IMG/VR virus record: IMGVR_UViG_3300027969_000001
Location: 1-64,000 of that record
Length of the DNA stretch: 64,000 nucleotides
Origin: a virus
Direction: 5' to 3' (one strand)
In this document: positions 1-64,000 of the stretch, in pieces
How the letters are laid out: each line of letters begins with the position of its first letter
How positions within the stretch are numbered: position 1 is the stretch's first letter
Translations under genes and position numbers: made by a program
The notes under the pieces: model-generated
Seen by the model: the letters and a program-made list of their open reading frames with translations, nothing else
The model's database searches: none
Told to the model about the DNA's origin: nothing

Positions 1-701
1 CTGGCCCACAGGGTGGAGTTGGAGCAACAGGTTTGACTGGTGCAACTGGCCCACAGGGTGGAGTTGGAGCAACAGGTTTGACTGGTGCAACTGGCCCACA
101 GGGTGGAGTTGGTGCAACAGGCACCGCTGGCACAGATGGCACAAATGGCGGGGTGGGTGCAACCGGCGCAACGGGTCCTGCTGGTTCTTATAACTCGGGC
201 ACTGGTATTGTTGTTTCCTCATTTGAAGCGTATGGCTTGATGTATTACTACAACCCTGGTCCATCTTCAGCAACTGAAGGTATTGTTCGTATTTCAACAG
301 GTGAATTGAAGAAAAACAGCGCTTCTGCAGTTTCTCTTCGTGCTCACAAAGAAGAGATAGTTCCAATAGAAAATGCTATTGAACAATTATCTTTGCTTAA
401 ACCGAGAAACTTTAGATTTAAAGAAGAAATTCTGGTTCCAAATGAGCCATATGATGTCTTTAACAGGCGTACTCAACTCCAGTACGGTTTCGTCATGGAA
501 GAAGTGCAGGAGTCTATTCCTGACTTAGTTATGCATAAATCACCCGACGGCATAGAACATGAAGCAATGTACTGGAAAGAACCAGGAGTGATTGCCCTGA
601 CAGTTAGTGCAGTTCAGGAATTGATAGCAGAAATTGAACTACTTCGCTCTGAGGTTGCATCACTTCACTATCAAGTAAACAAACAAGATAATGTGGGATA
701 A
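1..701 (+). CDS. Collagen-like tail fibre C-terminus with peptidase S74-type intramolecular chaperone (5' truncated by window)
   Basis: GxT/GPQ triplets, then HKEEIVPIENAIEQLSLLKPRNFRFK...YGFVMEEVQESIPDLV and a C-terminal coiled coil, typical of S74 chaperones. Confidence 0.75.
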   Translation, partial: GPQGGVGATGLTGATGPQGGVGATGLTGATGPQGGVGATGTAGTDGTNGGVGATGATGPAGSYNSGTGIVVSSFEAYGLMYYYNPGPSSATEGIVRISTGELKKNSASAVSLRAHKEEIVPIENAIEQLSLLKPRNFRFKEEILVPNEPYDVFNRRTQLQYGFVMEEVQESIPDLVMHKSPDGIEHEAMYWKEPGVIALTVSAVQELIAEIELLRSEVASLHYQVNKQDNVG

Positions 702-708
702 TTGAAAA

Positions 709-1005
709 ATGGACATGATTGCATTCCCTATTAAATTTGATTCCACAGGTTTAAAGAAACTTGCCGATGGAACGAACGACTTTTACTCACAACTATTGAC
801 AATATGTCTCCTTACTGAACCATTGACTCATCCCTTTACTCCATCATTTGGAGTAAATGACCCAACCTTCGGCAATATAGATAAAGGGCTATTTGTACTT
901 AATGCTTCTAGATTTATTCCTGAAGTATCAATTAATGGTTTATCAATTACTGGTAATGATTCAAATACGGGGAAAACTAAGATAAGTTTCTCCTTCACGT
1001 CGTAA
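709..1005 (+). CDS. Baseplate wedge protein (gp25-like)
   Basis: 98 aa; AFPIKF and TEP..HPFTPSFGVNDPTF motifs; directly before J-like gene. Confidence 0.6.
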   Translation: MDMIAFPIKFDSTGLKKLADGTNDFYSQLLTICLLTEPLTHPFTPSFGVNDPTFGNIDKGLFVLNASRFIPEVSINGLSITGNDSNTGKTKISFSFTS

Positions 1006-1017
1006 CAAGAGGACAAA

Positions 1018-2487
1018 ATGCCAGCTGATTTTACAGAATACATAAACCTAACGGTCTTCGACAAGGAACCAGGAGACATCTATAGAGATGCCATAGAGCT
1101 GGCTCGCTTAACCCTTCCTGACTTTAACCTCAGAACAGGGACTCCAGAAGACGCAATATTTCAAGCAATGTCCTACATCAGCGCTCACAACATTGCATCC
1201 ATAAATAGACTCCCAAATAGATTAATGTCTGGGATAGTTTCGCTAATGGGGTATCAGAGACAAGAAGCCGTACCTGCCGAAATAGACGTAATCATTTATC
1301 TTGATACGTACGATGGAGCCGTAATCCCATACGGAACAACTTTTACGTATGACACAATATTTGAAGACGAGGTTGTGCAATATGCTTTCTGGACAACCGA
1401 AGCAGTAGAGATAGCATCAGTTGACCCGGAAACAGCATTGGATTACCCGTCCGCACAAGTGACACTCACATGTTTAGAGGCTGGAATCATCCCACCAATC
1501 GATGACAACGTTGACTTCACTATCATTTCATCCGGAACACCAATTCAGGCATGCGTGACGGCGTCACCAAACAACTTTGCCAACGGCATAAACGCAGACA
1601 CTGACGAGGACTATCTGTCACGAGCTTCTACCTATATTCGTTCTACGACCCAGGCACTAGTTAAGGCTTCTCAAATTGAGGCATATATTCTTACTGCGTA
1701 TCCAGATGTCGTAAGTAGATGTAAAGTTTACGACCTCACTAATGGCGATGACATATCTGGGGAAATAGGGGTATATCGCTCTCAGGATATAGCGTCAGTA
1801 AGTATAACTTCAGATGTGGCTACAGTGGTTCTTGAAACCGAAAGCACTTTTGTTGTTGGAGATAAAATAACCGTTTCTATAGTCGATGCGACCCCAGCTG
1901 GAATATTCAACGGGGAGTACACAGTAACCTACTCATCCGGGTCAACCGTTCGGTTTGCTCTTGTACATGGAAATGTATCGTCTACTCCTGTAACTTCTGG
2001 AACGGTTCATATTGGAGATGACGTTTCTGGATACGTAACAATCTTTGCTTACGGTTTTAATACGTATCTTAACTTTCTTGAAAAATCAAGCATCATTACT
2101 GACGTAAGAAATAAAGCGGTTGCAGGGCTTTCTTTCGAGATACTCGACCCAACACTTGTTAGTTTTGATATATCTGGAGAGATAGCTGTTTATTCTAATT
2201 ACATTTCTACAGACGTACAGACATCTATTGAAAATGCCCTTATTGACTACCTAAGCCCAACTTCTTTCCCGTATACATCAGACAGAGTTAGAAATAGCCA
2301 GATAGTTTCAATTATTAGTCAAATACCTGGAGTTGCGTATGTTTCTAATATTGATTTTTCTAACTATTTAGCGGCTCTTGACTGGATTACCACGACTGAT
2401 GCTGATGGAAGATTTAAGAACAAAGGAACGCTTCCAAATATAAACGTTGGAAACATAGACCTTACATACGTGACGATAGATGCGTAA
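1018..2487 (+). CDS. Baseplate J-like protein
   Basis: NGINADTDEDYLSR motif, C-terminal ISQIPGVAYV, gene order. Confidence 0.75.
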   Translation: MPADFTEYINLTVFDKEPGDIYRDAIELARLTLPDFNLRTGTPEDAIFQAMSYISAHNIASINRLPNRLMSGIVSLMGYQRQEAVPAEIDVIIYLDTYDGAVIPYGTTFTYDTIFEDEVVQYAFWTTEAVEIASVDPETALDYPSAQVTLTCLEAGIIPPIDDNVDFTIISSGTPIQACVTASPNNFANGINADTDEDYLSRASTYIRSTTQALVKASQIEAYILTAYPDVVSRCKVYDLTNGDDISGEIGVYRSQDIASVSITSDVATVVLETESTFVVGDKITVSIVDATPAGIFNGEYTVTYSSGSTVRFALVHGNVSSTPVTSGTVHIGDDVSGYVTIFAYGFNTYLNFLEKSSIITDVRNKAVAGLSFEILDPTLVSFDISGEIAVYSNYISTDVQTSIENALIDYLSPTSFPYTSDRVRNSQIVSIISQIPGVAYVSNIDFSNYLAALDWITTTDADGRFKNKGTLPNINVGNIDLTYVTIDA

Positions 2488-2489
2488 CT

Positions 2490-3704
2490 ATGCCAACTAC
2501 ACGAAATTTACTTTCTAGAACCAATTCACTTCTTGTTACGGACGAAAATGGGAGAGCATTACCTATTTCCGGATATGCCCATGACTGGGAATTAGAACCA
2601 GGCAACGGAACTTTTTCCCTTATATCTACTGACTATTTAGTTGATTCAAGATATTCATTTAGAATTTCTCCATCAAATACTAACGACATAACAATCAAAC
2701 TTTTGGATGTACCACTAGTACTAAAAGACAATGGGGAGACACTTTCTTTTAATTGCCGTGTTAAATCTTCTTCAGAAGTTACTGTATCTTCTCTCCTGTA
2801 CATTAATTCAGTAACCCCAGCAGACGTAGCTCATAATGAGGTATTTAGTGCCGGCTTGTATAATGGGGCACACTCTAATACTTCTATTGTTCCAGATAAT
2901 CAAGCTTCAAATTTTGCAAATGTAGAAATAACAATATCTGGACATCAAGCAAAAACTCTTTATCTGACCTGTCCTCATTTAATAAACGAGTTAGCATTTT
3001 ATTCAAACCCGTTTGTTCCATCTATACGCCGCTATATGCCGGATTTTTATTTTGAATACGATTCTGTTGCCGAGTTTCCATCTTATCCTCTCTACAGGTT
3101 GGTAGACATACTCACTAGTGCTGCCGGAGATACTCGACTAGAACATGACGCAATGTGGGGTTATGAAAACTACGAAATTCTTATAGCAGAAGGAATGACG
3201 TCTCATTGGGCGCATAGTGTTCTAACTTCGCCACGTTCAATTAGGAACGACTACATACCTTGGGCTTTGCAATTTGTTGGCGCAAATCTAGTTGGGAATA
3301 TACAACTTGCTGATGGGTCATTGTATTTTAACAATACTCAAACAGTTAGAGAGTTTCTCGAATGGCAGCTTGCTGGTGGATACTTTGGAACAAATGCTGG
3401 AACAAGAAGAGCCATAATCCATGCTGTCCAGCAGGTCACTACAAGGACAGTAGACGGAGAAGAGTCGACTCGCTCGGTAGCAGTATCTCCCATCTACAAC
3501 GGGGACCCTTTCGCCCTGCACATACAAACTCTTACAAACGAAACCATAGATGCAGACGCTGGCGAGACAAGCCAAGCAGTTATGACCATAGCCACGCTAG
3601 CTAAACCAGCAGGATTTTTATTGACACACACAACAGTAGACGAATTCTCGTTTACCTTTGACGACCCATCGCTAGGCGTCTTTGATGATTTGACTTGGGG
3701 CTAA
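2490..3704 (+). CDS. Baseplate wedge/tail protein (P2 I-like C-terminus)
   Basis: YIPWALQFVG, GTRRAI, KPAGFLLTH motifs; follows J. Confidence 0.6.
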   Translation: MPTTRNLLSRTNSLLVTDENGRALPISGYAHDWELEPGNGTFSLISTDYLVDSRYSFRISPSNTNDITIKLLDVPLVLKDNGETLSFNCRVKSSSEVTVSSLLYINSVTPADVAHNEVFSAGLYNGAHSNTSIVPDNQASNFANVEITISGHQAKTLYLTCPHLINELAFYSNPFVPSIRRYMPDFYFEYDSVAEFPSYPLYRLVDILTSAAGDTRLEHDAMWGYENYEILIAEGMTSHWAHSVLTSPRSIRNDYIPWALQFVGANLVGNIQLADGSLYFNNTQTVREFLEWQLAGGYFGTNAGTRRAIIHAVQQVTTRTVDGEESTRSVAVSPIYNGDPFALHIQTLTNETIDADAGETSQAVMTIATLAKPAGFLLTHTTVDEFSFTFDDPSLGVFDDLTWG

Positions 3705-3745
3705 AATGATAAACTTTTTCAACAGGAACGCAGGAGAATAGCAAA

Positions 3746-4846
3746 ATGGCTGGAACACGATTATTTCTTTCAGGAGAAATTGCTTACGCAACAGATGTAA
3801 ATAACTTCCTTATGGACCAGGTTATTGCTCGCTTCACGAACGTTGCCCAAAGAGACCTTGCCTTTGGCGATGGAATAGCAATAGCTCTCGGCGGAGACGG
3901 TAAACCACTATTGACGACTGGACAATTTTGCTACCTTATTGATAGAGGTGACGGGTTCGGAGAGGTTCAATACTGGGACGGAGATAGCTGGGTTTCTTCT
4001 TCTCAATTTACTATCGCTGATGGAGTCATAATTGAATCAAAGATAGCAACTGGAGCAGTAACTAGCACCAAAATTGCACCTAACTCTATTAATTCTTCCC
4101 ATATTGCTCCAGGTACCGTAATAACTTCAGATATTGATGATGGGCAAATCACAGAAGCAAAGATTGCCGATTCTGCTGTTACTAGTGCAAAAATAGCAAA
4201 TGGGGCAATTGTTAATGCCGACATAAACGCTTCAGCAGCAATTGCCTTAACAAAACTTTCAGGAACTGCGGCCAACCTACGTACAGCGCTTGGCAGCGAA
4301 TCAACGGGTACTGGTAATGCAGTTTTTGCGACAAGTCCAACACTGGCGACCCCAACACTCGGCGTAGCTTCGGCAACATCGGTAAACAAATTAGCCATAA
4401 CTGCTCCCAGTACTGGAGCGACCCTAACTCTTGCTGATGGGTCTACGTTTCAGATTACGGGAGCCTTCTCGGTCAACTTGACTGCTACCGCAGGAACTTC
4501 GGTAACGCTTCCAACATCTGGAACTCTTGCAACCCTTGCCGGCGGCGAGACACTAACCAACAAGACCATAGCTTCACCGACTATTTCTGGTCTTTACCTT
4601 TCGGACTCAAGTATTACGTTTGAAGGCTCTTCTGCAGACGCATACGAAACAACAATAAGCGTAGTTGACCCAACCGCAGACAGAACAATCACTGTTCCAA
4701 ACGTAACTGGAACAATAGTTACAACAGGAGATTCTGGAACAGTTTCTAACACAATGCTTAGTTACACAACAGTCCCTCAGCAAACAGTTTCTACAAGTGC
4801 CCCATCAGGCGGTAAACAACACGACATTTGGATAAAGGTCGCATAA
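3746..4846 (+). CDS. Tail fibre protein
   Basis: Repeated IADGAVTSAK-like units; ETLTNKTI and PTADRTITVPN fibre motifs. Confidence 0.7.
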   Translation: MAGTRLFLSGEIAYATDVNNFLMDQVIARFTNVAQRDLAFGDGIAIALGGDGKPLLTTGQFCYLIDRGDGFGEVQYWDGDSWVSSSQFTIADGVIIESKIATGAVTSTKIAPNSINSSHIAPGTVITSDIDDGQITEAKIADSAVTSAKIANGAIVNADINASAAIALTKLSGTAANLRTALGSESTGTGNAVFATSPTLATPTLGVASATSVNKLAITAPSTGATLTLADGSTFQITGAFSVNLTATAGTSVTLPTSGTLATLAGGETLTNKTIASPTISGLYLSDSSITFEGSSADAYETTISVVDPTADRTITVPNVTGTIVTTGDSGTVSNTMLSYTTVPQQTVSTSAPSGGKQHDIWIKVA

Positions 4847-4849
4847 AAA

Positions 4850-5920
4850 ATGCCAAACGTCGGTTCTAATGAATTCAAGGCTGCTAAAGGGGCGAACGAC
4901 TTCGTCTCGGGTATTCCTTTGGGTAAAAACGGAACTAGCGGTGGCCCCAATAATGACGGTTGGAAGTACGGGATAGCAGTTTATGCTCATAACGGAACAG
5001 ATTGGGTTGAGGTATGGAACGCCAGACCGCAGATGGTTTCATCCACTATTACTCAGACAAGCGCAACCGAATTAAGTTTTACTGGAACGGCTGACCCTAA
5101 TAATTTTTTAACAACGGCTTCTTTTGAATTACGTATAGTCGGCGGAAGTTATGTACCTAGCACCACAACAACTACTGGACTCGGTAACAACATAGACGGA
5201 GCAGTAGGTTACGCAGTAACATACACAGACAACGAAGACGGTACTTATCAGAATTGGGAAGCGCGAGCCAAAGGCGTCAATACAGCAGGAACGGACTACG
5301 GTTCAGTAATCGCTCTTGACTGCCGTCAAAACCAATTTGCATATACGAACGGAGCAGAGTACTCAACCGGTGGCGACTGCGCCACAAAGCGCATTGCTTC
5401 CGACAGAACGTATACAAAAACAGGATGTTTTACATATACGGTTGCTGGAGCGAACTACGACAATGCGGATAATAAATGCCCCGACAAAGCGTACCCATGC
5501 TACGAAGCAGGCGTTTTTCATGAAAACACAGAAAACCCATGCGGTACTTGTGGCTACTATACAAGTAGTTACACTTCATATTCTGCAAGGGCGGTAACCG
5601 GTCCATGTTCTGATGTAAGCGTCACAAACGCCAACGGAGAATGTAGAGACCTTGACGCAAGAGTTCGTATTTACTCAGAAGCGTTTCAGATTGGACACGG
5701 AATAGAGGGAAACCTGTACTGGCATGGATACAACCCTGATACTGGCGTAAACATACTTGCATGGGTTGGACCAAAGAATACCGATGGGTGCGGATTTTTT
5801 GAATTACCGATGTATAAAGTTTGGTACTGTGGAACAGACGTAGATGGAATTAACTCCGAACGACCTTACTGGATTGAGAAGTTCGCATGTCAAAGTCAAT
5901 TCACTAACTACCCAGAGTGA
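4850..5920 (+). CDS. Virion-associated protein with Ig/FN3-like middle and Cys-rich C-terminus
   Basis: HNGTDWVEVW N-terminal fibre motif; many Cys in distal half. Confidence 0.45.
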   Translation: MPNVGSNEFKAAKGANDFVSGIPLGKNGTSGGPNNDGWKYGIAVYAHNGTDWVEVWNARPQMVSSTITQTSATELSFTGTADPNNFLTTASFELRIVGGSYVPSTTTTTGLGNNIDGAVGYAVTYTDNEDGTYQNWEARAKGVNTAGTDYGSVIALDCRQNQFAYTNGAEYSTGGDCATKRIASDRTYTKTGCFTYTVAGANYDNADNKCPDKAYPCYEAGVFHENTENPCGTCGYYTSSYTSYSARAVTGPCSDVSVTNANGECRDLDARVRIYSEAFQIGHGIEGNLYWHGYNPDTGVNILAWVGPKNTDGCGFFELPMYKVWYCGTDVDGINSERPYWIEKFACQSQFTNYPE

Positions 5921-5926
5921 GTTTTA

Positions 5927-6121
5927 TTACTTAAACTCAATCCCATCCCAGGTTAAACCTTCTTGTATTGGTTCTTCTACTGGAATAAAAGTTGGATTAC
6001 TTGAAAATATGGCTACCCATTTCTCATCTTCTTCTTTAAAACAGTAATTACCAGCAACTTCGCCATCTACAACTGCAGCAAAACACTGCATTTTAACTTC
6101 TCGCAGAATTTGCTCACTCAT
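5927..6121 (-). CDS. Hypothetical protein
   Basis: 64 aa ORF coupled to the upstream gene. Confidence 0.55.
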   Translation of the reverse strand: MSEQILREVKMQCFAAVVDGEVAGNYCFKEEDEKWVAIFSSNPTFIPVEEPIQEGLTWDGIEFK

Positions 6122-6849
6122 ATTTTGTCAAGAACTTCGTCAAAAGACATTTTAGTATTATTTTCAACTACTGAGACAACCCATTTTTTCATAGCTGTAG
6201 ACATCTCTGGGAAATCTTCTACTAAGTCTCGATGTGATTTATCGCCCCGTAAAAAACGAACAAGATGCATATCTGGGTATGATTTTATTTCATCCATTAT
6301 TTTTTTTGGTGGCTGCAAGAAGTCAAAAACCCTCTTACACAATACCGAAAAAGCGTGAGTTGAGTTAAATGGCTCGTCTACAAGAAGCGACCATTCGTGC
6401 ATAACCTTAAGTAATTCTCCAAATGTTCGTCCTACTTTTAAAACTTCACTCCAGGAACCTTTTTCTAATTCGGGTTTTGCAAATTCAGTAAAACAAAACC
6501 CAAAAACACCAGGAACATGGGAAAATCCATAAATGTGCTTAATGTGACCAGGTCCAAATATCTCGTCTGTATAAGGGATGTTTTTTCCAAACATTAGACC
6601 GTCGATTTCACTTTCATCAAAGTCGGTCCATTTTTTTATGCCATATGTCAAATTGTCGCATCTACCAATATTTGCAACATTGACACCTTCAACAATAAGA
6701 ACGCTGTCCATCAAGTGAAAAAACCCCGTATTAATGCTATCGGGGACTCTAAGTAGTAGGTCTTTTTGTATTGCTGAATCAATACCAACGGTCTCAGGAC
6801 GAATAGTTACGTCAATGCCTGGTCGTACTTCGATTGGGTTGTCGCTCAT
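6118..6849 (-). CDS. Hypothetical protein
   Basis: 243 aa ORF with 4-bp overlaps on both sides. Confidence 0.6.
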   Translation of the reverse strand: MSDNPIEVRPGIDVTIRPETVGIDSAIQKDLLLRVPDSINTGFFHLMDSVLIVEGVNVANIGRCDNLTYGIKKWTDFDESEIDGLMFGKNIPYTDEIFGPGHIKHIYGFSHVPGVFGFCFTEFAKPELEKGSWSEVLKVGRTFGELLKVMHEWSLLVDEPFNSTHAFSVLCKRVFDFLQPPKKIMDEIKSYPDMHLVRFLRGDKSHRDLVEDFPEMSTAMKKWVVSVVENNTKMSFDEVLDKI

Positions 6850-7091
6850 TTTATTTCCTCAATCTTTAGGTCTATTTTTTTTAAATTATCAAAGGAATTA
6901 ATTATCATCATTTTTTTTGTGTAGCCATATGACGGTATTTCCAACGAGCCCCTCAGTGTCTCGATACTCTCATCACTATAGGAAAGCCCCACCTCTTTAC
7001 ACAAAGAAGAGACGTATGCGTCAGTCAAATCTCTCAATGCTGTAAGTGATTCCAGTTTATCTTCATGTGTCAAGAACTGTTCAATTCCCAT
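6846..7091 (-). CDS. Hypothetical protein
   Basis: 81 aa ORF with GAGG RBS. Confidence 0.55.
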   Translation of the reverse strand: MGIEQFLTHEDKLESLTALRDLTDAYVSSLCKEVGLSYSDESIETLRGSLEIPSYGYTKKMMIINSFDNLKKIDLKIEEIK

Positions 7092-7147
7092 TTTTTACCT
7101 CGGTCTTTAGATACACAGTTTACAGTTTATTACGCTAATATATCGAC

Positions 7148-7393
7148 ATGACATCGCCTTGGCAAGAATGGAAAAAGAAGAACCTAGAACGGCAGGAGAC
7201 TGGAGTCGTCCGTCCATGGGACATGCTTAACCCTGAGACCGAGTACGTAGACGAAGAAGTACAGAAATCTCGCTATGACCTGTGCGAAGGCTGCGAGCAC
7301 CTTATGGCCACAAAACAGTGCTCTCAGTGTGGATGTATGATGCCTATTAAAACAAAGCTTTTACACGCAAAATGCCCTGTAGGCAAGTGGTAA
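7148..7393 (+). CDS. Small Cys-rich protein (DUF6171-like)
   Basis: R..C..CEH..QC..CGC.M..K....A.CP..KW pattern. Confidence 0.6.
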   Translation: MTSPWQEWKKKNLERQETGVVRPWDMLNPETEYVDEEVQKSRYDLCEGCEHLMATKQCSQCGCMMPIKTKLLHAKCPVGKW

Positions 7394-7614
7394 TGAGTAA
7401 AAGAACTCGTGGGAAGAACCAGGAAGTCAGTCCTGTAGACTTCCTCAACCTAGACACCGAATATGCGGATAAATCACTACAAGATTCGCGTTACAAAACG
7501 TGTACAGACTGCGAACACTTTAGGAAACTAACCAAACAATGTAAGCTGTGCGGTTGCTTCATGCACTTAAAGGTGAAACTACTCCAGGCTGAATGCCCAA
7601 TAGATAAGTGGTGA
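7393..7614 (+). CDS. Small Cys-rich protein (DUF6171-like), tandem paralogue
   Basis: Same pattern; start moved to ATG 7393 overlapping the upstream TAA. Confidence 0.6.
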   Translation: MSKRTRGKNQEVSPVDFLNLDTEYADKSLQDSRYKTCTDCEHFRKLTKQCKLCGCFMHLKVKLLQAECPIDKW

Positions 7615-7615
7615 G

Positions 7616-8674
7616 CTAAGAAAGCTCGTAGAAACCCTTGCCCCACAAGCCCTGAAGGCGGGTGAAGTACTTTTCGTACATGAGCCCAACAGTGTCTAAT
7701 CCGTAGCGGCCTTTTGAGTACTTACTGATTGCGGCCCTATCCAGGCTCTTTACCTGCTCAGTTGCGTCAGCGAACTCCTGCATTGTGTGACACCGGAATC
7801 CGGTCACTCCATCAATCACCGTTTCGGTGAAGGCACCCCAGTCGGTCGAGATAATTGGGGACCCGCAGGCCATGGCTTCGATGGCTACTGTCCCAAAAGG
7901 TTCAACGTAAATAGTTGGAGTAAAAGTAGCAATTGCGCCACCCATGAGCTTGGCTCGCTCTTCCGTTCCTACAACGCCCACATACTCGCCATAGTCGGGC
8001 GCAGAACCCTGTCCAGCGACCACCAGACGCTTTCCTAGCGCCTTACAGACATCTACTGCTATCTGATAGCCCTTGCGCTCAATAAGCCGTCCTATGAAGA
8101 GATAGTAGTCGTCTGGTTCTTCTTGTAAAGGGAAATCCTGAATATCAATATAACTTGGGATTACCGTGTCATAAAACTTGCCGTCAAGGGCGTGGGGGTC
8201 CGTAACTTTGGACCCGTAGCAGGAATGCATCCATGCGTAGGACTCAAAGACCTTGAAGTTGGCAAACGAGCCACCATACCCAATTCCAAACTCCACGCTC
8301 AGTTCGTCAGGGAAAGCGTCAGCGATTGGTTTGGAGGCATAACCAGCGATAAGGCAAATAAAGTCTTTGTGCTCTAGGCGCTCTTGAATGCCTTTGATTA
8401 CATTGCTATTGAATTCAACCCAATGGGGAAGGTTCCAGTCAAAGGACGCAGCCGAGTAATGATTGGGTCCGACAGCCGCTAGACGCTGTTCTTCGGTAAT
8501 ACAGGTGATGTGCTCATCGCAGGGGGCTTCGTTGAACTCGCCACCGTACAGAAATACGGTATGACCGAGGTCTTTCATCATGATGCAGAACTTACGGACT
8601 TTCTCCGTGTAGGCACAAGCCGTAAAGTCTTCAGTGGTGTTGGTGTGAGGGAGGGAAACTACATGAAATCTCAT
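7616..8674 (-). CDS. Glycosyltransferase, GT-B fold (GT4-like)
   Basis: FIGRLIERKG and EPFGTVAIEAMACGSPIISTDWG motifs. Confidence 0.9.
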   Translation of the reverse strand: MRFHVVSLPHTNTTEDFTACAYTEKVRKFCIMMKDLGHTVFLYGGEFNEAPCDEHITCITEEQRLAAVGPNHYSAASFDWNLPHWVEFNSNVIKGIQERLEHKDFICLIAGYASKPIADAFPDELSVEFGIGYGGSFANFKVFESYAWMHSCYGSKVTDPHALDGKFYDTVIPSYIDIQDFPLQEEPDDYYLFIGRLIERKGYQIAVDVCKALGKRLVVAGQGSAPDYGEYVGVVGTEERAKLMGGAIATFTPTIYVEPFGTVAIEAMACGSPIISTDWGAFTETVIDGVTGFRCHTMQEFADATEQVKSLDRAAISKYSKGRYGLDTVGLMYEKYFTRLQGLWGKGFYELS

Positions 8675-8696
8675 ACCGAGATGCTAGCAGGCAGTC

Positions 8697-8851
8697 CTAC
8701 TCAGGGTTCCATTCTTCAGCGGTGTTACCTTCAGCAACCCACGCAAGATACGCCTGATAATCCGTGTTTGCTTCATCCATAGGAATCCAAGATTTGGTTT
8801 CTTTATGAAAAATTGTTATTCCGAAAAGTTCTGATTCTAAAATTGAGTAAC

Positions 8852-8855
<4 letters not shown>
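8697..8855 (-). CDS. Small tail-fibre chaperone-like protein (52 aa, not in ORF track)
   Basis: Translates as MSYSILES...[30 protein letters not shown]; ATGA overlap with upstream fibre gene. Confidence 0.65.
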
Positions 8856-10240
<1,385 letters not shown>

Positions 10241-10338
10241 ATGCCACCATTTTACACCATGTTCGCATTGAGATTTTCTTCGACTCGGGTAATGATTTTC
10301 CTAAATCCGAGGGGGTTTTGTTTCTAAATCCGAGGGGA

Positions 10339-10632
10339 TTAGAACCACCAAAAGTGTTTAATAATAGAAAGACTGGCCAAAACGACCCACGCCACGTTGA
10401 AAAGAATGATTGTAGGAAGCGTCTTCTTTGTGGATGTCCAAATCAGGCTCACACTAGAGATAATTGCAAAAATATAAAGCCACCAGAACTGCTTATCAAA
10501 AAGCAAGCCAGGGAAAATAATAGCAATCTTGGTCGCAAATCCCCATGCTTCTACAGTGTTGACTTTTGTCCAATAGTCCTTGGATGACATTGTTTTGACA
10601 GATGCAATAATCTTGTTAAAAAACATGGGCAA
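10339..10632 (-). CDS. Small membrane protein
   Basis: Three hydrophobic stretches. Confidence 0.55.
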   Translation of the reverse strand: MPMFFNKIIASVKTMSSKDYWTKVNTVEAWGFATKIAIIFPGLLFDKQFWWLYIFAIISSVSLIWTSTKKTLPTIILFNVAWVVLASLSIIKHFWWF

Positions 10633-10748
10633 AATTTATCATGCCCATCAGCATTTTGCAAGAGCTAAGCAAGGTCCTCTGGGGCAGTAAACTCGGCCCC
10701 ATTGCGTCCCATGGGTTACATTTTACTACATAAGCCGTTGAGTACTGT

Positions 10749-10901
10749 TTATTTATTATTACGTTCTTTAGAGTCTTGAAAGATTTTTTTTGCCGTGTCT
10801 ATATCTCTATTTAGGTGATGATTGGCAAACTGTTCCAAAATAGCTAACTCTATGAGGTCTTTTTCGTTATAAATAGTTGTATTGATTATTTTTTCGGCCA
10901 T
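10749..10901 (-). CDS. Hypothetical protein (50 aa, not in ORF track)
   Basis: MAEKIINTTIYNEKDLIELAILEQFANHHLNRD... overlapping end of upstream gene. Confidence 0.35.
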   Translation of the reverse strand: MAEKIINTTIYNEKDLIELAILEQFANHHLNRDIDTAKKIFQDSKERNNK

Positions 10902-11650
10902 CTTATTTTCTTTTCTTTTTCAATAGCCTTATCTACCCTGGTCCGCTCTCTCCTATAAGGGGCGGCAGTTCCGTCATGTGGCGCTATGTGCCCCATGCCA
11001 AAACCGGTTGTTGCAACATATTTGAAATACGACTCATCATTAAAGACAATTTCTGAAAAATCAGAATCACGTTTAAAAGGTACCAATTGAGCAATTGGCG
11101 TTCCGACCTTGATTGCAAAAGCCGCATCTCCAGTTATGTTAAGAACGATGTTAGCAAGATGATAATAGTCAGTATTTACTATTGCTGGAATAACGGTAAA
11201 GTTAGCATTGGGCTCCCAATGTAACGGCAACACAAGTGTCGACCATCCCGGAGCTGTTTCAAATCGCCATGGATTTACAAGTTTTGGATATTGTCCAGTC
11301 TCGATGTCTCTCATGTCTGTCATGGGGCAAGAGCCAGTTGATTCATAAGAAAAACCCTGAACACTGCTTATGCCTGCAGGAGGGCTAAAGTCGTCTCCAC
11401 CAGTTTCCCATGCTCCATGACCATCAGGCCTGAATCTATAGTTTGTCCAAAGTGGAAGCGTTACGCCAGCAGCAAGATAATCAATAGTTCCAGCACAACG
11501 CCGAAGCGAGCCTTGATGTTTCCCTATTCGCCTAAACCACGAAGGTTGATTAATAATCTCATTAATAAATGGGGCAAACTCCATCAATCTATTATCGGTC
11601 GGCGTAAATCTAATTTGTCCAGGTTTTACTGCAGGGAGTTTGTGACTCAT
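10886..11650 (-). CDS. Hypothetical beta-rich protein (DUF6065/dUTPase-like fold possible)
   Basis: KLVNPWRFETAPGWS, IPAIVNTDYYH, IKVGTPIAQLVPFKR motifs. Confidence 0.5.
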   Translation of the reverse strand: MSHKLPAVKPGQIRFTPTDNRLMEFAPFINEIINQPSWFRRIGKHQGSLRRCAGTIDYLAAGVTLPLWTNYRFRPDGHGAWETGGDDFSPPAGISSVQGFSYESTGSCPMTDMRDIETGQYPKLVNPWRFETAPGWSTLVLPLHWEPNANFTVIPAIVNTDYYHLANIVLNITGDAAFAIKVGTPIAQLVPFKRDSDFSEIVFNDESYFKYVATTGFGMGHIAPHDGTAAPYRRERTRVDKAIEKEKKIRWPKK

Positions 11651-13191
11651 TTATACAACCATTCTTCGTCTGTGGATGTTAATTCTCTAAGAGCAGTTGC
11701 ATGGTCAACCAATTCATGATTGTGACGATTCTGTCTCATCTTGTCAATTTCGTAAAAAATTGCTTCGCGCAAAACCATCATGTTCATGGCTCTAGTGCAT
11801 GCGTCTTTGCTAATTAATCCCTGCCCTTGAGCCACGTGAGCTATGTGTGGTGTTTGAAAAAGCTCACCAGAACTGTTTTCAAAGTCATAGCGCGATGGTG
11901 GGCGCTCAGACCATAGTTCTATCAATTCTTGCAATTCGTCGTTTACTGGCATGTTAGACATTGCTTCCCAAAAAGGAGAGTCTTTTCTATCTGTGTGATA
12001 GTGCAGACGAATCATAGTGAGAATGTTTCGCATCATCTTTTCAAAACCTTTATTAAAATGCTTTTGCGAAGCAGTATGTCCAGGAGCGTATGACGCTATA
12101 TAGGATATGGCTTGACGGACTTGTTGAATAGTTGAACCAATACTTGTAGCTTCAAGCGGTTCAACAAAAGAAGAAGCAAGACCTATGGCCATACAGTTCT
12201 TTACCCATACATTTTTTAAATAGCCAGCATCAAAGGAAATGACCCGAGGGTTGTCAATCTTATAGCCACTCATTTTTTCAGCTTCGATAACGGCATCTTC
12301 TGCAGATATGAAATCAGAAGAAAATACATAACCGTTACCACGGCGTTCCTGTGTTGGAATTTCCCACATCCAGCCAGAAGATGCTGCTCGCGCTCTGGTG
12401 TATGGGCGGATTCGACCATTTGGGTCGCTTTCGGTTGGAAAAGCAATAGCAGTATTGCTAAGTAGATACTTATTAAAAGACACCCATTCGTCGTTGCCTA
12501 GTTTATTCATTAGCACCCTAGAAAATCCGGAAGCGTCAAACCAAAACGAGGCCGATACTTCGTCTCCTTGAGATGTTGTTATCGTATTGATATTTCCTGT
12601 TTCGGAATCAAGAATTACTTCGGCCACTTCTCCGTCAACAAACTTAATATTGCGGCTAAATGCTAACGACGTAAAAAATTCATTCAATTTAAAAGTGTCA
12701 AAATGAAATTGATTAGTACTCTTATGCAACCCAGCACGGGGTATTTTATCTTTGACTATTCCGACACTGGATGTATTAGGCGTAAATAATCTGTCTTGTT
12801 CAAGAAGGCCCATATAAACACCAAATAGACCAAAAGCAAAAATGTCATCTACGGCACCAACGCTATGAAAATAGTCAGTATTTTTTGTATGCCAATTTTC
12901 GTAACGAATACCGTATTTGTGTGTAGCTGATGTAGCTATGAGCAGGTCGTCAAGTGGTATCTCACACATGTCCATAAATTGACGCCAATGTTCAGTAGAG
13001 CCTTCACCTACACCAATGATGCCTATCTTTGAAGATGATATGACCGTTACGTCGGACAAGGGAAATGCACGCCTCGCCAAAATAGCAGCAATCAATCCAG
13101 CGGTTCCGGAACCAACAATTGCAATGGGTTCTGGTTTTTGAGATACCGTCCGAAGGTTAATTAAATCTTGGTTAGTTACCATGTCTGACAT
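11647..13191 (-). CDS. Flavin-dependent tryptophan halogenase family protein (PrnA-like)
   Basis: GSGTAG FAD motif, IGVGEGS, WMWEIP (WxWxIP), FVEPLEATSI. Confidence 0.9.
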   Translation of the reverse strand: MSDMVTNQDLINLRTVSQKPEPIAIVGSGTAGLIAAILARRAFPLSDVTVISSSKIGIIGVGEGSTEHWRQFMDMCEIPLDDLLIATSATHKYGIRYENWHTKNTDYFHSVGAVDDIFAFGLFGVYMGLLEQDRLFTPNTSSVGIVKDKIPRAGLHKSTNQFHFDTFKLNEFFTSLAFSRNIKFVDGEVAEVILDSETGNINTITTSQGDEVSASFWFDASGFSRVLMNKLGNDEWVSFNKYLLSNTAIAFPTESDPNGRIRPYTRARAASSGWMWEIPTQERRGNGYVFSSDFISAEDAVIEAEKMSGYKIDNPRVISFDAGYLKNVWVKNCMAIGLASSFVEPLEATSIGSTIQQVRQAISYIASYAPGHTASQKHFNKGFEKMMRNILTMIRLHYHTDRKDSPFWEAMSNMPVNDELQELIELWSERPPSRYDFENSSGELFQTPHIAHVAQGQGLISKDACTRAMNMMVLREAIFYEIDKMRQNRHNHELVDHATALRELTSTDEEWLYK

Positions 13192-13879
13192 ATACAGTAA
13201 ACGCTATCTGTGTTGGGATGTGGAAAGAAGTAAATAGACCTGAGTTAATAATTTGTTGATGAACCAAATAAGCACCAGTCTCGTCTCCATTTTCATAAAG
13301 ATTGCCAAGGTCTGATGCGTTTGAAACAACCAAAACACCATCAGTGCTTATCGAATTAATAACTGCTTCCAAAAGGTGGTCATTAAAACCAAGAGACTGA
13401 CAGTAGACAAGAGCCATATCTTGTGTCCCAGCAAGGGAATCAATATCTGCATAGTCAACTGTAGTGAAGTTGTCAAACAAAGAAGTGTTTGAGTATTTAC
13501 ATACGCTCTGAGTAATGATTGTATTTAGCACTGTTACTTCGTCAACATACGGAGCTATTCTGGTTAAGCTTTCAAGAGCACCAATAACAAGCATATTTTG
13601 CGGCCGGCGCATCCTCACTAGTGCTTCTACGATGTCAACGCAGGCAGCAATTAGGTTTCTGAATTCTGCTTTATCATCTGAGCCTAAAATAAATGAATGG
13701 AACTCATCTACAAAAATAACGCGCTCCAACGGAATCCCAGACGCATCATAAACTTCACGCATTTTTACATAAATTTCTTTCAGTTCATTATCTGAAAGAG
13801 CCGGTGTTAAGTCAGTTTCTGCCCTACTGTGCATTGACCTGGCAATACGAGCCATTTCCTCAATAGTAAAATTAGGCAT
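13172..13879 (-). CDS. Hypothetical protein, possible degenerate Rossmann/methyltransferase fold
   Basis: Long ORF; NMLVIG and STDGVLVV segments; start moved to MPNFT. Confidence 0.45.
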   Translation of the reverse strand: MPNFTIEEMARIARSMHSRAETDLTPALSDNELKEIYVKMREVYDASGIPLERVIFVDEFHSFILGSDDKAEFRNLIAACVDIVEALVRMRRPQNMLVIGALESLTRIAPYVDEVTVLNTIITQSVCKYSNTSLFDNFTTVDYADIDSLAGTQDMALVYCQSLGFNDHLLEAVINSISTDGVLVVSNASDLGNLYENGDETGAYLVHQQIINSGLFTSFHIPTQIAFTVYVRHGN

Positions 13880-14108
13880 TTGTTGCACTTTCAATCTGCG
13901 GAGCCAAAAACTTGGCAAAGTAAAGATGACGCAATTCTCCGTAAGCCCTATTATATTCAGCAGGGCTAAGGTTTGACTTTAAACCATTTTTGACTGTTTT
14001 ATAGTTTTCTTCATTGACCGTCATGTCCGCAACGCCAGCAAGAGCGCAAATACGAATTATTCTTGTTTCCACATACTGCATGTGGTCTTCTAGTGAGTAA
14101 CTAATCAT
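13872..14108 (-). CDS. Hypothetical protein
   Basis: Start moved to MISYS; tightly packed. Confidence 0.5.
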   Translation of the reverse strand: MISYSLEDHMQYVETRIIRICALAGVADMTVNEENYKTVKNGLKSNLSPAEYNRAYGELRHLYFAKFLAPQIESATNA

Positions 14109-14358
14109 CTTCTTCTTCCTGTTTGAATGACGGCATTGGTGTTGACATAAAAACGCACCTAAACTTATCACCTTCGGAGTCAATTACTGCGTGTTGTGTA
14201 AGGTCATATTTTTTGGCAACCCATTCCATTTCGTCATGGTCACTACCTTCTTCATCTTGGTAGTTTTGCTCTTCGCGTTCGGCAACCCCCCAGGGGCGGC
14301 CATTACCACTATGACCCATTGTTTTGAATTGATGAACAAAATAGCCAAATATGCTCAT
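14101..14358 (-). CDS. Hypothetical protein
   Basis: ATGA overlap with oxygenase gene. Confidence 0.5.
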   Translation of the reverse strand: MSIFGYFVHQFKTMGHSGNGRPWGVAEREEQNYQDEEGSDHDEMEWVAKKYDLTQHAVIDSEGDKFRCVFMSTPMPSFKQEEEDD

Positions 14359-14936
14359 CTGAACCACGTCACTAACGAGTATTTGGTACCACTAACAACT
14401 GGATGAGCAATGTGCAGATAAGGAAAATTGCTAGGGAACATAATTACTGTGCCTGCTTCACATTCGACAGTCGTGTCAAACATTGGAAACTCAAGACTTC
14501 CTCCTGATTCAGGAGATACAAGGTTTGCAACCATACTAAAGACACGAGCGTTGTCTCTAAAGTGGTCATAATGCCCATGATACTCAGCTTCGGGCAAGTA
14601 CTTAAGAACCGAATATGGCTCAAATATAGCATTGGCTATTAAATATTCTTTTCTGTAGTCTTCAGAAACTTCAGAAATTTGGTCACGAATAGTTCTATTA
14701 AAAAACTTAGAAAGGTCTGTTTCCGGGTATGGCTTCATAAGTGGAACCAAAGAGCATGACAAAGAAGTGCGGTATTGAGTTACGGTTCCTTGTCCGACGC
14801 CCGAAGAACCCCACCCGAGTTCTGACCATTCGTTTTCTATTTCTTCATTAAGCATATTAATAAAAGCTTGCGCCATATCTGGCTCAAAAGCATCTCTATA
14901 AACAGATATGCAGGTTGCTGGTTTTTCTATTTTCAT
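14355..14936 (-). CDS. 2OG-Fe(II) oxygenase (prolyl 4-hydroxylase-like)
   Basis: HYD...GGSLEF...MFPSNFPYLHIAHPVVSGTKYSLVTW: HxD..H triad and 2OG-binding K. Confidence 0.9.
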   Translation of the reverse strand: MKIEKPATCISVYRDAFEPDMAQAFINMLNEEIENEWSELGWGSSGVGQGTVTQYRTSLSCSLVPLMKPYPETDLSKFFNRTIRDQISEVSEDYRKEYLIANAIFEPYSVLKYLPEAEYHGHYDHFRDNARVFSMVANLVSPESGGSLEFPMFDTTVECEAGTVIMFPSNFPYLHIAHPVVSGTKYSLVTWFR

Positions 14937-15355
14937 ACAACCTCAAAAGAAGAAACTAAAAATTTTTCATTATTATTAAAGACAATAACTTCATATTTGC
15001 CCACTTCGTCAAAACGTGTTCTAAATTTGGCAACATGGCGTTCCAGCATTGATGGTTTGTGCTGCTCTTTTTTGCCCATAGGAGATACGGTTTCCATAAT
15101 AATATCTTTCCCCATTTCAACAAATTCATTTGTTATGTCTACAGAAAATATGTGACCGGACTTTACTATGCCATCCATATTCGATGAAGCAACCTCTGGA
15201 ATGGAGATTATACAAACAGAGTCTTTATTTATTCCATCACCAACTAAACCTGTCCTGATTGACAGTTGAGCATCTTTTGCTAGTTTTTTTGCCTCTTCAG
15301 GGATTTCTAAATCATTTCCTATCAGGAAATGCGGAACATAAACAAAACGTTTCAT
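14933..15355 (-). CDS. Hypothetical protein
   Basis: 140 aa coupled ORF. Confidence 0.55.
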   Translation of the reverse strand: MKRFVYVPHFLIGNDLEIPEEAKKLAKDAQLSIRTGLVGDGINKDSVCIISIPEVASSNMDGIVKSGHIFSVDITNEFVEMGKDIIMETVSPMGKKEQHKPSMLERHVAKFRTRFDEVGKYEVIVFNNNEKFLVSSFEVV

Positions 15356-15588
15356 TGAAGCTCATCTAGCTTGCTTTCAATAAGTTCCAAAGCGGAAACA
15401 AGACCTTTGACTCTGCCGTATTCGCCGGCAAATACACCATCATGGGATACGGGTAGTTCGTCAACTGACGCAAACGTATCAGGGTCTATCCCAATGCGAA
15501 TCAAAATATTATAAATCTCAGTAGTAATTCCAGCTTTTGAATTACGAAGAGCCATCTCTTTTTGTTGGTTATTAAGGCCAAGGTCCAT
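15352..15588 (-). CDS. Hypothetical protein
   Basis: 78 aa with AGGAG RBS. Confidence 0.55.
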   Translation of the reverse strand: MDLGLNNQQKEMALRNSKAGITTEIYNILIRIGIDPDTFASVDELPVSHDGVFAGEYGRVKGLVSALELIESKLDELQ

Positions 15589-15596
15589 TTTTTCTC

Positions 15597-17501
15597 CTAA
15601 ACGTTTAGCAAGACGTATGCACTACCGGATGATGCTGAATAGTTATCAGCGTCAGCCGTAAGTCCTGCTCTTGTGTCGTATGTAATCGTATCAGCTATTG
15701 AGTCTGTAAGCAAGAGTATTGAGCCGCCGCCTCCAGCCCCTCCACGCTTGCCAGTAGAACCAGTCGCTCCAGTTCCGCCAGCGCCACCTGCGCCACCTGC
15801 CCCTCCTGTGCCACCTGCTCCACCAGAACCGCCTGCTCCACCAGAACCGCCTGCTCCACGTAATTGACCCAACCCACCAGCACCGCCTGCATAATGACTT
15901 GGGTGAACATGGTAAGTATGAGGAGCAACATGGTGGTGATGCCATGTTGGAGAAGTGGTTGGGTGATGGGCATGAGTGTGGCTATGGTGAGGCAAGCCAA
16001 AGTGAGCATGAACGTGACCGTCGTGCCCACCAAAAGAACCGTGATAAACCCCCGAGTGATGATAACCGCTTCCGTCTCCATGACTATGTCCACCATGTCC
16101 GTTTGGTTTTTGATGATAGTGAGGGAATGGATATCCATGACTTAATTGGAAATAAGCATGCCACCAATGACCATCCCAGTGATGCGCTCCTCCATGTGGA
16201 CCGTCATTGTGAGGATGGTGATAATGCCCATCATGATGATGGTGCGGGGTTGCGTGAGTGTAGTGATGCCCTTTTGAATGAGCACCAGTATGTGCTCGCG
16301 TGGAGTGGGCATGCCTATCTGAATGGTTATTATAATGATGATGATGCGAATAGTTTCTAGCATCAGGGTTTGGATGTGAGCCGTCCGGGTTGGGGTGAGT
16401 AAGGCTGGGAGCGGCAGCTCCATCTGGACCAAAGCTGGAACCAGTTGGATGAGTGCCAGGACTACCTGGAGAACCATGACCACCAGGGGTGCCAGAGGCT
16501 CCAGGGGTGCCAGAGGCTCCAGTAGTACCAGGAGAACCAGTTGCTCCCGGGCTGCCAGCAGAACCGGCAGAACCAGACATGCCGAGGGACACAAACTTTC
16601 CTGAACCTGATATTTTTTTAGCAATTACACAAACAATTCCACCGCCCATGCCGCTAGTTCCGCCAGCACCGCCAGTACCGCCAGCACCAGGTGAACCACT
16701 TGCACCACGACTTCCACTTGCACCAGATACGCCAACAGAGCCAGGACTTCCACTTGCACCAGGACTTCCACTTGCACCAGATACGCCAACAGAGCCAGGA
16801 CTTCCACTTGCACCAGGACTTCCACTTGCACCTTGTGAACCTGGGTTGCCTCGTCCACCAGGAGCATTAACCGTTGTTGCGTTTGGAGGATATGCACCAG
16901 TAGCACCAGCCGCACCAGGGGTTCCAGCCGCGCCAGGACTGCCGGTAGCACCAGGACTGCCACTTGCGCCAGGACTTCCAGTAGCACCAGGACTTCCTGT
17001 AGCGCCAGCTCCAGTAGCCCCCGAATCCCCAATGGAACCAGTTGTTCCCCTAGAGCCACCAGCCATAGGAAGAACTCCGAGCGTTGGGTCCATCATCATC
17101 CCGCCAGACATTGCATTAATGTCTTTATATAAGAACGACGGTAATGCCGTTACTCCAGGACTAGTTCCGCCTCCGCCTTGACCACCAGTTCTGTATGTTA
17201 TTGCGCCACTTGTGTGTCCCTTTAAGCTTGCGTTTGCGACTGCAGATGCGGGTTCACCAACAACTCCAGCAGATACGGAACCGATTCCGATATACCCATT
17301 GTTGGTCAATGTGTTTTTTACAAAAACCCTGTATCCATTTGTATTTAAAAATATGCCAGAGCTAATAGTCAGATTGTTGTAGTACATATCCGACGTAATT
17401 GTTGTATCTGATGTAATAGTTACGTCACCGTCAGCACCAGTTCCGTAAACGGCATCGTTTGCCGTACGGGAAACATTTGCTTCAATTCTTGATACTGCCA
17501 T
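15597..17501 (-). CDS. Gly-rich virion protein with collagen-like and His-rich insertions
   Basis: GxxGxx repeats and a ~170 aa His-rich block inside a domain shared with the neighbouring gene. Confidence 0.7.
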   Translation of the reverse strand: MAVSRIEANVSRTANDAVYGTGADGDVTITSDTTITSDMYYNNLTISSGIFLNTNGYRVFVKNTLTNNGYIGIGSVSAGVVGEPASAVANASLKGHTSGAITYRTGGQGGGGTSPGVTALPSFLYKDINAMSGGMMMDPTLGVLPMAGGSRGTTGSIGDSGATGAGATGSPGATGSPGASGSPGATGSPGAAGTPGAAGATGAYPPNATTVNAPGGRGNPGSQGASGSPGASGSPGSVGVSGASGSPGASGSPGSVGVSGASGSRGASGSPGAGGTGGAGGTSGMGGGIVCVIAKKISGSGKFVSLGMSGSAGSAGSPGATGSPGTTGASGTPGASGTPGGHGSPGSPGTHPTGSSFGPDGAAAPSLTHPNPDGSHPNPDARNYSHHHHYNNHSDRHAHSTRAHTGAHSKGHHYTHATPHHHHDGHYHHPHNDGPHGGAHHWDGHWWHAYFQLSHGYPFPHYHQKPNGHGGHSHGDGSGYHHSGVYHGSFGGHDGHVHAHFGLPHHSHTHAHHPTTSPTWHHHHVAPHTYHVHPSHYAGGAGGLGQLRGAGGSGGAGGSGGAGGTGGAGGAGGAGGTGATGSTGKRGGAGGGGSILLLTDSIADTITYDTRAGLTADADNYSASSGSAYVLLNV

Positions 17502-17503
17502 AT

Positions 17504-18267
17504 TTACACCTGTTGAATATAGTAGTAGGTTCCTGCGTTTTGTCCAGTTACGTCTGTTGATATCCCAGATGGCAAAGATGCGTTAGAGGAGACAATCAGA
17601 ATCACTCCGCCACCAGCAGGAGCAGTACCTGGCGCTTTTATGTAAGCCGTACCTGATGCTGGACCAGAAATATAACGAGCGGCAAGAATTACTACTCCGC
17701 CTCCCGCTTGACCAGAACCACCAGCACCACCGCGAAGAAAAGTAGGTCCGCCTGATGCGGTGATTGAGTATCCAGTAATTGCTTGAGTCGGAACCTTGAA
17801 GTAGTTACTTCCACCCATCGCCGCAGTCGGAGCTGTTGCTGTATACCCAGTAGCAGAACCACCTAAAGAATGAGTGACAGCAGTAGTGGCTGCTCCGCCT
17901 TGAGCAATAGAACCAGCAGTTGCATACCCAGTCGTGTAGCCAATCGTGGAGTTAGTTCCATCAAACTTAAGCATTCCTTTAACGAAAATCCTATAACCAT
18001 TTGGTTGAAGTCGACAACTTGTATTGATAGTCAAGTCATTGAAAAACATATCCGTAGTCATTGTGTAAACGCTTGCAGACGGAGCCATACCCAAGACTGT
18101 TGTAGTTCCGTCTAGGGTCGCATCACCATCTGCGCCAGTTCCGTAAACAGAGTCAACGCCTTCGTTGTAGTAGGCGTTCCATACAGAACCATCCCATTGC
18201 CAACTCTTAGAGCCGACAGTGTAAACCTGGTTTGTATATGGAGATGAAGGAAAAGTTATTGCAGGCA

Positions 18268-18268
<1 letters not shown>
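17504..18268 (-). CDS. Gly-rich virion protein, short paralogue of 15597-17501
   Basis: Shared VYGTGADGD...NGYRIFVK and GGGVIL motifs; AITFPSSP N-terminus. Confidence 0.65.
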
Positions 18269-20456
<2,188 letters not shown>

Positions 20457-20458
20457 TT

Positions 20459-20809
20459 CTATTCTCCATCCGATGGAATATTGTCTGTCCTGACACCCCA
20501 TGGACTAGAGCCATTAGTCAAGTCCCAGTTATCCCAAGAGGCAGGGTATCCCGTGCGTGGAGGCAGAGGAAGTTGAAGAGTGTTTTCTAAAGGACGAGAA
20601 ACAGTAGAGGTTATGTCTCTCATTTCTTGCCTCCATACACGCCAGTCGTTTTTAATTTCCTCAGAAAGAGGGCAGTCTGGCATTTGTGTCCAATCTGATT
20701 CTTTTAGAAGAACATCACGCATTTCACGAAGTGCTTGAGCAAGTTCTTCTTGTGTTTGCGCATATGTACCAGTTGTTGAAAGTGTCCAACCATAAATTTG
20801 AATTAACAT
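20459..20809 (-). CDS. Tail fibre assembly chaperone
   Basis: RDVLLKESDWTQMPD...WRVWRQEMRDIT motif. Confidence 0.8.
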   Translation of the reverse strand: MLIQIYGWTLSTTGTYAQTQEELAQALREMRDVLLKESDWTQMPDCPLSEEIKNDWRVWRQEMRDITSTVSRPLENTLQLPLPPRTGYPASWDNWDLTNGSSPWGVRTDNIPSDGE

Positions 20810-20810
20810 G

Positions 20811-23618
<2,808 letters not shown>

Positions 23619-23646
23619 CTATGTTATTGCCCCTCAGGGCAAGGCG

Positions 23647-23835
23647 TTAAGCCTTTTTGCCGAAAGCTGTATCTTTTGGATTCAGATAACGAAGGATAAC
23701 AGGTAGTGCTGCTGCCCAAAGAGCATTAGCAGTAAGTTTGATATCGTTCGTTGCTGCGTATGTTGCGACTGCTGCACCAAGGACGCTTCTTGCGTACGAT
23801 GCTGCCATTGCTTTTTGTTCTGCTGTGATTTTCAT
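23647..23835 (-). CDS. Small holin-like membrane protein
   Basis: SYARSVLGAAVA...LPVILRYLNPKD.AFG pattern. Confidence 0.5.
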   Translation of the reverse strand: MKITAEQKAMAASYARSVLGAAVATYAATNDIKLTANALWAAALPVILRYLNPKDTAFGKKA

Positions 23836-23841
23836 GTTTTC

Positions 23842-25140
23842 CTATCCAGTTACAACGATGTGGAAATCGTCGGCACCGATTGTTGAGCCATTGATTGTTA
23901 CTACGACCGCGTCTACGCTTGAACGAACAACATCACAGTTGACAGTTTCACCAGTGGATACTTGGTAAACCTGAACAAGAACGTTCTTTGTGTTAAATTT
24001 GTGCGTGACGGTCGTGACCGAAGTAGTGCCAGAAGAAGCGGCACATGCTTGGTCGGCAACACGAGCAAGTACTGAAGTACTAGTTGTTACAGCACCAGCA
24101 GTTGTCTTGATACCAAGGGCTGCACGAGCATCAGCGGCTGTTGAGGAGCCAGTACCACCATCTGCAACGGCAATGTCTGTACCATTCCATGTACCAGAAC
24201 TGATTGTTCCAACCGTTGTAATTGAAGACTGACCAACATAACTGGCGTGAATATCAATGGCGTTTGCAGTTACATCAATACGGCTTGCTGTTCCAACAGC
24301 ATTGATGGTGTTTCCGTCTTTTGTAAGACCGTCACCAGCAATAACTTGTCCAGCGCCAGAGAACTGAACAAATGTAAGGCCAGTTGTTCCAAGAGTAATT
24401 GTGTCGTTTGTTGTAAGAACAAAACCGTTGTCGGCATTTACATCACCTTCAGAAACAAAGGTAAACATTCCTGTCGTAACTTTTGCTGATGTATTTGCGT
24501 CGTCTGCACGGGAAGCCGCACCTGCCCCAGAAGCAACAGCTACATAAATACCGTTCTCGGATGCTGTGGCCTGGTTTTTAACAAGAACACGGTCGCCTTC
24601 AGCAAGCGTTACTCCGTCAATTGCATCGCCGGCCTCAAGACCTGAAGCCAATAAAACTGCACCGGTTGTGGCAACCCTAACGGAAGCCTTAACATCAAGA
24701 CCTTGACGAGCGGCGTCTACATAACCTTTGTTGGCAGCATGACCGTCAGCAGTTGGGTTAGCAACGCTGATGTTTCCGTTTCCGTCGCGCTTGGCTATCT
24801 TGCCGTTAGTGGCAGCATCGGTTGCGTCGTTAAGGGCATTCCAGAAGTCGGAAGATAAGAGACCCGCGTTTGAGGTGTCCGCAAGGTTGAGAGTGATGGT
24901 AACAGTGCCGTTTGACTCATCAAGAGTAATGGCGTTGGTGTGAGAGCCACCCTTTGCAATGTTATTAACAACCTTACGCCATGCACCATTGCCGTAGACC
25001 AGGATTGAATCTGTGGTGCTATTAAAGACCATCCGGCCTTCAAAGTTGCCTTCAGCAGGGTTGGTTGCAACAACTTGAAAGGTTGCGTTAATCAGCTCGT
25101 TTTGATTAAGGTCAATATTTGTGAGAAATTTTTGTGCCAT
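23842..25140 (-). CDS. Tail fibre / virion structural protein
   Basis: GLDVKASVRVATT, GDRVLVKNQ..SENGIY, FVQFSGAG motifs. Confidence 0.75.
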   Translation of the reverse strand: MAQKFLTNIDLNQNELINATFQVVATNPAEGNFEGRMVFNSTTDSILVYGNGAWRKVVNNIAKGGSHTNAITLDESNGTVTITLNLADTSNAGLLSSDFWNALNDATDAATNGKIAKRDGNGNISVANPTADGHAANKGYVDAARQGLDVKASVRVATTGAVLLASGLEAGDAIDGVTLAEGDRVLVKNQATASENGIYVAVASGAGAASRADDANTSAKVTTGMFTFVSEGDVNADNGFVLTTNDTITLGTTGLTFVQFSGAGQVIAGDGLTKDGNTINAVGTASRIDVTANAIDIHASYVGQSSITTVGTISSGTWNGTDIAVADGGTGSSTAADARAALGIKTTAGAVTTSTSVLARVADQACAASSGTTSVTTVTHKFNTKNVLVQVYQVSTGETVNCDVVRSSVDAVVVTINGSTIGADDFHIVVTG

Positions 25141-25152
25141 TTTTACTCTACC

Positions 25153-25461
25153 TTACGTGAGATATGCTTTACCAGAAAACGCCGCAGAAAACGTCACCGT
25201 AATCTGAGTATTACTATTGTATTGTACCTCACCGAATACATGCGTATTTGCAGAATCAACTATGGTTACAGACGGGAACCCGCCGAGACTATGGGTTATT
25301 ACCCATGTTGCGGATGACGTACCTTGTTCAAAGACGTATCTTCTTGTGTTTCCGGCATTTGCGGCCAGTCTGACAACTACTTGATTAGGGGCGTCCTGGT
25401 TAACTATTACCTGATTTGCTGTGTCCTCGTTGACTATTACGTTGTTTGGGACATTGCTCAT
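25153..25461 (-). CDS. Virion structural protein
   Basis: WVITHSLGGFPSVTIVD...FSAAFSGKAYL pattern. Confidence 0.55.
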   Translation of the reverse strand: MSNVPNNVIVNEDTANQVIVNQDAPNQVVVRLAANAGNTRRYVFEQGTSSATWVITHSLGGFPSVTIVDSANTHVFGEVQYNSNTQITVTFSAAFSGKAYLT

Positions 25462-25841
25462 CTTGTGACCTCAGGGCTGACGGTAAATATTCCCTGAAGA
25501 ATCCTGGACACTTCTCCACCGTTATTAATTATTTCAATATCGTACACGCCACTGCTTTGAAGAGTCGCTGTCAGTTCATCTGCCATATATATGTTTATAT
25601 GGTTTATTGAACCAGGAGTTTGATTGATGATTATTCTGCCGTTTTCCGTAGTAAGGGTAACCATCGCCGTTGAACTATCTATAGTTCTTCTTACCTGCAT
25701 TCGTGCCGTATAACCATTTAAATCAAAAACAGCAAAAGTCTGACCAGTTGGGTCCGCCACAAGGTCTGGTTGTTCTAATTCTATTAGGCGTGAAAAAGTA
25801 GAGCCTTGTTCGCATGTGAAATTATAAGTTCCTGCTCTCAC
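25458..25841 (-). CDS. Tail-fibre attachment protein (LtfC/BppU-like)
   Basis: EQGSTF, DLNGYTARMQVR, GVYDIEI, RILQG..VSPEVTR. Confidence 0.6.
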   Translation of the reverse strand: MRAGTYNFTCEQGSTFSRLIELEQPDLVADPTGQTFAVFDLNGYTARMQVRRTIDSSTAMVTLTTENGRIIINQTPGSINHINIYMADELTATLQSSGVYDIEIINNGGEVSRILQGIFTVSPEVTR

Positions 25842-25979
25842 TTGGTATTCACTCCTGAAATGGTCGGCGTAGATTGCTGCTCTAAGTGTAGATTATTTAG
25901 CCAATTTTCCTTGTGAGTATTGAGGATTGACGTTCTGGTCGTATTTAGTTAGGCAACATTTATTAGTAGTTTTTATTAA

Positions 25980-28751
25980 GTGCTACAATTAACTAGTTAT
26001 TTTGGGAGGGCTGGGCCTAAATTGAAGTTGTCAAACAAAGACGTCAATAGATTGACGCGATTCTTGGTTTTATTTCCCCTTGTATTTCTGGCCATATTTT
26101 CTCCTCCACTTTCGAAGTCCGGCGCGTCAACAGTTATAACAAATGGCAGCTTTAATGGCTCTGACGGCTGGACAATAGTTCAAAACGGTGGAAGCGGGAT
26201 GGTCTTTAACGGAGCCCTTAGATTTTCTTACGCAACTGGAGAAGTAAGTCAATCCTTTACAGTTAACCCGGGAGACACTGTAGAGATTTCTTTTACTGTG
26301 GATAACTCCTCAACCAACAGTGTTGGCAGGGGGGCAATATCTGATACGTGGAATGTGTCCCTGGTATCCGGAAGCGCTTCAGCAACTACTGGCAGAACAG
26401 TTGCCCACAACCAAGAAGCGTTCACTTTGACGCTGACGGTTCCGTCCGGTGCATCTTCTGCAACCCTGGACTTCAGCGGAATGGATAATGGATACTGGGC
26501 CGGGGTATATGGACCAGTAGTAACCGCTGTTTCGGCAAAAATAACACCTGCCCCCACCTCGCTTTTAGTCACCAGCCTTGCTGACGACGGCTCTGAAGGA
26601 ACGCTTCGCTGGGCAATAAACCAAGCAAATGCTACGGCTGGTGGAATTTATGACTCTATTACCATCACAGCAGAAGGCACAATCACACTAACTTCTAGCC
26701 TTCCATCCATAACTCAAAGTCTCACAATTACTGGTGCCGGAATATCCAAGACGATAATCGACGGAAACAACCAATATCGCTCCATATATAACAACGGTAC
26801 TCGCAATATATCTATTAGTGACATGACCTTCAAAAAGGGAGCAAACGCTACAGGGGGTATTGTTTGGTCAAACAATGGAACGTTTACAGTTACTAACGTA
26901 AAGTTCACCGAGTCTCAAAACTATGCCTGGTATCAGCAAAACAACACAGTAACTACTTTCGAGTCGTGCCAGTTTACAAATCTTGTTTATGGCATTCGTT
27001 CAGATTACGGTTCAACTCCTTCCGTAAAGAGTGAAGACTCCGCATATGGGGACCGCATATATATTAAAAATTCTCAGTTTTTGAATAACTCTTATGGTCT
27101 AGCAACTGAACGTTTTGTAAAAATTGAAAACTCAGTATTTTCAAACAATGTAGTTGCTGCGCAATTACAAGGGCTCAACCGCATACAGGTGTACGGGTCA
27201 ACATTTAACAACAACGGAACTGCTATCTATATTTTTTCATGGATACCCACTTCTTGGACCCCGGGTTTGGATAACCAAGTAATCGATGGAAATATATTCT
27301 CTGAAAACTCCAACGCGATAAACATTAATAACTATTTTAGCAATGGCACAAAAACCATGAACGGGAACAACTCAAACTCTTGGTCTACCGTACGTTCTAA
27401 TAACTATAGCGAAAATGCGACTATATATGTTGGTTCAGGATTTATTGAAGATAGCAACACTATTGTAACTACTACAACCAGCACTACAAGTACAACTACT
27501 ACAAGTACTTTGCCTCCAACTACTACTACAAGTACAACAACCACTAGTACTAGTACTACTACAACCACTATCGAACCAGAATCTGAGACAACTACAACAG
27601 TAGAACCTGAACCAGAAACTACAACTACGGTTTCACCTACTACAACAACACTTATTGAAAAAATATTTGACCCAGTGGAGGTAACCCCAGTTGAAACACC
27701 CGCGAGCGAAGGTGAAACCGAAAGCGATGGACCCGCCACCTCGGTACCACAATATGCCCCAGAACAAGAGACAACAACACAAACGGATGAACCAGCGATA
27801 GACGTACCCAAAGAAACTCAAGACGCAGCCGACGCTGCAGTTGCAGATATCTTTGACGCGCCTATATCTGACACAAAACTTGCGGATGCTGTTGATAATT
27901 TAATTGCCGATGCCGGAACTCCAGAAGAACTCACTGCTGTAGTTAATTCTCTTCTCGACCAGGAACTTACAGACACCCAGTTTGCAACAGTCATTGATTC
28001 CGTTTTCTCTGAATCTTTATCAGATGAAAACTTTTCTGCTGCAGTTGATGCTGTTTTTGCAGATACTTCTAAATTGAGCGATGAACAATTTGATACCGCA
28101 GTACAAGCAGTCTTTGATGAGCCCTTGTCAACCGAACAATTCAGTGCTGCTCTTGAAGCAGTTTTTGATGAACCAATCTCGGATGAAAAGTTTGATGCCA
28201 TTATCTCTGCCGTATTAGATGAACCACTTTCTGATGAGCAGTTTACAGAGCTGGTAAACGTCTTAGAATCAGACACAGTTACTGAAGAGCAAGTAGCAGC
28301 TGCGGTTGACTCTGTTATTGAAAACGGTGTAACCGAAGACCAAGCCACCGAACTTGCTACCAGCGAAAAGGTTTTGCAGAGCATTGACGGAGAACAGGCA
28401 ACAGAAATCTTTGACGCTGTTGAAATTTCAAATGTAACCCCAGAAGAAGCAGCAGCCCTAGTTGCAGCGGTTCAGGACGCTCCTACTGAAGTCAGAGAAG
28501 CGCTGGAATCGGAAATTAACGTATTCGATGGTGCTATTGACACGTATGTTCCACTTGGTTCCATAGTAGACGTAGGAACGCGAAGAGTTGTCGTAGCAGC
28601 AGCGGCGGCTGCAGCAAGCATGACAATGGGTGGAGCCTCTCCATCGGCTCCATCTGCGCCAAGTGGTAGTGGTGGTAGCGGTGGAGGAGATGGCGGCGAT
28701 TCAGCACCATCCGAAGACAAGAAAACTTCTAATAAGAGGAGAAGAAAGTGA
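25980..28751 (+). CDS. Large exported/surface protein: CBM-like, beta-helix, Thr-rich linker, acidic helical repeats
   Basis: Signal-like hydrophobic N-terminus; GTLRWAINQAN; poly-T; LSDEQF.A.V.AV repeats; start uncertain. Confidence 0.65.
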   Translation: MLQLTSYFGRAGPKLKLSNKDVNRLTRFLVLFPLVFLAIFSPPLSKSGASTVITNGSFNGSDGWTIVQNGGSGMVFNGALRFSYATGEVSQSFTVNPGDTVEISFTVDNSSTNSVGRGAISDTWNVSLVSGSASATTGRTVAHNQEAFTLTLTVPSGASSATLDFSGMDNGYWAGVYGPVVTAVSAKITPAPTSLLVTSLADDGSEGTLRWAINQANATAGGIYDSITITAEGTITLTSSLPSITQSLTITGAGISKTIIDGNNQYRSIYNNGTRNISISDMTFKKGANATGGIVWSNNGTFTVTNVKFTESQNYAWYQQNNTVTTFESCQFTNLVYGIRSDYGSTPSVKSEDSAYGDRIYIKNSQFLNNSYGLATERFVKIENSVFSNNVVAAQLQGLNRIQVYGSTFNNNGTAIYIFSWIPTSWTPGLDNQVIDGNIFSENSNAININNYFSNGTKTMNGNNSNSWSTVRSNNYSENATIYVGSGFIEDSNTIVTTTTSTTSTTTTSTLPPTTTTSTTTTSTSTTTTTIEPESETTTTVEPEPETTTTVSPTTTTLIEKIFDPVEVTPVETPASEGETESDGPATSVPQYAPEQETTTQTDEPAIDVPKETQDAADAAVADIFDAPISDTKLADAVDNLIADAGTPEELTAVVNSLLDQELTDTQFATVIDSVFSESLSDENFSAAVDAVFADTSKLSDEQFDTAVQAVFDEPLSTEQFSAALEAVFDEPISDEKFDAIISAVLDEPLSDEQFTELVNVLESDTVTEEQVAAAVDSVIENGVTEDQATELATSEKVLQSIDGEQATEIFDAVEISNVTPEEAAALVAAVQDAPTEVREALESEINVFDGAIDTYVPLGSIVDVGTRRVVVAAAAAAASMTMGGASPSAPSAPSGSGGSGGGDGGDSAPSEDKKTSNKRRRK

Positions 28752-28921
28752 AAACACTTAAAAAAATAACAAACGAATTCCACTCACTGGCATGGACAAT
28801 TGCCGGTGCAGCAACAGTTCTAATTACACTCTCGGGTGATACAAGAACTATGGGTTTATGGATATCGGGCATTGCGCTTGTTGTTCATCTGCTTGGAATA
28901 ATTTTCAAAAAAAGCGAATAA
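28748..28921 (+). CDS. Two-TM small protein (57 aa, not in ORF track)
   Basis: GTGA overlap with upstream gene; MKTLKKITNEFHSLAWTIAGAATVLITLSG... Confidence 0.55.
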   Translation: MKTLKKITNEFHSLAWTIAGAATVLITLSGDTRTMGLWISGIALVVHLLGIIFKKSE

Positions 28922-29050
28922 AGCATAAAAACTATTTACTCAATAAGAATGCAGGCATTTATTTTGCTGCATTTATATGGGGTACAATATTAGAACGTTT
29001 CCTGTCAAGGTAGGAAAATGTCGGTTATTCACAAACAGATGGAGTCTTCA

Positions 29051-29569
29051 ATGGCACGCAAATACACTGGCAATACTGATGGAAATTCAGGCAAAGCTCT
29101 TCCAGGAACACAAAAGCTTTTAGAACTTTGTGGGAAAAGATGGGGTTTTACGAACCTGGGGATTTGGGCCAATAGGTCGATGAAAAATCCTAAGGCGATT
29201 CCTGGTGACCCAAAATGGTTGAGCGTTCACGCAACTGGACGTGCCGTTGATATGGGCTACACAGACCGTAAGAAAGCGGTAGAGGCTTGGAATTGGTTCC
29301 TCGCTAACACTGCGGCGCTTGGTATCGAAGAGATGCATGACTATGCTTTTGATAAAGACAAAGCAGACAAAGAAGCTGGCTGGGGTCGCGGTTACAGATG
29401 TTCTCGCGGCGAAGGCTCAGACCCTAAATCGGTCAAGATTTATGATGAAAATGATAATGCTGGCTCGCAAGGCGGGCATTGGCTGCACATAGAACTTTCT
29501 CCAGAGATGGGCAAAGACGCAACCAAGTTTGAGGCTGCATGGCGCGCCCTTCCAAAGCCTGGTGCATGA
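29051..29569 (+). CDS. Endolysin-like Zn peptidase (M15-type)
   Basis: SVHATGRAVD and HWLHIE motifs; GGAG RBS before 29051. Confidence 0.7.
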   Translation: MARKYTGNTDGNSGKALPGTQKLLELCGKRWGFTNLGIWANRSMKNPKAIPGDPKWLSVHATGRAVDMGYTDRKKAVEAWNWFLANTAALGIEEMHDYAFDKDKADKEAGWGRGYRCSRGEGSDPKSVKIYDENDNAGSQGGHWLHIELSPEMGKDATKFEAAWRALPKPGA

Positions 29570-29575
29570 TTCCGA

Positions 29576-29803
29576 ATGGAAGCAATTACAGTTGCTCTCA
29601 TAACGGTAGTCGGTGCCGTGCTAGTTGCCCTTGTTGAAAAAGGACGACGTGAAAACAAAACCGACCATGGAGTCGTTTCTGAAAAACTTGACATGATTGG
29701 TAAAAACTTAGGTCGCTCAATTGACCGCGTAGAAGCAACCGTTGTTCGTAACGAAGTAAAACTAGATGAGCATATTCGTGACCACGCAAAAGGGGATGTC
29801 TGA
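29576..29803 (+). CDS. Membrane-anchored lysis-region protein
   Basis: N-terminal TM, ends LDEHIRDHAKGDV. Confidence 0.6.
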   Translation: MEAITVALITVVGAVLVALVEKGRRENKTDHGVVSEKLDMIGKNLGRSIDRVEATVVRNEVKLDEHIRDHAKGDV

Positions 29804-30033
29804 TGGCAGGCAAGAAACCAGCAAAGAAATCAGCAAGTTCAAGTGCGGTAGCACCAACACCTAAGGTTGATACAGGAATAAATGTTTTGTATCTCGGATA
29901 CAAGGGTGTGAAGCATGTTTGCCCTGTATGCAACAGTTGGCGCGGCAAAGGCATGGTTCGTGAATACAAGTCTGTTCTCTATTGCAGTATTGGTTGTGTT
30001 ACTTCTTTCAAGACCATTTCAGAGGGAAACTAA
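29803..30033 (+). CDS. Small Zn-binding protein, paralogue of 31024-31275
   Basis: MAGKKP start, CPVC...KGMVR...YCS..C. Confidence 0.55.
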   Translation: MAGKKPAKKSASSSAVAPTPKVDTGINVLYLGYKGVKHVCPVCNSWRGKGMVREYKSVLYCSIGCVTSFKTISEGN

Positions 30034-30128
30034 TGAAAAAAGATTTGTTGGTTAATGTCCTTTTACGAATTCTTGCAACTTTTGCCGCATCTGGTCTGGG
30101 CGTTATCGGTGCAGGAACTTTGGATTGA
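30033..30128 (+). pseudogene. Truncated holin-like paralogue of 31548-31880
   Basis: MKKDLLVNVLLRILATFAASGLGVIGAGTLD*; similarity breaks at the 12-bp repeat. Confidence 0.7.
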
Positions 30129-30991
30129 CCAAGACCTATGTTGAGCGTTCCTGACCACATTGTGAAGCCGCCGTACGCAGAGACTGGCAAGGTCACGCGC
30201 TGGCAGGAATCTGCTGTGAAGTCCCCTGAAATTATTGAACGCATGCGCATTGCGTGTTCTGCTGCTGCCGAAGTACTACGCCTTGCAGGAGAATTTGTTC
30301 GTCCAGGAATAACCACCGATGAAATTGATGTGTATGTGCATAACTTGTGCATTGAGCGTGGTGCATACCCGAGCCCATTGAATTATTCGGGCTATCCAAA
30401 GAGTGTGTGCACTTCAGTGAACGAAGTGATTTGTCATGGAATTCCCGATTCACGCGTGTTGCAAGACGGTGACATCATTAATCTTGATGTCACCACATAC
30501 ATGAATGGCGTTCATGGCGACACCAATGCAACATTTGCGGTAGGCGAGATTGACGACGAGAGCCGCAACCTAATTTCTGTAACCGAAGAGTGCACATGGC
30601 GCGGCATTGAAGCCGTTGTTCCTGGTCGCCCACTAAGTGACATTGGAAAAGCCATTGAAACCCGAGCAAAACAAGACCAAATGAGCGTTATTCGCGCCTT
30701 TATTGGTCACGGTATTGGCGAGCAGTTCCACACCGATATTCAGGTGCTGCACTACTACGACAAGAGCAACAATACAATAATGCGACCTGGCATGACATTC
30801 ACGATTGAGCCGATGATTTCACTTGGCACATGGCAGCACCGCATGTGGAACGACGGCTGGACAGCAGTCACTGCAGACGGCAAGCGCACCGCGCAATTTG
30901 AACACACCGTGTTGGTCACTGAAACTGGTGTTGATGTATTGACAGGTGGACCAATCACCAAAGGGAAAAAATGAGAGTATGGATTGACCAA
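30121..30991. repeat. 12-bp direct repeat TGGATTGACCAA flanking map (30121-30132 and 30980-30991)
   Basis: Both copies read directly. Confidence 0.85.
30138..30974 (+). CDS. map: Methionine aminopeptidase type I (probably N-terminally clipped)
   Basis: CTSVNEVICHGIPD, DIINLDVT..HGDTNAT, GHGIG..FH, FTIEPM, TAQFEHT. Confidence 0.95.
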   Translation: MLSVPDHIVKPPYAETGKVTRWQESAVKSPEIIERMRIACSAAAEVLRLAGEFVRPGITTDEIDVYVHNLCIERGAYPSPLNYSGYPKSVCTSVNEVICHGIPDSRVLQDGDIINLDVTTYMNGVHGDTNATFAVGEIDDESRNLISVTEECTWRGIEAVVPGRPLSDIGKAIETRAKQDQMSVIRAFIGHGIGEQFHTDIQVLHYYDKSNNTIMRPGMTFTIEPMISLGTWQHRMWNDGWTAVTADGKRTAQFEHTVLVTETGVDVLTGGPITKGKK

Positions 30992-31024
30992 CACATTCGT
31001 GACCACGTAAAGGGAGATGCCTGA
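30971..31024 (+). pseudogene. Chimeric remnant: ferredoxin-like start MRVWIDQ fused to lysis-protein tail HIRDHVKGDA
   Basis: Direct translation; tail matches end of 29576-29803. Confidence 0.5.
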
Positions 31025-31275
31025 TGGCCGGTAAAAAACCAACAAAAGCTATTGCTACCCAAAACAAGCAAAAAGCAGTACTTGACCCTGCAATCTACGG
31101 AATTAGCGTAAAATACATAGGTACCAAGTCATCCCCGTGCCCTTGTGGTGAATGTGGGAGAAACATGGTTAGGGGAATGATAAGACTAAGAACGAATGAT
31201 TATTTTTGTTCAGAAGTCTGCGCATTTAACTCGCATCTTAAAAACACCAAGACACAAGAAAGTACAATCTCATGA
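31024..31275 (+). CDS. Small Zn-binding protein
   Basis: MAGKKP, CGEC..RGMIR..FCSEVC. Confidence 0.55.
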   Translation: MAGKKPTKAIATQNKQKAVLDPAIYGISVKYIGTKSSPCPCGECGRNMVRGMIRLRTNDYFCSEVCAFNSHLKNTKTQESTIS

Positions 31276-31487
31276 GAAAATTGTCACCAGAAGAGAGAGC
31301 GGCAAAGCGCGCTCTTACAGAAACAGCAGCACCAGTAGCGGAAGCAACTTCTAAAAAATCTAAGAAAAAAGAAGTAGTCGAAGAAGCCGTACCTGCAGAA
31401 GAAGCCGTACCTGCAGAAGAAGCCGTAGCCGAAGTTGCTCCAGCAACAGAAGAAGAAGTATCAGTAAAAGAAGAAGCTGCTGAATAA
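31272..31487 (+). CDS. Low-complexity Glu/Ala/Lys protein
   Basis: EEAVPA repeat (18-bp duplication). Confidence 0.5.
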   Translation: MRKLSPEERAAKRALTETAAPVAEATSKKSKKKEVVEEAVPAEEAVPAEEAVAEVAPATEEEVSVKEEAAE

Positions 31488-31547
31488 AACTTCCTGTTAG
31501 GAAAGTTTCAGTAATCAATTTCTTTAAACAAACAGGACAACCATAAG

Positions 31548-31880
31548 GTGAAAAAAGAGCTTATATCCAGCATTTTAATGCGAATACTAGCTACTTTTGC
31601 CGCATCTGGTCTTGGTGTCATAGGTGCCGGCACAATAGCTGGCGTGCCTGTTTGGAAGTCTGTATTTATGGCTGGTCTTGCTGGCGTAGCAACTGTCATA
31701 GAAGGTCTTTCTCGAGCCTTCCTAGATGATGGAAAACTAACCGCATCAGAAATCAATGCTGTCTTCTCTCGCTTCGATAAAAAAGATGTATCAGATAGTG
31801 AAGTTGCCAAAAAAGAAGAAGCAACTAACGCTCGTAAAAGAAAAGCAGCCGAGACAACTACTTCTACTGTAGAACAATAA
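31548..31880 (+). CDS. Holin-like membrane protein
   Basis: Two TM segments, DDGKLTASEINAVF, charged tail. Confidence 0.6.
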   Translation: MKKELISSILMRILATFAASGLGVIGAGTIAGVPVWKSVFMAGLAGVATVIEGLSRAFLDDGKLTASEINAVFSRFDKKDVSDSEVAKKEEATNARKRKAAETTTSTVEQ

Positions 31881-31952
31881 AGAAATGGTACGTTGTTAGT
31901 AGCTGTTAGCGCGTGTAAAGAGACGTAGTACTTTTTATAGATTTATCTAAAG

Positions 31953-32306
31953 TTGGAACAGATGGCTCCTAAAATCCAGGACACCGAACAGGTTTGGCAT
32001 AACGATAAACACAAACTCAGCTTGCGCATAAACAAGTCCGAGTTAGAGATAATGCAAATTATCTGTCCAGAAGAAGGACTTCACGCCTGCACTAACAGAG
32101 ATGGCGTGTGCGTGGTTCAGCACTTTATTGGACTGTATGGACTTGATTGTAATGGTGGAGTGTGTCCAGCCCAAGAACACTTAGAAATATGCTGGACACT
32201 CATCGGTGACGTTAATGATGTTGAGTCATCTCAGCTTTGGTTTATTCCTCTTGCTGACGAGGTGTTTCAAGCATGGATTGTTTCAAACCAGGAGCCACAA
32301 CCCTAG
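31953..32306 (+). CDS. Hypothetical protein
   Basis: 117 aa ORF with several Cys. Confidence 0.5.
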   Translation: MEQMAPKIQDTEQVWHNDKHKLSLRINKSELEIMQIICPEEGLHACTNRDGVCVVQHFIGLYGLDCNGGVCPAQEHLEICWTLIGDVNDVESSQLWFIPLADEVFQAWIVSNQEPQP

Positions 32307-32757
32307 ACCTACTGGGTCTATTGTTTTTACGCCTACAGGCTTCAATGTACTTCTGATTGGCTTCTTCAAGGATGGCATCCTCTCTGTCTATATTGTCAAG
32401 ACTTAAAAGCGCCCCCCTCTCCGCGACATCAGCAAGCCTCTGCCTAAGAGTTGCTACATACATCTTCCCAAGCATTTTGTCTCTTGTTTCTCTGTAGTGA
32501 TTTACGGATATGTATATCTCGTTTATGCCGGATGAAGTTATAAACCAGGTGTCTTCTCCAGACTTGTACAAAAGCTCATTTTTCTCCATTTTTCTAAGCA
32601 ATGGACGTATATCACTGTAATGACGCTTACTGAACTTGCCAGACAAACACTCCTTTACTTCCATTGGAGTGAACGAACCTCTACGCATTCTTGCGAAACA
32701 AAGCGCATAATACGAAAGAGTGCCGTAACTAACTAGTGGGAATCTTTGTTCTGACAT
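32242..32757 (-). CDS. Putative winged-helix protein
   Basis: LRKMEKNELL....TWFITSSG pattern. Confidence 0.45.
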   Translation of the reverse strand: MSEQRFPLVSYGTLSYYALCFARMRRGSFTPMEVKECLSGKFSKRHYSDIRPLLRKMEKNELLYKSGEDTWFITSSGINEIYISVNHYRETRDKMLGKMYVATLRQRLADVAERGALLSLDNIDREDAILEEANQKYIEACRRKNNRPSRSRVVAPGLKQSMLETPRQQEE

Positions 32758-32771
32758 TGAATAACATTGTA

Positions 32772-33206
32772 TTAGAACGGTTCCTGTTCGCCAACTTCTT
32801 CTTGTTCAGAAAATTTAATAGTTTCAACAGCGCGTAGAACATGTTGTATATCAGGCTGTTCTTTAATTAATTTATTATTTAATCGATAGACATTTTGTCG
32901 GTTAACTTTTGTCTTTGTAAGAAGCCCTGAAGATATAAGGCTTTTAACAGTTTTATCTATCATTGTTTCACTGAGGTCAAGATAAACAGAAACAGCACGA
33001 ACTGTCATTGTTGGGTCTTGAATTAAAGAAATTAAAACTCGACCACTTGTGGATAACAAATTAACATCCGTATCACGATGATACCTAAGTATTTTTTTAT
33101 CATCCAGTGCTTCCATTATTTTCTGCACGGCTTCACTAGTTCCACCTTCTGAAGTGATGGCTTTTTCTATCGCTTTTTTAATGTCATCGTTTTTTGCGTT
33201 CTTCAT
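32772..33206 (-). CDS. Winged HTH regulator (MarR/ArsR-like)
   Basis: DPTMTVRAVSVYLDLSETMIDKTVKSLISSGLL..NRQNVY. Confidence 0.7.
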   Translation of the reverse strand: MKNAKNDDIKKAIEKAITSEGGTSEAVQKIMEALDDKKILRYHRDTDVNLLSTSGRVLISLIQDPTMTVRAVSVYLDLSETMIDKTVKSLISSGLLTKTKVNRQNVYRLNNKLIKEQPDIQHVLRAVETIKFSEQEEVGEQEPF

Positions 33207-33325
33207 AGATACCTGTACATGATGGGGTAGGGTGGGGTAACATCTGGGGTGTCATAGAGACCGACATTGAGAGCAACACTTGATGAGAAACACCACATAA
33301 TTACAGACACTAGCAGGAGGGGCGA

Positions 33326-33604
33326 ATGCTCAAAGATACTCTCAAAGAACTAATAGCAAAGCCGGACAATACGTTCGACAATTGCAAACTAGGTTCCATT
33401 ATTAATAGCCAAGACAAAGAGACCCAAAAGGTACTTATAGACGCACTTAGTGGAGACATATCCACGATGTCACTTATAAGGGCACTTAACGCCGAAGGTA
33501 TCAAACTCAGCAGAGAATACCTAGGTACAAAGAGGGCCGGATGCTTCAAGAACGAAAACGGTAGCAATTCCTGCTGCATTAACAACAAGTCAGAAAGTAA
33601 GTAA
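33326..33604 (+). CDS. Hypothetical protein
   Basis: AGGAGG RBS; 92 aa. Confidence 0.55.
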   Translation: MLKDTLKELIAKPDNTFDNCKLGSIINSQDKETQKVLIDALSGDISTMSLIRALNAEGIKLSREYLGTKRAGCFKNENGSNSCCINNKSESK

Positions 33605-33605
33605 A

Positions 33606-34856
33606 ATGGTCCCCCCAAAGAAAAAACCAGCAGCAGCTCCAAATCTTGGTGAAAAATTAAGAAATTTGAAGAATACGGCCGAAACAGCCAAGGCCACTGT
33701 AGACGGTGAAAAAAACTCAAAAAAAACACTCAATGACATCGCGCAGATGCTTGCTCGTAAAGGTATCGACCCATCCGAAGTTGGCTCAATCAAAAAAGTT
33801 TCGCTTTACCAGTCGGTAACAAAGAACCCAGATACTGGCGAAGCAATAGTTCACGACCTTCAAGCCATCCAGTTCAGCCCTTCGTGGGAGACCGGACCAG
33901 CTTGGCCTGTTATAGAACAAGGGCCTCAAATACAAATACAAAAGGTAAAGACAAAAACCGGCAAGCCCAAAGCATGGGAGACCGCAGTTATCGTACCTGA
34001 TATACAAATAGGTTTTTACCGTAAATCGCTCGATTCTTTTGAATTAGAGCCAATTCATGACGAAAAAGCCATAGCAGTTGCTCTTGAAGTAATAAAGAAC
34101 ATGAACCCTGACCAAGTGGTTCTCGTAGGAGACAACCTCGACTTTGCGGAATTCGGCAAGTTTCTTACCGCCGCACCATTTAAACAGATGGTTCAAGCCT
34201 CAATTGACCGAGCAACCATGCTTTGTGCACAATTGCGCGAAGCAGCGCCTACTGCCAAAATCACATGGATTGCCGGAAACCACGAAGCAAGATTGGCGCG
34301 ATACATCCAAACCAACGCAGAAGCAGCTTTTGGCATCACCCGAGGTAAAGCAGATAAATTTAGAGAGACCTGGCCTGTCCTTTCTGTGCCATTTCTTTGC
34401 AGAATGGATGAATTCGGCGTCGAATATCTTCCCGGTTACCCAGAATCAGCTCACTACATCAACTCAAACCTGATGATTGTTCATGGAGACAAGGTTGTTT
34501 CAAACAACTCAACCACCAAGAAGTATCTGGACAATGAGCGTATATCAGTTATTTATGGACATATCCACAGAAATGAGTACGCCTACAGAACTCGCCGTAC
34601 AGACAAGGGTCCACGAACAATCATGGCCGCAAGTCCTGGATGTCTCTGCAGAGTAGACGGCGCTGTTCCATCCACGAAATCAGGTATGGACGAATTTGGT
34701 AGACCACTCCTCCAAGGAGCCGAGAACTGGCAACAAGGACTAGGAATAGTTACTTACCAGCCTTACGGAGTAGGCGAAGAGTGGTTCAACTACGAACCAA
34801 TGTGGATTTACAACGGCCGAGGCATCCTTCGCGGAGTGGAGTACGTTGCCCAATGA
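33606..34856 (+). CDS. Calcineurin-like metallophosphoesterase
   Basis: PDIQ, GDNLD, GNHE, HGD, GHIHR motifs. Confidence 0.85.
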   Translation: MVPPKKKPAAAPNLGEKLRNLKNTAETAKATVDGEKNSKKTLNDIAQMLARKGIDPSEVGSIKKVSLYQSVTKNPDTGEAIVHDLQAIQFSPSWETGPAWPVIEQGPQIQIQKVKTKTGKPKAWETAVIVPDIQIGFYRKSLDSFELEPIHDEKAIAVALEVIKNMNPDQVVLVGDNLDFAEFGKFLTAAPFKQMVQASIDRATMLCAQLREAAPTAKITWIAGNHEARLARYIQTNAEAAFGITRGKADKFRETWPVLSVPFLCRMDEFGVEYLPGYPESAHYINSNLMIVHGDKVVSNNSTTKKYLDNERISVIYGHIHRNEYAYRTRRTDKGPRTIMAASPGCLCRVDGAVPSTKSGMDEFGRPLLQGAENWQQGLGIVTYQPYGVGEEWFNYEPMWIYNGRGILRGVEYVAQ

Positions 34857-35086
34857 GCGGATACGACTTTGGCGAGAACATGCCAAACCTCAGAGAAGAC
34901 CTAGAATCCTTAAGAGACAAGGGTCTCATCGATATTGTTGGGATAAATGACGAGGGAGAGTGGCTTTACAACCTTTCCCCCACATCAAAACAACTTGTTG
35001 AAGAACTTCGCCATGAAACCGATGACATATGGGGTACTATCGCATTACTCATGGAAAACATGATGGAGGAAGAGCGTGACCTATGA
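34853..35086 (+). CDS. Hypothetical protein
   Basis: Start moved to MSGYD (ATGA overlap). Confidence 0.5.
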   Translation: MSGYDFGENMPNLREDLESLRDKGLIDIVGINDEGEWLYNLSPTSKQLVEELRHETDDIWGTIALLMENMMEEERDL

Positions 35087-35718
35087 CAACAATAATTGGC
35101 ATACAGGGTGATGGCTTTTGTATAGCAACAACTGATTCTCGCATCTCAGAGCTTGAGGGCGGGTCTAATTTGATTTCGCAATTTGTCAGTCTAAAAGAGA
35201 CGAATACGAAAATAGCCTTAAATGGTCGCTACTTGTTGGGCGCGGCAGGGGATTTGCGCGCCATAAACATACTGCATCACGCTTTCCAGCCTCCGCCGGC
35301 ACCGCCAACACTTAAAGGCAAGAAGCTCGACCACTTCGTTACAGTTAAATTTATCCCAGCTTTAAGAGAAGTATTCGAGTCTTCCGGATACGCAATGCCT
35401 GATAAAGATGAAAAGACTCACATGGCGGAGCATGCCTCCACTGTATTCATGGCCATAAACGGCACTATCTATATCATTGATGGAGATTACTCCTGGATAT
35501 CTGACTCCTCTGGCTTGTTTGCCATAGGGAGCGGAGCCCAATACGCACTCGGTTCTCTCTATACACAGATGCCAAAAGGCAAACTAACCCTGCCAATGGC
35601 AAAGAAAATAGCAATGCGCGCAATCAATGTGGCCGCAAAGTTTGACCCATATACGGGAGCGCCGTACCACGCCTTCGTACAGGGAGCCGAAAAACCCCCT
35701 GCACCTAAGTCTCAATAG
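35083..35718 (+). CDS. Ntn-hydrolase, proteasome-beta/HslV-like protease
   Basis: N-terminal MTTIIG nucleophile, DSR, AIGSGAQYALG, DPYTG. Confidence 0.85.
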   Translation: MTTIIGIQGDGFCIATTDSRISELEGGSNLISQFVSLKETNTKIALNGRYLLGAAGDLRAINILHHAFQPPPAPPTLKGKKLDHFVTVKFIPALREVFESSGYAMPDKDEKTHMAEHASTVFMAINGTIYIIDGDYSWISDSSGLFAIGSGAQYALGSLYTQMPKGKLTLPMAKKIAMRAINVAAKFDPYTGAPYHAFVQGAEKPPAPKSQ

Positions 35719-36161
35719 ATAAGTCATCACAGGATATATAATTAACTCATGCCAACAAAAAGCCAAAAACTAGCCGCAACAGCATCCTTCATCATCTCCT
35801 TGCCTATCGTTATTGGCTTGATTGTCCTAATTCGCTCCATGCGTGAGCACTTCAGGAAAATACGAGAAGGATACCGCTGGGAATAATCCCACGACCTTTG
35901 ACCCAACTATCTCCATATCTGGGTAGATAGATAAAGAAACGCCTTTTTAACCCATCCACGTGTAAGAAAAGTCCGTGTAATCACCATAGGTGTCTAACTC
36001 TTCTATGTAGGAGTAAACAAACTCTAGGGAGTAGTAGAAACACCTACCCTTTTTCTGCTCTGCGGGCATTGTCACAGAATCCACTTAACACCCCCCTGTG
36101 AGTACGAGTGTACTAATAATTGTGTAGTACTTAAAAATAAGCTTTTACACAAGGACACATA

Positions 36162-36512
36162 GTGGAATCAGACAACAAAAAGACCCAACAAAAATTACCC
36201 AATAAAAATACCTTACCTGTAGAAAGTCTAGCTATACCTAAAAAAGCTTGGTTTGGAATGGCAGCCTGTAAAGGAAAGACCGAACTAATGTTCCCCAAAC
36301 AACATAAGGACATTACTTATATCGCTCAGGCGAGAGCATTGTGCAGAACATGCCCAGTGATAGATAACTGTTTGGAGTACGCACTAGAGTTCCCGCCAGC
36401 TGATATGCACGGAGTATGGGCAGGACTCACATCAAGACAACTAGCCGCAGAACAAAGAAGGCGCAAGATAAAACCAATACGCCCAACACTCGCACAAATG
36501 TGGGGTAACTAA
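36162..36512 (+). CDS. whiB: WhiB-family transcription factor
   Basis: C...C-x2-C-x5-C cysteines and GVWAGLT..Q turn. Confidence 0.9.
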   Translation: MESDNKKTQQKLPNKNTLPVESLAIPKKAWFGMAACKGKTELMFPKQHKDITYIAQARALCRTCPVIDNCLEYALEFPPADMHGVWAGLTSRQLAAEQRRRKIKPIRPTLAQMWGN

Positions 36513-36792
36513 CTTATGGTCACTTTTATCATGCTGGGAATTATTTACGCTTTCATCCTATGGTGGAGTTCCTACTAGAAGAGAAAGGGCTGGGCCGGAA
36601 GTCCGTTAGCAATCGCGCCTTTTTGTGTGGTTTGAGCATCCACCGACCCAGCAAGAGAAACTTTATCGCCGGCCATAAACAAAAGCAACACCCGTATAGC
36701 TTTCCACCCGCAAAAGGAATAAACGCAAAAAACCTCCGGAAGCTTGCGAATTTGCTCTTTTTTTCTTTTTTGAGAAAATTTGTCAGTATTAA

Positions 36793-37137
36793 CTACAAAA
36801 TCCTCAAATTACAGGTCGTACAGTATTGCATTTCATTTAATAGTGTTAATTTTTGGACGCATTCTTTTTGTCCGCAGGGTTTTAGTATCTGTTCGCCCCT
36901 GATGTAGGCAAGAACTGTCTCTTCGACTGTTGGTATTGAGAACTGTGGGGTGCCGGCGTCCGGTATTCCCTTCTCGTTCTGAATGAATTGCCACACGGCA
37001 TACAGCACTACTTCGTTTACCGAGTAGCCCTTTGCGCGCGCATAGTCAACTATCTCATTTTTTTGTTTGCCTTTTAGGCGTATTTGTATAGTGACGTACC
37101 TATCGGGGAATTTAGTCTTTTCAGACTTACGCCCCAT
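36793..37137 (-). CDS. Ribbon-helix-helix-like protein with C-terminal Zn motif
   Basis: VTIQIRL...YARAKGYSVNEVV; CGQKEC..YCTTC. Confidence 0.55.
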   Translation of the reverse strand: MGRKSEKTKFPDRYVTIQIRLKGKQKNEIVDYARAKGYSVNEVVLYAVWQFIQNEKGIPDAGTPQFSIPTVEETVLAYIRGEQILKPCGQKECVQKLTLLNEMQYCTTCNLRIL

Positions 37138-37294
37138 CGCGTTCTACCAATGATTGCAAGTAAGCGGTGAGCGTCAGGTCTACAGCAGATGATTGGTTTA
37201 TGAGCTTTTCTTTAAACTCTTTTGTAACGCGCAGCGTGAGTGTTACTACTGGTTTAGTAGGAATGGTTACTGGACGGCCAGGATTTCTCTTCAT
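37127..37294 (-). CDS. Ribbon-helix-helix protein
   Basis: GRP...VTLTLRVTKEFKEKL...LTLTAYL. Confidence 0.6.
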   Translation of the reverse strand: MKRNPGRPVTIPTKPVVTLTLRVTKEFKEKLINQSSAVDLTLTAYLQSLVERDGA

Positions 37295-37472
37295 GCAAGA
37301 GAATTTACTGCAATACGAACGTCCTGATTGCAACAACGATAAGCAATACGGTTATTAGCTTTGTTGCGAACTTCTGACTGGAGTACATTGTCGACCAGAT
37401 GAGGGCACTAGAACAAAATAAAATTAGGACTTTTAAAAAGGGTAACATTAATAACCTCACTATTGTTGGGAA

Positions 37473-37964
37473 CTATTGTTCCTCTATTAGAGGGACCGCA
37501 TATCTTGCGATATCCATCTCTGACACTATCCTAGTGTAGGTCCGGCAGAAGGCTTCCCTGTCTGAGTTGGTGTGCATGCCGATTGCAGCATCCCCTAATT
37601 GTTTGACAGTTTCTTTCAGTGCTTCTGATACCCCAATAGAAGGAGCCATACCTGAGTTGACGTCTTTTTGTATGGTAATCCAAGTACCCCAAGCAGAAAG
37701 GGGGTCTTCGAATTGGGTCATTTTTGTGACCCTATTTATTGCGGTGCGGCGTATCTCTCCTGGGCGGGGGAGGAACTGCGCTTCTACAGCCAGAGTAAGG
37801 AATGCTGCCTTCGCATCCTTGTAATCCAAATCGTGCAACAAGTCGAACCAAGATGCATAAAGCAACTTAGTTGGTGCGGGTCCTACAGGGAGAGGGACAT
37901 TAAAGGTCATGTAGGCCTGGTCCACTAGTGAGCACAGCTCTTCTTTGGTCATTCGTTTATCCAT
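37473..37964 (-). CDS. Helicase loader/inhibitor (G39P-like)
   Basis: WFDLLHDLDYKDAKAA....QFLPRPGEIR pattern; next to initiator-like gene. Confidence 0.55.
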   Translation of the reverse strand: MDKRMTKEELCSLVDQAYMTFNVPLPVGPAPTKLLYASWFDLLHDLDYKDAKAAFLTLAVEAQFLPRPGEIRRTAINRVTKMTQFEDPLSAWGTWITIQKDVNSGMAPSIGVSEALKETVKQLGDAAIGMHTNSDREAFCRTYTRIVSEMDIARYAVPLIEEQ

Positions 37965-38332
37965 TCGTCTTTAGCTGAGGTTTCGCTCTGCTTGTCATGC
38001 AGCTCGAGGAACTTCTCTACATTGCCGGCGTTTCTGAATATGACTGACACATCGTTATAGGCCTGGCCCCTATTATTCTGGCCCATCCACCACGGGTCAT
38101 TGGCACAGCCGTCTATGGCATCCCTACAGGCTTCTACTCCATATACAGCAATTGCCCACCCGATATCTCTGTGGCGGTTTACATCGAGAGCAGCGCGGCG
38201 TTTGGTCTTGCCCATAGCTACCTTCCAGTACTCAAAGATTTCTTCTATTAGAACATTGGAGACAGTTTTGGCTAGGTCTCCCTTACTCCTATTGTGAGCG
38301 CTGGGACCTCTTACTTTTTTATCATCTACCAT
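37949..38332 (-). CDS. Replication initiator C-terminal-like protein
   Basis: IFEYW, YGVEACRDAIDG..DPWWMG..IFR..NVEKF. Confidence 0.5.
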   Translation of the reverse strand: MVDDKKVRGPSAHNRSKGDLAKTVSNVLIEEIFEYWKVAMGKTKRRAALDVNRHRDIGWAIAVYGVEACRDAIDGCANDPWWMGQNNRGQAYNDVSVIFRNAGNVEKFLELHDKQSETSAKDEWINE

Positions 38333-38627
38333 TTTATGAATCTATCCCTTAATTTGTGATTACACACAGAGTTCTCCTTAAGCCTGATGGAGAAGGCTAC
38401 GGTTTTGACGTTGGCTTCTTTTCCGTGGACGGAAGATGTTTCGCCTAGTGAAGGACGGTCGCTGCGCTCCCTTTTGGAGGGGGGTGTGGGGGGAACCTTT
38501 AGATTTGCTCCAGCGCCCACGCATGCTAATGCCCACCGAGTTGATTGGGTGGTACAAAGATGCTAAGAAGTGACATATGCCTATGTCATGTGAATCACAT
38601 TCAAGCTCTATTGAACTTGCGGAGGTG

Positions 38628-38656
38628 ATGGTAGCAGCATCATCCACCACCGTCAA
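38628..38656 (-). promoter_or_regulatory. SigA-type promoter overlapping motif D
   Basis: Minus strand TTGACG-17 nt-TACCAT upstream of replication genes. Confidence 0.55.
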
Positions 38657-38890
38657 CCCCTAACGCGAGGAATCTTTTAAAAGCCGGCGAAATATTTTTT
38701 GTTGACGTGTTCGTGTCACGGTTCGGATAAGTCTTGACGCGCGCTCGAGCCGTTATGCTGCTAAATTGGCCGGGGCTTCTACGGGAGGGTTTACCCCTTT
38801 CGACCTCCTATGGAAGTAGGACCCTGGAGTTGAGTTTTCTGGAACGTTGGTAGGTGGCTTACCGGAAAACTCCTCCGGGGTTTCCCATCT

Positions 38891-39247
38891 CTACTCGTAG
38901 ACGTCCCAGTCAGGCCAGAACGGTCTGTTCTTTTTGTCTTTTATTTCCTTGGCGCGGCGGAATGCTGCCTTGCCCATGGATTCTTTATCGAAGTACGACC
39001 AATTGGGGTTGCCCATCATTTGTACATTGAGGGTTGACCTGAGGTCTTTGTCCATATGCTTGTGACCGTACTCATGATTCAACATCTCTTGAAGCTCTTC
39101 GTCTACCAGAGACGTCTGGGCCTCAACATATTTATTGAATTCTTTTGAGTACTTCTTCTGGGTCCTACGACGTTCGACAGATTTTGAGTCAAAAAACCAA
39201 ATAATTAGCGCAGCGATGGCCGCAGCTGTAATAGTGAATTGTTTCAT
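38891..39247 (-). CDS. Hypothetical membrane-anchored protein
   Basis: N-terminal TM, AGGAG RBS. Confidence 0.55.
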   Translation of the reverse strand: MKQFTITAAAIAALIIWFFDSKSVERRRTQKKYSKEFNKYVEAQTSLVDEELQEMLNHEYGHKHMDKDLRSTLNVQMMGNPNWSYFDKESMGKAAFRRAKEIKDKKNRPFWPDWDVYE

Positions 39248-39255
39248 TTTTTCTC

Positions 39256-39495
39256 CTAAAATTGAGAATCTTGAGGGAAGTGTACTTCATCCCCAGTTAG
39301 CGGGTCGGTAAACAGAATTAAAACGTCATTTTTTGCAATATCAATCTGGGCCCAACCCAGCATCTTGTCAATAATCGCATTTTTTGTAATTTCTTCGCCG
39401 GCCGCAGCTAGCTCAGCTCGAGCTTCCGCCGCGGAATAATGCAAATTAAATGAAATTCCAACAATATCTGGGAGACCGTCGCGGTACGTGCTCAT
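39256..39495 (-). CDS. Hypothetical protein
   Basis: Coupled ORF. Confidence 0.55.
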   Translation of the reverse strand: MSTYRDGLPDIVGISFNLHYSAAEARAELAAAGEEITKNAIIDKMLGWAQIDIAKNDVLILFTDPLTGDEVHFPQDSQF

Positions 39496-39731
39496 CGTTT
39501 GAAGAATTCTTCGTTTTTCTTCATGATTTCTGGAGCTGCGCGGCCAGCAATTTCGAAGGTTTCATAATGGACGATGTCCCCGCATAGATAACATAGGTAG
39601 TAGTCGTCCCAGTCCTTGGGTGTTGGCTCTACTAGTTCTCCATCTTTTGTACATGGGTAGAACCCGTCACTGTCTGGGCGGTTGCCGCATGTGCATTCCC
39701 ACCAGTCTTCTGCTAATTGTTTAATAGTCAT
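39492..39731 (-). CDS. Small Zn-ribbon protein
   Basis: WECTCGN...GFYPC...YLCYLCG. Confidence 0.6.
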   Translation of the reverse strand: MTIKQLAEDWWECTCGNRPDSDGFYPCTKDGELVEPTPKDWDDYYLCYLCGDIVHYETFEIAGRAAPEIMKKNEEFFKR

Positions 39732-39996
39732 AGCGGACCCTTTCTAATTGATGCACGTATAACGCGTGCGCGTTTAAATTTATCTAAAGTCTACAAGAAT
39801 TTAGTGAAGTTTCTTTTTCTTTTTTTTCTTAATTTTGTAGCCGGCGCGCTCGAGCTCTTCGATTACGTGCTGCGGGATTCCTTCCCAGATTGGGATTCCC
39901 TTTTGAGTTAAGGCACGAGCAATCGCTGCGCGCTTTGGTCCTAGTTGACTAATGTCTTGCATCATCCACCACCGTCATTCGTTAACGTGAGAAAAC

Positions 39997-40674
39997 TCAC
40001 TTGATATCCAATAAAAACCAGCCGCGCTCCCACATCATACCGATGGCTGAGTAACCAATGATATCGACATACGTGTCAGTAAGTGCTTCGTTCTGGGGGT
40101 TGTTGCTTGAGAGATGTAAATTCCTCAAGCGCGCTAGCTTGTCATGAGTCCTGATAATTAATCCGATTCTTCCAAAGCGTGCGATGTTGTTATGCCCGTA
40201 ATCCATTTGCTTACGAATCAAGGTTTCTGTAATTTGCTCGCGAATCATCCAGGAGTCAAATTCGCCGGCCGCTGCGGGATTGTCAATTTTTTCAAATTCT
40301 GGATGATTATCCAGTGGCCCTGGAGCTCCCAGTAATGGCAATAATTCTCCATTTTTTATCCCCGCCGCTGCCGCGGTGATGCCAAGGATTTTCCACTCTT
40401 CTGTCCAATACATCTGGTCTGAGTCAAAACATTTAGAATTATTCACCATTCCTTCAAACTGAACATCCAGGCGATGAAGGCCTTCCAGAACAGCTTCCAG
40501 GCATGGGTCAATTTCTTGATTTTTTGAACTGTCAACTCGAGCTACGTGCGGTTGGGAGTTCATTTGGTCGAGGGACTTATCTATTAAGTCGAATATTTGA
40601 GAAACACAGATTTTGGCAGCATCTTGCCAACGTTCTGGCTGACCAGGATTCAGTTCATCCACCACCGTCAACAT
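39997..40674 (-). CDS. Nucleotide-modification-associated domain 1 (DUF1599-like) protein
   Basis: KQMDYG..N....G..IRTHDKLARL.NL....NEALTDTYVDIIGYS. Confidence 0.75.
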   Translation of the reverse strand: MLTVVDELNPGQPERWQDAAKICVSQIFDLIDKSLDQMNSQPHVARVDSSKNQEIDPCLEAVLEGLHRLDVQFEGMVNNSKCFDSDQMYWTEEWKILGITAAAAGIKNGELLPLLGAPGPLDNHPEFEKIDNPAAAGEFDSWMIREQITETLIRKQMDYGHNNIARFGRIGLIIRTHDKLARLRNLHLSSNNPQNEALTDTYVDIIGYSAIGMMWERGWFLLDIK

Positions 40675-41157
40675 CTAATTACCCCCACTAAGTAAGTCTT
40701 CCCACTTTTCGGGCGGGTTCGTGTCCATCTCTACCTTAACGGCGAGTGCCATCTTTTCCAACTTCGCCAACCATGCTGCGTCCGCGATACCAGTGAGCCC
40801 CGCTCCCTCTTCTATCGAATCGACATTTGATATCTCTGATTGTATATATTCTTTAGAAAAAGCTGCGATGATGCTTTTGTCTGTTGCCCCTCGCAGCAGA
40901 ACTGGTCCAGTTTCTCCATTTATTGATTTTTGGGGAACGTGTATGGCCGTCACGACGTAGTCCCCCTCCGTGAAAATAAAGATAATATTATGCTTTTCCC
41001 CAGAGGCCTCTCTGAGCTGGGAAATTACTTCATGAGCAACATCCACATCCATAGATGCATCTGTCAAAATTTTCAATAATTCAGCATTATCGTCTCGAGC
41101 TCCAGGGACATTTAGTTTGTCGATGGCATTCCATTTACTATTTTGCTTTTCTTCCAT
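40675..41157 (-). CDS. Hypothetical protein
   Basis: 160 aa, AAAGG RBS. Confidence 0.55.
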   Translation of the reverse strand: MEEKQNSKWNAIDKLNVPGARDDNAELLKILTDASMDVDVAHEVISQLREASGEKHNIIFIFTEGDYVVTAIHVPQKSINGETGPVLLRGATDKSIIAAFSKEYIQSEISNVDSIEEGAGLTGIADAAWLAKLEKMALAVKVEMDTNPPEKWEDLLSGGN

Positions 41158-41235
41158 GGTTACCTTTCTAAGGGCCCGATAGTTATGTTTAAAAAAACGA
41201 TTTTTTTAGGCACGCAGCGGCTGCTACGTAGCGCG

Positions 41236-41502
41236 TTACTTTTTAAGATTTGAGATTTTTATAGCGTCTACTGCAGCTTCATAAATGACTGACCAGTAAA
41301 TTTCCCAAAGCCTTGGGTCGTTCATGCATAAATTTGTCACTAAATTCAAGGTCTCTTCTTCAGCTTCCAGGAGAAACTCTCGAATATTTGTCGAATTTTC
41401 AATATCAAGCTGCTCAAGAATAAGACTCTCACGAGCTTCTTCTACAAGAGACATTGGGTCAAAAGGAAGTGCGGTGAACACGTACGGGTCGAGGTCGCTC
41501 AT
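41236..41502 (-). CDS. Hypothetical protein
   Basis: Start moved to MSDLD (AAGGA RBS). Confidence 0.5.
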   Translation of the reverse strand: MSDLDPYVFTALPFDPMSLVEEARESLILEQLDIENSTNIREFLLEAEEETLNLVTNLCMNDPRLWEIYWSVIYEAAVDAIKISNLKK

Positions 41503-41504
41503 AT

Positions 41505-41729
41505 TTATCCTTTTTCTTGCATGTTCTGGCTGAGCTCGTAAAGAGCCCCCCAATATTTAAACGTTTTTTCTTGCTCGGCAGCGGAGTCGAATTCCAGCCT
41601 GAGGTCTTCGTATTGTTGAGCCCCAGTTTCCACACTGACGGTTACGAAGTAGGAGGGGTCTCGACTAGAGGTACGTTCGGTGGATTTCTTGACACTACTG
41701 ATTCTGCCAGCTTTCATGAGACTCCTCAT
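41505..41729 (-). CDS. Hypothetical protein
   Basis: 74 aa ORF. Confidence 0.45.
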   Translation of the reverse strand: MRSLMKAGRISSVKKSTERTSSRDPSYFVTVSVETGAQQYEDLRLEFDSAAEQEKTFKYWGALYELSQNMQEKG

Positions 41730-41846
41730 TCGTTATGTAATAAATCTATCCGCCACCGCAGCTTTTGTCAACCCCACTAATAAATAACTTTGGATAAATG
41801 ATTAAGGTGACATTTCTTTACAGCGAACATATGTTCGTACTAGGAT

Positions 41847-42227
41847 GTGTTCATGGATAACCTCACAAAATTCAATATTTATACAGGAGCTCTCGAGCAG
41901 TACATTTCCCGAGAAGGGGATTCTCGAATTCCGGCAATTCATATCGAAAAATTTCAAGAAAATGATATTTCCCTAGGGGCATGGTCCGGATATATTCGTC
42001 AGAGATATCGTAAAAATCAACTCCATCCAGAACGTGTTTCAAAAATGCAAGAAATTGCTGGCTGGCAGTGGGGTCCATTTCAGCCGGGTCCTGCGACGGA
42101 CATCAAAAGAAATGAAATTATTAAAGAAATGCGTATCGAGGGAAAGTCCCTTCGGGAAATCGCCGATGAGTTTGATTTGTCTCGGCAGCGGGTTCATCAA
42201 ATAGTTAAGAAACTTAAAATCGATTAA
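41847..42227 (+). CDS. Helicase-associated (HA) domain fused to sigma70-r4-like HTH
   Basis: LGAW...IRQRYRKNQL..ERV....GWQW then GKSLREIADEFDLSRQRVHQI. Confidence 0.7.
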   Translation: MFMDNLTKFNIYTGALEQYISREGDSRIPAIHIEKFQENDISLGAWSGYIRQRYRKNQLHPERVSKMQEIAGWQWGPFQPGPATDIKRNEIIKEMRIEGKSLREIADEFDLSRQRVHQIVKKLKID

Positions 42228-42275
42228 TAATAAAAGTCATCCACCACCGTCATTCACTAACGTGAGGGAGAGAAC

Positions 42276-42560
42276 ATGAATCTCAGAAAAAACGAAAAAT
42301 TAAACGGGGGCGCAGCGTACCCGAGAGTAATCCGAGACGATTTTCGCGGGGCTCCTATCAAGCCGAAGGAGTCAGAATCAAGCGGGGCTCTCTTGGGATT
42401 TTTGGTGGCGAGCGCAATCAACACTTTGGTCATTGACGGTGCGCTACACATCTTGCGCTCTGCTGGCGTGACAGAGGTGAGCCTGTCACTGTGGCAGACG
42501 CTCGGCTTGTCATCACTTCTCATGGTGTGGCGTGGCGTAGAGAGAGCCATGCGCCAGTAG
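42276..42560 (+). CDS. Small membrane protein
   Basis: GGGAG RBS, two hydrophobic segments; overlaps a competing minus-strand ORF. Confidence 0.45.
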   Translation: MNLRKNEKLNGGAAYPRVIRDDFRGAPIKPKESESSGALLGFLVASAINTLVIDGALHILRSAGVTEVSLSLWQTLGLSSLLMVWRGVERAMRQ

Positions 42561-42705
42561 CGATAGCGAGCGATTGACTTATCTATCACTGTACGGCTCT
42601 GTGTGAGCGTCACGGTAACGAGTTGAGTGAGAATGAGTAGTAGTGACAGAGCGAGCGTGTACGGCTCTGTGAGTAGCGCAAGAATGAATAGCAGAATCTC
42701 CATGA

Positions 42706-42909
42706 CTACTGTCTATCAGCAAGTTCAGCAAGAACGGACATAATGTTATTGCCTTCATTCCACATCAGATTATCGTAGTCCTCGTACGCTTTCTGTGGCG
42801 TGTATGTGCCTGCGATTATCTCGTCTTGTATTGCAGAGTAGTATCTAATTGCGCTCGTAAGACTCGCCTGCAAGTCTGTTAGTAATTCTGATTCAGATGG
42901 CTCGGTCAT
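42706..42909 (-). CDS. Hypothetical protein
   Basis: AAGGA RBS, 67 aa. Confidence 0.55.
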   Translation of the reverse strand: MTEPSESELLTDLQASLTSAIRYYSAIQDEIIAGTYTPQKAYEDYDNLMWNEGNNIMSVLAELADRQ

Positions 42910-43097
42910 AAAAAATCCTTTTTTTGATTAGTAATAGATAAGTGTCAGATGTGGTACATGAATAGATAAGTGAAACGCCAATGTCTCTCGGCAATGTGTA
43001 GTACCCACCAAAGGAGAAACACGATTACCGAGAGACACTAGCACCAGTGCCTCTGTTGGGAACAACCAAGAAACCAACAGAGGCAGGGACTTATCTA

Positions 43098-44645
43098 TTA
43101 CTGAATGTTCACGCCCATGTGCTGACGATAAGTGTGAACGAACATTGACGGATACACGCTCTTTGGCTTTATGCCTTTGTTCATGTTGGACAGTTGCTCA
43201 ATCGCTTCCTCAATGTGTGGCACAACAATGTAGTTGTGTTTCATTGCGTAAGTTAGGCACTGCATAGCGAGCAGGTCTGTGTAACCATCACCTTCGCCAC
43301 ACACTCCACCGTCTGTAATCCAAACGAGAGGAGTGTTGCGATACTGGCGATTCTCTACGCCCCACACGATTGCAGGATAATCAACACCGTTTCCGTGTCC
43401 GTAAGGAATGTTCTCCAATGTCTCAATCATTCGTCCCTTATCAGCGATAATCCACATGTTCGCACCGTTCTTTTTGTGACGGTCTGAATAGATTGCCACC
43501 GTTGCGCCTTTTGCCAAATCTGTAATCTGCCAAATCTGCTCTTTGGTGAATGACATAGAACCACTTGCGTCAATGATGACCATGCCACCACTGCCACGAA
43601 CGGTCTTGTCAAATACTCGCTTTGCAGGGTCAGTCATGTAACGGTGCATACGGCGTGGTCTGCGCCCCATGTTCGTAGCAACACGCTTCTTGCCGATTGT
43701 GCCAGCGTGTAAGCGTGGCATAGGAACACGCTCAATGCGTAGTTCTGCCCACTTGCCAGTGCCACTGTGTGATGTTGGGGTAATGCTCTGATGAGGAATA
43801 CCTTTCTTGTCACCTTCCTCTGAATCGCCTTCGTTGGAATGGACTGCCGTAGCAGGGTCTTTCTCGCCTTCTTCGCCTTCGCCTGACTTATCTATTCCCT
43901 TTGCACCTGCACCAGCCTTGCCTTCTTTCTCACGCTCTTTTGGTGGTGGGAATGAAGCGAGCCTGTCCACCCATTCTGCGATTCTTTCTGTGTGAACGAA
44001 TCCGTATGGCGCAATGCCGTGATGTTCTGTTGTGTTGGCGAGAGAGCGTGTCTTGTGCGCTTTCTTCATCTCACGGACTGCTCGCTTGCTGATGTCAAGC
44101 AGAGCGTCACCCCATGCACGATTGTGCCTGCGAATACCGTTCAGGAATTGCTTGTGTCCAGCAGTGCCAGCAGTTGCGATTGCACCTGTTACTGCACCAG
44201 CCCAATCTCCAGTTTTCGCTAGGCGTTCTCCGTCATTGAGTTCTCCACCGTCAGCGAGATTCTTCTTCACATCAAATCCTGCCTCTTGGCAAAGAATGTT
44301 TATGCGTAATTCCTCTACAACGGTCAGTGCAGTAGCAGAAGCCATTTCACGAGCAACCCACATCTCAAATTGTTCAGAGTTTGGTGAAACTTTTGAGTGC
44401 ATGAGTTCATGCCCACGAATACAGCGAGCGAGTTCGTCCGTCTGTGACGGTGTGAACATTGTGCGAGTATTCAGGTCAGTGCTTGGCTCGCCTCTGACTG
44501 CTTGACATTCTTCTACTGTCCATCGTCCATGCGCTAAGTCTTTGCGCCCGATGAAGTTTGGCTCGGCTTTCGCCGTTCCCCCTGACTTATCTATTGACGA
44601 GGGGAACGGCTTACCAACGCTCTTTCGTGCTGGCTTGATACTCAT
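43098..44645 (-). CDS. VWA (MIDAS) domain protein, partner of AAA+ ATPase
   Basis: IDASGSM and WITDG MIDAS motifs; HELMH motif; acidic/Gly linker. Confidence 0.8.
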   Translation of the reverse strand: MSIKPARKSVGKPFPSSIDKSGGTAKAEPNFIGRKDLAHGRWTVEECQAVRGEPSTDLNTRTMFTPSQTDELARCIRGHELMHSKVSPNSEQFEMWVAREMASATALTVVEELRINILCQEAGFDVKKNLADGGELNDGERLAKTGDWAGAVTGAIATAGTAGHKQFLNGIRRHNRAWGDALLDISKRAVREMKKAHKTRSLANTTEHHGIAPYGFVHTERIAEWVDRLASFPPPKEREKEGKAGAGAKGIDKSGEGEEGEKDPATAVHSNEGDSEEGDKKGIPHQSITPTSHSGTGKWAELRIERVPMPRLHAGTIGKKRVATNMGRRPRRMHRYMTDPAKRVFDKTVRGSGGMVIIDASGSMSFTKEQIWQITDLAKGATVAIYSDRHKKNGANMWIIADKGRMIETLENIPYGHGNGVDYPAIVWGVENRQYRNTPLVWITDGGVCGEGDGYTDLLAMQCLTYAMKHNYIVVPHIEEAIEQLSNMNKGIKPKSVYPSMFVHTYRQHMGVNIQ

Positions 44646-44647
44646 GG

Positions 44648-45373
44648 TTAGACCACCGAATCAACTGCGATAGCGTCAAGAATCTGCTTTGCTCGCTTGC
44701 CGAATGTGAGTTGGCATGCTCGTTCCATGCCTACGCTCTTACGCAACTTGTCAAGAGCCATAAATGCTCGCAACGAGATACGGTCATCGCCAGCGTCAGC
44801 CATACGGATTGCGTATCCACGCAAATCCTTTGACAATGCGAGCAGAGCGTGTGGGTGTGGTTCGTTGATACGAATACGGATTGGGAAACGGTCAGCGAGT
44901 GCTGTTGGCAATTCGCCCATGTTCTCAATGTTCGTGGTCATAATTGCAGAGAAGCCTTCTTTGGGTCGGACTACCGAGCCAGTTTCAGGATGCTCAAATG
45001 AAGCAGATTCAGGTGAATCAAGCATGGCGAGAAGTGTTGCGAACACATCGCCACCAGCCTTGTCAATTTCGTCCACGATAAGTCGTGCGCCAACTGTGCC
45101 GTTGCCGTTCCATGCTTTGAGGGCAGAACCGTCAAGCCATTGGAAGCCACCGTTATTACTTGGCATGAAGCCACCAGTTACATCCATGTTTGTCATGTCC
45201 TCTGTGCAAACAAGACGGTATGCGCCTGCTTCCACATTGCCCATTGTCATACCTGCGTAGGTCTTGCCGATTCCAGCAGGTCCAAACAGGATTACTCGGT
45301 CAATGCCTGCATTGAGAGCGTCATTGAGGTCAGTCCAGCACTGAGGCAGGCTTTCCGTTGTTGTTGATTCCAT
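44648..45373 (-). CDS. MoxR/CbbQ/CobS-like AAA+ ATPase
   Basis: GPAGIGKT Walker A, IVDEIDK Walker B, ALADRF arginine finger. Confidence 0.9.
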   Translation of the reverse strand: MESTTTESLPQCWTDLNDALNAGIDRVILFGPAGIGKTYAGMTMGNVEAGAYRLVCTEDMTNMDVTGGFMPSNNGGFQWLDGSALKAWNGNGTVGARLIVDEIDKAGGDVFATLLAMLDSPESASFEHPETGSVVRPKEGFSAIMTTNIENMGELPTALADRFPIRIRINEPHPHALLALSKDLRGYAIRMADAGDDRISLRAFMALDKLRKSVGMERACQLTFGKRAKQILDAIAVDSVV

Positions 45374-45408
45374 CTCTATTCTCCTTGTTGTTGGTGAGTG
45401 GTGAACAC

Positions 45409-45435
45409 ACCATACCAGCGTAGGTACAGACCTAC
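45409..45435 (-). promoter_or_regulatory. Motif B promoter
   Basis: GTAGGTCTGTACCT-N7-TATGGT. Confidence 0.75.
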
Positions 45436-45547
45436 AAACCTGACTTATCTATTCAGTAGAGACTTATCTATTCAGTATCAGAAGCGCACCACTTATCTAT
45501 TCACTCTCCACTTGTGGGCAAGCGAGCGAGCGAGTGCGCCAGCGCAA

Positions 45548-45628
45548 ACTTTTTTATCTCTACCCCCATGCTCGCCACACGCCCTTCTGCGTTGGAGCCC
45601 CGATGTTGCCGAGCAGTGCCGGGGCTCC
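45548..45628. repeat. Element C1 (left arm + core, 17-nt spacer)
   Basis: GGAGCCCCG 45594, CGGGGCTCC 45620. Confidence 0.85.
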
Positions 45629-45662
45629 TATGGGAAAGGGGACTTATCTATTACAGATAGTT

Positions 45663-46145
45663 TTATTTTTCTCGTTTGGGAACCATAAGAACTTCCCATA
45701 GTCCATTTTTGATTTTGCGAAATAATGGAGATTCTTTGAGGTAGGTCAAAGTTGTCTGGTAAGAGAATCCTGATTGTTCTGTGAGTTGGTCAGATGTAAA
45801 TTGCTCTGCCTGATGTTCGCTTGACCACTGCTCAAATGCTGACCACTTATCTTTGCGCTTCTCTGTGCGTTCTACTTCTACCTGTGCGTCAGATAGTCCG
45901 ATGAATGTTGATAGAAGGTACTTTGATACTTCTGCCTGCACCGAGTATGTACTTAGGTACGATTGTGGTACACGCTGTCCACCTTCTCGTTGCCAAATCT
46001 GCAATACATAAAGTCCTCTGTTTATTTCAGAAACATAAGAAACTTCCGAGAACGGAACTGCTGTTGCGTTTTTGTATTTTTTGAGAAGCACTGCCCAATG
46101 TTCTTTGTGTACTTCTTTGATTAGGTCATCTGTAATAGTTTGCAT
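45663..46145 (-). CDS. Hypothetical protein (possible C-terminal wHTH)
   Basis: 160 aa, AAGGA RBS. Confidence 0.55.
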   Translation of the reverse strand: MQTITDDLIKEVHKEHWAVLLKKYKNATAVPFSEVSYVSEINRGLYVLQIWQREGGQRVPQSYLSTYSVQAEVSKYLLSTFIGLSDAQVEVERTEKRKDKWSAFEQWSSEHQAEQFTSDQLTEQSGFSYQTTLTYLKESPLFRKIKNGLWEVLMVPKREK

Positions 46146-46225
46146 TTTTTCCTTTTTTTTGCAGTTTCTACCGTTTAGTTTTTTTCTAAAAAATCGTTTT
46201 TTTGATAGATAAGTAAGTTGGGCTG

Positions 46226-46435
46226 TTAGTCAATAACAACCCAACTGTCCTCTCCCTTGATTAGTCCGAGACTAGACCCACTATCCCACTGCACAAACAT
46301 TGTTCCTAGTGAATCAAAGTCGGTAATGACCCCTTCATCTCCTTTGGATAGTTTGGTGTGAATGTCAGATGTGTAAATCAGCCTGATTCTCCTGCCAATA
46401 AGTGCTTCTAGTCCTGCTGACAACTTATCTATCAT
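46226..46435 (-). CDS. DUF4314-like small protein
   Basis: G.RIRL..TSD.HT.L..GDEG.I...D..G...VQWDSGSSLGLI.GED. Confidence 0.65.
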   Translation of the reverse strand: MIDKLSAGLEALIGRRIRLIYTSDIHTKLSKGDEGVITDFDSLGTMFVQWDSGSSLGLIKGEDSWVVID

Positions 46436-46586
46436 GCTGGCTCTTTCTCTTGTAACGCGATGATTCGCATGTCTAATAGAAAATCTGTCATTTCTAATGA
46501 CGAAACAATGTCTCTGCCTGAACAGTGGGAGATTGCTTTGTCAATCAACAAGACGATTGGTGACTTATCTATTACAGATTCTTCAC

Positions 46587-46826
46587 TCATTCTGCGTACC
46601 CGTAAATAACCATGTCAAGTTCGTTGCCTTCTTCATCGGTGTACTTCTTCTTTCCCTCTCCTGCACAGTCGTCAAAGTATTCATCGGCTTCCAACATAAT
46701 CATTTCCATGATGTCATCAAAGTCGGGCTTCTCATCGTTGTCCTCTCTGAATCGCTTTGCCGTTTCTGCCACATCAAATGTGACAGTATTGGTGCGAGTT
46801 ACTGTGATTGTTTTTGGCTCAGACAC
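46587..46826 (-). CDS. Hypothetical acidic protein
   Basis: GTG start lies within motif A. Confidence 0.55.
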   Translation of the reverse strand: MSEPKTITVTRTNTVTFDVAETAKRFREDNDEKPDFDDIMEMIMLEADEYFDDCAGEGKKKYTDEEGNELDMVIYGYAE

Positions 46827-46830
46827 TTAT

Positions 46831-47499
46831 CTATTCCTCATCTTTCTTTTTCTTAGCGTTACCAAGTAGGTCGTGGTAACGGTGAGCAACTACGGCGAGT
46901 TTCATGTAGGCAGTGGTAGCACCCATAGCCTCAACCATGCGTCCGTACTCCTGACCTTCTTTTACTTCGCTTACATCTGCCATGTAATCTTCTTCCGAAT
47001 ACACAGGAACTCCAAAGTCATCGTAGCGATACATTTGAGTAGCACTACCAATCAACGAACCATCCCAGTCCATGCCAGTAACAACGATTGCTTCACGGAC
47101 TTCTGAAAAAGGATTCTCTGAAAAGTCTTTCTGCATTTCGCCACGCTCAAAGTCAATTTCTTCTGATGTGTCTGCACTACGGCAGAAACCCTCTACACAG
47201 AGAAAGAGGAAAGAGAACTCACGGATAGGCATAGCCTTGACTACATCTTCGTACGCCTCTAATACATCTTCACGGTGAATGAGTGGAATCATTGCAATCT
47301 TGTATGGAGAAGATAATTCGTTTTCTTCCTGATACTCAACTGCATCTTCGTCATCGCTCTTGTAAGCAACGAGCATGAGTGGGGGAGTGTCTGTCATCCC
47401 CTCGTCTTTGCACATTTGCTCTTTGGCGTACTTAGTACGGTCAAGAACATCCAGCATTATTTTTGACATTTCTTCTGAAATGGTTTCGTTGATAGCCAT
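46831..47499 (-). CDS. Hypothetical protein
   Basis: Start moved to MAINE (AAGGAG RBS), downstream of promoter B. Confidence 0.65.
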   Translation of the reverse strand: MAINETISEEMSKIMLDVLDRTKYAKEQMCKDEGMTDTPPLMLVAYKSDDEDAVEYQEENELSSPYKIAMIPLIHREDVLEAYEDVVKAMPIREFSFLFLCVEGFCRSADTSEEIDFERGEMQKDFSENPFSEVREAIVVTGMDWDGSLIGSATQMYRYDDFGVPVYSEEDYMADVSEVKEGQEYGRMVEAMGATTAYMKLAVVAHRYHDLLGNAKKKKDEE

Positions 47500-47530
47500 T
47501 GGCTTTCTCCTTGTTGGTAGGTGTGCAGTC

Positions 47531-47557
47531 ATCGTACCAGTACAGGTACAGAACTAC
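47531..47557 (-). promoter_or_regulatory. Motif B promoter
   Basis: GTAGTTCTGTACCT-N7-TACGAT. Confidence 0.75.
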
Positions 47558-47559
47558 AA

Positions 47560-47766
47560 CTATCCAAGCAACCCCTGAATGGGGAGACTTAGTGCGTCAC
47601 TTAGCGAGACAAGAGTGTCCACGCTCGGCGAATAATGTTGGTTCTCAATACGGTTCACCGTTTTTCGTTCCAGCCCTGCTCGCTTTGCTAGTTCCTCTTG
47701 TGACCAGCCTCTTTCTTTTCTTTCAGTTTTTAGCCGTGTGGCAATTACTTCTGTTGCGTTTCCCAT
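47560..47766 (-). CDS. XRE-family HTH regulator
   Basis: LKTERKERGWSQEELAKRAGLERKTVNRIEN..YSPSVDTL. Confidence 0.9.
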   Translation of the reverse strand: MGNATEVIATRLKTERKERGWSQEELAKRAGLERKTVNRIENQHYSPSVDTLVSLSDALSLPIQGLLG

Positions 47767-47800
47767 GTTGTTTCCTCTCTTGGGGACTTATCTATTTAGT

Positions 47801-48457
47801 TCAGAATGACGGAATGAAACTCTGAAACACCTTTCTCCTTTTATTTCCCCTTCTCCATGCCACATACTCCCTGATAGTGGCATCCAAATCTATGTCATGC
47901 TGGTCAGTGATGAGATTGCGCCATTCACTTTGTGCTTCGTAGAACTCGTCATACAACTCGTCAAGCCCTGATTCTGACGCTTTTTCGTACATCTGTATCA
48001 GTTCAGGTGGTTGCGTCATGTCACACATGTCCTCTGCAATCTTTTCGCCGTCACAGTAAAGTTCCCAACCAGCGTAGAAATCTGCTTCTTCTGTGCAACT
48101 GTACCCAAATACCAATTTAGGGAACTGCTTGCTGATGTTCTCAATCAACTTGTCACATGGACTCCATGCGCTCGTGTAGCGCAGATGTAGTGGGTACGAA
48201 TCTTTATCGTCAATCTCTATGTCACAAGCACCCCACTTGCTTCCCCACACGCCAAGTGCGCCACCAAAGAAAGAATCAAGTTTGTCCACCCATTCACTCT
48301 CGTCAGGGATAGGTACTAGATGGTTCATGTCATAGTGAGCGTTTATCTTGCGCCCTAGTTCATCATAATCTTCGGGCATTGAGATTGCTTTGAGAAACTT
48401 ACGAGTTTCTGTTTTGTTCCCTGCAACAACAAGGTTTGAGAAGCACCAGTTTGGCAT
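47801..48457 (-). CDS. MPNWC-type (Api92/DUF1281-like ferredoxin-fold) protein
   Basis: MPNWC start, WGSKW, YTSAWSP, QFPKL.F motifs. Confidence 0.7.
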   Translation of the reverse strand: MPNWCFSNLVVAGNKTETRKFLKAISMPEDYDELGRKINAHYDMNHLVPIPDESEWVDKLDSFFGGALGVWGSKWGACDIEIDDKDSYPLHLRYTSAWSPCDKLIENISKQFPKLVFGYSCTEEADFYAGWELYCDGEKIAEDMCDMTQPPELIQMYEKASESGLDELYDEFYEAQSEWRNLITDQHDIDLDATIREYVAWRRGNKRRKVFQSFIPSF

Positions 48458-48491
48458 GGTAGTCCTTTCGGGTTAGTGGTGGTATGCAATG

Positions 48492-48518
48492 AGCGTACCA
48501 GCACAGGTTCAGAACTAC
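48492..48518 (-). promoter_or_regulatory. Motif B promoter
   Basis: GTAGTTCTGAACCT-N7-TACGCT. Confidence 0.7.
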
Positions 48519-48601
48519 TCGGGGGGACTTATCTATTACTCATCCACCACCGTCATTGACTAACGAGCAAAAGTTTTCTATCTCATCCCCCAAGATTTTT
48601 G

Positions 48602-48693
48602 ACTTTTCTATCTCTACCCCCCATGCGCCGATTTTTTCTCTTTTTCGCCGTGTTCCGAAGGAGCCCCGACCAGTTTGGTTCGCCCCGGGGCTC
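48602..48693. repeat. Element C2 (left arm + core, 17-nt spacer)
   Basis: GAGCCCCG 48661, CGGGGCTC 48686; extra arm near 48572. Confidence 0.85.
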
Positions 48694-48715
48694 TTTTGGG
48701 AAAAGGACTTATCTA

Positions 48716-49039
48716 TTACATAGGGAGAGTTACGAGTTGTGCCGAGTGGATGTACCAGCCGTAAGCGTGACGGTGTGTCATGTAGTGCAGTAGTTCCTTG
48801 ACATCGGTAAGGTGCGTGAACACATCTTCCAACGGAACGCCGTGGCTATCAAAGAATCCACGCTCGGGCTTGGGTGAGAACGAGATGTACATGTTCTCGT
48901 ATCCCTCATAAGAGCCATAAGACCTCTGTGGCTTTATCTGGCACTGCGCTCCAATAAACTTTTTTTTTGTCATCATCAGAAAGAGAGTCTTTATCAAAGA
49001 CCAAATGTGGGCGAATGACTTATCTATTACCATTCTCAT
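48716..49039 (-). CDS. Hypothetical protein
   Basis: Start moved to MRMVIDKS (ATGA overlap). Confidence 0.5.
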   Translation of the reverse strand: MRMVIDKSFAHIWSLIKTLFLMMTKKKFIGAQCQIKPQRSYGSYEGYENMYISFSPKPERGFFDSHGVPLEDVFTHLTDVKELLHYMTHRHAYGWYIHSAQLVTLPM

Positions 49040-49281
49040 GCCCTTCGCCAAACGCTGAACTGTTCGGTCAGGTCGGTACCAATCAGGGCAATAGTCAATC
49101 GTGCAATGGATTCCAGCAGTTCTTTTTCGGTAATGCCCCATTCCTCGTTAGCCCACGGGAACATCATTCCGTTCTCGTAGTCACACCAAATGTTCGCCAT
49201 TGCGCCAGCACGACTAACGCCAATGCTGTAATAGTTTTCCCATAGGATTTCATCAACTGCGTATTTGCTAGTTTTCGTCAT
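49036..49281 (-). CDS. Hypothetical protein
   Basis: Coupled ORF. Confidence 0.55.
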   Translation of the reverse strand: MTKTSKYAVDEILWENYYSIGVSRAGAMANIWCDYENGMMFPWANEEWGITEKELLESIARLTIALIGTDLTEQFSVWRRA

Positions 49282-49483
49282 TTTGTACTTCCTCTGCTAC
49301 GTGCGATGAAATCGTGTCTGCAATTTTTGAGAAATCTACACCAAACGATGCTTTCCATCTGTCCAGTACAACTTCCATCGCAAGGTTCGCAACTTCTTCC
49401 GTAGAAAGATTTGCCGAGTCAATGCTCAGCACTTCCCTTACTGTTGCTGGTCCAACTATTGCTGTTACTTCGTAAAGAGCCAC
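49268..49483 (-). CDS. Hypothetical protein
   Basis: GTG start lies within motif A. Confidence 0.55.
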   Translation of the reverse strand: MALYEVTAIVGPATVREVLSIDSANLSTEEVANLAMEVVLDRWKASFGVDFSKIADTISSHVAEEVQNDEN

Positions 49484-49487
49484 TTAT

Positions 49488-49715
49488 CTATTCCTCATCT
49501 TCATAGTCGCTGTCCACGGAGAACCAGCGCATCACTGTTAGAAGCAGGTTATCGTAATCGCCCGATGTTGCTTCGGCACGAAACGCCTCTATCTCATCGG
49601 CAGTCAATCCTGCTCGCCGAGCAATTCTCTGCACACGCCCAAGTATGGAGAAGGCGTTGCCGTCCTCTCCTACTAGTGGAATGTTGATGTGTGGGTATTT
49701 TGTATCTGTACTCAT
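49488..49715 (-). CDS. Conserved phage hypothetical protein
   Basis: LVGEDGNAFSILGRV...EATSGDYDNLL pattern. Confidence 0.7.
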   Translation of the reverse strand: MSTDTKYPHINIPLVGEDGNAFSILGRVQRIARRAGLTADEIEAFRAEATSGDYDNLLLTVMRWFSVDSDYEDEE

Positions 49716-49927
49716 TCTGAGTGTTCTCCTGTTTCCATGTCAATAGCGTAAGCATCTTCCAACTTGGCTCCTGCCAAGCCTGCAACATTCCTGCCGAATG
49801 TTCTAGCCATTTTGCCTGCTTCTTTTAGGCTCTTGGCTTCTACGGTGGTATCTTCTGTCCACTCGGCAAGACCAATCTTTTCCTGCTTTGTCAGCAGAGC
49901 GATTATTTCGTATTCTTTTGTTGCCAT
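49712..49927 (-). CDS. Hypothetical protein
   Basis: Start moved to MATKE (AAGGGG RBS). Confidence 0.55.
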   Translation of the reverse strand: MATKEYEIIALLTKQEKIGLAEWTEDTTVEAKSLKEAGKMARTFGRNVAGLAGAKLEDAYAIDMETGEHSE

Positions 49928-49958
49928 TACTTTCCCCTTTGTGGTTGGCTTCGCCTTC

Positions 49959-49985
49959 ACTGTACCACAAGAGGTACGGAACTAC
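49959..49985 (-). promoter_or_regulatory. Motif B promoter
   Basis: GTAGTTCCGTACCT-N7-TACAGT. Confidence 0.75.
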
Positions 49986-50002
49986 AAGGGGGACTTATCT
50001 AT

Positions 50003-50314
50003 TCATGAACAGAGGTAGTCAAGCCACAGTACGAGAATGTCCAACGGCTCTGACATTGACGGAAATGCGTCCGAGGCTAGGAACTGGAAGTCCGAGAACA
50101 TCAACTCGTTCGTCTCCGTGTAACGGTTGCACCCACCTTCTCCCATGTTGTACACGGTCAGGAACTCCACACCATTGCGTGAGACAACTGCCTTCCAGTA
50201 AATCCCTCGGTCATGTTCGCTCTCCTCTTGTAGAGCAAACCTGTACCCCATCTTGTCAGGGCGCAGTTCGTCAGGAACGCTGTCAAAGATTTCTTCTATG
50301 TTTAGGTCAGTCAT
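50003..50314 (-). CDS. Hypothetical protein
   Basis: Start moved to MTDLN; N.GEGGCNRY motif. Confidence 0.55.
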   Translation of the reverse strand: MTDLNIEEIFDSVPDELRPDKMGYRFALQEESEHDRGIYWKAVVSRNGVEFLTVYNMGEGGCNRYTETNELMFSDFQFLASDAFPSMSEPLDILVLWLDYLCS

Positions 50315-50437
50315 GTTTTTTAGTGTAGATAGATTTATCCGAAAAGTCAATCAGCAGACTCATCCACCACCGTCAATTGCTAACGGCGACTTTTTTATCG
50401 CGACCCCCAGCTCGACCGACGAATTCGCAAAAAATCA

Positions 50438-50512
50438 ACTTTTTTATCCCGACCCCCCAGATTTTTGCCCTGTTCCGAAAGAGCCCCGGACGGACCAGCG
50501 CAGGCGGGGCTC
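50438..50512. repeat. Element C3 (left arm + core, 16-nt spacer)
   Basis: GAGCCCCG 50481, CGGGGCTC 50505; second arm at 50389. Confidence 0.85.
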
Positions 50513-50594
50513 CAATGGAGAAGATGGGACTTATCTATTACATAGAGCAATCTCCCCTGCCGAGCGCAAGGGAGACTACTGAATAGATAAGTGG

Positions 50595-50912
50595 TCACTC
50601 GGTCAGGAGATAATGCCCACCACGCCTCTCGTATTGAGCAGTAGCCTCAGTAACGGTTTCACGGTAATCACCATTCTCCATGTGCCAACCTTCGGGACGG
50701 TCTACGGCGTTCCACACTGCGAACGGGTGAAGCGTGTTGTGTGGCAAGAGACAGAGAACAACCCACACGGCGTAAGCGTCAATGTCAGACGGGCGAGAGA
50801 GCCAGCAAGCGAGAATGGTGACAGGATTACTGCCACTGCTAGGAGTGAATGTGTCACCCACTTTCAGCAATCGCATTGGGTATGTCTCGGTAGGGGACTT
50901 ATCTATTGACAT
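50595..50912 (-). CDS. Hypothetical protein
   Basis: Start MSIDKS overlapping upstream stop. Confidence 0.55.
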   Translation of the reverse strand: MSIDKSPTETYPMRLLKVGDTFTPSSGSNPVTILACWLSRPSDIDAYAVWVVLCLLPHNTLHPFAVWNAVDRPEGWHMENGDYRETVTEATAQYERRGGHYLLTE

Positions 50913-51355
50913 TACTCGCCACCCAACCAAGCGTTCATCTGCTCATCTGTCATCTCGGTAATGGTTGGTCTGAAATCCATTTCAGCGATTTCTTTGGTCA
51001 GCATTTCTTTGATGACTTCCATCTCTGCGATTTCTTTCGCAAAGTCAAAAAAGCGTCCTGATGTGTAGGTTGCTGGAATGTCGTGGTTCTCTCCGTCATA
51101 CTCGCCACGCTCGTTGAGAGAGCCGATTACAACGCAGTCACCCACAAGTGGACGCTGGAACAACATAGACGCTACGGCGTTCACTGGTAGCCCGATAAGC
51201 AATCCTTCGTCATGGACATAGCCCACGATTTCTTCGCCTCGTACACAGTCAAACCAGCCACCCACGATTTCGTGAATGAGTGTGTGACCGTTCTCGCTTG
51301 GTATGTCCTGCGTGAATACTTCACCTGTGGACTTGATGATTATTGCTGTTGCCAT
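50912..51355 (-). CDS. DUF3846-like protein
   Basis: IVGGWFD.V, HDEGLL.GLPVN..AS, LVGD.V..G. Confidence 0.7.
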   Translation of the reverse strand: MATAIIIKSTGEVFTQDIPSENGHTLIHEIVGGWFDCVRGEEIVGYVHDEGLLIGLPVNAVASMLFQRPLVGDCVVIGSLNERGEYDGENHDIPATYTSGRFFDFAKEIAEMEVIKEMLTKEIAEMDFRPTITEMTDEQMNAWLGGE

Positions 51356-51385
51356 GATGGCTCTCCTTGTTTGGTAGGTGTTGAT

Positions 51386-51412
51386 AGCGTACCACTGTGG
51401 GTACAGAACTAC
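51386..51412 (-). promoter_or_regulatory. Motif B promoter
   Basis: GTAGTTCTGTACCC-N7-TACGCT. Confidence 0.7.
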
Positions 51413-51470
51413 TGGTGGACTTATCTATTGAGTAGTGGGGACTTCTCCCCACTACTCGCAGATGAATTGG

Positions 51471-51875
51471 TTAGACGGCTTCTGCTTTGCTCGCAGGCTT
51501 GACTGAACCTTTGGCAGGCTTCACGAGAACTCGCACACTGTTCGTGATTTCCACGCAGGACTTGATGACCTTCTTGGTGATTTCGCCCTTGCCTACTGCG
51601 CTGTCCCACGCCTTAGTGTCAATCGCTGGCTTGGTGACCTTGCGAAACAATGCTGGCGAAAGTTGCTCACGCAATTTCTCAACAGAGAACGAACGGCGTT
51701 CTGCTGGCGAGACTTTGACATTCAGTTCTGCGAACTCGGCTTCGCTCACGCCTGCGATTGCGAATGTTGCGATAAGCAACTCTCTCGCTTCGTCATGCGC
51801 CTGCTCGGCTTGCTCTTTGGCTGTTAGAGCAGTGAGAAAAGCCTCTACTGCTTGGTTGATTGTTTCTGCTTCCAT
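51471..51875 (-). CDS. Hypothetical protein
   Basis: Start moved to MEAET (AAAGGGG RBS). Confidence 0.6.
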   Translation of the reverse strand: MEAETINQAVEAFLTALTAKEQAEQAHDEARELLIATFAIAGVSEAEFAELNVKVSPAERRSFSVEKLREQLSPALFRKVTKPAIDTKAWDSAVGKGEITKKVIKSCVEITNSVRVLVKPAKGSVKPASKAEAV

Positions 51876-51918
51876 GATGTACCCCTTTCGTGGGTGTGTA
51901 TCGCTTGTGGTACCCACA

Positions 51919-51945
51919 AGCGTACACGGTCAGGTACAGAACTAC
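51919..51945 (-). promoter_or_regulatory. Motif B promoter
   Basis: GTAGTTCTGTACCT-N7-TACGCT. Confidence 0.75.
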
Positions 51946-51997
51946 AACCTTTTGACTTATCTATTTACAACTCCCCTCAACCCCTCACGGTTAGCCT

Positions 51998-52140
51998 CTT
52001 ATTTATCACGACCCCCCATGCCTCGCCTCTCCTTTTCGCCCCTTCTCGGTTGGAGCCCCGTTCTAGTCGGGCATCATCGGGGCTCCCTTCGGCAAACCCC
52101 CCGATAGGCAAGTTCGCATGGGGAGTAGAGATAGAAAAGT
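51998..52140. repeat. Element C4 (both arms, 17-nt spacer)
   Basis: Core 52052-52086. Confidence 0.85.
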
Positions 52141-52408
52141 GAACGATTTGGATAAGCGCAGACTGGCTCGGATTTATGCTCGGCTCACAGAAGTAGAACG
52201 GCTAGTGAGTGCCGTGCGTCTGCTCAACAGTCAGACACGGGCAAGGTTAGAGCGAAGCAAGTTCGTACTCGTGGAGAACGACTTATCTATTCAGGTAGAA
52301 AACCAAAAAAGGGAGACTCATCTGTAATAGATAAGTCTCCCTCTTTGTTGGTGTGGGCGTTTCCCTTCTGAAAGGAAGGGGGGACAGAGGTACTAAGCCC
52401 TCGCTCAA

Positions 52409-52828
52409 CTACTTTATGTAGCGAGCGACCCCTGCGTAGGTGTTGGTGCTTACTGTTTCCTCGTCTGTCATACGAAGGATACTGATAGCGTTCTCCAACT
52501 CCTCAATCTCTGATTTGATAGCCCAATGAACGAAGTCTTGTTCAGGCTCTTTTGGTGCTTTCACCGAAGCAGGAAACTCAATCGTGAGTTCGTACTTGTT
52601 GCCTTCCTCGTTACGGTAGTTGTTGTACTTGCTGACATTTGTGACCTTGCCCTTGCCTGAACGAAACAACTCCGAAAGACTGTCTTGGAAGTCTTTGACT
52701 TCTTTTTCGTATTCTTTTTTTGCTTTTTCGTAATCGGACATTTGCTTATTGCGAAAGTCAAGAGCCTTCTGTAATGCGTCAATCACTTTCTTAGTGCTGA
52801 CCTTTACATTTATGGATTTCTGTTTCAT
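52409..52828 (-). CDS. Hypothetical coiled-coil protein
   Basis: Start moved to MKQKS (AGGAG RBS). Confidence 0.65.
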   Translation of the reverse strand: MKQKSINVKVSTKKVIDALQKALDFRNKQMSDYEKAKKEYEKEVKDFQDSLSELFRSGKGKVTNVSKYNNYRNEEGNKYELTIEFPASVKAPKEPEQDFVHWAIKSEIEELENAISILRMTDEETVSTNTYAGVARYIK

Positions 52829-52871
52829 TTGGTTTCTCCTGCCAGCCTTGTAGGTGGGTGCTGACTCGCAT

Positions 52872-52898
52872 ACCGTACCACTCAAGGTACAGACCTAC
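52872..52898 (-). promoter_or_regulatory. Motif B promoter
   Basis: GTAGGTCTGTACCT-N7-TACGGT. Confidence 0.75.
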
Positions 52899-52915
52899 AC
52901 GCCCACTTATCTATT

Positions 52916-53043
52916 ACATTTTTATCTCGCCCCCCCGTCCCTCGCCATGTGTTCGCAAGAAAGCCCCGACCTAGTTCGTTATCAACGGGGCTCATTCCGA
53001 AACGAGAGAACAAGAGCGCACTTGGGGGTTGAGATAGAAAAGT
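52916..53043. repeat. Element C5 (both arms, 17-nt spacer)
   Basis: Core 52962-52993. Confidence 0.85.
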
Positions 53044-53148
53044 TGAGTTCGGGGTTGCGTAACTTATCTATTTGGAATAATCAAAAAACCGTAACGCTCG
53101 CACAACCGTAATAGATAAGTCAGGTCACCTTGGTAATAGATAAGTCAA

Positions 53149-53182
53149 AGCCCCTGTCAGCATGGGGTGGCTGACAGGGGCT
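53149..53182 (-). terminator. GC-rich hairpin downstream of 53198-53662
   Basis: AGCCCCTGTCAGC...GCTGACAGGGGCT; only a short T run follows on minus strand. Confidence 0.5.
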
Positions 53183-53197
53183 AAGGCTTGCTAAGTG

Positions 53198-53662
53198 TTA
53201 GCGCATGAAGTTGCGAATAGCGTCATTGAGACTGCCAGTTGCGCCACCTTCATCAGTAATCGTGTCATCAGGCTCGTCTTGGAAACGGAGAACGCTTACA
53301 ACATCTTCACGAGTAGCAACCACAACGAGACGAACACGACGCTTTTCAGGGTGCTGACTTGGTGGAGTGTCAAGACCAACTTCTGCGTCAAAGTCCTTGG
53401 GAAGTGGCGCAGCCCAACCCGTTGTAACTACTGCCGTGAACTCGTATGACTTAGCAACCTTACGGTCTGCCTTGTCCAGTAGGTCATAAACATCATCATG
53501 TGACGAGAGGTGAGTGAGTTTCGCTTCGTTGTTGGTGATAGTGACACCGTAGAGGCGAGATGAGGACAGTTGGAACTGGTCATCAGGATTAGTCGGGTGA
53601 CTGAGTAGGTGGTGGAGTTTGGCTTCTGCCAACTCTGCCGTAGCGAGTAATGAAAGTGTCAT
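53198..53662 (-). CDS. Hypothetical protein
   Basis: Start moved to MTLSL; GWAAP...PPSQHPEKRRVRL. Confidence 0.65.
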   Translation of the reverse strand: MTLSLLATAELAEAKLHHLLSHPTNPDDQFQLSSSRLYGVTITNNEAKLTHLSSHDDVYDLLDKADRKVAKSYEFTAVVTTGWAAPLPKDFDAEVGLDTPPSQHPEKRRVRLVVVATREDVVSVLRFQDEPDDTITDEGGATGSLNDAIRNFMR

Positions 53663-53696
53663 AGCGTTTCCCTTCGTGGTTTGTTGTGACAAGGAC

Positions 53697-53723
53697 AGCG
53701 TACACGATTAGGTACAGAACTAC
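53697..53723 (-). promoter_or_regulatory. Motif B promoter
   Basis: GTAGTTCTGTACCT-N7-TACGCT. Confidence 0.75.
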
Positions 53724-53808
53724 AATGGCACTTATCTATTCAGAAAAAAGACTTCCACCACCGTCATTCACTAACAGGACAACCCACAACCCTTCTCGCT
53801 ATTTTTTG

Positions 53809-53898
53809 ACTTTTTTATCACGACCCCCAAGCCCCTCGTTCGCCCTCGCCTTGGCGTGTTCGGAAAGAGCCCCGGGCATTTCGCCAACGGCGGGGCTC
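53809..53898. repeat. Element C6 (left arm + core, 16-nt spacer)
   Basis: Core 53867-53898. Confidence 0.85.
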
Positions 53899-54101
53899 CA
53901 ATGGGAAAGGAAGCCGAGCCGAGTGAATTGGTTGGGTTGGGTGACTTATCTATTGCTGATACCGAGACAGCCGAGAGATAGAGCGAGCGTGTCACTCTCT
54001 GCCCTCGTGCCTATCCTCAATAGACAAGTGCCACGCCACAACGCCTGCCATGAGAGCAACACCGAGCAACGGTGAACAGAGGGCGAGTATCACGAGCGTT
54101 C

Positions 54102-54401
54102 TCATCTGTCATGTGGCATGGTCAGCACTTGCCAAGTGTCTAGGCTAGTTCCGTAGAAATCCACGAGCCGTGAGATGACAGCCCCCGTGTCTCCGTGACA
54201 ATTTGTGCGAGCGATACTCCACACCGTGTCACCCTTCTCAACATTCACCGTAGGCGTGTCACAAGTGAAGTGGGTACGGTCAGCCGTAATCCACCCCACA
54301 ACAGCACCAGCGAGAGGGAGAGAGAACAGCAGAACAATAAGCGAGGTAGTGCCGAAAGCGAAACGCCTACGCTTGTACTTATCTATTACCATTTCACGCA
54401 C
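54102..54401 (-). CDS. Membrane-anchored LysM-domain protein
   Basis: TM segment then VEKGDTVWSIAR...L..WQVLTMP. Confidence 0.7.
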   Translation of the reverse strand: MREMVIDKYKRRRFAFGTTSLIVLLFSLPLAGAVVGWITADRTHFTCDTPTVNVEKGDTVWSIARTNCHGDTGAVISRLVDFYGTSLDTWQVLTMPHDR

Positions 54402-54825
54402 TCACTTTCATAGCGTCTGCCCACGAATAATTTGCAATTTCTGCCAATGTTTGATTTTCGTCTAATCCCTCTACGGCATAAACGGTGACACCATCTTTAC
54501 GCATTACATACACATAGTCAGCCCATGAGAACGATTTGTCCTCTGGCGCATACCACGCATACTCGTCATCAGGCGTATCGGTGTGAAAAATACCGTAGCC
54601 CTCGCAGTAGTTATCGCTTGCAGTTTCCTCACGAGGTTCGGTGGTGATTACTGACCAAGAGTTGTGGTCGTGCAAAAGCGTCTGAACCACTTTCGCTAAT
54701 CCGTCACGCTCTCGCAGTTCAGCCAAGAGAGGCACGATACGAGATGGGTAGTTGTCCCAATGAGCGTAACGCCCATGCCACCTGCCCCCTGCTAGTTCGC
54801 TTGCGATTATTGCTCGTGTACTCAT
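54394..54825 (-). CDS. Conserved phage hypothetical protein (MSTR-type)
   Basis: MSTRAII...YAHWDNYP...DYVYV. Confidence 0.65.
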   Translation of the reverse strand: MSTRAIIASELAGGRWHGRYAHWDNYPSRIVPLLAELRERDGLAKVVQTLLHDHNSWSVITTEPREETASDNYCEGYGIFHTDTPDDEYAWYAPEDKSFSWADYVYVMRKDGVTVYAVEGLDENQTLAEIANYSWADAMKVSA

Positions 54826-54826
54826 G

Positions 54827-55132
54827 TTATTTACCCACCGTGATTACAGGGCGAGTGCCGAACATTGAGAAGTGCGCTTCCAATGGGTACGCCTCTAACA
54901 AACTCTTGTAGTGAGATGGATAGTTCGCATACGCCAAGAAATAATCGCTTGCGTCAATGATGGTAGTGATGGTGACATTCTCAATGTCTGAAAGGTCAAT
55001 AATCAGCAATACCGAATTATCTCGGCTTGCTCGCACATACGCTTGTGCGCCGTTGTAGTGGTACACGAGGTGTTTGCTCGCCTGCTGGTCAATAAACCTC
55101 GCAGTTGTCATGTGGTCATTGTTCATAGTCAT
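54827..55132 (-). CDS. Hypothetical protein
   Basis: GAAGGA RBS after promoter B. Confidence 0.6.
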   Translation of the reverse strand: MTMNNDHMTTARFIDQQASKHLVYHYNGAQAYVRASRDNSVLLIIDLSDIENVTITTIIDASDYFLAYANYPSHYKSLLEAYPLEAHFSMFGTRPVITVGK

Positions 55133-55160
55133 TTCGTTTCCTTCCGTTTGACTTGCTTGC

Positions 55161-55187
55161 AGAATACCAGTAGAGGTACAAACCTAC
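55161..55187 (-). promoter_or_regulatory. Motif B promoter
   Basis: GTAGGTTTGTACCT-N7-TATTCT. Confidence 0.75.
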
Positions 55188-55237
55188 AACCCTGCCCACT
55201 TATCTATTACCAACACGCCCGACCCACTCACAATCTG

Positions 55238-55378
55238 ACTTTTTTATCACGACCCCCCATGCTCACAAAAGCGTCAAAAAAGACGCTTTCTGTTGGAGCC
55301 CCGACCTCGCTCGTTTCCATCGGGGCTCCCCTCGTGCGTGACGCTTTGCTCGCATGACGGGGGTAGAGATAGAAATGT
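55238..55378. repeat. Element C7 (both arms, 17-nt spacer)
   Basis: Core 55295-55329. Confidence 0.85.
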
Positions 55379-55541
55379 GGAGTTCTATCGGGTTGCGAAC
55401 TTTATCGCACGGCTTGTATCGGTGGAGTGAGTTCGCTCACGCACGGGCGCACGGCTCGTATCTGTAATAGATAAGTCCACGCACACAGCAAAGCCCTGAC
55501 CTATCCGTAATAGATAAGTCAGGGCAAAGGCTGTTAGAGGG

Positions 55542-55850
55542 CTACTCGGACTCGCACCTGCCACACAGGTAGTCAGCACCCCAAGCGTCACCCACATAAT
55601 TACCGTGCTTACAGTAGAGGCTCGCCTGATACTCACGCTCACGGTTCTCACGGGCTTCACATTCCTCGTAGTACGCCTCGTAATGCTTCTCACAGCGTGG
55701 GAAGGTAACGAACGCACCCGAACGGTAGTAGCGCACGGGGATAGTCACCTCGTAGTTCACGGAGCCTTCGCACGGGGAGTCAGGATTATCGTAATCAAGA
55801 CAATCCTCATGCGTCAGTTCGGGCGTATCGGACTTATCTATGTCAGTCAT
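55542..55850 (-). CDS. Cys-rich hypothetical protein
   Basis: Start MTDIDKS; C..C..RCEKH..CKHG..CGRCE. Confidence 0.6.
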   Translation of the reverse strand: MTDIDKSDTPELTHEDCLDYDNPDSPCEGSVNYEVTIPVRYYRSGAFVTFPRCEKHYEAYYEECEARENREREYQASLYCKHGNYVGDAWGADYLCGRCESE

Positions 55851-55851
55851 G

Positions 55852-56340
55852 TCAGACCTTTCCAGCACAGGTGCTACCCATGCCCCTAGCAACGCTCTTA
55901 GGGTCAGTTAGGTCTGCCCCACAGATAACGCACATTGAGTACAGCAAGCCAAGTTCAGCGCACTCGGCAATAGTCATACGCATACTCGCAGTAAGGCGAT
56001 AGAACGCCCCACGCTCAAAGACAATGCGCTCGGACTTCGTTGTGCCTTCGGGAACGAAACGCATGGCGTACATTCCTGATTTATCCTTGTTGTACTTCAC
56101 ACGATAAACAACGCCGTCAGCATTGCGATACATACCGATTTCGGTAACAGGGTCAAGGTTCGCAGGCGCACTCGCCTTAGCCTTCGCCATGCTCGCCTCT
56201 ACGGCTTCTATCTGCTTGATAGTGAGAGAGCCGAAACGGTCTAGCGAACTAAGTACGCTCGCATAGAACGAATTACTCTTAGCGTTCTCACGCAAGAAAT
56301 TAGCGATTATTTCTAATCGGTCTAGTGGTGGTGTGGTCAT
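55852..56340 (-). CDS. Protein with DUF6011-like C-terminal Zn ribbon
   Basis: CVICGADLTDPKSVARGMGSTCA. Confidence 0.7.
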   Translation of the reverse strand: MTTPPLDRLEIIANFLRENAKSNSFYASVLSSLDRFGSLTIKQIEAVEASMAKAKASAPANLDPVTEIGMYRNADGVVYRVKYNKDKSGMYAMRFVPEGTTKSERIVFERGAFYRLTASMRMTIAECAELGLLYSMCVICGADLTDPKSVARGMGSTCAGKV

Positions 56341-56373
56341 GTCTTACCCCTTCTAAGTAGTTTGACTACTCGT

Positions 56374-56400
56374 ACAATACCAGCAAAGGTACGGAACTAC
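56374..56400 (-). promoter_or_regulatory. Motif B promoter
   Basis: GTAGTTCCGTACCT-N7-TATTGT. Confidence 0.75.
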
Positions 56401-56528
56401 TAGGGGACTTATCTATTCAGTATCGGCTCGCAGTATCCACTCGGATACGCTCGCAGTTGGCTCGCATACTTCGCTCGGACTTATCTATTCAGTAATCACC
56501 CACGCCTCGCACCTACCAGCACCAGCAC

Positions 56529-56612
56529 TCTTTTTTATCTCTACCCCCGTTGCGCCCCCACCCGTCACTTCTCGGTGGGGGCCCCGTTCGCGCTGAGTCA
56601 TGCCGGGGCTCC
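56529..56612. repeat. Element C8 (left arm + core, 17-nt spacer)
   Basis: Core 56578-56612. Confidence 0.8.
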
Positions 56613-56681
56613 CATCGGGCGCAAGGTCAAGCCTTGACCTACCCGTGAGAGTAAGTCAAGGCGAGACTATCTAGCACTTAT

Positions 56682-57116
56682 CTATTCAGGAAAGGCGCTA
56701 GCCCTTGCGAGTAATCCCGTAAGTATGCCGTCAGCGTAGTAGTCAGGCGCTGTGCCGTCTAGGTACTTGCCCAATGAGGCTAGGACTGTGCGCTCAAACT
56801 CGGCGAAGGACTTATCGCCGTAGCGCCCCACCGCTTGCGTGGCAAACTTGGTAGCAGGGTAGGTAGCGAAGTCAAAGACGGTAAATGATGTCACGCTCAT
56901 GGTGGCGTGTGGTTGCCAGTGAACTAGACGGATAGTTGCCTCATACTGCTTGCGCTTAGCGTCATGGCTGAACTCAAGTTCTATTTGCTCACCCCACAAG
57001 TCATTGCTGTGGACATGCGGAATGTCTACCTTTGAGGACTGCCAACGGTAGGTGACCTCACGGTCACGCTCACGGCGCTTGGCTTGCGCTAGTAGGTTGG
57101 TGGTTGCTGTGGTCAT
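56682..57116 (-). CDS. Hypothetical protein
   Basis: GAAGGGG RBS; stop lies inside motif A. Confidence 0.65.
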   Translation of the reverse strand: MTTATTNLLAQAKRRERDREVTYRWQSSKVDIPHVHSNDLWGEQIELEFSHDAKRKQYEATIRLVHWQPHATMSVTSFTVFDFATYPATKFATQAVGRYGDKSFAEFERTVLASLGKYLDGTAPDYYADGILTGLLARASAFPE

Positions 57117-57148
57117 GGTTACCCCTTCATGGTTGTTTGACTACTCGC

Positions 57149-57175
57149 ATAGTACCATCGTAGGTACGGAACTAC
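57149..57175 (-). promoter_or_regulatory. Motif B promoter (leftward at divergence point)
   Basis: GTAGTTCCGTACCT-N7-TACTAT. Confidence 0.75.
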
Positions 57176-57237
57176 TGTGGGACTTATCTATTACCGATAC
57201 GCTCACGCCTCGCCACTCGGCAACCCCCGATAGTTGG

Positions 57238-57374
57238 GCTTATCTATCTCAACCCCCGTCACAGCCTCGGAGTCTCTCGGACTCTTACGGTTGGAGCCCC
57301 GTTCGCGCTCGGTTCCCTCGGGGCTCCCATCGGGAAGGGCGCTTCCCTACTCTTGGGGGTCGTGATAAAAAAGT
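57238..57374. repeat. Element C9 (both arms, 17-nt spacer)
   Basis: Core 57293-57327. Confidence 0.85.
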
Positions 57375-57419
57375 TTCATCTAATCGGTCAGGGTCTTTCT
57401 TTCATAGATAAGTCTCGGT

Positions 57420-57446
57420 GGAGGTTTGTACCTCACCATGTACTCT
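57420..57446 (+). promoter_or_regulatory. Motif B promoter (rightward at divergence point)
   Basis: GGAGGTTTGTACCT-N7-TACTCT. Confidence 0.7.
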
Positions 57447-57487
57447 GTGTCCAGTTGGGGGATGGTCTCCCAGCAGGAAGGGATGCC

Positions 57488-58009
57488 ATGTTCGGTGTTG
57501 TTCAGCAGTTGGAGGACGAAGAGGTGCAGGCTCGCACTGTGCTTTTCGTTTACGAAGTCAAAGAGGAAGGCGATGCACTCGCTGTGGTTGGAACATTCCA
57601 CCCCAACTTCTTTGACCAAGACATTGTCAATCTCATCAAGGAAGAGCGCCAGTGCTCTTACAACCAAGCAGAGGACGACGAGCAGGGTTCAGCGATGGAA
57701 GCCTGTGGTTGCATTTGGTGCCTCACCGAAGGCACGGGCTATCTCAATTGGGGAAGCAACGGATGGGATGACATTCCGAGAGGGTTCGCATTTGTGCAGT
57801 TTCCAAAAAGCGCTGCAATCGCCGAAGGCTCGCTCATTCTTGTTGAAGGCAAGTGGCTCTCCGAGGACATCCACGGCGTTTCGGAAACCAAGTCCGTTAT
57901 CAACTACGAGACCACAATGGTGGAGACCTCGCATGGCACCTACCCCGAAGCCGAGTGCCTTGCAGTTGAGCATTGGGAGTTGCTACCAGCACTCCCAGCC
58001 AATCGGTAA
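57488..58009 (+). CDS. Hypothetical protein
   Basis: Start moved to MFGVV (GAAGGGA RBS); stop overlaps motif A. Confidence 0.6.
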   Translation: MFGVVQQLEDEEVQARTVLFVYEVKEEGDALAVVGTFHPNFFDQDIVNLIKEERQCSYNQAEDDEQGSAMEACGCIWCLTEGTGYLNWGSNGWDDIPRGFAFVQFPKSAAIAEGSLILVEGKWLSEDIHGVSETKSVINYETTMVETSHGTYPEAECLAVEHWELLPALPANR

Positions 58010-58069
58010 TAGATAAGTCATCAACCACTCTGAGTGAAAGAAGAACTCGCTCAGAGTGATGACCAAGGA

Positions 58070-58146
58070 AGCCCCGGCTCGCTCGTTCCCAACGGGGCTC
58101 CCTTGCGCTTCGCTTGCTTCGGTGGTGGGGGTCGTGATAAAAAAGT
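58070..58146. repeat. Element C10 (core + right arm, 16-nt spacer)
   Basis: Core 58070-58100. Confidence 0.85.
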
Positions 58147-58202
58147 CTGCTCCTCGTTGCGAGGGAGAAGCTCGGGTTATCTGTAATAGATAAGTACCCC
58201 TA

Positions 58203-58229
58203 GCAGTTCTGTACCTATTGGGTTACTAT
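58203..58229 (+). promoter_or_regulatory. Motif B promoter
   Basis: GCAGTTCTGTACCT-N7-TACTAT. Confidence 0.7.
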
Positions 58230-58267
58230 TGAGTGACCACATAACACTTTCCTGAAGGGGGAACTAA

Positions 58268-58681
58268 ATGTCAAAAATAGATTATGACGGAATACAACTT
58301 TCGTACGAGGCTCAAGTTATTGAGTCAGATAAAAAGTTGCTTGATGCTTTACTTGATGCCGTGAAAGATGAAGAACTTGCACCTTTCACATTCCACATGG
58401 AGTGGGTCATCTGTGATTACTGCCGTGGCAACGGTGGACACTCTCGCCGTTTCGGTGCAATGAGTTCAGAAGAGTTTGCAGAGTGGAGCGATGAGTCTCG
58501 TGAAGCGTACTTGCGTGGTGCTTACGATGACCGTTGTGAAGCGTGTGATGGAAGTGGAAAGGTCTATGAGATGAACGAAGGCGCATTGCCTGAAGAAGTT
58601 ATTGAGTTCATTGACAACTACCGTCAGTACGCATTTGATAGCGCATCTGAAAGTCGTGCTGAACGAATGGCAGGTTGCTGA
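58268..58681 (+). CDS. Protein with DnaJ-type CxxCxGxG Zn finger
   Basis: CDYCRGNG and CEACDGSG. Confidence 0.7.
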   Translation: MSKIDYDGIQLSYEAQVIESDKKLLDALLDAVKDEELAPFTFHMEWVICDYCRGNGGHSRRFGAMSSEEFAEWSDESREAYLRGAYDDRCEACDGSGKVYEMNEGALPEEVIEFIDNYRQYAFDSASESRAERMAGC

Positions 58682-58920
58682 TGTTTACTTACCGTGTAAC
58701 TGTTCAGGTCACGCTTGATGTTGAGGCAGAAGATGACGATGGAGCAATGGCAGTAGCAATGCAGAATGTCAGTGCTCGCATAGGCGATGACCGTACAACA
58801 CCTCTCCACGAAAGAACTGATGCAATGTGGGTGACAGGCATTGCTGAAAGAGATTACGAATACTTTTGTTACAAGCAACCATTCCCACTATGGGTAATAG
58901 ATAAGTCAGAGGACTACTAA
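58681..58920 (+). CDS. Hypothetical protein
   Basis: Coupled ORF; ends VIDKSEDY (motif A in frame). Confidence 0.55.
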   Translation: MFTYRVTVQVTLDVEAEDDDGAMAVAMQNVSARIGDDRTTPLHERTDAMWVTGIAERDYEYFCYKQPFPLWVIDKSEDY

Positions 58921-58922
58921 TC

Positions 58923-59213
58923 ATGAATAACAAAAGCGATAGTTATTACACACTTAGGTCTGTCATTCGTTTTATCTTTTGGGGAACGATACTCGCAGTA
59001 ATCATGTGGATTGTTACAACATCTATTGCAGTTTTTGCATCTGATGAAACACCCGATTGTGATGTGACATTAGAGCGTGACTTCACATGGAACGCTCGTG
59101 AGTTCGCAGTGCTCAATCCAACCAAGACGCTTGCAGATTGCCGTCATTACCAAAGCGTTGTTCTCAATGAGAACGGCACATGGGAATGGTACGACCCATA
59201 CATGGACTCATAG
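58923..59213 (+). CDS. Membrane-anchored hypothetical protein
   Basis: N-terminal TM; GAGGA RBS. Confidence 0.55.
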   Translation: MNNKSDSYYTLRSVIRFIFWGTILAVIMWIVTTSIAVFASDETPDCDVTLERDFTWNAREFAVLNPTKTLADCRHYQSVVLNENGTWEWYDPYMDS

Positions 59214-59314
59214 AAAGGATTGATTATGGTTTTTTTATTTGTTATTGCAGTAACGCTTGCAGTTCTAATAGCAATAGTTCGTGACGATAGATGGTGGTGA
59301 ACACTTATCTATTA

Positions 59315-59626
59315 CTAATCAAACGAACGAGACACTGGTAAGTCGCATTGCAAACAATCGTAATGTGCAAGTGTCTTTTTTGTTTTTCTCTTGACGATGT
59401 ACGCAGATGAAAGATGACCACCACCTTCGTACTCACTCAACAATGCTTGATGCGTTTTTATCTCTTCGCTGTTGAGACCTAAGTCCTCGGCGCAGTACGC
59501 ACAGATGTAGCCATCGGCAATCTCGTCATAGATGACAGATGTAGTCATGTCATCTTGCTCGTACTCATCAGAGAACTGGTTGGTGCTAGTTGCAAAGTAC
59601 GGTTGGAGTGCTTTTGTTTTTTTCAT
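59315..59626 (-). CDS. Zn-binding hypothetical protein, inverted relative to neighbours
   Basis: CAYC and CLQC; GAGGA RBS; flanking motif A copies also inverted. Confidence 0.6.
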   Translation of the reverse strand: MKKTKALQPYFATSTNQFSDEYEQDDMTTSVIYDEIADGYICAYCAEDLGLNSEEIKTHQALLSEYEGGGHLSSAYIVKRKTKKTLAHYDCLQCDLPVSRSFD

Positions 59627-59878
59627 TTTTTCCTCTCACCTCTTATGAGGTTGCTTGTGTTTTACAATCGGACATTTTTTCTTACATCTTTTACAAGAGT
59701 CCTTGCATCTCTTTATGTCAAAAGTTTTTGTCCGTTACCTATTAGACGTGTCATCGTCTCCGTTTCTGAAAACGATGCTCGCAGTTGATAGAAGCGTCAT
59801 CTTGATACGAAAACGAAACGACTTATCTATTCAGTAATAGAAAGCAGGCTTCGCTCGGAGAAAGTAAGCGAGTCAGCA

Positions 59879-60015
59879 ACTTTTCTATCTCTACCCCCGT
59901 TGCAAGGCAGTTATGCCAGCGCATGGGAGCCCCGATGCTGTTCGCTCCTAACGGGGCTTCTACCTCGCGCGCGTGACGCCGAGAGCAGCAAGCTTGGGGG
60001 GTCGCGATAAATAAG
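59879..60015. repeat. Element C11 (both arms, 17-nt spacer)
   Basis: Core 59926-59958. Confidence 0.85.
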
Positions 60016-60148
60016 CAAGATTTCAGCTGGGAGCTGGGAGCTGGGAGCTGGCGAAATAAGGGATAGATAAGTGGTTTAAATCTTTTACAAAACTGACCGA
60101 TTGCAAAACGCAACTCCTTGCAAATAAAGGGTTTGCGGTCGTAAAAAT

Positions 60149-60175
60149 GTAGGTTTGTACCTACTTTTGTATAAT
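60149..60175 (+). promoter_or_regulatory. Motif B promoter with consensus -10
   Basis: GTAGGTTTGTACCT-N7-TATAAT. Confidence 0.8.
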
Positions 60176-60219
60176 CCGCGCACGCCCACAACCACCACAA
60201 CAACCCACAAGGAGCCCAC

Positions 60220-60321
60220 ATGAAGCCACACGATAAGAACAGCCGCCCACCTACCTCATTCGTAGGCGGCGCAGGTCATTGGAATAAGCGCGGCAAATCA
60301 AAGCCAAAAGATAAAAAGTAA
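60220..60321 (+). CDS. Basic 33-aa peptide (not in ORF track)
   Basis: AAGGAG RBS; MKPHDKNSRPPTSFVGGAGHWNKRGKSKPKDKK. Confidence 0.5.
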   Translation: MKPHDKNSRPPTSFVGGAGHWNKRGKSKPKDKK

Positions 60322-60348
60322 TTCGGACAAAGGAAGGAACCACACCCG

Positions 60349-60957
60349 ATGAACACACACCCACACCACGCAGCAGTAGTAGACGCAATCAAGGCGCTAC
60401 CTGCTTACACAGACCCGCAGACATTCTTTGAGTCAGAACTAGCCGAGTGCTACTCAGACGAGGAGCTTGTAGAAACATTCGGCTGGGACGGAGACAAGGC
60501 GCTCACAATCAAGCAGGCGCTCAAAGCAGTCAAGGAGCTTTGCGAGCTTCGTCAAGATGTTTACGGCTGGATTATTGAGGAAGGCGACCGAGAGCGCGAA
60601 GCAGAGCAAGAGGCGTACAAGCGCTGGCGCGAAGAACAAGAGGCAGCTAGCCGTTGTGGTTGGCTCGTAGAGCGCTCATGGGAAGCAGCTTTCCCATTCG
60701 TGCCGAACCCCGAATACACAGATGAGGAGAACGCCGAACACAGGCAGTGGCACGGTGAAAGCCTCGGTGAACGAGCAGCAGAGTCAGGCAACCGCTACGC
60801 AATCGTTGATTGTGGTGCGAAGCTCGCAGATGTCATTCGCAACGGCGTGCGAGTTGGTTGGGAGTGCGAAGCAGGTCACCGTTCCATCAGCATGGAACAC
60901 ATGACGCAAGAGGAGCAGGACGAGCAATACCGCTTGGATTACGAGGACAGCTACTAG
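60349..60957 (+). CDS. Hypothetical acidic protein
   Basis: 202 aa ORF. Confidence 0.65.
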   Translation: MNTHPHHAAVVDAIKALPAYTDPQTFFESELAECYSDEELVETFGWDGDKALTIKQALKAVKELCELRQDVYGWIIEEGDREREAEQEAYKRWREEQEAASRCGWLVERSWEAAFPFVPNPEYTDEENAEHRQWHGESLGERAAESGNRYAIVDCGAKLADVIRNGVRVGWECEAGHRSISMEHMTQEEQDEQYRLDYEDSY

Positions 60958-61036
60958 CCACCTCTTGGAATAGATAAGTTCTCCCCACGCCCCCACCCCC
61001 CCTTCCATCAGGGGCGTGGGGTTTATCGCAGGGACA

Positions 61037-61068
61037 AGCCCCGTTCGGGTTCGTTTCCGTCGGGGCTC
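61037..61068. repeat. Element C12 (core only, 17-nt spacer)
   Basis: AGCCCCG 61037, CGGGGCTC 61061. Confidence 0.8.
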
Positions 61069-61090
61069 TCATCGTTAGCGCGAAATGTCC

Positions 61091-61117
61091 GTAGGTCTGT
61101 ACCTCCCCGGGTACTCT
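61091..61117 (+). promoter_or_regulatory. Motif B promoter
   Basis: GTAGGTCTGTACCT-N7-TACTCT. Confidence 0.75.
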
Positions 61118-61123
61118 GTGGCC

Positions 61124-61453
61124 ATGACAAAAAAACACTTCACCGATTACACCAAAGCCGAAGCATGGGCCGAGAAAAACAACCTCGCCCTAGAACCCAT
61201 CGGAACCTGCTGGGAGGAGCACACAGTGGCCTCATGGAAGAGCGATACCACCCGTATCGAAATATGGATTCAGGAGATGGAATACGCAGCAGAGCACGAG
61301 CGTGGCGGATACATCCCTTGCCTTGTGGATTGCCCTGTAGTCCTCGTGTGGGACGGCCTAGAGGCCAATGCGCCCTACACGCTCCACCCTGACTTCTGCA
61401 CGCTCACAGAGGCTCGCAAGGGCTTCGATGAGTTGGTCAGGCAAGCGAGTTAG
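61124..61453 (+). CDS. Hypothetical protein, probably leaderless
   Basis: ATG follows the -10 hexamer after 6 nt; no RBS. Confidence 0.6.
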   Translation: MTKKHFTDYTKAEAWAEKNNLALEPIGTCWEEHTVASWKSDTTRIEIWIQEMEYAAEHERGGYIPCLVDCPVVLVWDGLEANAPYTLHPDFCTLTEARKGFDELVRQAS

Positions 61454-61571
61454 ACACCCGGTGAACTTTTTCTCCCCGGCACGAAATTCCCTGCCGGGGA
61501 GAAATTCCGGCGGGTTTTTTCTTCACCGGAATTTCTTGCCGGAATCGGAAAGATTTTGCGCTAATGGTAGA

Positions 61572-61670
61572 AGCCCCGTTCTCGTTCGTTCTCTATTGTT
61601 TCGAACGGGGCTCTCATCGGCTCGGGTGTTCGGCGCGAACAACACGCGATGGGGGTTGTGATAGATAAGT
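61572..61670. repeat. Element C13 (core + right arm, 27-nt spacer)
   Basis: Core 61572-61613. Confidence 0.85.
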
Positions 61671-61697
61671 GTAGGTCTGTACCTGACCAGGTACGAT
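61671..61697 (+). promoter_or_regulatory. Motif B promoter
   Basis: GTAGGTCTGTACCT-N7-TACGAT. Confidence 0.75.
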
Positions 61698-61737
61698 GCT
61701 TGTACGGCGGGAAGTACCCGCCCATGAAGGGAAAGTC

Positions 61738-62019
61738 ATGAAGCAAGTAACAATCACATGGAAAGCGTTCGGCGAACCAACATCGGCTGCACTCGCGCTT
61801 GACACGAGCGCAAGCGCGTTGGAGATATGCGATGCAATATTCCACCAAACGAATGTTTACGCTGGTCCGATATGGGACGAACTGGAACCGCTCCTGCCAG
61901 CCACACGCACACACACTGCGCTTTCAGTTGGAGACGAAGTCACAGTTGATGGCGAAGTGATTCGGTGCGAGCCAATGGGTTGGGCTACCAGGTTCATCGC
62001 TGACGCTCTTACTGAATAG
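61738..62019 (+). CDS. Hypothetical protein
   Basis: Start moved to MKQVT; ALSVGDEVTVDG..CEPMGW motif. Confidence 0.6.
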   Translation: MKQVTITWKAFGEPTSAALALDTSASALEICDAIFHQTNVYAGPIWDELEPLLPATRTHTALSVGDEVTVDGEVIRCEPMGWATRFIADALTE

Positions 62020-62040
62020 ATAAGTCCCCCCAGCGGAGAA

Positions 62041-62067
62041 CCCCACCTCACTCGGGTGGGGTTCTTC
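62041..62067 (+). terminator. Possible intrinsic terminator
   Basis: CCCCACC-TCACTCG-GGTGGGG then TTCTT. Confidence 0.45.
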
Positions 62068-62080
62068 CCGTTCTCAAGAC

Positions 62081-62158
62081 AGCCCCGTGGCTGTTCGGCA
62101 CGAACGGGGCTCTCATCGGCGAGCGAGCGAGAATGATTGGGGGTCGCGATAGAAAAGT
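62081..62158. repeat. Element C14 (core + right arm, 17-nt spacer)
   Basis: Core 62081-62112. Confidence 0.85.
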
Positions 62159-62175
62159 TTCCAAAAGAAAAGGTT

Positions 62176-62202
62176 GCAATCCTGTACCTGCTGTGGTACG
62201 AT
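62176..62202 (+). promoter_or_regulatory. Motif B promoter (degenerate)
   Basis: GCAATCCTGTACCT-N7-TACGAT. Confidence 0.6.
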
Positions 62203-62231
62203 TTCATCAGACCAGTAGAAGGGGTTGACCA

Positions 62232-62531
62232 ATGAGGAAAGAGACACGCTCTCTCAAAAAGAAAGCCGAAGGCCTAGGCATTTCGGTAGATGAATTAGTT
62301 GAGGAAATGGAAGTCGGGAATCCCGACAAATCGTTCGTCATAACTGTGGCCTTTGACCGATACAAAGATTTGCGTTCGTTCGCAGACGAAATCGCTCAGA
62401 GAATGGGTCTCGCAATTTATCAGGCCGATTCACTTGACCACGAATACAACGGCAGTGTGCGAGACGGAATGTTCGTCCTGCGAGACCCGAACGGTTTCCA
62501 CGGCAAACCAGACCATTGGAGGGTTGACTAG
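62232..62531 (+). CDS. Hypothetical protein
   Basis: GAAGGGG RBS. Confidence 0.6.
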   Translation: MRKETRSLKKKAEGLGISVDELVEEMEVGNPDKSFVITVAFDRYKDLRSFADEIAQRMGLAIYQADSLDHEYNGSVRDGMFVLRDPNGFHGKPDHWRVD

Positions 62532-62552
62532 TGGTGATAGATAAGTCCCCTT

Positions 62553-62579
62553 GTAGTTCTGTACCTTATGTAGTACGCT
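62553..62579 (+). promoter_or_regulatory. Motif B promoter
   Basis: GTAGTTCTGTACCT-N7-TACGCT. Confidence 0.75.
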
Positions 62580-62605
62580 CTGTTCAGACCACGGAAGGGG
62601 TTTCC

Positions 62606-62908
62606 ATGATAACAACGGAAAAATTCGAGATGCTCAAAGAGCAACTGGAAGCATCAACAGACCAGATGAAGAAAATGGTAGAGGCGCTAAGAACGCCAAC
62701 ACCATGCGATTGCTGCTTCTCAGACGAGGAGAACGCTGAGAATTATCGCGATTTTGAGAACGCAGTTCGCGACCTCTCTAACGAATGTCAAGAGATTGCG
62801 ATGAAGGCCTACGATTGCTACATGGCCATCACCCGCGCTCCACTGGAAATTGCGCTCGCACAACTGGATGCGATGCAAGAGGGCTACCGCCTCCTCGCCG
62901 AACAATAG
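62606..62908 (+). CDS. Hypothetical helical protein
   Basis: Start moved to MITTE (GAAGGGG RBS). Confidence 0.6.
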   Translation: MITTEKFEMLKEQLEASTDQMKKMVEALRTPTPCDCCFSDEENAENYRDFENAVRDLSNECQEIAMKAYDCYMAITRAPLEIALAQLDAMQEGYRLLAEQ

Positions 62909-63005
62909 GTAATAGATAAGTCCCCCGAGCACCCCCCGCTCGGGGGATTTTCTTTGCCCGTGACCCAGCCCGTACTTGTAATAGATAAGTCCCCTGTTGT
63001 GATGA

Positions 63006-63094
63006 AGCCCCGTCTTCGGCGGAGTCCGTTCGTCTCCGACGGGGCTCTCATCGGCGAGCGAGCGAGAGTGCATTGGGGGTCGTGATAAAAAAGT
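63006..63094. repeat. Element C15 (core + right arm, 27-nt spacer)
   Basis: Core 63006-63047. Confidence 0.85.
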
Positions 63095-63121
63095 GTAGGT
63101 CTGTACCTAGTGCAGTACAGT
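63095..63121 (+). promoter_or_regulatory. Motif B promoter
   Basis: GTAGGTCTGTACCT-N7-TACAGT. Confidence 0.75.
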
Positions 63122-63149
63122 GTGGTCATACCAACGGAAGGGGTACGAG

Positions 63150-63656
63150 ATGCCAAAGACGGCTCTACAAGTAAAGACCACAGGTGAAGTAGTAATGCTT
63201 GACCTAGAGGGTGACGAACTAGCAACACTGCAGAGTGCAGTGGGCGGATACATTGAAGCAATAAACTTCACCAACTCGCTGACTATGTGGTGCAACGAAG
63301 AAGGCAAACTAGACGGTCTCTCGCAGAACATCATTGCTCAACACTTCTATGACAATGCATACGGTGCAGGGCGTGACATTATCGTGGGTGATGTTGTATT
63401 CACTGGCGGTGCTGATGATGAAGGTGACACAATGGGTCTCCGTGAAGAATTGGTCAAAGACATTCACGAAGTAGCCGAGCGTCTTGCTCGCTCCGCAGTG
63501 TTCATCACCAAGGCAGAGACGAAGAAGGTCATGAGCTGGCAAGACCATCTCGGTGACGCTCCTATGACAGAGGAGAATGTGTGGCAGGCAATTGCTGATG
63601 CGAATGACCTTGACTACGACGAAATTGCTGACGGCGATTTATTTGAGTGGCTCTAG
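63150..63656 (+). CDS. DUF3846-like protein
   Basis: LQSAVGGYIEAI, WCNEEGKLDGL..N..A, IVGDVVFTG. Confidence 0.75.
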   Translation: MPKTALQVKTTGEVVMLDLEGDELATLQSAVGGYIEAINFTNSLTMWCNEEGKLDGLSQNIIAQHFYDNAYGAGRDIIVGDVVFTGGADDEGDTMGLREELVKDIHEVAERLARSAVFITKAETKKVMSWQDHLGDAPMTEENVWQAIADANDLDYDEIADGDLFEWL

Positions 63657-63689
63657 CGCTCAATTATTGGTAATAGATAAGTGCCAATT

Positions 63690-63716
63690 GTAGGTCTGAA
63701 CCTACGGTGGTACTGT
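63690..63716 (+). promoter_or_regulatory. Motif B promoter
   Basis: GTAGGTCTGAACCT-N7-TACTGT. Confidence 0.7.
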
Positions 63717-63743
63717 GTGGTCACCTAAGGAAAGGGGTACGCA

Positions 63744-64000
63744 ATGTCATCAGACATTACATTCATCAACAGAGTGCAGGAAGCACTCACGGCAGGCAAG
63801 GTTATCGGGGACGGGCACACTCTGTTCGCTCCCGAGTTCTACGAGCCGTACTTCACGGCAGAGGAACTCTCTAGCCTTATTCGTAAGCACGAATCTCACG
63901 GCTCGTGGAAATCCACCATCTTTGACGAGGACGGCAATGTCATTCCTGAATTAGAGGCTATCTACAATCTAGATTTTCTCTACTGGCTCGCAGGGCAACT
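63744..64000 (+). CDS. Hypothetical protein (3' truncated by window)
   Basis: AAAGGGG RBS; MSSDITFINRVQEAL... open to window end. Confidence 0.6.
   Translation, partial: MSSDITFINRVQEALTAGKVIGDGHTLFAPEFYEPYFTAEELSSLIRKHESHGSWKSTIFDEDGNVIPELEAIYNLDFLYWLAGQ

Follow-up and report, generated by a model that had tools for sequence, protein, structure and literature searches.

Small genes in one part of an uncultured freshwater phage genome (158,714 bp) are interspersed with the same few short DNA motifs, which raises the question of what such an arrangement is for. An earlier note on the first 64,000 nucleotides of IMG/VR virus record IMGVR_UViG_3300027969_000001 (this whole stretch is called the window below) proposed an undescribed system that both expresses and shuffles early cargo, or else a protein-coated region that is injected first. 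In our opinion, there is about an even chance that the region is a regulatory grammar in which one motif, M1, provides stoperator-like operators for a putative co-evolving factor; shuffling would be at most a by-product of recombination.

Motifs and their layout

Four motifs (M1, M2, the C hairpin, and its arms) are concentrated at about 42.5–72 kb and nearly lacking in other parts of the genome. Counts against expectation confirm that all four are real and far above chance where the earlier note placed them. The M1-dense, putatively early or accessory region occupies 42577..64000 of the window, with 56 of the 59 window copies of ATAGATAAGT, and runs on to about 72.3 kb, as had been expected of an array said to continue off the window. 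The near-absence of motifs from 1–35 kb also holds, with a single M1 copy there, at 7600.

M1 (motif A of the earlier note) is an asymmetric word of 11–15 bp, here AATAGATAAGTC, which occurs about twice per kb with a median gap of 406 bp. The 59 exact copies of ATAGATAAGT in the window compare with 0.16 expected, and no shuffle came to such a number; the whole genome has 66, all except 3 within 42.5–72.3 kb. Left of 57.3 kb, 33 copies are on the minus strand and 9 on the plus strand, and from 57.3 to 65 kb the numbers are 2 and 15, respectively. Co-orientation with local transcription is seen for 48 of 59 copies (42–65 kb); most antisense copies flank a hairpin on its far side and are directed outward from it. 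Sites lie before promoter boxes, at gene junctions, and within long genes, and the arms flanking hairpins contain degenerate versions. Three tandem copies (45443..45500, minus strand) are directly upstream of the promoter of an operon encoding a MoxR-type ATPase and a vWA protein.

M2 (formerly promoter B), GTAGKTYYGWACC-N7-K-TAYNNT, is an extended −10 promoter of fixed spacing, in which a 13-bp box, GTAGKTYYGWACC, is followed by 8 nt, mostly ending in TGG or GTG, and then by TAYNNT (extended −10 form TGnTAYnnT). The 19 copies in the window (45409..63716, both strands; 0.01 expected) start at 45409, 47531, 48492, 49959, 51386, 51919, 52872, 53697, 55161, 56374, and 57149 on the minus strand and at 57420, 58203, 60149, 61091, 61671, 62553, 63095, and 63690 on the plus strand. 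The AGTCTGWACC box and the −10 element form a dyad, GTACC-N7-GGTAC, and M1 is found 6–10 nt upstream of the box.

The C hairpin, GCCCCG-N16-17-CGGGGC, is present in 14 copies in the genome. A motif scan for (G)GAGCCCCG-N16-17-CGGGGCTC(C) locates 13 of them in the window (45597..62110), with starts at 45597, 48663, 50483, 52055, 52963, 53869, 55298, 56581, 57296, 58071, 59929, 61038, and 62082; the 14th, at 64214, is beyond it. Even distant relatives without M1 have the core GAGCCCCG among their most frequent 8-mers. The loops, at 16–25 nt, are long for terminators, and a terminator scan did not flag the hairpins. The arm GGGGGTNGNGATARAWAAG, a G-run joined to an M1-like half, has 19 copies in the window (45549..63093; 0 expected), each directed away from its hairpin; on the sense strand the order is hairpin, arm, next promoter.

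The sense-strand order of motifs described in the earlier note is present in most units: M1, 6–10 nt, promoter box, ribosome-binding site, one or more genes with M1 at their junctions, M1, hairpin, arm, M1, and the next promoter. About 20 promoter-driven units result, in accordance with the view that the grammar organizes expression. The proposed mirror at 57.3 kb is likewise real. The layout flips at a complete palindromic C element (arm', hairpin, arm; 57239..57373), a divergence point with outward M1 and an outward promoter on each side (57149–57191, minus strand; 57404–57446, plus strand). As RNA, this element has a predicted fold of −59 kcal/mol (z = −2.8). A full boundary module with all element types is exemplified by 55161..55525 (minus strand), which contains, in sense order, two antisense M1 copies, one within hairpin 55493–55525, an anti-arm (55359–55377), a hairpin (55298–55326), an arm (55239–55257), M1 (55198–55207), and a promoter (55161–55187). 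Its composite stem-loop has a predicted fold of −63.1 kcal/mol (z = −5.1).

A further motif, M5 (TTAG-N4-WTGACGGTGGTGGATGA), has seven co-oriented copies at 38640..53766 on the minus strand, starting at 38640, 39962, 40655, 42237, 48540, 50360, and 53751. Its core GACGGTGGTGGA is unchanged in five further relatives, which have 5–9 co-oriented copies each; two of the five are without M1.

Lineage-specific words at conserved positions

The spelling of M1 is specific to the lineage. Within one sub-clade of uncultured phages, each genome examined has 63–97 copies of its own word; this holds for five complete relatives, each with a different one. At least 12 M1 words occur among 80 related loci, which were collected with the AAA_5 (MoxR-like) ATPase gene (44648..45373, minus strand), the best-conserved gene of the array, as an anchor. 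No word of the M1 type was found in the more distant relatives G006 and G007 or in the cultured phage Cantare. Three DNA-binding proteins are invariant across the M1 variants, as are the promoter box AGTCTGWACC and the core of the hairpin, while the 3' half of the arm varies in step with the local M1 word.

M1 sites nevertheless keep their positions across relatives despite the change of word. When gene 3' ends were compared across genomes, M1 was present in both genomes in 26 cases, in one only in 15 and 9, and in neither in 46 (odds ratio about 9). The same is seen inside a gene for a 515-aa protein with a DASGS motif of the vWA type (43098..44645, minus strand); the gene has in-frame M1 copies at 43886–43895 and 44585–44594, read as I-D-K-S, and a third at its stop (43089–43098). 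In each orthologue, the corresponding alignment positions, or positions adjoining them, are occupied by its own M1 word, with the peptide (VDKS, GVGKS, RVDNS, IDNS, or LDKS) re-coded to fit.

Host and candidate factors

The capsid protein is of the HK97 type, and ArdC-like and helicase modules occur in giant cargo proteins of the virion. The closest cultured relatives by capsid are actinophages; together with a LexA-type box (CGAACATATGTTCG, 41824–41837) and an Rpf-like transglycosylase domain, this hints at an actinobacterial host, and the host is probably an actinobacterium. A motif search of the genome for the catalytic motif of phage RNA polymerases gave no match, which suggests dependence on the host polymerase.

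Three clear DNA-binding proteins are encoded near the array, and their recognition helices are constant while the M1 word changes. The first is a Cro/CI-type HTH protein of 68 aa (47560..47766, minus strand). Its recognition helix, (L/I)(D/E)RKT(V/I)NR(I/V)E(N/K), is near-identical over all M1 variants and M1-free relatives, which rules the protein out as the M1 specificity factor; it may bind the invariant dyad GTACC-N7-GGTAC. The second, at the left edge of the array beside the LexA-type box, combines an HA domain with a sigma-70-region-4-like HTH (41847..42227, plus strand), and its segment SL(R/S)(E/Q)IAD.(F/Y)(D/E)LSRQR(V/I)HQI is near-identical over all M1 variants. The third is a 160-aa protein conserved in all M1 variants (45663..46145, minus strand), whose C-terminus (GFSYQTTLTYLKES...KNGLWEV) has a sequence pattern suggestive of a winged helix.

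A fast-evolving 171-aa protein (32242..32757, minus strand; 26–34% identity between genomes) with a predicted winged helix and long helices is a weak candidate for the role of M1-binding factor. Its structure model has a mean pLDDT of 61, and the top fold matches are PadR/MarR-type regulators (E about 0.02). Among the genomes compared, it shows no clean covariation with the M1 word.

A regulatory reading and its alternatives

We propose that the region is an early or accessory transcription block split into about 20 short units and governed by two layers of DNA signals. The family-wide layer would consist of host sigma-A-type extended −10 promoters (TGnTAYnnT) bearing the AGTCTGWACC box and of GC hairpins (GGAGCCCCG-N16-18-CGGGGCTCC), whose role between units may be that of terminators, of insulators, or of dyads bound by protein. 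The lineage-specific layer would be M1, presumably an operator recognized by a sequence-specific factor that the phage encodes and that acts on the host polymerase at both initiation and elongation. Such a factor could turn all units of the block off, or on, together, which is the way that stoperators operate in Cluster A mycobacteriophages. As the phage has no integrase, temporal control in the lytic cycle is the more likely use.

M1 might alternatively work on mRNA, as a translational operator or a junction processing signal recognized by an endoribonuclease or RNA-binding protein of the phage, the specificity of which drifts between lineages. Models for this are T4 RegA, which acts on early-gene initiation regions, and the RNase III sites between T7 early genes. 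M1 at gene junctions often contributes the stop codon of a gene or its first codons: 31 of the 66 copies in the genome end an ORF or overlap its stop, 29 have a start codon no more than about 40 nt away, and several form the spacer from a GAGGA ribosome-binding site to a GTG start. Since most variants also retain TAG and TAA in two reading frames, a role in mRNA is plausible as well. Most copies are on the sense strand only, the AU-rich word would be unstructured as RNA, and the nearest positional analogue, the start-associated sequences (SAS) of Cluster K, has been proposed to be translational (PMC3203893). However, about 14–20 copies lie 6–10 nt before promoter boxes, outside that promoter's transcript; the M1-like halves in arms are symmetrical, on both strands, around hairpins; and the antisense copies point outward. 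The fixed geometry of M1 and promoter, the direct fusion of the M1 word onto the promoter box in G001, and the change of the arms with M1 argue for a role on DNA, and we regard action on mRNA as unlikely.

Even on DNA, M1 could be a positive promoter element comparable to the MotA box of T4: a −35-like or activator box serving a sigma-appropriation factor or an activator encoded by the phage. Under this view, copies that lack a −10 element would be decoys, weak internal promoters, or places where polymerase lands. The fixed distance to the box suits this proposal, as does the match, in several genomes, of the 3' half of M1 (TAAGTC) to the −35-proximal part of the box (TTGTAAGTCTGAACC in G001, where the M1 word replaces that part outright, and GGAAGTCTGAACC in G004). 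It is harder to reconcile with the copies within coding sequence and with the roughly 70% of copies that lack an appropriately spaced −10-like element. Moreover, no sigma or RNA-polymerase gene was found in the genome, and its sole sigma-region-4-like protein stays constant across M1 words. This proposal appears to us somewhat more doubtful than action on mRNA.

Dedicated shuffling, in which M1 and C elements would be recombination sites mobilizing cassettes of one to a few genes in the manner of integrons, is very unlikely. The earlier note described the ORFs as mostly unrelated and named constant gene order in relatives as the outcome that would speak against shuffling. Most genes at 42.5–56.3 kb are in fact conserved: 17–20 of them keep their order in relatives at a protein identity of only 35–86%, so that shuffling is not supported as the main function. 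M1 positions are conserved even inside a gene that recombination would destroy. The observation that the window has no recombinase extends to the complete genome, in which Pfam integrase and resolvase models found neither a tyrosine nor a serine recombinase.

What survives of the shuffling signal is confined to the centre. From 56500 to 64000 (and on to about 65 kb), the array is hypervariable, with units of one to three genes between hairpins and promoters and few orthologues in relatives. Two single genes, 59315..59626 (minus strand; its stop M1, 59303–59312, is on the gene's strand) and 61696..62019 (plus strand), are inverted relative to G001, G003, and G004; for the latter, those genomes have a hairpin 100–540 nt away on each side. 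Hairpins adjoin both genes, and the M1 copies near them are mostly on the gene's own strand. A few genes (39492, 65557, and 71186) are relocated in relatives, and M1 stop codons in 2–3 reading frames would terminate any incoming gene. Where segments have been replaced between closely related genomes, the breakpoints coincide with the arm or promoter, or else with gene starts. It should be noted that these are only about 4 events and that, by a rough estimate, about 40% of the array is within 60 nt of a motif; the coincidence is therefore not significant. Being repeated and palindromic, the regulatory modules would also permit occasional homologous exchange and single-gene inversion in the central zone. 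Ordinary recombination between repeated promoter/terminator modules suffices (PeSL type; PMC4122927), and the pattern fits PeSL-like exchange, not a dedicated system.

Least probable of all is that M1 marks or nucleates a protective coat of a phage protein, possibly co-injected, that covers the stretch or labels it as "self" against nucleases of the host or of the phage itself: the dense, fairly regular sites, kept even within long genes, the virion cargo proteins, and a very basic 237-aa protein (143471–144184), present in the M1 clade and not detected in two M1-free genomes, would suit it, but coating requires neither strict co-orientation with transcription nor fixed promoter spacing, and the distance from array to contig end differs among complete relatives, so that "first injected" cannot be inferred.

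Comparison with known systems

The regulatory reading, with M1 as an operator, can be set against four known systems, each of which explains only part of the grammar, as the earlier note held for three of them (integrons, PeSL-type cassettes, and stoperators). In integron attC arrays, small genes are separated by imperfect palindromes, as they are here. Unlike integrons, this phage has no integrase or other site-specific recombinase, its units each have their own promoter, and gene order is conserved across the clade.

In the PeSL cassettes of T4-type phages (PMC2839356, PMC4122927), composite terminator/promoter modules are likewise repeated between small variable early genes and coincide with breakpoints of insertion, deletion, and replacement in hyperplastic regions. 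PeSLs lack an additional high-copy, lineage-specific word, however, and the present array is mostly syntenic, with an exchange signal only in the central 8 kb. Cluster K SAS (PMC3203893) resemble M1 as asymmetric 13-bp repeats confined to the non-structural part of the genome, in a single orientation at gene starts, at positions conserved between genomes. SAS include the ribosome-binding sequence and have a consensus common to Cluster K subclusters. M1, in contrast, varies by lineage, is not a ribosome-binding site, is several times more numerous, and also occurs within genes and at a fixed distance upstream of promoters.

Published stoperators, asymmetric 13-mers that occur more than 20 times, are located at promoters and in short intergenic spaces, with an orientation tied to transcription (PMC9283540). 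The Cluster A sites (L5 gp71, TipsytheTRex repressor; PMC9283540, PMC6550527) share with M1 the short, asymmetric, many-copy form, this placement and orientation, variation of the site between related phages, and dependence on host RNA polymerase, here probably that of an actinobacterium. They differ in density (more than 20 copies genome-wide in L5, 63–97 M1 copies in about 30 kb of a 150–170-kb genome), in the re-coding of M1 sites into proteins at conserved positions, and in the incorporation of M1 into palindromic boundary elements. As the genome has neither a homologue of the L5-type repressor (gp71) nor an integrase, the lysogenic-immunity logic of stoperators is not transferable, and M1 probably does not serve lysogenic immunity. 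By analogy, a putatively early region wired by promoters, palindromic boundary elements, and a lineage-specific one-way word most resembles the stoperator systems of mycobacteriophages.

Motif inventory and layout

The array, an M1-dense region at approximately 42.5–72 kb of the genome, is built around M1, a short asymmetric word (ATAGATAAGT) that occurs 59 times in the window against an expectation of 0.16. The genome contains 66 exact copies of the 10-mer, 63 of which lie between 42.5 and 72.3 kb; the extended consensus, (g.)AATAGATAAGTc, covers about 12–14 bp. M1 is accompanied by the promoter-like motif M2 (GTAGKTYYGWACC-N7-K-TAYNNT; 19 copies, 0.01 expected), by the arms that flank GC hairpins (GGGGGTNGNGATARAWAAG; 19 copies, 0 expected) and by the hairpins themselves (GCCCCG-N16-17-CGGGGC; 14 in the genome). 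The sense-strand order of promoter, gene, M1, hairpin and arm described in the earlier note is reproduced by our ordered motif map. The mirror point at 57.3 kb is confirmed as well, and consists of a complete arm′-hairpin-arm palindrome with outward-firing M1 and promoter on both sides. The labels “early genes”, “terminator” and “protein-bound operator” are what we infer for this region. An Rfam scan of 36–64 kb matched no family.

Of the 59 M1 copies at 42–65 kb, 48 are co-oriented with local transcription (33 of 42 on the left side of 57.3 kb, and 15 of 17 on the right side up to 65 kb). Antisense copies mostly occupy the far flank of a hairpin, directed away from it, as the arms are. In the perfect hairpins at 52306–52346 and 55493–55525, one arm is an antisense M1 copy, and the other is a near-complement. 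Both of these M1-containing hairpins lie at the 3′ ends of leftward units.

If the 3 nt upstream are included, 48 copies of M1 have stops in two frames and 18 in all three; several copies are read through in the sole open frame as I-D-K-(S). Thirty-one of the 66 copies form the end of an ORF of 45 codons or more, 29 are found between −25 and +37 nt relative to the start of an ORF of this size, and 14 are situated 6–10 nt upstream of a promoter box. Beyond these 14 strictly promoter-adjacent copies, M1 is found at gene junctions, at operon ends or within genes.

Lineage-specific spelling of M1

The exact M1 word of this phage is essentially absent from five complete relatives. An exact-word scan of IMG/VR for GTAATAGATAAGTC gave, among the matches listed, single chance hits only and is not informative. 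Each of the M1-clade relatives retrieved complete uses a word of its own, at a density as found here: GGTAGATAAGTC in G001 (67 copies), GAGTAGATAAGTC in G003 (63–97 copies, depending on the core used), GGTGTAGGTAAGTC in G004 (76 copies) and CTAATAGATAACT in G008 (63 copies). Eighty loci anchored on the ATPase gene of the array yielded the further words ACTAGATAAGT, GAGTAGATAAcT, AAGGATAATGTAA, GGGGATAAGTC, AGGATAGTGCA, GTGGGATAAct and AAAGATAGCG. In total, at least 12 spellings were seen.

While the word changes, its positions are conserved. In nearly all lineages, the 515-aa gene of the array has a pair of internal sites that fall on, or directly beside, equivalent positions of the alignment, and the peptide encoded there is re-coded according to the local word, as IDKS, VDKS, GVGKS, RVDNS, IDNS or LDKS. 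Sites at the ends of orthologous genes co-occur with an odds ratio of ~9, the underlying counts being phylogenetically non-independent. The arms around the hairpins are composed of a G-run and an M1-like half, and this half varies with the local word. This pattern is the mark of a nucleic-acid site maintained by selection, whose reader, the hypothetical factor that recognizes M1, would have repeatedly shifted its specificity. Other identities considered for M1, namely a DnaA box (the reverse complement of M1, TTATCTAYN, resembles TTATCCACA), T5-type nick sites, and an A-tract/U-tract role in bidirectional terminators, all leave the lineage-specific spelling unexplained.

No M1-like word was found at loci with an ATPase less than ~78% identical, including the complete genomes G006 and G007, and the cultured phage Cantare has no high-copy word. 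The M1-free loci and genomes carry a repeated promoter-type motif or nothing. The G006 genome (L298–L306), for example, has ~30 copies of the promoter-type motif TTTGGAAATTTGGTAT instead. The M1 layer may be an addition to, or a partial replacement of, an older one-promoter-per-gene scheme.

The invariant layer

The hairpin core (GAGCCCCG...CGGGGCTC), the promoter box and M5 (GACGGTGGTGGA), a separate co-oriented motif, are identical across the family. The M2 box AGTCTGWACC is found again in relatives, together with the TGGTAY element, irrespective of the M1 word. The box ends exactly 8 nt ahead of TAYNNT; TGG or GTG usually closes this 8-nt stretch, which gives the extended −10 form TGnTAYnnT, and the box together with the −10 region forms the dyad GTACC-N7-GGTAC. 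The catalytic motif of phage RNA polymerases is present in no ORF, nor did the large ORFs give a Pfam match to such a polymerase, and for this reason the M2 promoters are probably used by the host polymerase. They were not picked up by a sigma-70 consensus scan because their −35 element is atypical.

M5 (TTAG-N4-WTGACGGTGGTGGATGA) occurs at seven sites between 38640 and 53766 of the window, all strictly co-oriented on the minus strand. Its core is unchanged in five further relatives (5–9 co-oriented copies each), two of which have no M1. M5 can be read as M-(L)-T-V-V-D-E/D, the N-terminus of one 225-aa protein (40674), and at 48540–48560 it forms a six-codon mini-ORF that is terminated within an M1 copy. 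The M5 sequence GGTGGTGG is one base off the E. coli Chi site.

When folded as RNA, the hairpin with both arms forms a long composite stem-loop (−63 kcal/mol, z = −5.1), and the element at the divergence point reaches −59 kcal/mol (z = −2.8). In all genomes, the central loop of the hairpin is at least 16 nt long and variable in sequence. A terminator scan did not flag the hairpin, which may be a tail-less terminator or insulator, or a half-site pair for a dimeric protein.

Likewise constant are three DNA-binding proteins encoded in the region: a 68-aa Cro-like HTH protein, an HA and sigma-4-like HTH protein, and a 160-aa protein with a C-terminus that is winged-helix-like by sequence reading. 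All three are candidate binders of the invariant dyads. The most conserved part of the array is the operon of a MoxR-type AAA_5 ATPase and the 515-aa protein, which has a DASGS (MIDAS-like) vWA motif (43098–45373, minus strand); three tandem M1 copies lie upstream. In a set-wise scan, array proteins matched DUF3846 (two members), DUF4314, DUF6011, DUF1281_C, DUF1599 and DUF932, which are families typical of the leading regions of conjugative elements and of polyvalent proteins. Our guess, based on similar N-terminal sequences, is that ORFs 50912–51355 and 63150–63656 are the two DUF3846 members.

Search for the M1 reader

The 68-aa Cro-like HTH, the HA/sigma-4 HTH and the putative winged-helix protein of 160 aa each have the same recognition helix across all M1 words and in M1-free genomes; none of the three can therefore set M1 specificity. 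Four further M1 genomes were contrasted with two M1-free genomes for presence or absence of proteins; the small proteins that this brought up are for the most part acidic, membrane or of unknown type, and none is convincing as a reader. The same contrast yielded one fast-evolving 171-aa protein, for which a low-confidence winged-helix model was obtained (pLDDT 61). Its fold matches to PadR/MarR regulators are weak, and no sequence relative was found in the PDB. The family is also present outside the M1 clade, and its putative recognition helix is quite different even between genomes with the same word. We keep this predicted protein as a lead only. When the complete genome was searched in six frames with L5 gp71, no hit at E ≤ 10 was returned, and a profile comparison indicated that the 171-aa candidate and gp71 are unrelated. 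An outlier scan of G003 versus G004 returned mostly spurious ORFs.

Gene order and breakpoints

The idea that the array shuffles its cargo in addition to expressing it is partly rescued in the centre of the array, which is hypervariable, and is contradicted from 42.5 to 56.3 kb. Within that arm, 17–20 genes occur in constant order in G001 and G004, with proteins 35–86% identical; for this arm, that is the outcome which the earlier note named as refuting shuffling. In the centre, at ~56.5–65 kb, few genes have orthologues. The genes at 59315–59626 and 61696–62019 are inverted in G001, G003 and G004, with hairpins alongside and nearby M1 copies mostly on the strand of the gene, and three genes are relocated in one or another relative. 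Segments replaced between close pairs (83–95% DNA identity) run from an arm or promoter to a gene start, as judged from ~4 events in the array, where motifs and gene boundaries coincide anyway. The earlier statement that no recombinase is visible holds for the complete genome as well as for the window, in that the Phage_integrase and Resolvase models, i.e., those of tyrosine and serine recombinases, found no match. The simplest reading of the central rearrangements would be occasional homologous recombination between repeated palindromic regulatory modules, such as has been described for the PeSLs of T4-type phages (PMC4122927).

The phage, its relatives and its host

The single 158,714-bp virus contig that contains the window as bases 1–64000 is rated 100% complete (IMG/VR). 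It encodes an HK97-type capsid protein, portal, large terminase, giant polyvalent virion proteins, collagen-like fibres, an SNF2 helicase, a primase-helicase and a ribonucleotide reductase. Genes were called with a crude ORF picker and then checked by conservation. No near-identical record was found in the “phages” collection searched; Brevibacterium phage Cantare and several Gordonia phages have capsid proteins 45–48% identical to the one encoded here, and at least 434 uncultured relatives with 70–83% capsid identity, many of 145–170 kb, are present in IMG/VR.

The LexA-type box CGAACATATGTTCG, an Rpf-like transglycosylase domain and the kinship with actinophages together suggest an actinobacterial host. 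The perfect LexA-type box CGAAC-N4-GTTCG, at 41824–41837, lies directly upstream of the HA/sigma-4-like HTH gene (41847–42227) and suggests DNA-damage control of a regulator in an integrase-free phage. Given the completeness of the record and the lack of integrase and resolvase matches, the lysogenic immunity of a temperate phage is not indicated; extrachromosomal lysogeny would be compatible with this result.

At window positions 1–25000, the fibre genes are interspersed with many collagen-like genes that have Gly-X-Y repeats of 9-bp periodicity. Since the contig starts inside a collagen-like gene, the “direct terminal repeat” called for the record may be a product of such tandem repeats. A tryptophan-halogenase-like gene (11647–13191, minus strand; PHROG 2928, E = 1e-102) is also located among the fibre genes. 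A very basic, low-complexity 237-aa protein (genome 143471–144184; L005:4471–5184) was detected in the four further M1-clade genomes and was undetected in two M1-free ones; it is possibly a DNA-associated virion protein.

Significance of the two layers

The clean separation of two layers, one fixed (the three DNA-binding proteins, the hairpin core and the promoter box) and one variable (the M1 word and the arms), makes the finding useful, as does a positional conservation of M1 strong enough to rewrite protein sequence. The spellings constitute a natural series of specificities, from which the reader protein might be identified by covariation and the evolution of DNA-recognition specificity followed. 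If new, the reader protein would provide a compact set of orthogonal operator/regulator pairs. The array also teaches caution: synteny should be checked before repeated regulatory modules are called mobile cassettes.

A more far-reaching proposal, which we consider rather unlikely, is that M1 is a lineage “address code” with a new co-evolving reader, exclusivity groups, and M1-armed boundary elements serving as recombination joints. The reader, a protein or an RNA, would give each lineage private control over a shared, invariant promoter/terminator chassis. A co-infecting relative would be unable to read, or would be silenced on, the early region of the other lineage, resulting in immunity-like exclusivity groups among large phages that are probably lytic because they have no integrase. 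The palindromic boundary elements would double as joints through which the central anti-host cargo is renewed.

Comparison with known systems

Stoperator-type silencing has been described for Cluster A mycobacteriophages, and the asymmetry, copy number, location classes and orientation rule of stoperators are all matched by M1 (PMC9283540). Cluster A stoperators are asymmetric ~13-bp sites present in more than 20 copies, comparable to the 66 copies of the M1 10-mer. In both systems, orientation is tied to transcription, and sites are found at promoters (operators) as well as in short intergenic positions (stoperators). In Cluster A, binding of the repressor prevents both initiation and elongation, depending on the orientation of the site. 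This repressor is a monomeric gp71-type protein (HTH plus Stoperator domain), whereas the present phage has no gp71 homologue; moreover, Cluster A phages are temperate with lysogenic immunity, while this genome has no integrase or resolvase match.

The SAS/ESAS elements of Cluster K resemble M1 in being confined to the non-structural region, in a single orientation, at gene starts, and with spaced inverted repeats (PMC3203893). Unlike M1, they include the ribosome-binding site, lie 3–7 bp upstream of starts with a Shine-Dalgarno core, and have a consensus common to subclusters. M1 has no AGGAG core; where a start is nearby, which is not so for many copies, M1 lies anywhere between −25 and +37 nt relative to it. 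The function of SAS/ESAS is still unknown (PMC12699233). PeSLs, composite modules of a terminator and an early promoter between variable genes, are paralleled here by hairpin-arm-M1-promoter modules with a putative terminator. Integrons are more distant, relying on the IntI tyrosine recombinase, attI and a single common promoter, whereas here there is no integrase and each unit has its own promoter.

We therefore file the M1 system as a variant of the operator/stoperator kind that belongs to neither the Cluster A nor the Cluster K family, since the gp71-type repressor of the former was not found and its temperate lifestyle is not indicated here, and the ribosome-binding site and shared consensus of the latter differ. 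To our knowledge, no comparable stoperator-type system is known in other phage groups; our finding points to a comparable or parallel one in a large and abundant clade of uncultured freshwater phages.

Follow-up and report, generated by a model that had tools for sequence, protein, structure and literature searches.

What is the short polar sequence that recurs across some 30 kb of small early genes in this uncultured freshwater actinobacterial phage, and why does it reach into their coding sequence? We describe it here as motif A, an asymmetric sequence of ~13 bp, (G)(T/G)AATAGATAAGT(C/G). In the window (the whole 64,000-nucleotide stretch of DNA analysed) the 12-mer AATAGATAAGT(C/G), in its exact form AATAGATAAGTS, occurs 47 times against 0.01 expected from dinucleotide shuffles, and 12-mers with at most one mismatch occur 58 times against 0.8 in shuffles, close to the ~59 polar 12-mers of an earlier, sequence-only reading. 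Across the whole 158,714-bp genome the exact 12-mer is found 49 times and the 11-mer core, with at most one mismatch, at 70 sites, 66 of which lie within 40.5-72.3 kb; the top-ranked 9- to 12-mers of the genome all derive from motif A. Spacing in the array is regular and dense, with a largest gap of ~1 kb. This over-representation and confinement count for the reading that we tentatively prefer, at a little less than an even chance: that motif A comprises operator- or stoperator-like sites of a putative phage protein, silencing or insulating the early-gene array.

The array of small accessory or early genes (40575-64000) runs on beyond the window to ~72.3 kb; its left arm is read leftward and its right arm rightward, diverging at ~57.3 kb. 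A full count has 33 of the 42 sites within 40.5-57.3 kb pointing leftward (about 35 of 44 in the sequence-only reading) and, to the right, 12 of 14 pointing rightward; the two exceptions (59302 and 59820) flank the inverted gene or genes at 59315-60221. The right-hand count and the place of the exceptions agree with that reading. Set against the gene calls of this phage (G000), 47 sites are co-oriented, 11 anti-oriented and 7 ambiguous, which upholds the orientation bias, and the co-oriented share is 75-85% in six genomes. Site coordinates below are those of the 11-mer, and sites are exact unless marked otherwise. The sites around inverted genes flip together with those genes: 59303-59313 (minus strand) lies 1 nt past the stop of inverted gene 59315-59626, and 59821-59831 (minus) provides the TAA of inverted ORF 59823-60221. 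Motif A polarity is tied to individual genes, not to genome arms. This is why the translocation signal once proposed is disfavoured. A polar replication or translocation signal (Chi-like, KOPS-like, Ter-like, or DnaA boxes) would fit the orientation switch, which coincides with a turn in cumulative GC skew at 57.3 kb, the likeness of the reverse complement of A to TTATCCACA at 6-7 of 9 positions, and a nearby DnaD-like gene. However, orientation follows the genes, the motif keeps to a single array with sites at junctions and on promoters, and its lineage-variable positions include ones that a host-protein site would keep; we give this explanation almost no weight.

The sites concentrate where genes meet. 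A site is present at 26 of 33 gene junctions in this phage, and junction occupancy by the lineage motif is 76-90% in four genomes. As had been noted earlier, the sense strand carries stops in two frames (TAA, TAG), its single open frame reading I-D-K; the antisense strand is open in all three frames. Many sites supply or overlap stop codons: on the minus strand 43089-43099 (the TAA of the VWA-like gene), 56676-56686 (the stop of 56682-57116) and 48707-48717 (at a gene stop, then a hairpin), and on the plus strand 58008-58018 (overlapping the stop of 57488-58009) and 62015-62025 (the stop of 61738-62019). Two minus-strand sites form complete junctions, 46825-46835, preceded by GAGG, with the TAG stop of 46831-47499 and the GTG start of 46587-46826, and 49482-49492, again with a TAG stop and a GTG start. 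Others follow a stop closely: 45642-45652 (minus; 10 nt past the stop of 45663-46145, then a GGAGCCCCG hairpin), 60969-60979 (plus, exact as 11-mer; 11 nt past the stop of 60349-60957) and 62911-62921 (plus; 2 nt past a stop, its 3' C-run beginning a GC hairpin). On the minus strand, 50529-50539 is followed by a hairpin, 52281-52291 comes directly after a terminator-like hairpin, and 47786-47796 occupies the 34-nt spacer ahead of the Cro-like HTH_3 gene. Outside the array, two plus-strand sites lie at a convergent junction (7599-7609) and at the stop of gene 35083-35718, which it provides (35714-35724). Further sites are found on the minus strand at 42577-42587 (one mismatch, GATAGATAAGT), 46563-46573, 53062-53072 (exact as 11-mer), 53944-53954 and 56479-56489, and on the plus strand at 60062-60072 (one mismatch) and 62980-62990.

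Some 20% of sites run against their genes, and inverted pairs account for only about half of these, which counts against the operator or stoperator reading. In the left arm the anti-oriented sites, all on the plus strand, are 42933-42943 and 42961-42971 (a pair with a -10-like TGGTACAT between them, the position of the second conserved in G001 and G002), 46204-46214 and 54019-54029 (one mismatch each), 50582-50592, 52326-52336 (one arm of a 13-bp stem, then a T run), 53110-53120, 53135-53145 (adjoining a bidirectional hairpin), 55466-55476, and 55509-55519 (within a GCCCTGAC/GTCAGGGC hairpin).

This arrangement could also be explained if motif A acted in sense RNA, as the target of a phage endoribonuclease or RNA-binding protein by which polycistronic early transcripts would be processed or silenced at cistron boundaries. 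The placement of sites where cistrons meet and within SD-to-start spacers is consistent with such a signal, as are the strong hairpins found 3' of 23% of motif sites and 7% of control positions, and inverted pairs would sequester the site. The sense bias also persists in coding sequence, where 76 sites touching a CDS are co-oriented and 8 anti-oriented although the antisense strand offers three open frames and the sense strand only one; this bias was counted for the operator or stoperator reading too. Against this, sense transcription is unlikely through the sites upstream of the divergent first promoters, as through those between terminator hairpins and the next promoter; the G006 motif overlaps the promoter -35, and no nuclease candidate was found. 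We consider a role in RNA distinctly unlikely.

The promoters provide a second setting for motif A. About 19 host-type promoters lie in the window (45423-63702), with a 20th at 71.65 kb, each built from box B (GTAGKTYYGTACC), ~7 nt, and an extended -10 (TGnTAYnnT). An A site lies 0-10 nt upstream in 15 of the 20. On the minus strand these sites stand 6 nt upstream of box B at 51419-51429, 52905-52915, 53730-53740 (with motif D upstream) and 56407-56417, 7 nt at 45443-45453 (the AAA/VWA operon promoter) and 49993-50003, 8 nt at 48527-48537 (with motif D directly upstream), 9 nt at 51955-51965 and 10 nt at 55198-55208. On the plus strand the distance is 6 nt at 62536-62546 (one mismatch) and 7 nt at 58185-58195 (exact as 11-mer) and 63672-63682, and 61660-61670 (one mismatch) abuts box B directly. 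The divergent first promoters (57.18 and 57.40 kb) each have their own upstream A, 6 nt from box B: 57182-57192 (minus) for the first leftward promoter and 57403-57413 (plus, one mismatch) for the first rightward one. The AAA/VWA operon promoter has 3-5 tandem motif copies in three lineages, here including 45462-45472 and 45491-45501 (both minus). Such positions are typical of operators and were counted for the operator or stoperator reading. Two observations were counted against it: most promoter-proximal sites in G000 lie upstream of the core promoter and not on it, and A and box B are alike in every lineage, the former in its 3' half and the latter in its 5' half (TAAGTC versus GGAAGTC or TAGKTC), so that the motif may instead serve promoter recognition.

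Could motif A then serve promoter recognition, as an upstream or -35-like module for a phage-directed transcription factor or a virion-borne injected polymerase, with lineage variants as promoter specificities like those of T7, T3 and SP6? The motif is very highly conserved, sense-oriented and ahead of genes, and in G006 it stands at the -35 of 12 of 19 promoters, where its TAGATA matches TTGACA at 4 of 6 positions. The distance from the end of A to the -10, however, varies by lineage: 27-28 nt in G000, 24 or 31 nt in G001 and 15 nt in G006, so that A falls on the -35 in the last. In addition, no -10-like element follows ~80% of sites, many are 3' of genes directly before hairpins, and many occupy codons 2-7 or the start codon, from which a transcript would miss the gene. 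Pfam found neither sigma region 2 nor a T7-type RNA polymerase, although the PF00940 control gave no signal. Internal sites occur only in long genes, which a density rule fits better. We therefore regard a promoter element as unlikely, even with the box B likeness in its favour.

A density rule, covering the occupied junctions and the copies inside genes, was also counted for the preferred reading, sites recognized on DNA by a phage protein. Deep internal sites are almost restricted to genes of at least 900 nt, and the sole array gene of that length, which is also the sole one with such sites, is the VWA-like gene (515 aa; 43098-44645, minus), partner of the AAA_5 gene 44648-45373. Its site at 43886-43896 (minus) encodes GIDKS in an acidic linker deep in the CDS, and that at 44585-44595 (minus) encodes SIDKS at residue 18 (QVDKS in G001, GLDKS in G007). 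The sequence ATA GAT AAG T encodes IDKS or IDKL at seven positions: 40575, 43886, 44585, 46423, 49018, 58896 and 66998; where IDK occurs elsewhere in the genome, it is mostly spelled with other codons. Besides the VWA-like gene, these include the DUF1599 gene (40575-40585, minus; IDKS at residue 27), the DUF4314 gene (46423-46433, minus, one mismatch; codons 2-4, M-I-D-K-L), codons 3-6 of a third gene (49018-49028, minus; M-V-I-D-K-S) and the C-terminal region of a fourth (58896-58906, plus; IDKS). The sequence-only reading had listed three more in-gene sites, which are codons 2-7 of the downstream gene only if an upstream ATG is the start: 50897-50907 (minus; codons 3-6, M-S-I-D-K-S-P-T), 54377-54387 (minus, exact as 11-mer; codons 3-6, M-V-I-D-K-Y, from the ATG at 54391-54393) and 55832-55842 (minus, one mismatch; codons 4-7, M-T-D-I-D-K-S). 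At 50897 the upstream start is supported by the downstream peptide SPT[ED]TYPMR, which is conserved in relatives; the orthologues read M-G-V-D-K-S-P-T (G001) and M-E-G-V-G-K-S-P-T (G002).

The importance of these imprints is seen in the VWA-like linker, which reads IDKS, VDKS, VGKS or LDKS across four lineages (43886 and its orthologues), matching each lineage's motif variant; VWA-like homologues that lack the motif also lack an IDKS-type peptide, the opposite of a peptide conserved for its own sake. Because the peptide tracks the motif and is absent with it, selection acts on DNA (or sense RNA) and not on the peptide, strongly enough to dictate protein sequence, as the sequence-only reading had proposed.

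What is new here is lineage-specific co-variation of the motif. Related freshwater actinophages of ~150 kb share the array in nine or more lineages, each with its own variant (AA-, AG-, AC- and GG-TAGATAAGT, GGTG-TAGGTAAGT, and others), in which the core is invariant and the 5' dinucleotide varies. Positional orthologues carrying the other variant make up 21 of 34 alignable G001 sites in the comparison with G002, and 35 of 44 in that with G005, in DNA that is ~80% identical. Judged from these alignments, motif A sites change in concert between lineages. A lineage's own spelling at the same places, even inside genes, makes it most likely that motif A is where a fast-evolving phage regulator lands on the DNA.

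In the comparison of G001, G002 and G005 the motif class follows the virion module and not the array genes, which favours a promoter element read by a virion-borne polymerase and would equally suit loading or nucleation sites for a DNA-coating or clamping protein, for example a nucleoid-type silencer or the ParB/KorB-like module of some packaged giant protein. Such a protein would compact or protect the first-expressed region and not act as a point roadblock, and the regular, dense spacing speaks for it. Yet symmetric clamps require neither the asymmetry nor the strict sense orientation of motif A, and no ParB-HTH was matched to the motif; we think loading sites highly improbable. Array content also varies among relatives, and motif A might mainly be a recombination joint for gene-cassette exchange, on the model put forward for the PeSL cassettes of T4-type phages. 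One site per junction, providing stops and starts, would keep cassettes framed; between G001 and G005, 17-24% of BLAST block ends fall within 6 nt of A, where chance would give 5% (p = 0.004 to 0.0001), and several 300-nt windows are alignable only from the motif onward. In contrast, seven other genome pairs show no block-end enrichment, and near-identical relatives differ by just two indels, neither of which coincides with A. Homologous exchange needs more than 11-13 bp, and no recombinase turned up. Private spellings of the motif would make it harder for one lineage to exchange cassettes with another, and the conserved internal VWA-gene sites and strict polarity would be left unexplained. 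We judge a recombination joint very doubtful.

Which protein might read the operator- or stoperator-like sites? At the array edge lies a candidate regulator gene with an HA domain and a sigma-70 region-4-like HTH (41853-42227, plus). A LexA-type box, CGAAC-N4-GTTCG, sits between its -35 and -10 (41824-41837, plus); the genome has no second copy, 16 lineages conserve the box, and it probably controls this gene. Inside the array is a Cro/C1-type HTH_3 gene (68 aa; 47560-47766, minus). The recognition helix is invariant in all lineages for the HA-HTH protein and in six genomes for HTH_3, so the lineage-specific part of the motif is explained by neither, which counts against the operator or stoperator reading. 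A single column of the HA domain followed motif class, but it broke down when an additional lineage was included. The presence of WhiB, an Rpf-like transglycosylase and TANNNT extended -10 promoters points to an actinobacterial host.

From this evidence we infer that motif A is bound by a protein and that binding blocks transcription. Motif A would be the recognition site of a candidate sequence-specific phage factor: copies beside or on the -35 of ~20 host-type early promoters would control initiation, and across the whole 30-kb array transcription would be stopped or insulated by sense copies at nearly every junction and within the single long gene. The cognate factor and its sites would diversify together, leaving each lineage with a private variant. 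The conserved LexA box on the neighbouring regulator gene suggests that the array may be switched by the host SOS response.

It is instructive to compare this scheme with the stoperators of Cluster A mycobacteriophages, which are 13-bp, asymmetric sites, more than 20 per genome, oriented with transcription and located in short intergenic spaces and the early promoter, and whose motifs track repressor divergence (PMC9283540, PMC6550527). This phage falls outside the L5 family: no L5 gp71 homologue was found among six-frame ORFs of six genomes (phmmer), and neither an integrase (Tyr or Ser) nor ParA was found with Pfam, so a lysogenic state is not evident. Motif A nevertheless resembles these stoperators in layout and polarity, in support of the comparison drawn in the sequence-only reading, and its private variants would be like the immunity specificities of Cluster A.

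The predicted abundance of motif A was borne out: the sequence-only reading had put it at about 59 polar 12-mers, and the window holds 58 copies at up to one mismatch, compared with 0.8 in shuffled sequences. The exact 12-mer, AATAGATAAGT(C/G), occurs 47 times in the window, where 0.01 copies are expected. Genome-wide, the 11-mer core has 70 matches at up to one mismatch, and 66 of the 70 fall between 40.5 and 72.3 kb, within an array of small early genes. This core accounts for all of the commonest 9- to 12-mers of the genome, and the full logo spans ~13-14 positions, (G/T)(T/G)AATAGATAAGT(C/G).

The record is a complete virus genome of 158,714 bp with terminal repeats, of which the window covers the initial 64 kb. 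Baseplate, collagen-like fibre and tail genes lie within 1-30 kb, WhiB, DnaD-like and further small genes start at ~36 kb, and genes for SNF2, DUF932 and an Rpf-like transglycosylase are located past the window end. The predicted WhiB, the Rpf-type lysin and the extended -10 promoters (TGnTAYnnT) together indicate an actinobacterial host. Among GenBank phages, megablast and tblastn gave no match to the array, the HA-HTH protein (HA domain plus sigma-4-like HTH; 41853-42227, +) or the VWA-like protein (43098-44645, -); IMG/VR holds many relatives, every one from uncultured samples. Two short contigs of this phage family, L195 (RGOY01000019.1) and L196 (JAURLY010000091.1), sit inside metagenome bins labelled Actinomycetota in one case and Gammaproteobacteria in the other; each carries its own motif A variant, and such binning is no evidence of integration. 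The collagen-like tail-fibre genes are interspersed with a tryptophan halogenase (11647-13191, E = 5e-102), a 2OG-Fe(II) oxygenase (14355-14936) and a glycosyltransferase (7616-8581), all on the minus strand and 81-87% identical to their relatives, which may modify the fibres. The phage also encodes a methionine aminopeptidase (M24; 30138-30974, +), missing from the related genomes G001 and G002, and a proteasome-subunit-like protein (35083-35718, +).

The orientation of the sites follows the genes. Up to 57.3 kb, where the two arms of the array diverge, 33 of 42 sites point leftward, and beyond it 12 of 14 point rightward, the two exceptions both being at inverted genes; the sequence-only reading had described the same split and exceptions, and also stops in two frames, which agrees with a sense orientation open in one frame only. 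Scored against gene direction, 47 sites of the phage under study (G000) are co-oriented and 11 anti-oriented, and in six complete or near-complete genomes the co-oriented share is 75-85% of classifiable sites. Of the anti-oriented copies, roughly half belong to a hairpin or form one arm of an inverted pair. Where sites overlap coding sequence, 76 are co-oriented and only 8 anti-oriented, even though the antisense orientation leaves all three reading frames open and the sense orientation just one. Because this bias persists despite a fully open antisense strand, the function of motif A is predicted to be strand-specific and coupled to the direction of transcription.

This behaviour also bears on replication or translocation signals of the DnaA, Chi or KOPS type, translocation having been part of the earlier proposal. 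Such signals are polar along a chromosome, a test that motif A fails, since its orientation flips with single inverted genes; moreover, a sequence fixed by the host is hard to reconcile with a word that differs between phages 80% identical. We therefore consider this explanation scarcely credible. As a DnaA box specifically, the motif matches at only 6-7 of 9 positions, and its variable positions are the wrong ones.

To compare lineages, we collected ~35 related loci through searches with the VWA-like and HA-HTH proteins and read five genomes of 145-158 kb in full. All five relatives have the same array, with 43-96 sites each, and the word differs by lineage. Two variants begin with AA, AA-TAGATAAGT (G000) and AA-TAGATAACT; the TAGATAAGT core recurs in AG-TAGATAAGT, AC-TAGATAAGT and GG-TAGATAAGT; further lineages carry GGGG-TAGATAA(G/C)T, GGTG-TAGGTAAGT, GGGGGATAAGT, AGGATAGTGCA and AAGGATAATGTAA. 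Inside any one genome the variable dinucleotide is conserved as strongly as the core. The array DNA of G001 is ~80% identical to that of G002 and G005, and an orthologous site in the other lineage's variant was found for 21 of 34 alignable G001 sites in G002 and for 35 of 44 in G005.

The rewriting extends into proteins. The VWA-like protein has an acidic linker whose orthologous residues read G-I-D-K-S, G-V-D-K-S, G-V-G-K-S and S-L-D-K-S, encoded by ATA/GTA/GTA/CTA, then GAT/GAT/GGT/GAT, then AAG TC; more distant homologues from motif-free phages lack such a peptide. The N-terminal peptide of the 50.9-kb gene behaves in the same lineage-wise manner. The claimed IDKS imprint is thus upheld: the linker follows the motif of its lineage and motif-free homologues lack the peptide, the opposite of an IDKS conserved with synonymous codons. 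Because core and discriminator are both perfectly kept across 60-95 copies and are rewritten in concert between close relatives, the site calls for a reader that recognises this sequence and evolves along with it. Such concerted rewriting does not fit host factors of fixed specificity (sigma-A, DnaA, Lsr2, RNase E). Elsewhere, a 14-mer scan of IMG/VR gave single chance matches to motif A only, and no other viral contig carries the combined pattern of motif A and box B, the upstream element of the host-type early promoter.

Could the sites instead be joints at which array segments recombine? Block ends lie near motif A in 17-24% of cases versus 5%, though in the comparison of G001 with G005 only, and none of the two indels among near-identical relatives is at a site; with evidence this weak and inconsistent, we regard recombination joints as decidedly improbable. 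Integron-like attC sites or another site-specific cassette capture were rejected, no recombinase having been found.

We then scored the placement of sites on our own gene calls. The majority are intergenic or touch a gene end. Some lie a few bases past a stop codon, often directly before a GC-rich hairpin, and at 35714, 43089, 56676, 58008, 59821 and 62015 the site itself provides the stop (TAG or TAA). At 46825 and 49482 it constitutes the entire junction, GAGG-AA-TAG-ATAA-GTG, and at 46423, 49018, 50897, 54377 and 55832 it occupies codons 2-7 of a translationally coupled next gene, giving M-x-I-D-K-S. At least one site is present at 26 of 33 array junctions in G000 and at 76-90% of those in three relatives. 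Deep internal sites are essentially restricted to genes of at least 900 nt: three genomes each show two of them in the VWA-like gene, which is 1.5 kb long, and among shorter genes the counts in four genomes are 0/33, 2/29, 1/32 and 1/35. Placement thus looks like a spacing rule, with approximately one site per 300-800 bp, that goes beyond the marking of boundaries alone.

Two other elements accompany this layout. Behind many genes we observed hairpins based on GGAGCCCCG...CGGGGCTCC that have 17-nt loops but lack a T run, in the style of actinobacterial I-shaped terminators (45594-45628, 52052-52086, 55295-55329, 57293-57327 and others, 15 arms); one of them is inside the divergent region separating the two arms. 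An antisense layout is conserved 3' of the VWA-like gene (42933-42972, +; orthologues at 99961 in G001 and 9120 in G002), in the order -10-like GTGGTACA, ~5 nt, motif A site, followed in G001 and G002 by a strong hairpin; possibly a small antisense RNA starting with motif A is made there.

Many sites are close to promoters. In G000, 15 of 20 host-type promoters have a site 0-10 bases upstream of box B, and in the related genome G006 the motif falls on the -35 position in 12 of 19. This G006 placement, together with the resemblance of the 3' half of motif A to the 5' half of box B, would suit a promoter element, yet a -10 is missing downstream of ~80% of sites, and many occupy positions at which a transcription start would be useless, which makes that role unlikely. 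Upstream of genes the motif has no fixed position: it occurs after stops, in codons 2-7, on the start codon and before hairpins. Its distance to the -10 varies by lineage (15, 24, 27-28 or 31 nt), and such variation would fit an operator or insulator more easily than an activator contacting RNA polymerase with fixed geometry. No TANNNT hexamer fits motif A as a sigma-A -10, and its pairing as a -10 with motif D, a separate repeat, as the -35 was rejected on spacings that vary from 15 to 23 nt.

A signal acting in sense RNA would fit the sense bias. However, some sites are unlikely to be transcribed, and we judge this explanation quite unlikely. Three aspects of the layout lead us to favour action at DNA rather than RNA. 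At the divergence point, the first promoter of each arm (57.18/57.40 kb in G000, 117.1/117.2 kb in G001) is preceded by a site of its own, where sense transcription is improbable; sites are also found between terminator hairpins and the next promoter; and in G006 the motif coincides with the -35. Since the sites are laid out as in the repressor-stoperator systems of Cluster A phages, our reading, which we rate at somewhat short of an even chance, is that motif A provides operator- or stoperator-like sites through which a putative phage factor would silence or insulate the early-gene array.

What, then, reads the motif? A phmmer search of six-frame ORFs of at least 50 aa in six genomes gave no match to L5 gp71 at E ≤ 10, a search that a structural analogue could escape. 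The complete G000 record has no tyrosine or serine recombinase and no ParA (PF00589, PF00239, PF13614). We consider it very unlikely that the sites serve to load a coating or ParB-like protein. Phage sigma factors and T7-type polymerases (PF04542, PF00940) were not found, in a search whose PF00940 control was silent and which divergent virion polymerases could escape. Among ~60 proteins, Pfam, PHROGs and PDB sequence searches yielded no other DNA-binding candidates, and WhiB has no AT-hook.

Three proteins encoded in or near the array were tried and rejected as readers. The AF2 model of the HA-HTH protein has two domains joined by a flexible linker, and its Foldseek search returned weak HTH matches only; as modelled, a two-domain monomer of this kind suits an asymmetric site. 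Its recognition helix, however, is invariant across 16 lineages, and column 63, the sole class-consistent column, failed on L196 (D with GG there, D with AC elsewhere). The 94-aa gene downstream evolves fast but encodes a two-helix membrane protein. The Cro-like HTH_3 protein (47560-47766, -), encoded inside the array, also has an invariant helix and more likely reads the invariant promoter dyad GTACC-N6-GGTAC.

Identity-based co-variation screens found no array protein that is closer between genomes of the same motif. A three-way test of G001, G002 and G005 pointed only to the virion block as a whole: array genes place G002 nearest G001, but by motif class G002 belongs with G005, and the same grouping is seen for the virion module, for a packaged protein of 2943 aa and for a basic protein of 226 aa. 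Our lead, from these sequence comparisons, is a reader that would be encoded outside the array. The genomes are mosaic, the G002 array being closest to G001 and its virion module (~63-107 kb) closest to G005 (related loci L126-L141, L170-L177).

The regulatory setting of the array includes three further elements. Between the -35 and -10 of the HA-HTH gene, which sits at the array edge and whose transcript seems to have a very short leader or none, lies a CGAAC-N4-GTTCG box (41824-41837). This LexA-type SOS box is unique in the G000 genome and is kept in all 16 lineages examined, although its flanks diverge. Its conservation hints at an SOS-linked switch, and a regulatory switch probably exists despite the lack of recombinase and ParA. 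The second element is the dyad of the box-B promoters, a perfect GTACC-N6-GGTAC across the spacer and extended -10 (47534-47549, 49962-49977, 51389-51404, 52875-52890, 57152-57167, 61099-61114, 61679-61694 and 62184-62199); its -10 half is the same in every lineage. The third is motif D, (GTTAG-N5-6)TGACGGTGGTGGA(TGA), invariant in all lineages at 8-11 copies per genome and located on the minus strand at 38643-38654, 39965-39976, 40658-40669, 42240-42251, 48543-48554, 50363-50374 and 53754-53765. Translated in sense, it gives a start codon and then T-V-V-D/E-D/E, which is either a mini-ORF of 6-9 codons or the true N-terminus, as in the DUF1599 gene (M-L-T-V-V-D-E). Motif D may serve translation initiation or encode a leader peptide, and one of the invariant HTH proteins is a candidate to bind it. 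A 446-bp insertion in L145 (3391-3838), relative to the near-identical loci L143 and L148, has the direct repeat CCCAT (5 bp) on its two sides and directly adjoins a copy of motif D, not of motif A.

A broader hypothesis, more speculative and in our estimate clearly more likely wrong than right, is that these large, apparently non-integrating actinophages use a new, non-gp71 "barcode" system whose concerted rewriting is driven by diversifying selection. A polar 13-bp word would recur every 300-800 bp through the early-gene array; its reader, encoded outside the array and possibly, since the virion module and the motif class go together, packaged in the virion, would act under SOS control to silence or license the array; and hetero-immunity or competition between phages would drive the rewriting of 60-95 sites, codons included, between phages still 80% identical. 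On the operator- or stoperator-like reading, the stoperator principle, by which a single asymmetric site dispersed in sense orientation polices transcription, would extend from 50-kb temperate mycobacteriophages to a ~150-kb uncultured actinophage family with no recognisable repressor or integration genes. The family offers an unusually clean natural experiment in which a DNA-binding specificity and dozens of sites shift together through nine or more variants, with the discriminator base evident from the residue (I, V or L) that it dictates, so that the long-standing question of how immunity and regulatory specificities evolve becomes testable. In this array of ORFans, motif A also helps annotation by flagging where genes meet and which start codons are true.

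Among the closest known systems is that of the Cluster A mycobacteriophages. Their monomeric repressor has over 20 asymmetric binding sites of 13 bp, some at the early promoter and others in short intergenic spaces, and it blocks elongation in one orientation only; the motifs differ among related phages (PMC9283540, PMC6550527). The R4-type Streptomyces phages follow the same logic (PMC10276819), and examples include L5 gp71, Bxb1 and TipsytheTRex as well as R4/phiJoe-type phages of Streptomyces (PMC9283540, PMC6550527, PMC10276819). Motif A is likewise an asymmetric, transcription-oriented actinophage word of ~13 bp in dozens of copies, placed in short intergenic spaces, over stops and starts and at early promoters, with a related but distinct word per lineage. 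In contrast to Cluster A, the G000 genome is three times larger and has no detectable repressor of the gp71 family (an N-terminal HTH plus a Stoperator domain) and no integrase or parABS that we could find; its sites are 3-4 times denser, at one per 300-400 bp, and confined to a 25-40-kb accessory-gene array rather than genome-wide; ~20 promoters, not one or two, bear operators; a neighbouring regulator gene has a LexA box; and variants are written into orthologous codons. Judged by homology searches and layout, membership of the gp71 stoperator family fails on the absence of a gp71 homologue, of recombinase and of ParA, and on this dense confinement to one array. New here are the wide range of lineage-specific variants found at orthologous positions, a discriminator base that can be read directly from proteins, the density rule, the lack of both lysogeny genes and the known repressor family, and a conserved regulator under LexA control.

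Other systems share single features. The PeSL of T4-type phages is itself promoter plus terminator, read by host sigma-70 (PMC2839356, PMC4122927); there too, hyperplastic arrays of small accessory ORFs, each with a host-type promoter and stem-loop, have repeated regulatory DNA at module boundaries. Motif A, however, is separate from promoter B and the hairpins, varies by lineage, enters coding sequence and has no TANNNT -10. The start-associated sequences (SAS) of Cluster K mycobacteriophages lie a few bases before start codons, include the ribosome-binding site and number 10-19 copies (PMC3203893). Like SAS/ESAS, motif A is a 13-bp asymmetric actinophage word repeated at gene starts with a second, dyad element, but it keeps no fixed distance to starts and is often after stops or upstream of promoters. 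A further parallel is the Streptomyces phage phiC31, where many operator copies are spread across an actinophage early region near almost identical early promoters and terminators; these conserved inverted repeats (CIRs), reportedly described by Wilson et al. (1995, Mol Microbiol), are symmetric dyads of 17 bp to which the c repressor of this temperate phage binds, whereas motif A is asymmetric and polar. The DNA uptake sequences of Neisseria and Pasteurellaceae, a host-genome-wide uptake signal that is neither transcription-polar nor array-confined nor a phage feature, provide a conceptual parallel only: they too are short words, maintained for a role at the DNA level, that are tolerated in particular coding frames, where they leave recurrent peptides, and that form terminator hairpins when paired in inverted orientation.

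Follow-up and report, generated by a model that had tools for sequence, protein, structure and literature searches.

Short intergenic repeats comparable to the one reported here, element C, have been described in several groups of phages. The PeSL cassettes of T4-type phages are likewise composite intergenic repeats in the variable early region of a large myovirus (PMC2839356, PMC4122927), and in both systems a palindrome lies upstream of a host-type promoter and copies coincide with some of the cassette insertions and deletions. The stem-loop of a PeSL is taken to end transcription of the gene before it, and conservation extends over the motif as a whole (PMC2839356, PMC4122927), whereas element C has no U-tract, is also found between divergent promoters, and combines only 7 + 7 invariant bases around a free spacer with arms at a fixed distance. 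No sequence relation to the T4/RB49 PeSLs is apparent, a nucleotide comparison with phage records having given no match.

In phage phi29, the p4 sites that Badia et al. are said to have described in 2006 reportedly lie between promoters A2b/A2c and A3, tens of base pairs upstream, with inverted half-sites separated by a spacer of 15 bp, and reportedly form a multi-protein complex on bent DNA. Element C shares with them the short inverted half-sites, the long sequence-free spacer and the position upstream of promoters and between divergent ones. The protein and the sequences appear unrelated, and the spacing is fixed in phi29 but 15–20 bp and more here.

Actinobacteriophages provide three further comparisons. 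The ESAS of Cluster K mycobacteriophages are inverted repeats with variable spacers in the non-structural region, immediately ahead of a short asymmetric motif that goes with the gene following it; their consensus varies by subcluster, and an mRNA hairpin is little supported (PMC3203893). Their half-sites are imperfect and 17 bp long, the spacer is 4–13 bp and the partner motif is at the translation start, whereas the half-sites of element C are invariant and 7 bp long, with an arm about 30 bp away, upstream of the promoter. The 17-bp dyad repeat of Cluster O mycobacteriophages also has invariant 7-bp inverted repeats and is mostly intergenic; there are more than 30 copies per genome, with a centre of no consistent orientation (PMC4351075). 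It differs in its 3-bp spacer, its genome-wide spread and its lack of arms. The stoperators of Cluster A phages are comparable to motif A and the outer box of the arm, not to the core: dozens of these short asymmetric sites occur per genome, all pointing along the direction of transcription, and their sequence differs from lineage to lineage (PMC9283540, PMC6550527). For stoperators, repressor binding and a block to elongation have been demonstrated (PMC9283540, PMC6550527), whereas motif A and the arm box are putative sites.

The element C array

The array is carried by an uncultured lake phage with a genome of 159 kb (158.7 kb), which is not T4-like, having an HK97-type capsid and giant polyvalent virion proteins. 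At the nucleotide level it matched none of the phage records, and no lysogeny module was found. In the window, the 64-kb stretch that was analysed, the exact core AGCCCCG-N-CGGGGCT, a head-to-head pair of heptamers, has 14 matches at 45596–63046, compared with none in 100 dinucleotide shuffles. An additional core at 56580, with the left half GGCCCCG, brings the total to the 15 that the earlier note had counted, and its spacer lengths (17 bp in ten cores, 16 in three and 27 in two) were recovered as well. A 16th core, at genome position 64213, falls just outside the window. Within the window there are 33 copies of the heptamer where 4.6 are expected; the word is avoided, and nearly absent, in the rest of the genome, with a single copy outside 38–65 kb.

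Each arm consists of a G-run and an operator-like box resembling the phage's own motif A, and faces outward. The form GGGG(G)-N-GATARAWAAG has 20 matches, all confined to the core region. Five of the 16 cores are two-armed, nine are one-armed and two are armless (Table 1). Single arms all face the downstream gene, and on this point, as on the five two-armed copies, the earlier description holds. The distance from core edge to GATA is 33–40 bp (n = 11) or 45–49 bp (n = 8) in this genome, the same clusters that had been placed at 37–44 and 49–53 bp from a reference point shifted by 4 bp.

In the direction of the genes, each unit runs from one gene through motif A, core, arm, an optional further motif A and motif B to the next gene. 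Motif B is a host-type promoter (TTGnnn, 17 bp, TAnnnT), and in many copies the arm abuts its -35. Core, arm and motif B follow in this order at most transcription units, which places the element upstream of a promoter as in PeSLs; after the right-hand arms at 52120, 53024 and 55359 no motif B is recognisable. In this genome the cores lie at widely differing distances from the transcription start, so that a simple contact between an activator and polymerase is unlikely.

Table 1. Cores and arms of element C in the window, and two genes for candidate reader proteins
Feature	Position	Strand	Spacer (bp)	Arms and remarks
Core 1	45596..45626		17	Single left arm 45549-45567
Core 2	48662..48692		17	Single left arm 48603-48622
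Core 3	50482..50511		16	Left arm 50439-50458; second, distal arm copy 50390-50408
Core 4	52054..52084		17	Two arms: 51998-52017 (minus), 52120-52139 (plus)
Core 5	52962..52992		17	Two arms: 52917-52936 (minus), 53024-53042 (plus)
Core 6	53868..53897		16	Single left arm 53810-53828
Core 7	55297..55327		17	Two arms: 55239-55258 (minus), 55359-55377 (plus)
Core 8	56580..56610		17	GGCCCCG, the sole variant half-site; single left arm 56530-56548
Core 9	57295..57325		17	Two arms: 57239-57257 (minus), 57355-57373 (plus)
Core 10	58070..58099		16	Single right arm 58127-58145; separate hairpin upstream
Core 11	59928..59958		17	Two arms: 59880-59898 (minus), 59996-60015 (plus)
Core 12	61037..61067		17	Armless; motif B promoter directly after
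Core 13	61572..61612		27	Single right arm 61651-61669; terminator 61490-61514 upstream
Core 14	62081..62111		17	Single right arm 62139-62157
Core 15	63006..63046		27	Single right arm 63075-63093, abutting motif B promoter; terminator 62932-62946 upstream
Candidate heptamer reader	41847..42227	+		126 aa; HA domain and sigma-70 region 4 helix-turn-helix
XRE-family HTH protein	47560..47766	-		68 aa; inside the array

Conservation of the heptamer, and candidate reader proteins

Across 54 cores from five genomes, all seven positions of the heptamer are invariant apart from one G-for-A exception. Alignment of these copies, proposed earlier as a check for covariation, gave none: compensatory changes were found at 0 of the 7 pairs. 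Spacer identity is 0.36 between orthologous and 0.32 between non-orthologous cores; the half-sites are conserved in sequence and the spacer is free, as in a dimeric operator or an upstream activator site. Spacer lengths in the same cores are 16 (9 cores), 17 (17), 18 (13), 19 (8), 20 (1), 24 (2), 25 (2) and 27 bp (2), and further lineages add 15, 28, 45 and 48 bp. The range thus runs without gaps from 15 to 20 bp, with further lengths at 24–28 and 45–48 bp and none below 15 bp, and the proposal that spacers are quantised in 10-bp steps fails on the gapless part of this larger set. Spacing is tight within some genomes (17 bp in 11 of 16 cores here, 18 in 9 of 13 in relative G002, 17 in 6 of 6 in L302) and broad in G001 (16–25 bp).

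Over 72 arms in five genomes there is one dominant distance, with the G-run starting 28–31 bp from the core in 42 and the remainder forming a tail; in G002 it lies at exactly 29–30 bp in 15 of 18 arms. The two distance classes are confined to the present genome and do not stand as a general rule. The sequence between core and arm is not conserved. The outer box follows each genome's own motif A across the five genomes: GATARAWAAGT, GTAGATAAGT, GGTARAWAAGT, GAGAGATAAGT and CAGGTAGGT.

Other lineages carry the heptamer without a partner. In the G004/L237 lineage one CGGGGCT stands ahead of an arm or promoter. In G003 there are 52 copies within 28 kb, mostly single, in an orientation ratio of 17:17; the single copies sit at the apex of hairpins with unrelated stems, 9–37 nt upstream of the -35. 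Comparison of these lineages indicates that one heptamer by itself, CGGGGCT (AGCCCCG on the opposite strand), is the functional unit.

Of all 7-mers, only the heptamer reaches at least 5 copies downstream of the HTH gene in each of the 12 lineages. The HA/sigma-region-4 protein is present in every complete relative, and its helix-turn-helix (SLR-IAD-FDLSRQRVHQI) stays the same across 67 loci with an overall identity of 49–76%; CGAAC-N4-GTTCG precedes its gene. The protein is a candidate reader of the heptamer, but motif D (TGACGGTGGTGGA), likewise found throughout the clade, is just as plausible a target for it. The XRE-family protein is a candidate for reading motif A and the outer box of the arm.

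Taken together, these observations make a docking site for a DNA-binding regulator the most probable role of element C, rather than that of a terminator, small RNA or recombinase site. The fuller reading, to which we give about an even chance, is that it acts at the DNA level as a protein-bound, cis-regulatory module upstream of the promoters of the early/accessory array. It is favored because sequence rather than pairing is conserved (an invariant word without compensatory change), because the element is tied to promoters and not to gene ends, and because geometry is kept while the intervening sequence is free. In addition, the inner word is constant whereas the outer box changes with the motif A of the genome, the single heptamer is the unit and is avoided elsewhere, and the candidate reader is present clade-wide. 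Of the earlier proposal, a protein-bound element with constrained geometry remains the best reading, and strict 10-bp phasing has to be given up.

In this phage two heptamers stand head to head, 16–17 bp apart (rarely 27), so that each presents the same orientation to the side it faces, and an arm lies about 30 bp further out on each side served. In the proposed mechanism, the heptamer would be recognised in duplex form by a conserved sequence-specific protein and the A-like box by a phage protein that evolves faster, the two together forming a complex of fixed geometry that sets or insulates promoter activity. One-armed copies would serve one promoter and two-armed copies two divergent promoters. 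With identical short words repeated at each unit boundary, the modules would also act occasionally as crossover points at which cassettes are lost or inverted. The spacer floor of 15 bp with a tail to 48 fits two back-to-back sites that do not clash.

Some further observations sit less well with the duplex-binding module. Spacers of 15–20 bp shift the rotation of the half-sites by up to about 170 degrees, which a rigid dimer would accommodate poorly and a hairpin loop readily. The placement of the heptamer in G003 hairpin loops suggests that a folded form could matter. Finally, the base just inside the half-sites is identical on both sides (G..G, C..C, T..T, A..A) in 35 of 54 cores, where 27% are expected (p = 5e-9); this bias, which blocks an eighth pair, is without explanation under the duplex-binding model and counts against it.

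A broader version, which we put forward only tentatively, is a one-word promoter code spread through the clade, on more than 60 freshwater phage contigs. An invariant regulator, for which the HA/sigma-region-4 protein is the candidate, would read the invariant heptamer, and a second, fast-evolving protein would give each phage its specificity through a lineage-specific motif A. Such a code would combine a conserved licence with a private address over dozens of early promoters. Its heptamer would have been built by different lineages into three architectures: an armed pair placed head to head, a lone site accompanied by an arm, and the apex of a boundary hairpin. The conserved LexA-type box that the HA/sigma-region-4 gene would carry possibly couples the system to the host SOS response.

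Less likely readings: cassette exchange, RNA hairpins and folded DNA

It is possible, but in our view rather unlikely, that the modules are chiefly evolutionary, PeSL-like cassettes that enable deletion, insertion and inversion by homologous or microhomology recombination; a palindromic core would keep a cassette boundary valid in either orientation, and T4-type PeSLs have been described in this role (PMC2839356, PMC4122927). Core 55297 combines the left flank of G001 10781 and G002 11187 with the right flank of G001 11946 and G002 12206; at this position the relatives carry a pair of cores that enclose a cassette, and one cassette has been lost here exactly between two cores. Compared with G001 15041-15730 and G002 14683-15015, gene 61696-62019(+) is inverted, and cores flank it in all three genomes (here cores 13 and 14). 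The right part of the array (56.6–64 kb) is mostly unrelated between genomes. One loss and one inversion are bounded by cores, and most of the array is collinear. The left 11 kb is collinear, and the cores there occupy orthologous junctions in three genomes with proteins of only 45–88% identity, which shows that the sites are old and stable. Ordinary homologous recombination needs more than the 7–9 identical bases available, gene conversion should homogenise spacers that are in fact random, none of three common recombinase families is encoded, and selection for evolvability explains neither the absolute invariance of the heptamer nor its avoidance elsewhere.

The core might instead work as an RNA hairpin in read-through transcripts, as a terminator or insulator lacking a U-tract, a processing site or a stabiliser of 3' ends, which we consider improbable. 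The predicted hairpins are of -12 to -25 kcal/mol, the loop tolerates 15–20 nt, the cores come after gene ends and before promoters as in PeSLs, and in G003 the word caps strong hairpins followed by ATTTGT. Against this, no U-tract follows the core stem (tails are CTCATCGG, CCCATCGG, CCAACG and similar), and a terminator consensus scan of the region calls other hairpins, never the core palindromes. Separate canonical terminators lie upstream of several cores: the scan places hairpin-plus-T terminators ahead of cores 61572 and 63006, and others were judged by eye upstream of 61037 and 62081. Cores between divergent promoters are equally perfect. Core 57295 is such a case, at a flip in gene polarity, as is core 59928, between the divergent promoters and genes 59315-59626(-) and 60349-60957(+), so that there is nothing at either to terminate. 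With its loop of 16–27 nt, the missing U-tract and cores at non-terminal sites, an intrinsic terminator was rejected, and the earlier view that the element is not a plain terminator is borne out. The lack of compensatory change in 54 copies likewise speaks against an RNA stem, as do the G003 loops upstream of same-strand promoters, where CCCCG and CGGGG each account for half of the sites.

Recognition of the core as folded single-stranded DNA, a hairpin or cruciform like attC, REP/RAYT or single-strand initiation signals, appears quite improbable. The conserved 7-bp arms around a variable loop, the mismatch enforced at the eighth position and the possibility that two-armed copies fold arm on arm are in its favor, and genes of the array resemble those of plasmid leading regions (DUF3846, DUF1281_C, DUF6011). 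A centre of 16–27 nt, on the other hand, disfavours cruciform extrusion; some lineages have a lone, partnerless heptamer, and the word belongs to the stem in one clade, to the loop in another. No match to Phage_integrase (PF00589) was found in six frames of the complete genome, in which controls were positive, and none to Resolvase (PF00239) or Y1_Tnp (PF01797) in the complete genome. The recombination synapse or packaging scaffold suggested earlier gains no support from a genome without these three domains. Known site types were also rejected individually. Integron attC sites would call for an IntI-type tyrosine recombinase and half-sites of the form RYYYAAC / GTTRRRY, neither of which is present, and the cassettes here carry their own promoters and occur in both orientations. 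There is no Y1 (IS200/IS605-type) transposase in the genome for a REP element with its RAYT, and a serine invertase or resolvase site is discounted by the lack of PF00239 and by variable spacers of 16–27 bp as opposed to a 2-bp centre.

The earlier note offered a structured small RNA with a variable loop as an alternative; such an RNA gene in each core, with its loop specific to a target, is very improbable, for beyond the shape of a constant stem and variable loop and the enrichment of some loop k-mers (GTTCG, 13 versus 2.1 expected) the cores have no promoter or terminator of their own, no covariation or spacer conservation (loops differ between orthologous copies), no Rfam match and no tRNA-like call, and the two-armed copies lie outside any known transcript.

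Significance for phage early regions

Large uncultured phages have long arrays of small early genes. Element C gives a testable handle on the control of these arrays, with an invariant 7-bp word, a measurable geometry and about 16 natural variants per genome; sister lineages supply natural single-site and hairpin versions, and two candidate readers have been named. Should it turn out to be no more than a structural hairpin or the scar of recombination, a counterpart of the PeSL would still have been documented outside the T4 group. If binding proves true, element C and its reader would be a new phage regulator–operator pair for actinobacterial hosts, would explain how dozens of promoters are switched jointly, and would provide a marker for early regions and cassette boundaries in metagenomic phage contigs.

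The array and its elements

The source record is a complete phage genome of 158,714 bp with terminal repeats, of which the window covers the first 64 kb. Its virion genes encode baseplate J, tail sheath, portal and HK97-type capsid proteins, collagen-like fibres and giant polyvalent virion proteins. A nucleotide search against phage records gave zero matches. Element C, the palindromic core AGCCCCG-spacer-CGGGGCT, is located in an array of small genes, 20 kb long and bordered on one side by vWA and AAA_5 ATPase genes and on the other by a SNF2 helicase gene. Genes in the array run leftward until ~57.3 kb and rightward beyond. The vWA protein (515 aa, DxSxS motif) and the MoxR-like ATPase are conserved as a pair at the array's left edge in all relatives. 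Several genes in and near the array encode DUF1281_C, DUF3846, DUF6011 or DUF932, domains characteristic of the leading regions of plasmids and of anti-restriction neighbourhoods.

Read with transcription, the elements follow one another as gene, motif A, sometimes a hairpin and T-run, core, arm, 0–3 more copies of motif A, motif B, leader and start codon. Motif A, a lineage-specific short repeat, reads AATAGATAAGT and often includes a stop codon; motif B, checked by eye, fits a host sigma-A type promoter (e.g., TTGTAG, 17 bp, TACGCT). A core and an arm, the latter a G-run with a motif A-like box, are found upstream of most motif B promoters, with four exceptions, and many arms abut the -35 of motif B. 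In the leftward half, motif B is missing from three right-hand arms. Right-hand arms there start short rightward units, consisting of a 69-aa ORF or ~100–150 nt without a clear ORF, and these units stop at bidirectional terminators with motif A in their loops. The sequences after the arms at 53024 and 55359 are alike (GAGTTC..GGGTTGCG.AACTT). The T-rich complement of motif A is repeatedly called in a terminator scan as the tail of small antisense-strand hairpins, and motif A beside a hairpin may thus serve as the A-tract of bidirectional terminators.

Coordinates of features in and around the array (window positions, except where genome positions are indicated)
Feature	Position	Remark
Tail-fibre genes	8852-10240; 15597-23603	Long collagen triple-helix repeats
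Tryptophan halogenase gene	11647-13191	E 5e-102; amid tail-fibre genes
Putative small-RNA gene	38765-38890	Starts with heptamer (GGCCGGGGCTTC)
CGAAC-N4-GTTCG box	41823-41840	LexA type of Actinobacteria and Firmicutes; just upstream of HTH gene
HTH gene	41847-42227 (+)	HA domain and sigma-70 region 4 helix-turn-helix
Motif D	42238-42262; 48540-48565; 50350-50380; 53750-53775	
vWA gene	43098-44645	
AAA_5 ATPase gene	44648-45373	
Motif A copies	45444-63681	Complement ACTTATCTATT
XRE gene	47560-47766 (-)	
DUF1281_C, DUF3846, DUF6011 genes	47801-48457; 50912-51355; 55852-56340	Within array
Core with identical spacer ends	50482-50511	
Junction equivalent to G001 core 7111	51355-51471	
Right-hand arms with rightward units	52118-52350; 53024-53185; 55359-55530	
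SNF2 helicase gene	66.5 kb (genome)	
DUF932 gene	68917-69942 (genome)	

Conservation and geometry of cores and arms

The 15 cores of the earlier note, with spacers of 16, 17 or 27 nt, were found again in the window: 14 are exact palindromes, compared to none in shuffled sequences, and the fifteenth, at 56580, differs by one base. A sixteenth lies at 64213, just beyond the window. The heptamer (AGCCCCG or CGGGGCT) was observed 33 times in the window vs. 4.6 expected. Since only one copy lies beyond 38–65 kb of the genome, the word is concentrated in the array region and avoided elsewhere. The half-cores at 42347 and 42383, both within an ORF, were left uncounted. All twenty arm sequences are in the array region, with two arms at five cores, one at nine and none at two. 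Each single arm is directed toward the downstream gene, and the two-armed cores of this phage always have one TCGTGATAAAAAAG-type and one TAGAGATAGAAAAG-type arm.

Relatives were found by means of the portal, the vWA gene, the HTH gene and the core-plus-arm pattern. The portal search yielded 80 related contigs with 62–74% identity; scans with the core pattern alone brought up isolated, unrelated hits among the matches listed. The complete genomes G001 and G002 have 15 and 13 cores in a syntenic array, and G006 and G017 have partial arrays. By tblastx, G000, G001 and G002 are collinear over the leftmost 11 kb of the array, with protein identities of 45–88% and cores at orthologous junctions. 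Apart from one G-for-A, the seven pairs do not vary among 54 aligned cores, and no compensatory change was found in any heptamer pair. Spacer identity is 0.36 for orthologous vs. 0.32 for non-orthologous cores, and for the 30 bp flanking each side the values are 0.41 vs. 0.38. The invariance of the pairs without compensation, together with the unlikeness of orthologous spacers, suggests that selection acts on the word and the lengths, not on pairing or spacer content.

Among the 54 cores the spacers are 16 (9), 17 (17), 18 (13), 19 (8), 20 (1), 24 (2), 25 (2) or 27 nt (2), and further lineages have lengths of 15, 28, 45 and 48. Within single genomes they can fall in a narrow range, at 17 in this phage, at 18 in G002 and at 17 in 6/6 of the L302 lineage. 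Across the clade they are continuous from 15 to 20, with a sharp lower bound at 15–16 and a long tail. The 10-bp steps proposed earlier from this genome are thus largely contradicted in the larger set, and the argument from helical phasing is weak. The sharp lower bound and long tail are what two independent back-to-back sites would give.

In 42 of 72 arms the G-run starts 28–31 bp away from the core; in G002 it does so at 29–30 bp in 15 of 18. The two classes of core-to-arm distance described previously were recovered at 33–40 and 45–49 bp by the present count; the second, ~9 bp further out, is clear in this genome only. In all five genomes the arm consists of the G-run, 3–10 nt, and a box copying that genome's own motif A; the core word is constant across genomes, the outer arm box variable.

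At the spacer ends, the base directly inside each half-site is identical on both sides (G..G, C..C, T..T, A..A) in 35/54 cores, compared to 27% expected (p = 5e-9), and the palindrome therefore never reaches an eighth pair. Each G/C-type core contains exactly one CCGG, and the spacers are enriched in k-mers including GTTCG and GCTCG.

The heptamer and readings of the core

The G004/L237 lineage has lone CGGGGCT copies that lack a partner within 60 nt and precede an arm or stand directly before a promoter. G003, a more distant complete genome from a sister clade (portal 66%), lacks motif A and has a different promoter, GATTTGTCGG, then a GGGGTGGG box, then TAAGGT, in ~60 copies (L093 and L094, 28.3-kb array). 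An ATG follows TAAGGT by 6–8 nt, and transcripts from this promoter are therefore probably leaderless. The heptamer is present in G003 in 52 copies in 28 kb, mostly single and in a 17 to 17 orientation; most cap strong hairpins, every stem being different, 9–37 nt upstream of the -35. In an unbiased count no 7-mer other than the heptamer reached 5 copies downstream of the HTH gene in 12/12 lineages sampled; pieces of motif D (TGACGGTGGTGGA) came next. Since it occurs singly in G004/L237 and G003 and is shared by all 12 lineages, the unit is the heptamer, the palindrome being one way of deploying it.

Motif D, TGACGGTGGTGGA with its flanks, is a second clade-wide invariant motif: 68 of the 69 related loci have it, with at most 8 copies per locus. 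Upstream of the HTH gene, almost all of the 67 related loci retain one or two heptamers. At the heptamer that begins the putative small-RNA gene, the RNA 5′ end may pair with AGCCCCG loops, or the site may be an operator.

The best supported reading from these comparisons, to which an even chance may be given, takes element C for a protein-bound site and not for a terminator. A recombination synapse had also been proposed. Core 55297 brings together one flank from each of two cores that in G001 and G002 are neighbours separated by a cassette. The gene between cores 61572 and 62081 has the opposite orientation in both relatives, where cores flank it as well, and at the junction occupied by core 7111 in G001 this phage has nothing but a terminator together with motifs A and B. 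The lost cassette, the inverted gene and the junction without a core suggest that the modules mark some rearrangement points, as do the promoter-early stem-loops (PeSLs) of T4-type phages (PMC2839356; PMC4122927). Given that Phage_integrase, Resolvase and Y1_Tnp domains are absent from the complete genome and that the array is mostly stable between relatives, recombination is read as a side effect of the modules, not their function.

The alternative of a structured small RNA is opposed by the lack of compensatory changes in the 54 cores. The loops in G003 read CCCCG or CGGGG at random; these cannot be one RNA signal, but a duplex word readable in either orientation can. The view that the core is not a plain terminator was upheld. 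The stem is followed by CTCATCGG, CCCATCGG, CCAACG and similar sequences with no U-tract, and among the hairpins that the terminator scan calls in the region, none is a core palindrome. Upstream of cores 61572 and 63006 the scan places separate canonical hairpin-plus-T sites, and inspection by eye shows them upstream of 61037 and 62081 as well. Cores 57295 and 59928 are perfect despite sitting between divergent promoters with no known transcript entering.

Arms as promoters of their own are not supported: compared by eye with sigma-28 -10, T4 late TATAAATA and extended -10 sequences, they have no consistent -35 or TAnnnT. Nor do they begin a conserved peptide (ATG GGG GGT CGT/AGA GAT...), since many have no ATG, two have TGA at the Arg position, and the G-run, 4–7 long, shifts the reading frame among arms. 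Also rejected were a tRNA-like acceptor/T-arm minihelix (7 + 17 + 7), as the 17-nt centres form no 5-bp stem and ARAGORN finds nothing, and spacers as conserved 'addresses', as orthologous spacers are no more alike than non-orthologous ones. A CRISPR repeat mimic is unlikely, as the loops are far too long.

Candidate reader proteins and the nature of element C

The HA/sigma-region-4 protein encoded by the HTH gene is present in every complete relative, G003 included. Its helix-turn-helix is identical in five genomes, and the stretch DLSRQR(V/I)HQI is unchanged in 67 loci at which overall identity to this phage's protein is 49–76%. Heptamer density is 7–12 per 10 kb at all loci with enough downstream sequence, and recognition helix and heptamer are both invariant in 67/67 loci. 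This match of an invariant reader to an invariant word makes the protein a candidate reader of the heptamer; motif D is an equally possible target. The CGAAC-N4-GTTCG box is found in the same place in G001, G002 and G017.

The XRE-type protein is only 55–58% identical in G001, G002, G006 and G017, and is absent from G003 and G005, both of which are also without motif A. Its divergence and this joint absence point to it as a candidate reader of the lineage-specific arm box. No phage RNA polymerase, a possible arm reader, was found among the large ORFs scanned.

By analogy, element C would work most like an operator or upstream-site array. It resembles the phi29 p4 sites in logic and PeSLs in genomic setting, and is a member of no described family. 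The element is genuine and ancient, a cis-element of early promoters under strong constraint in an uncultured phage clade.
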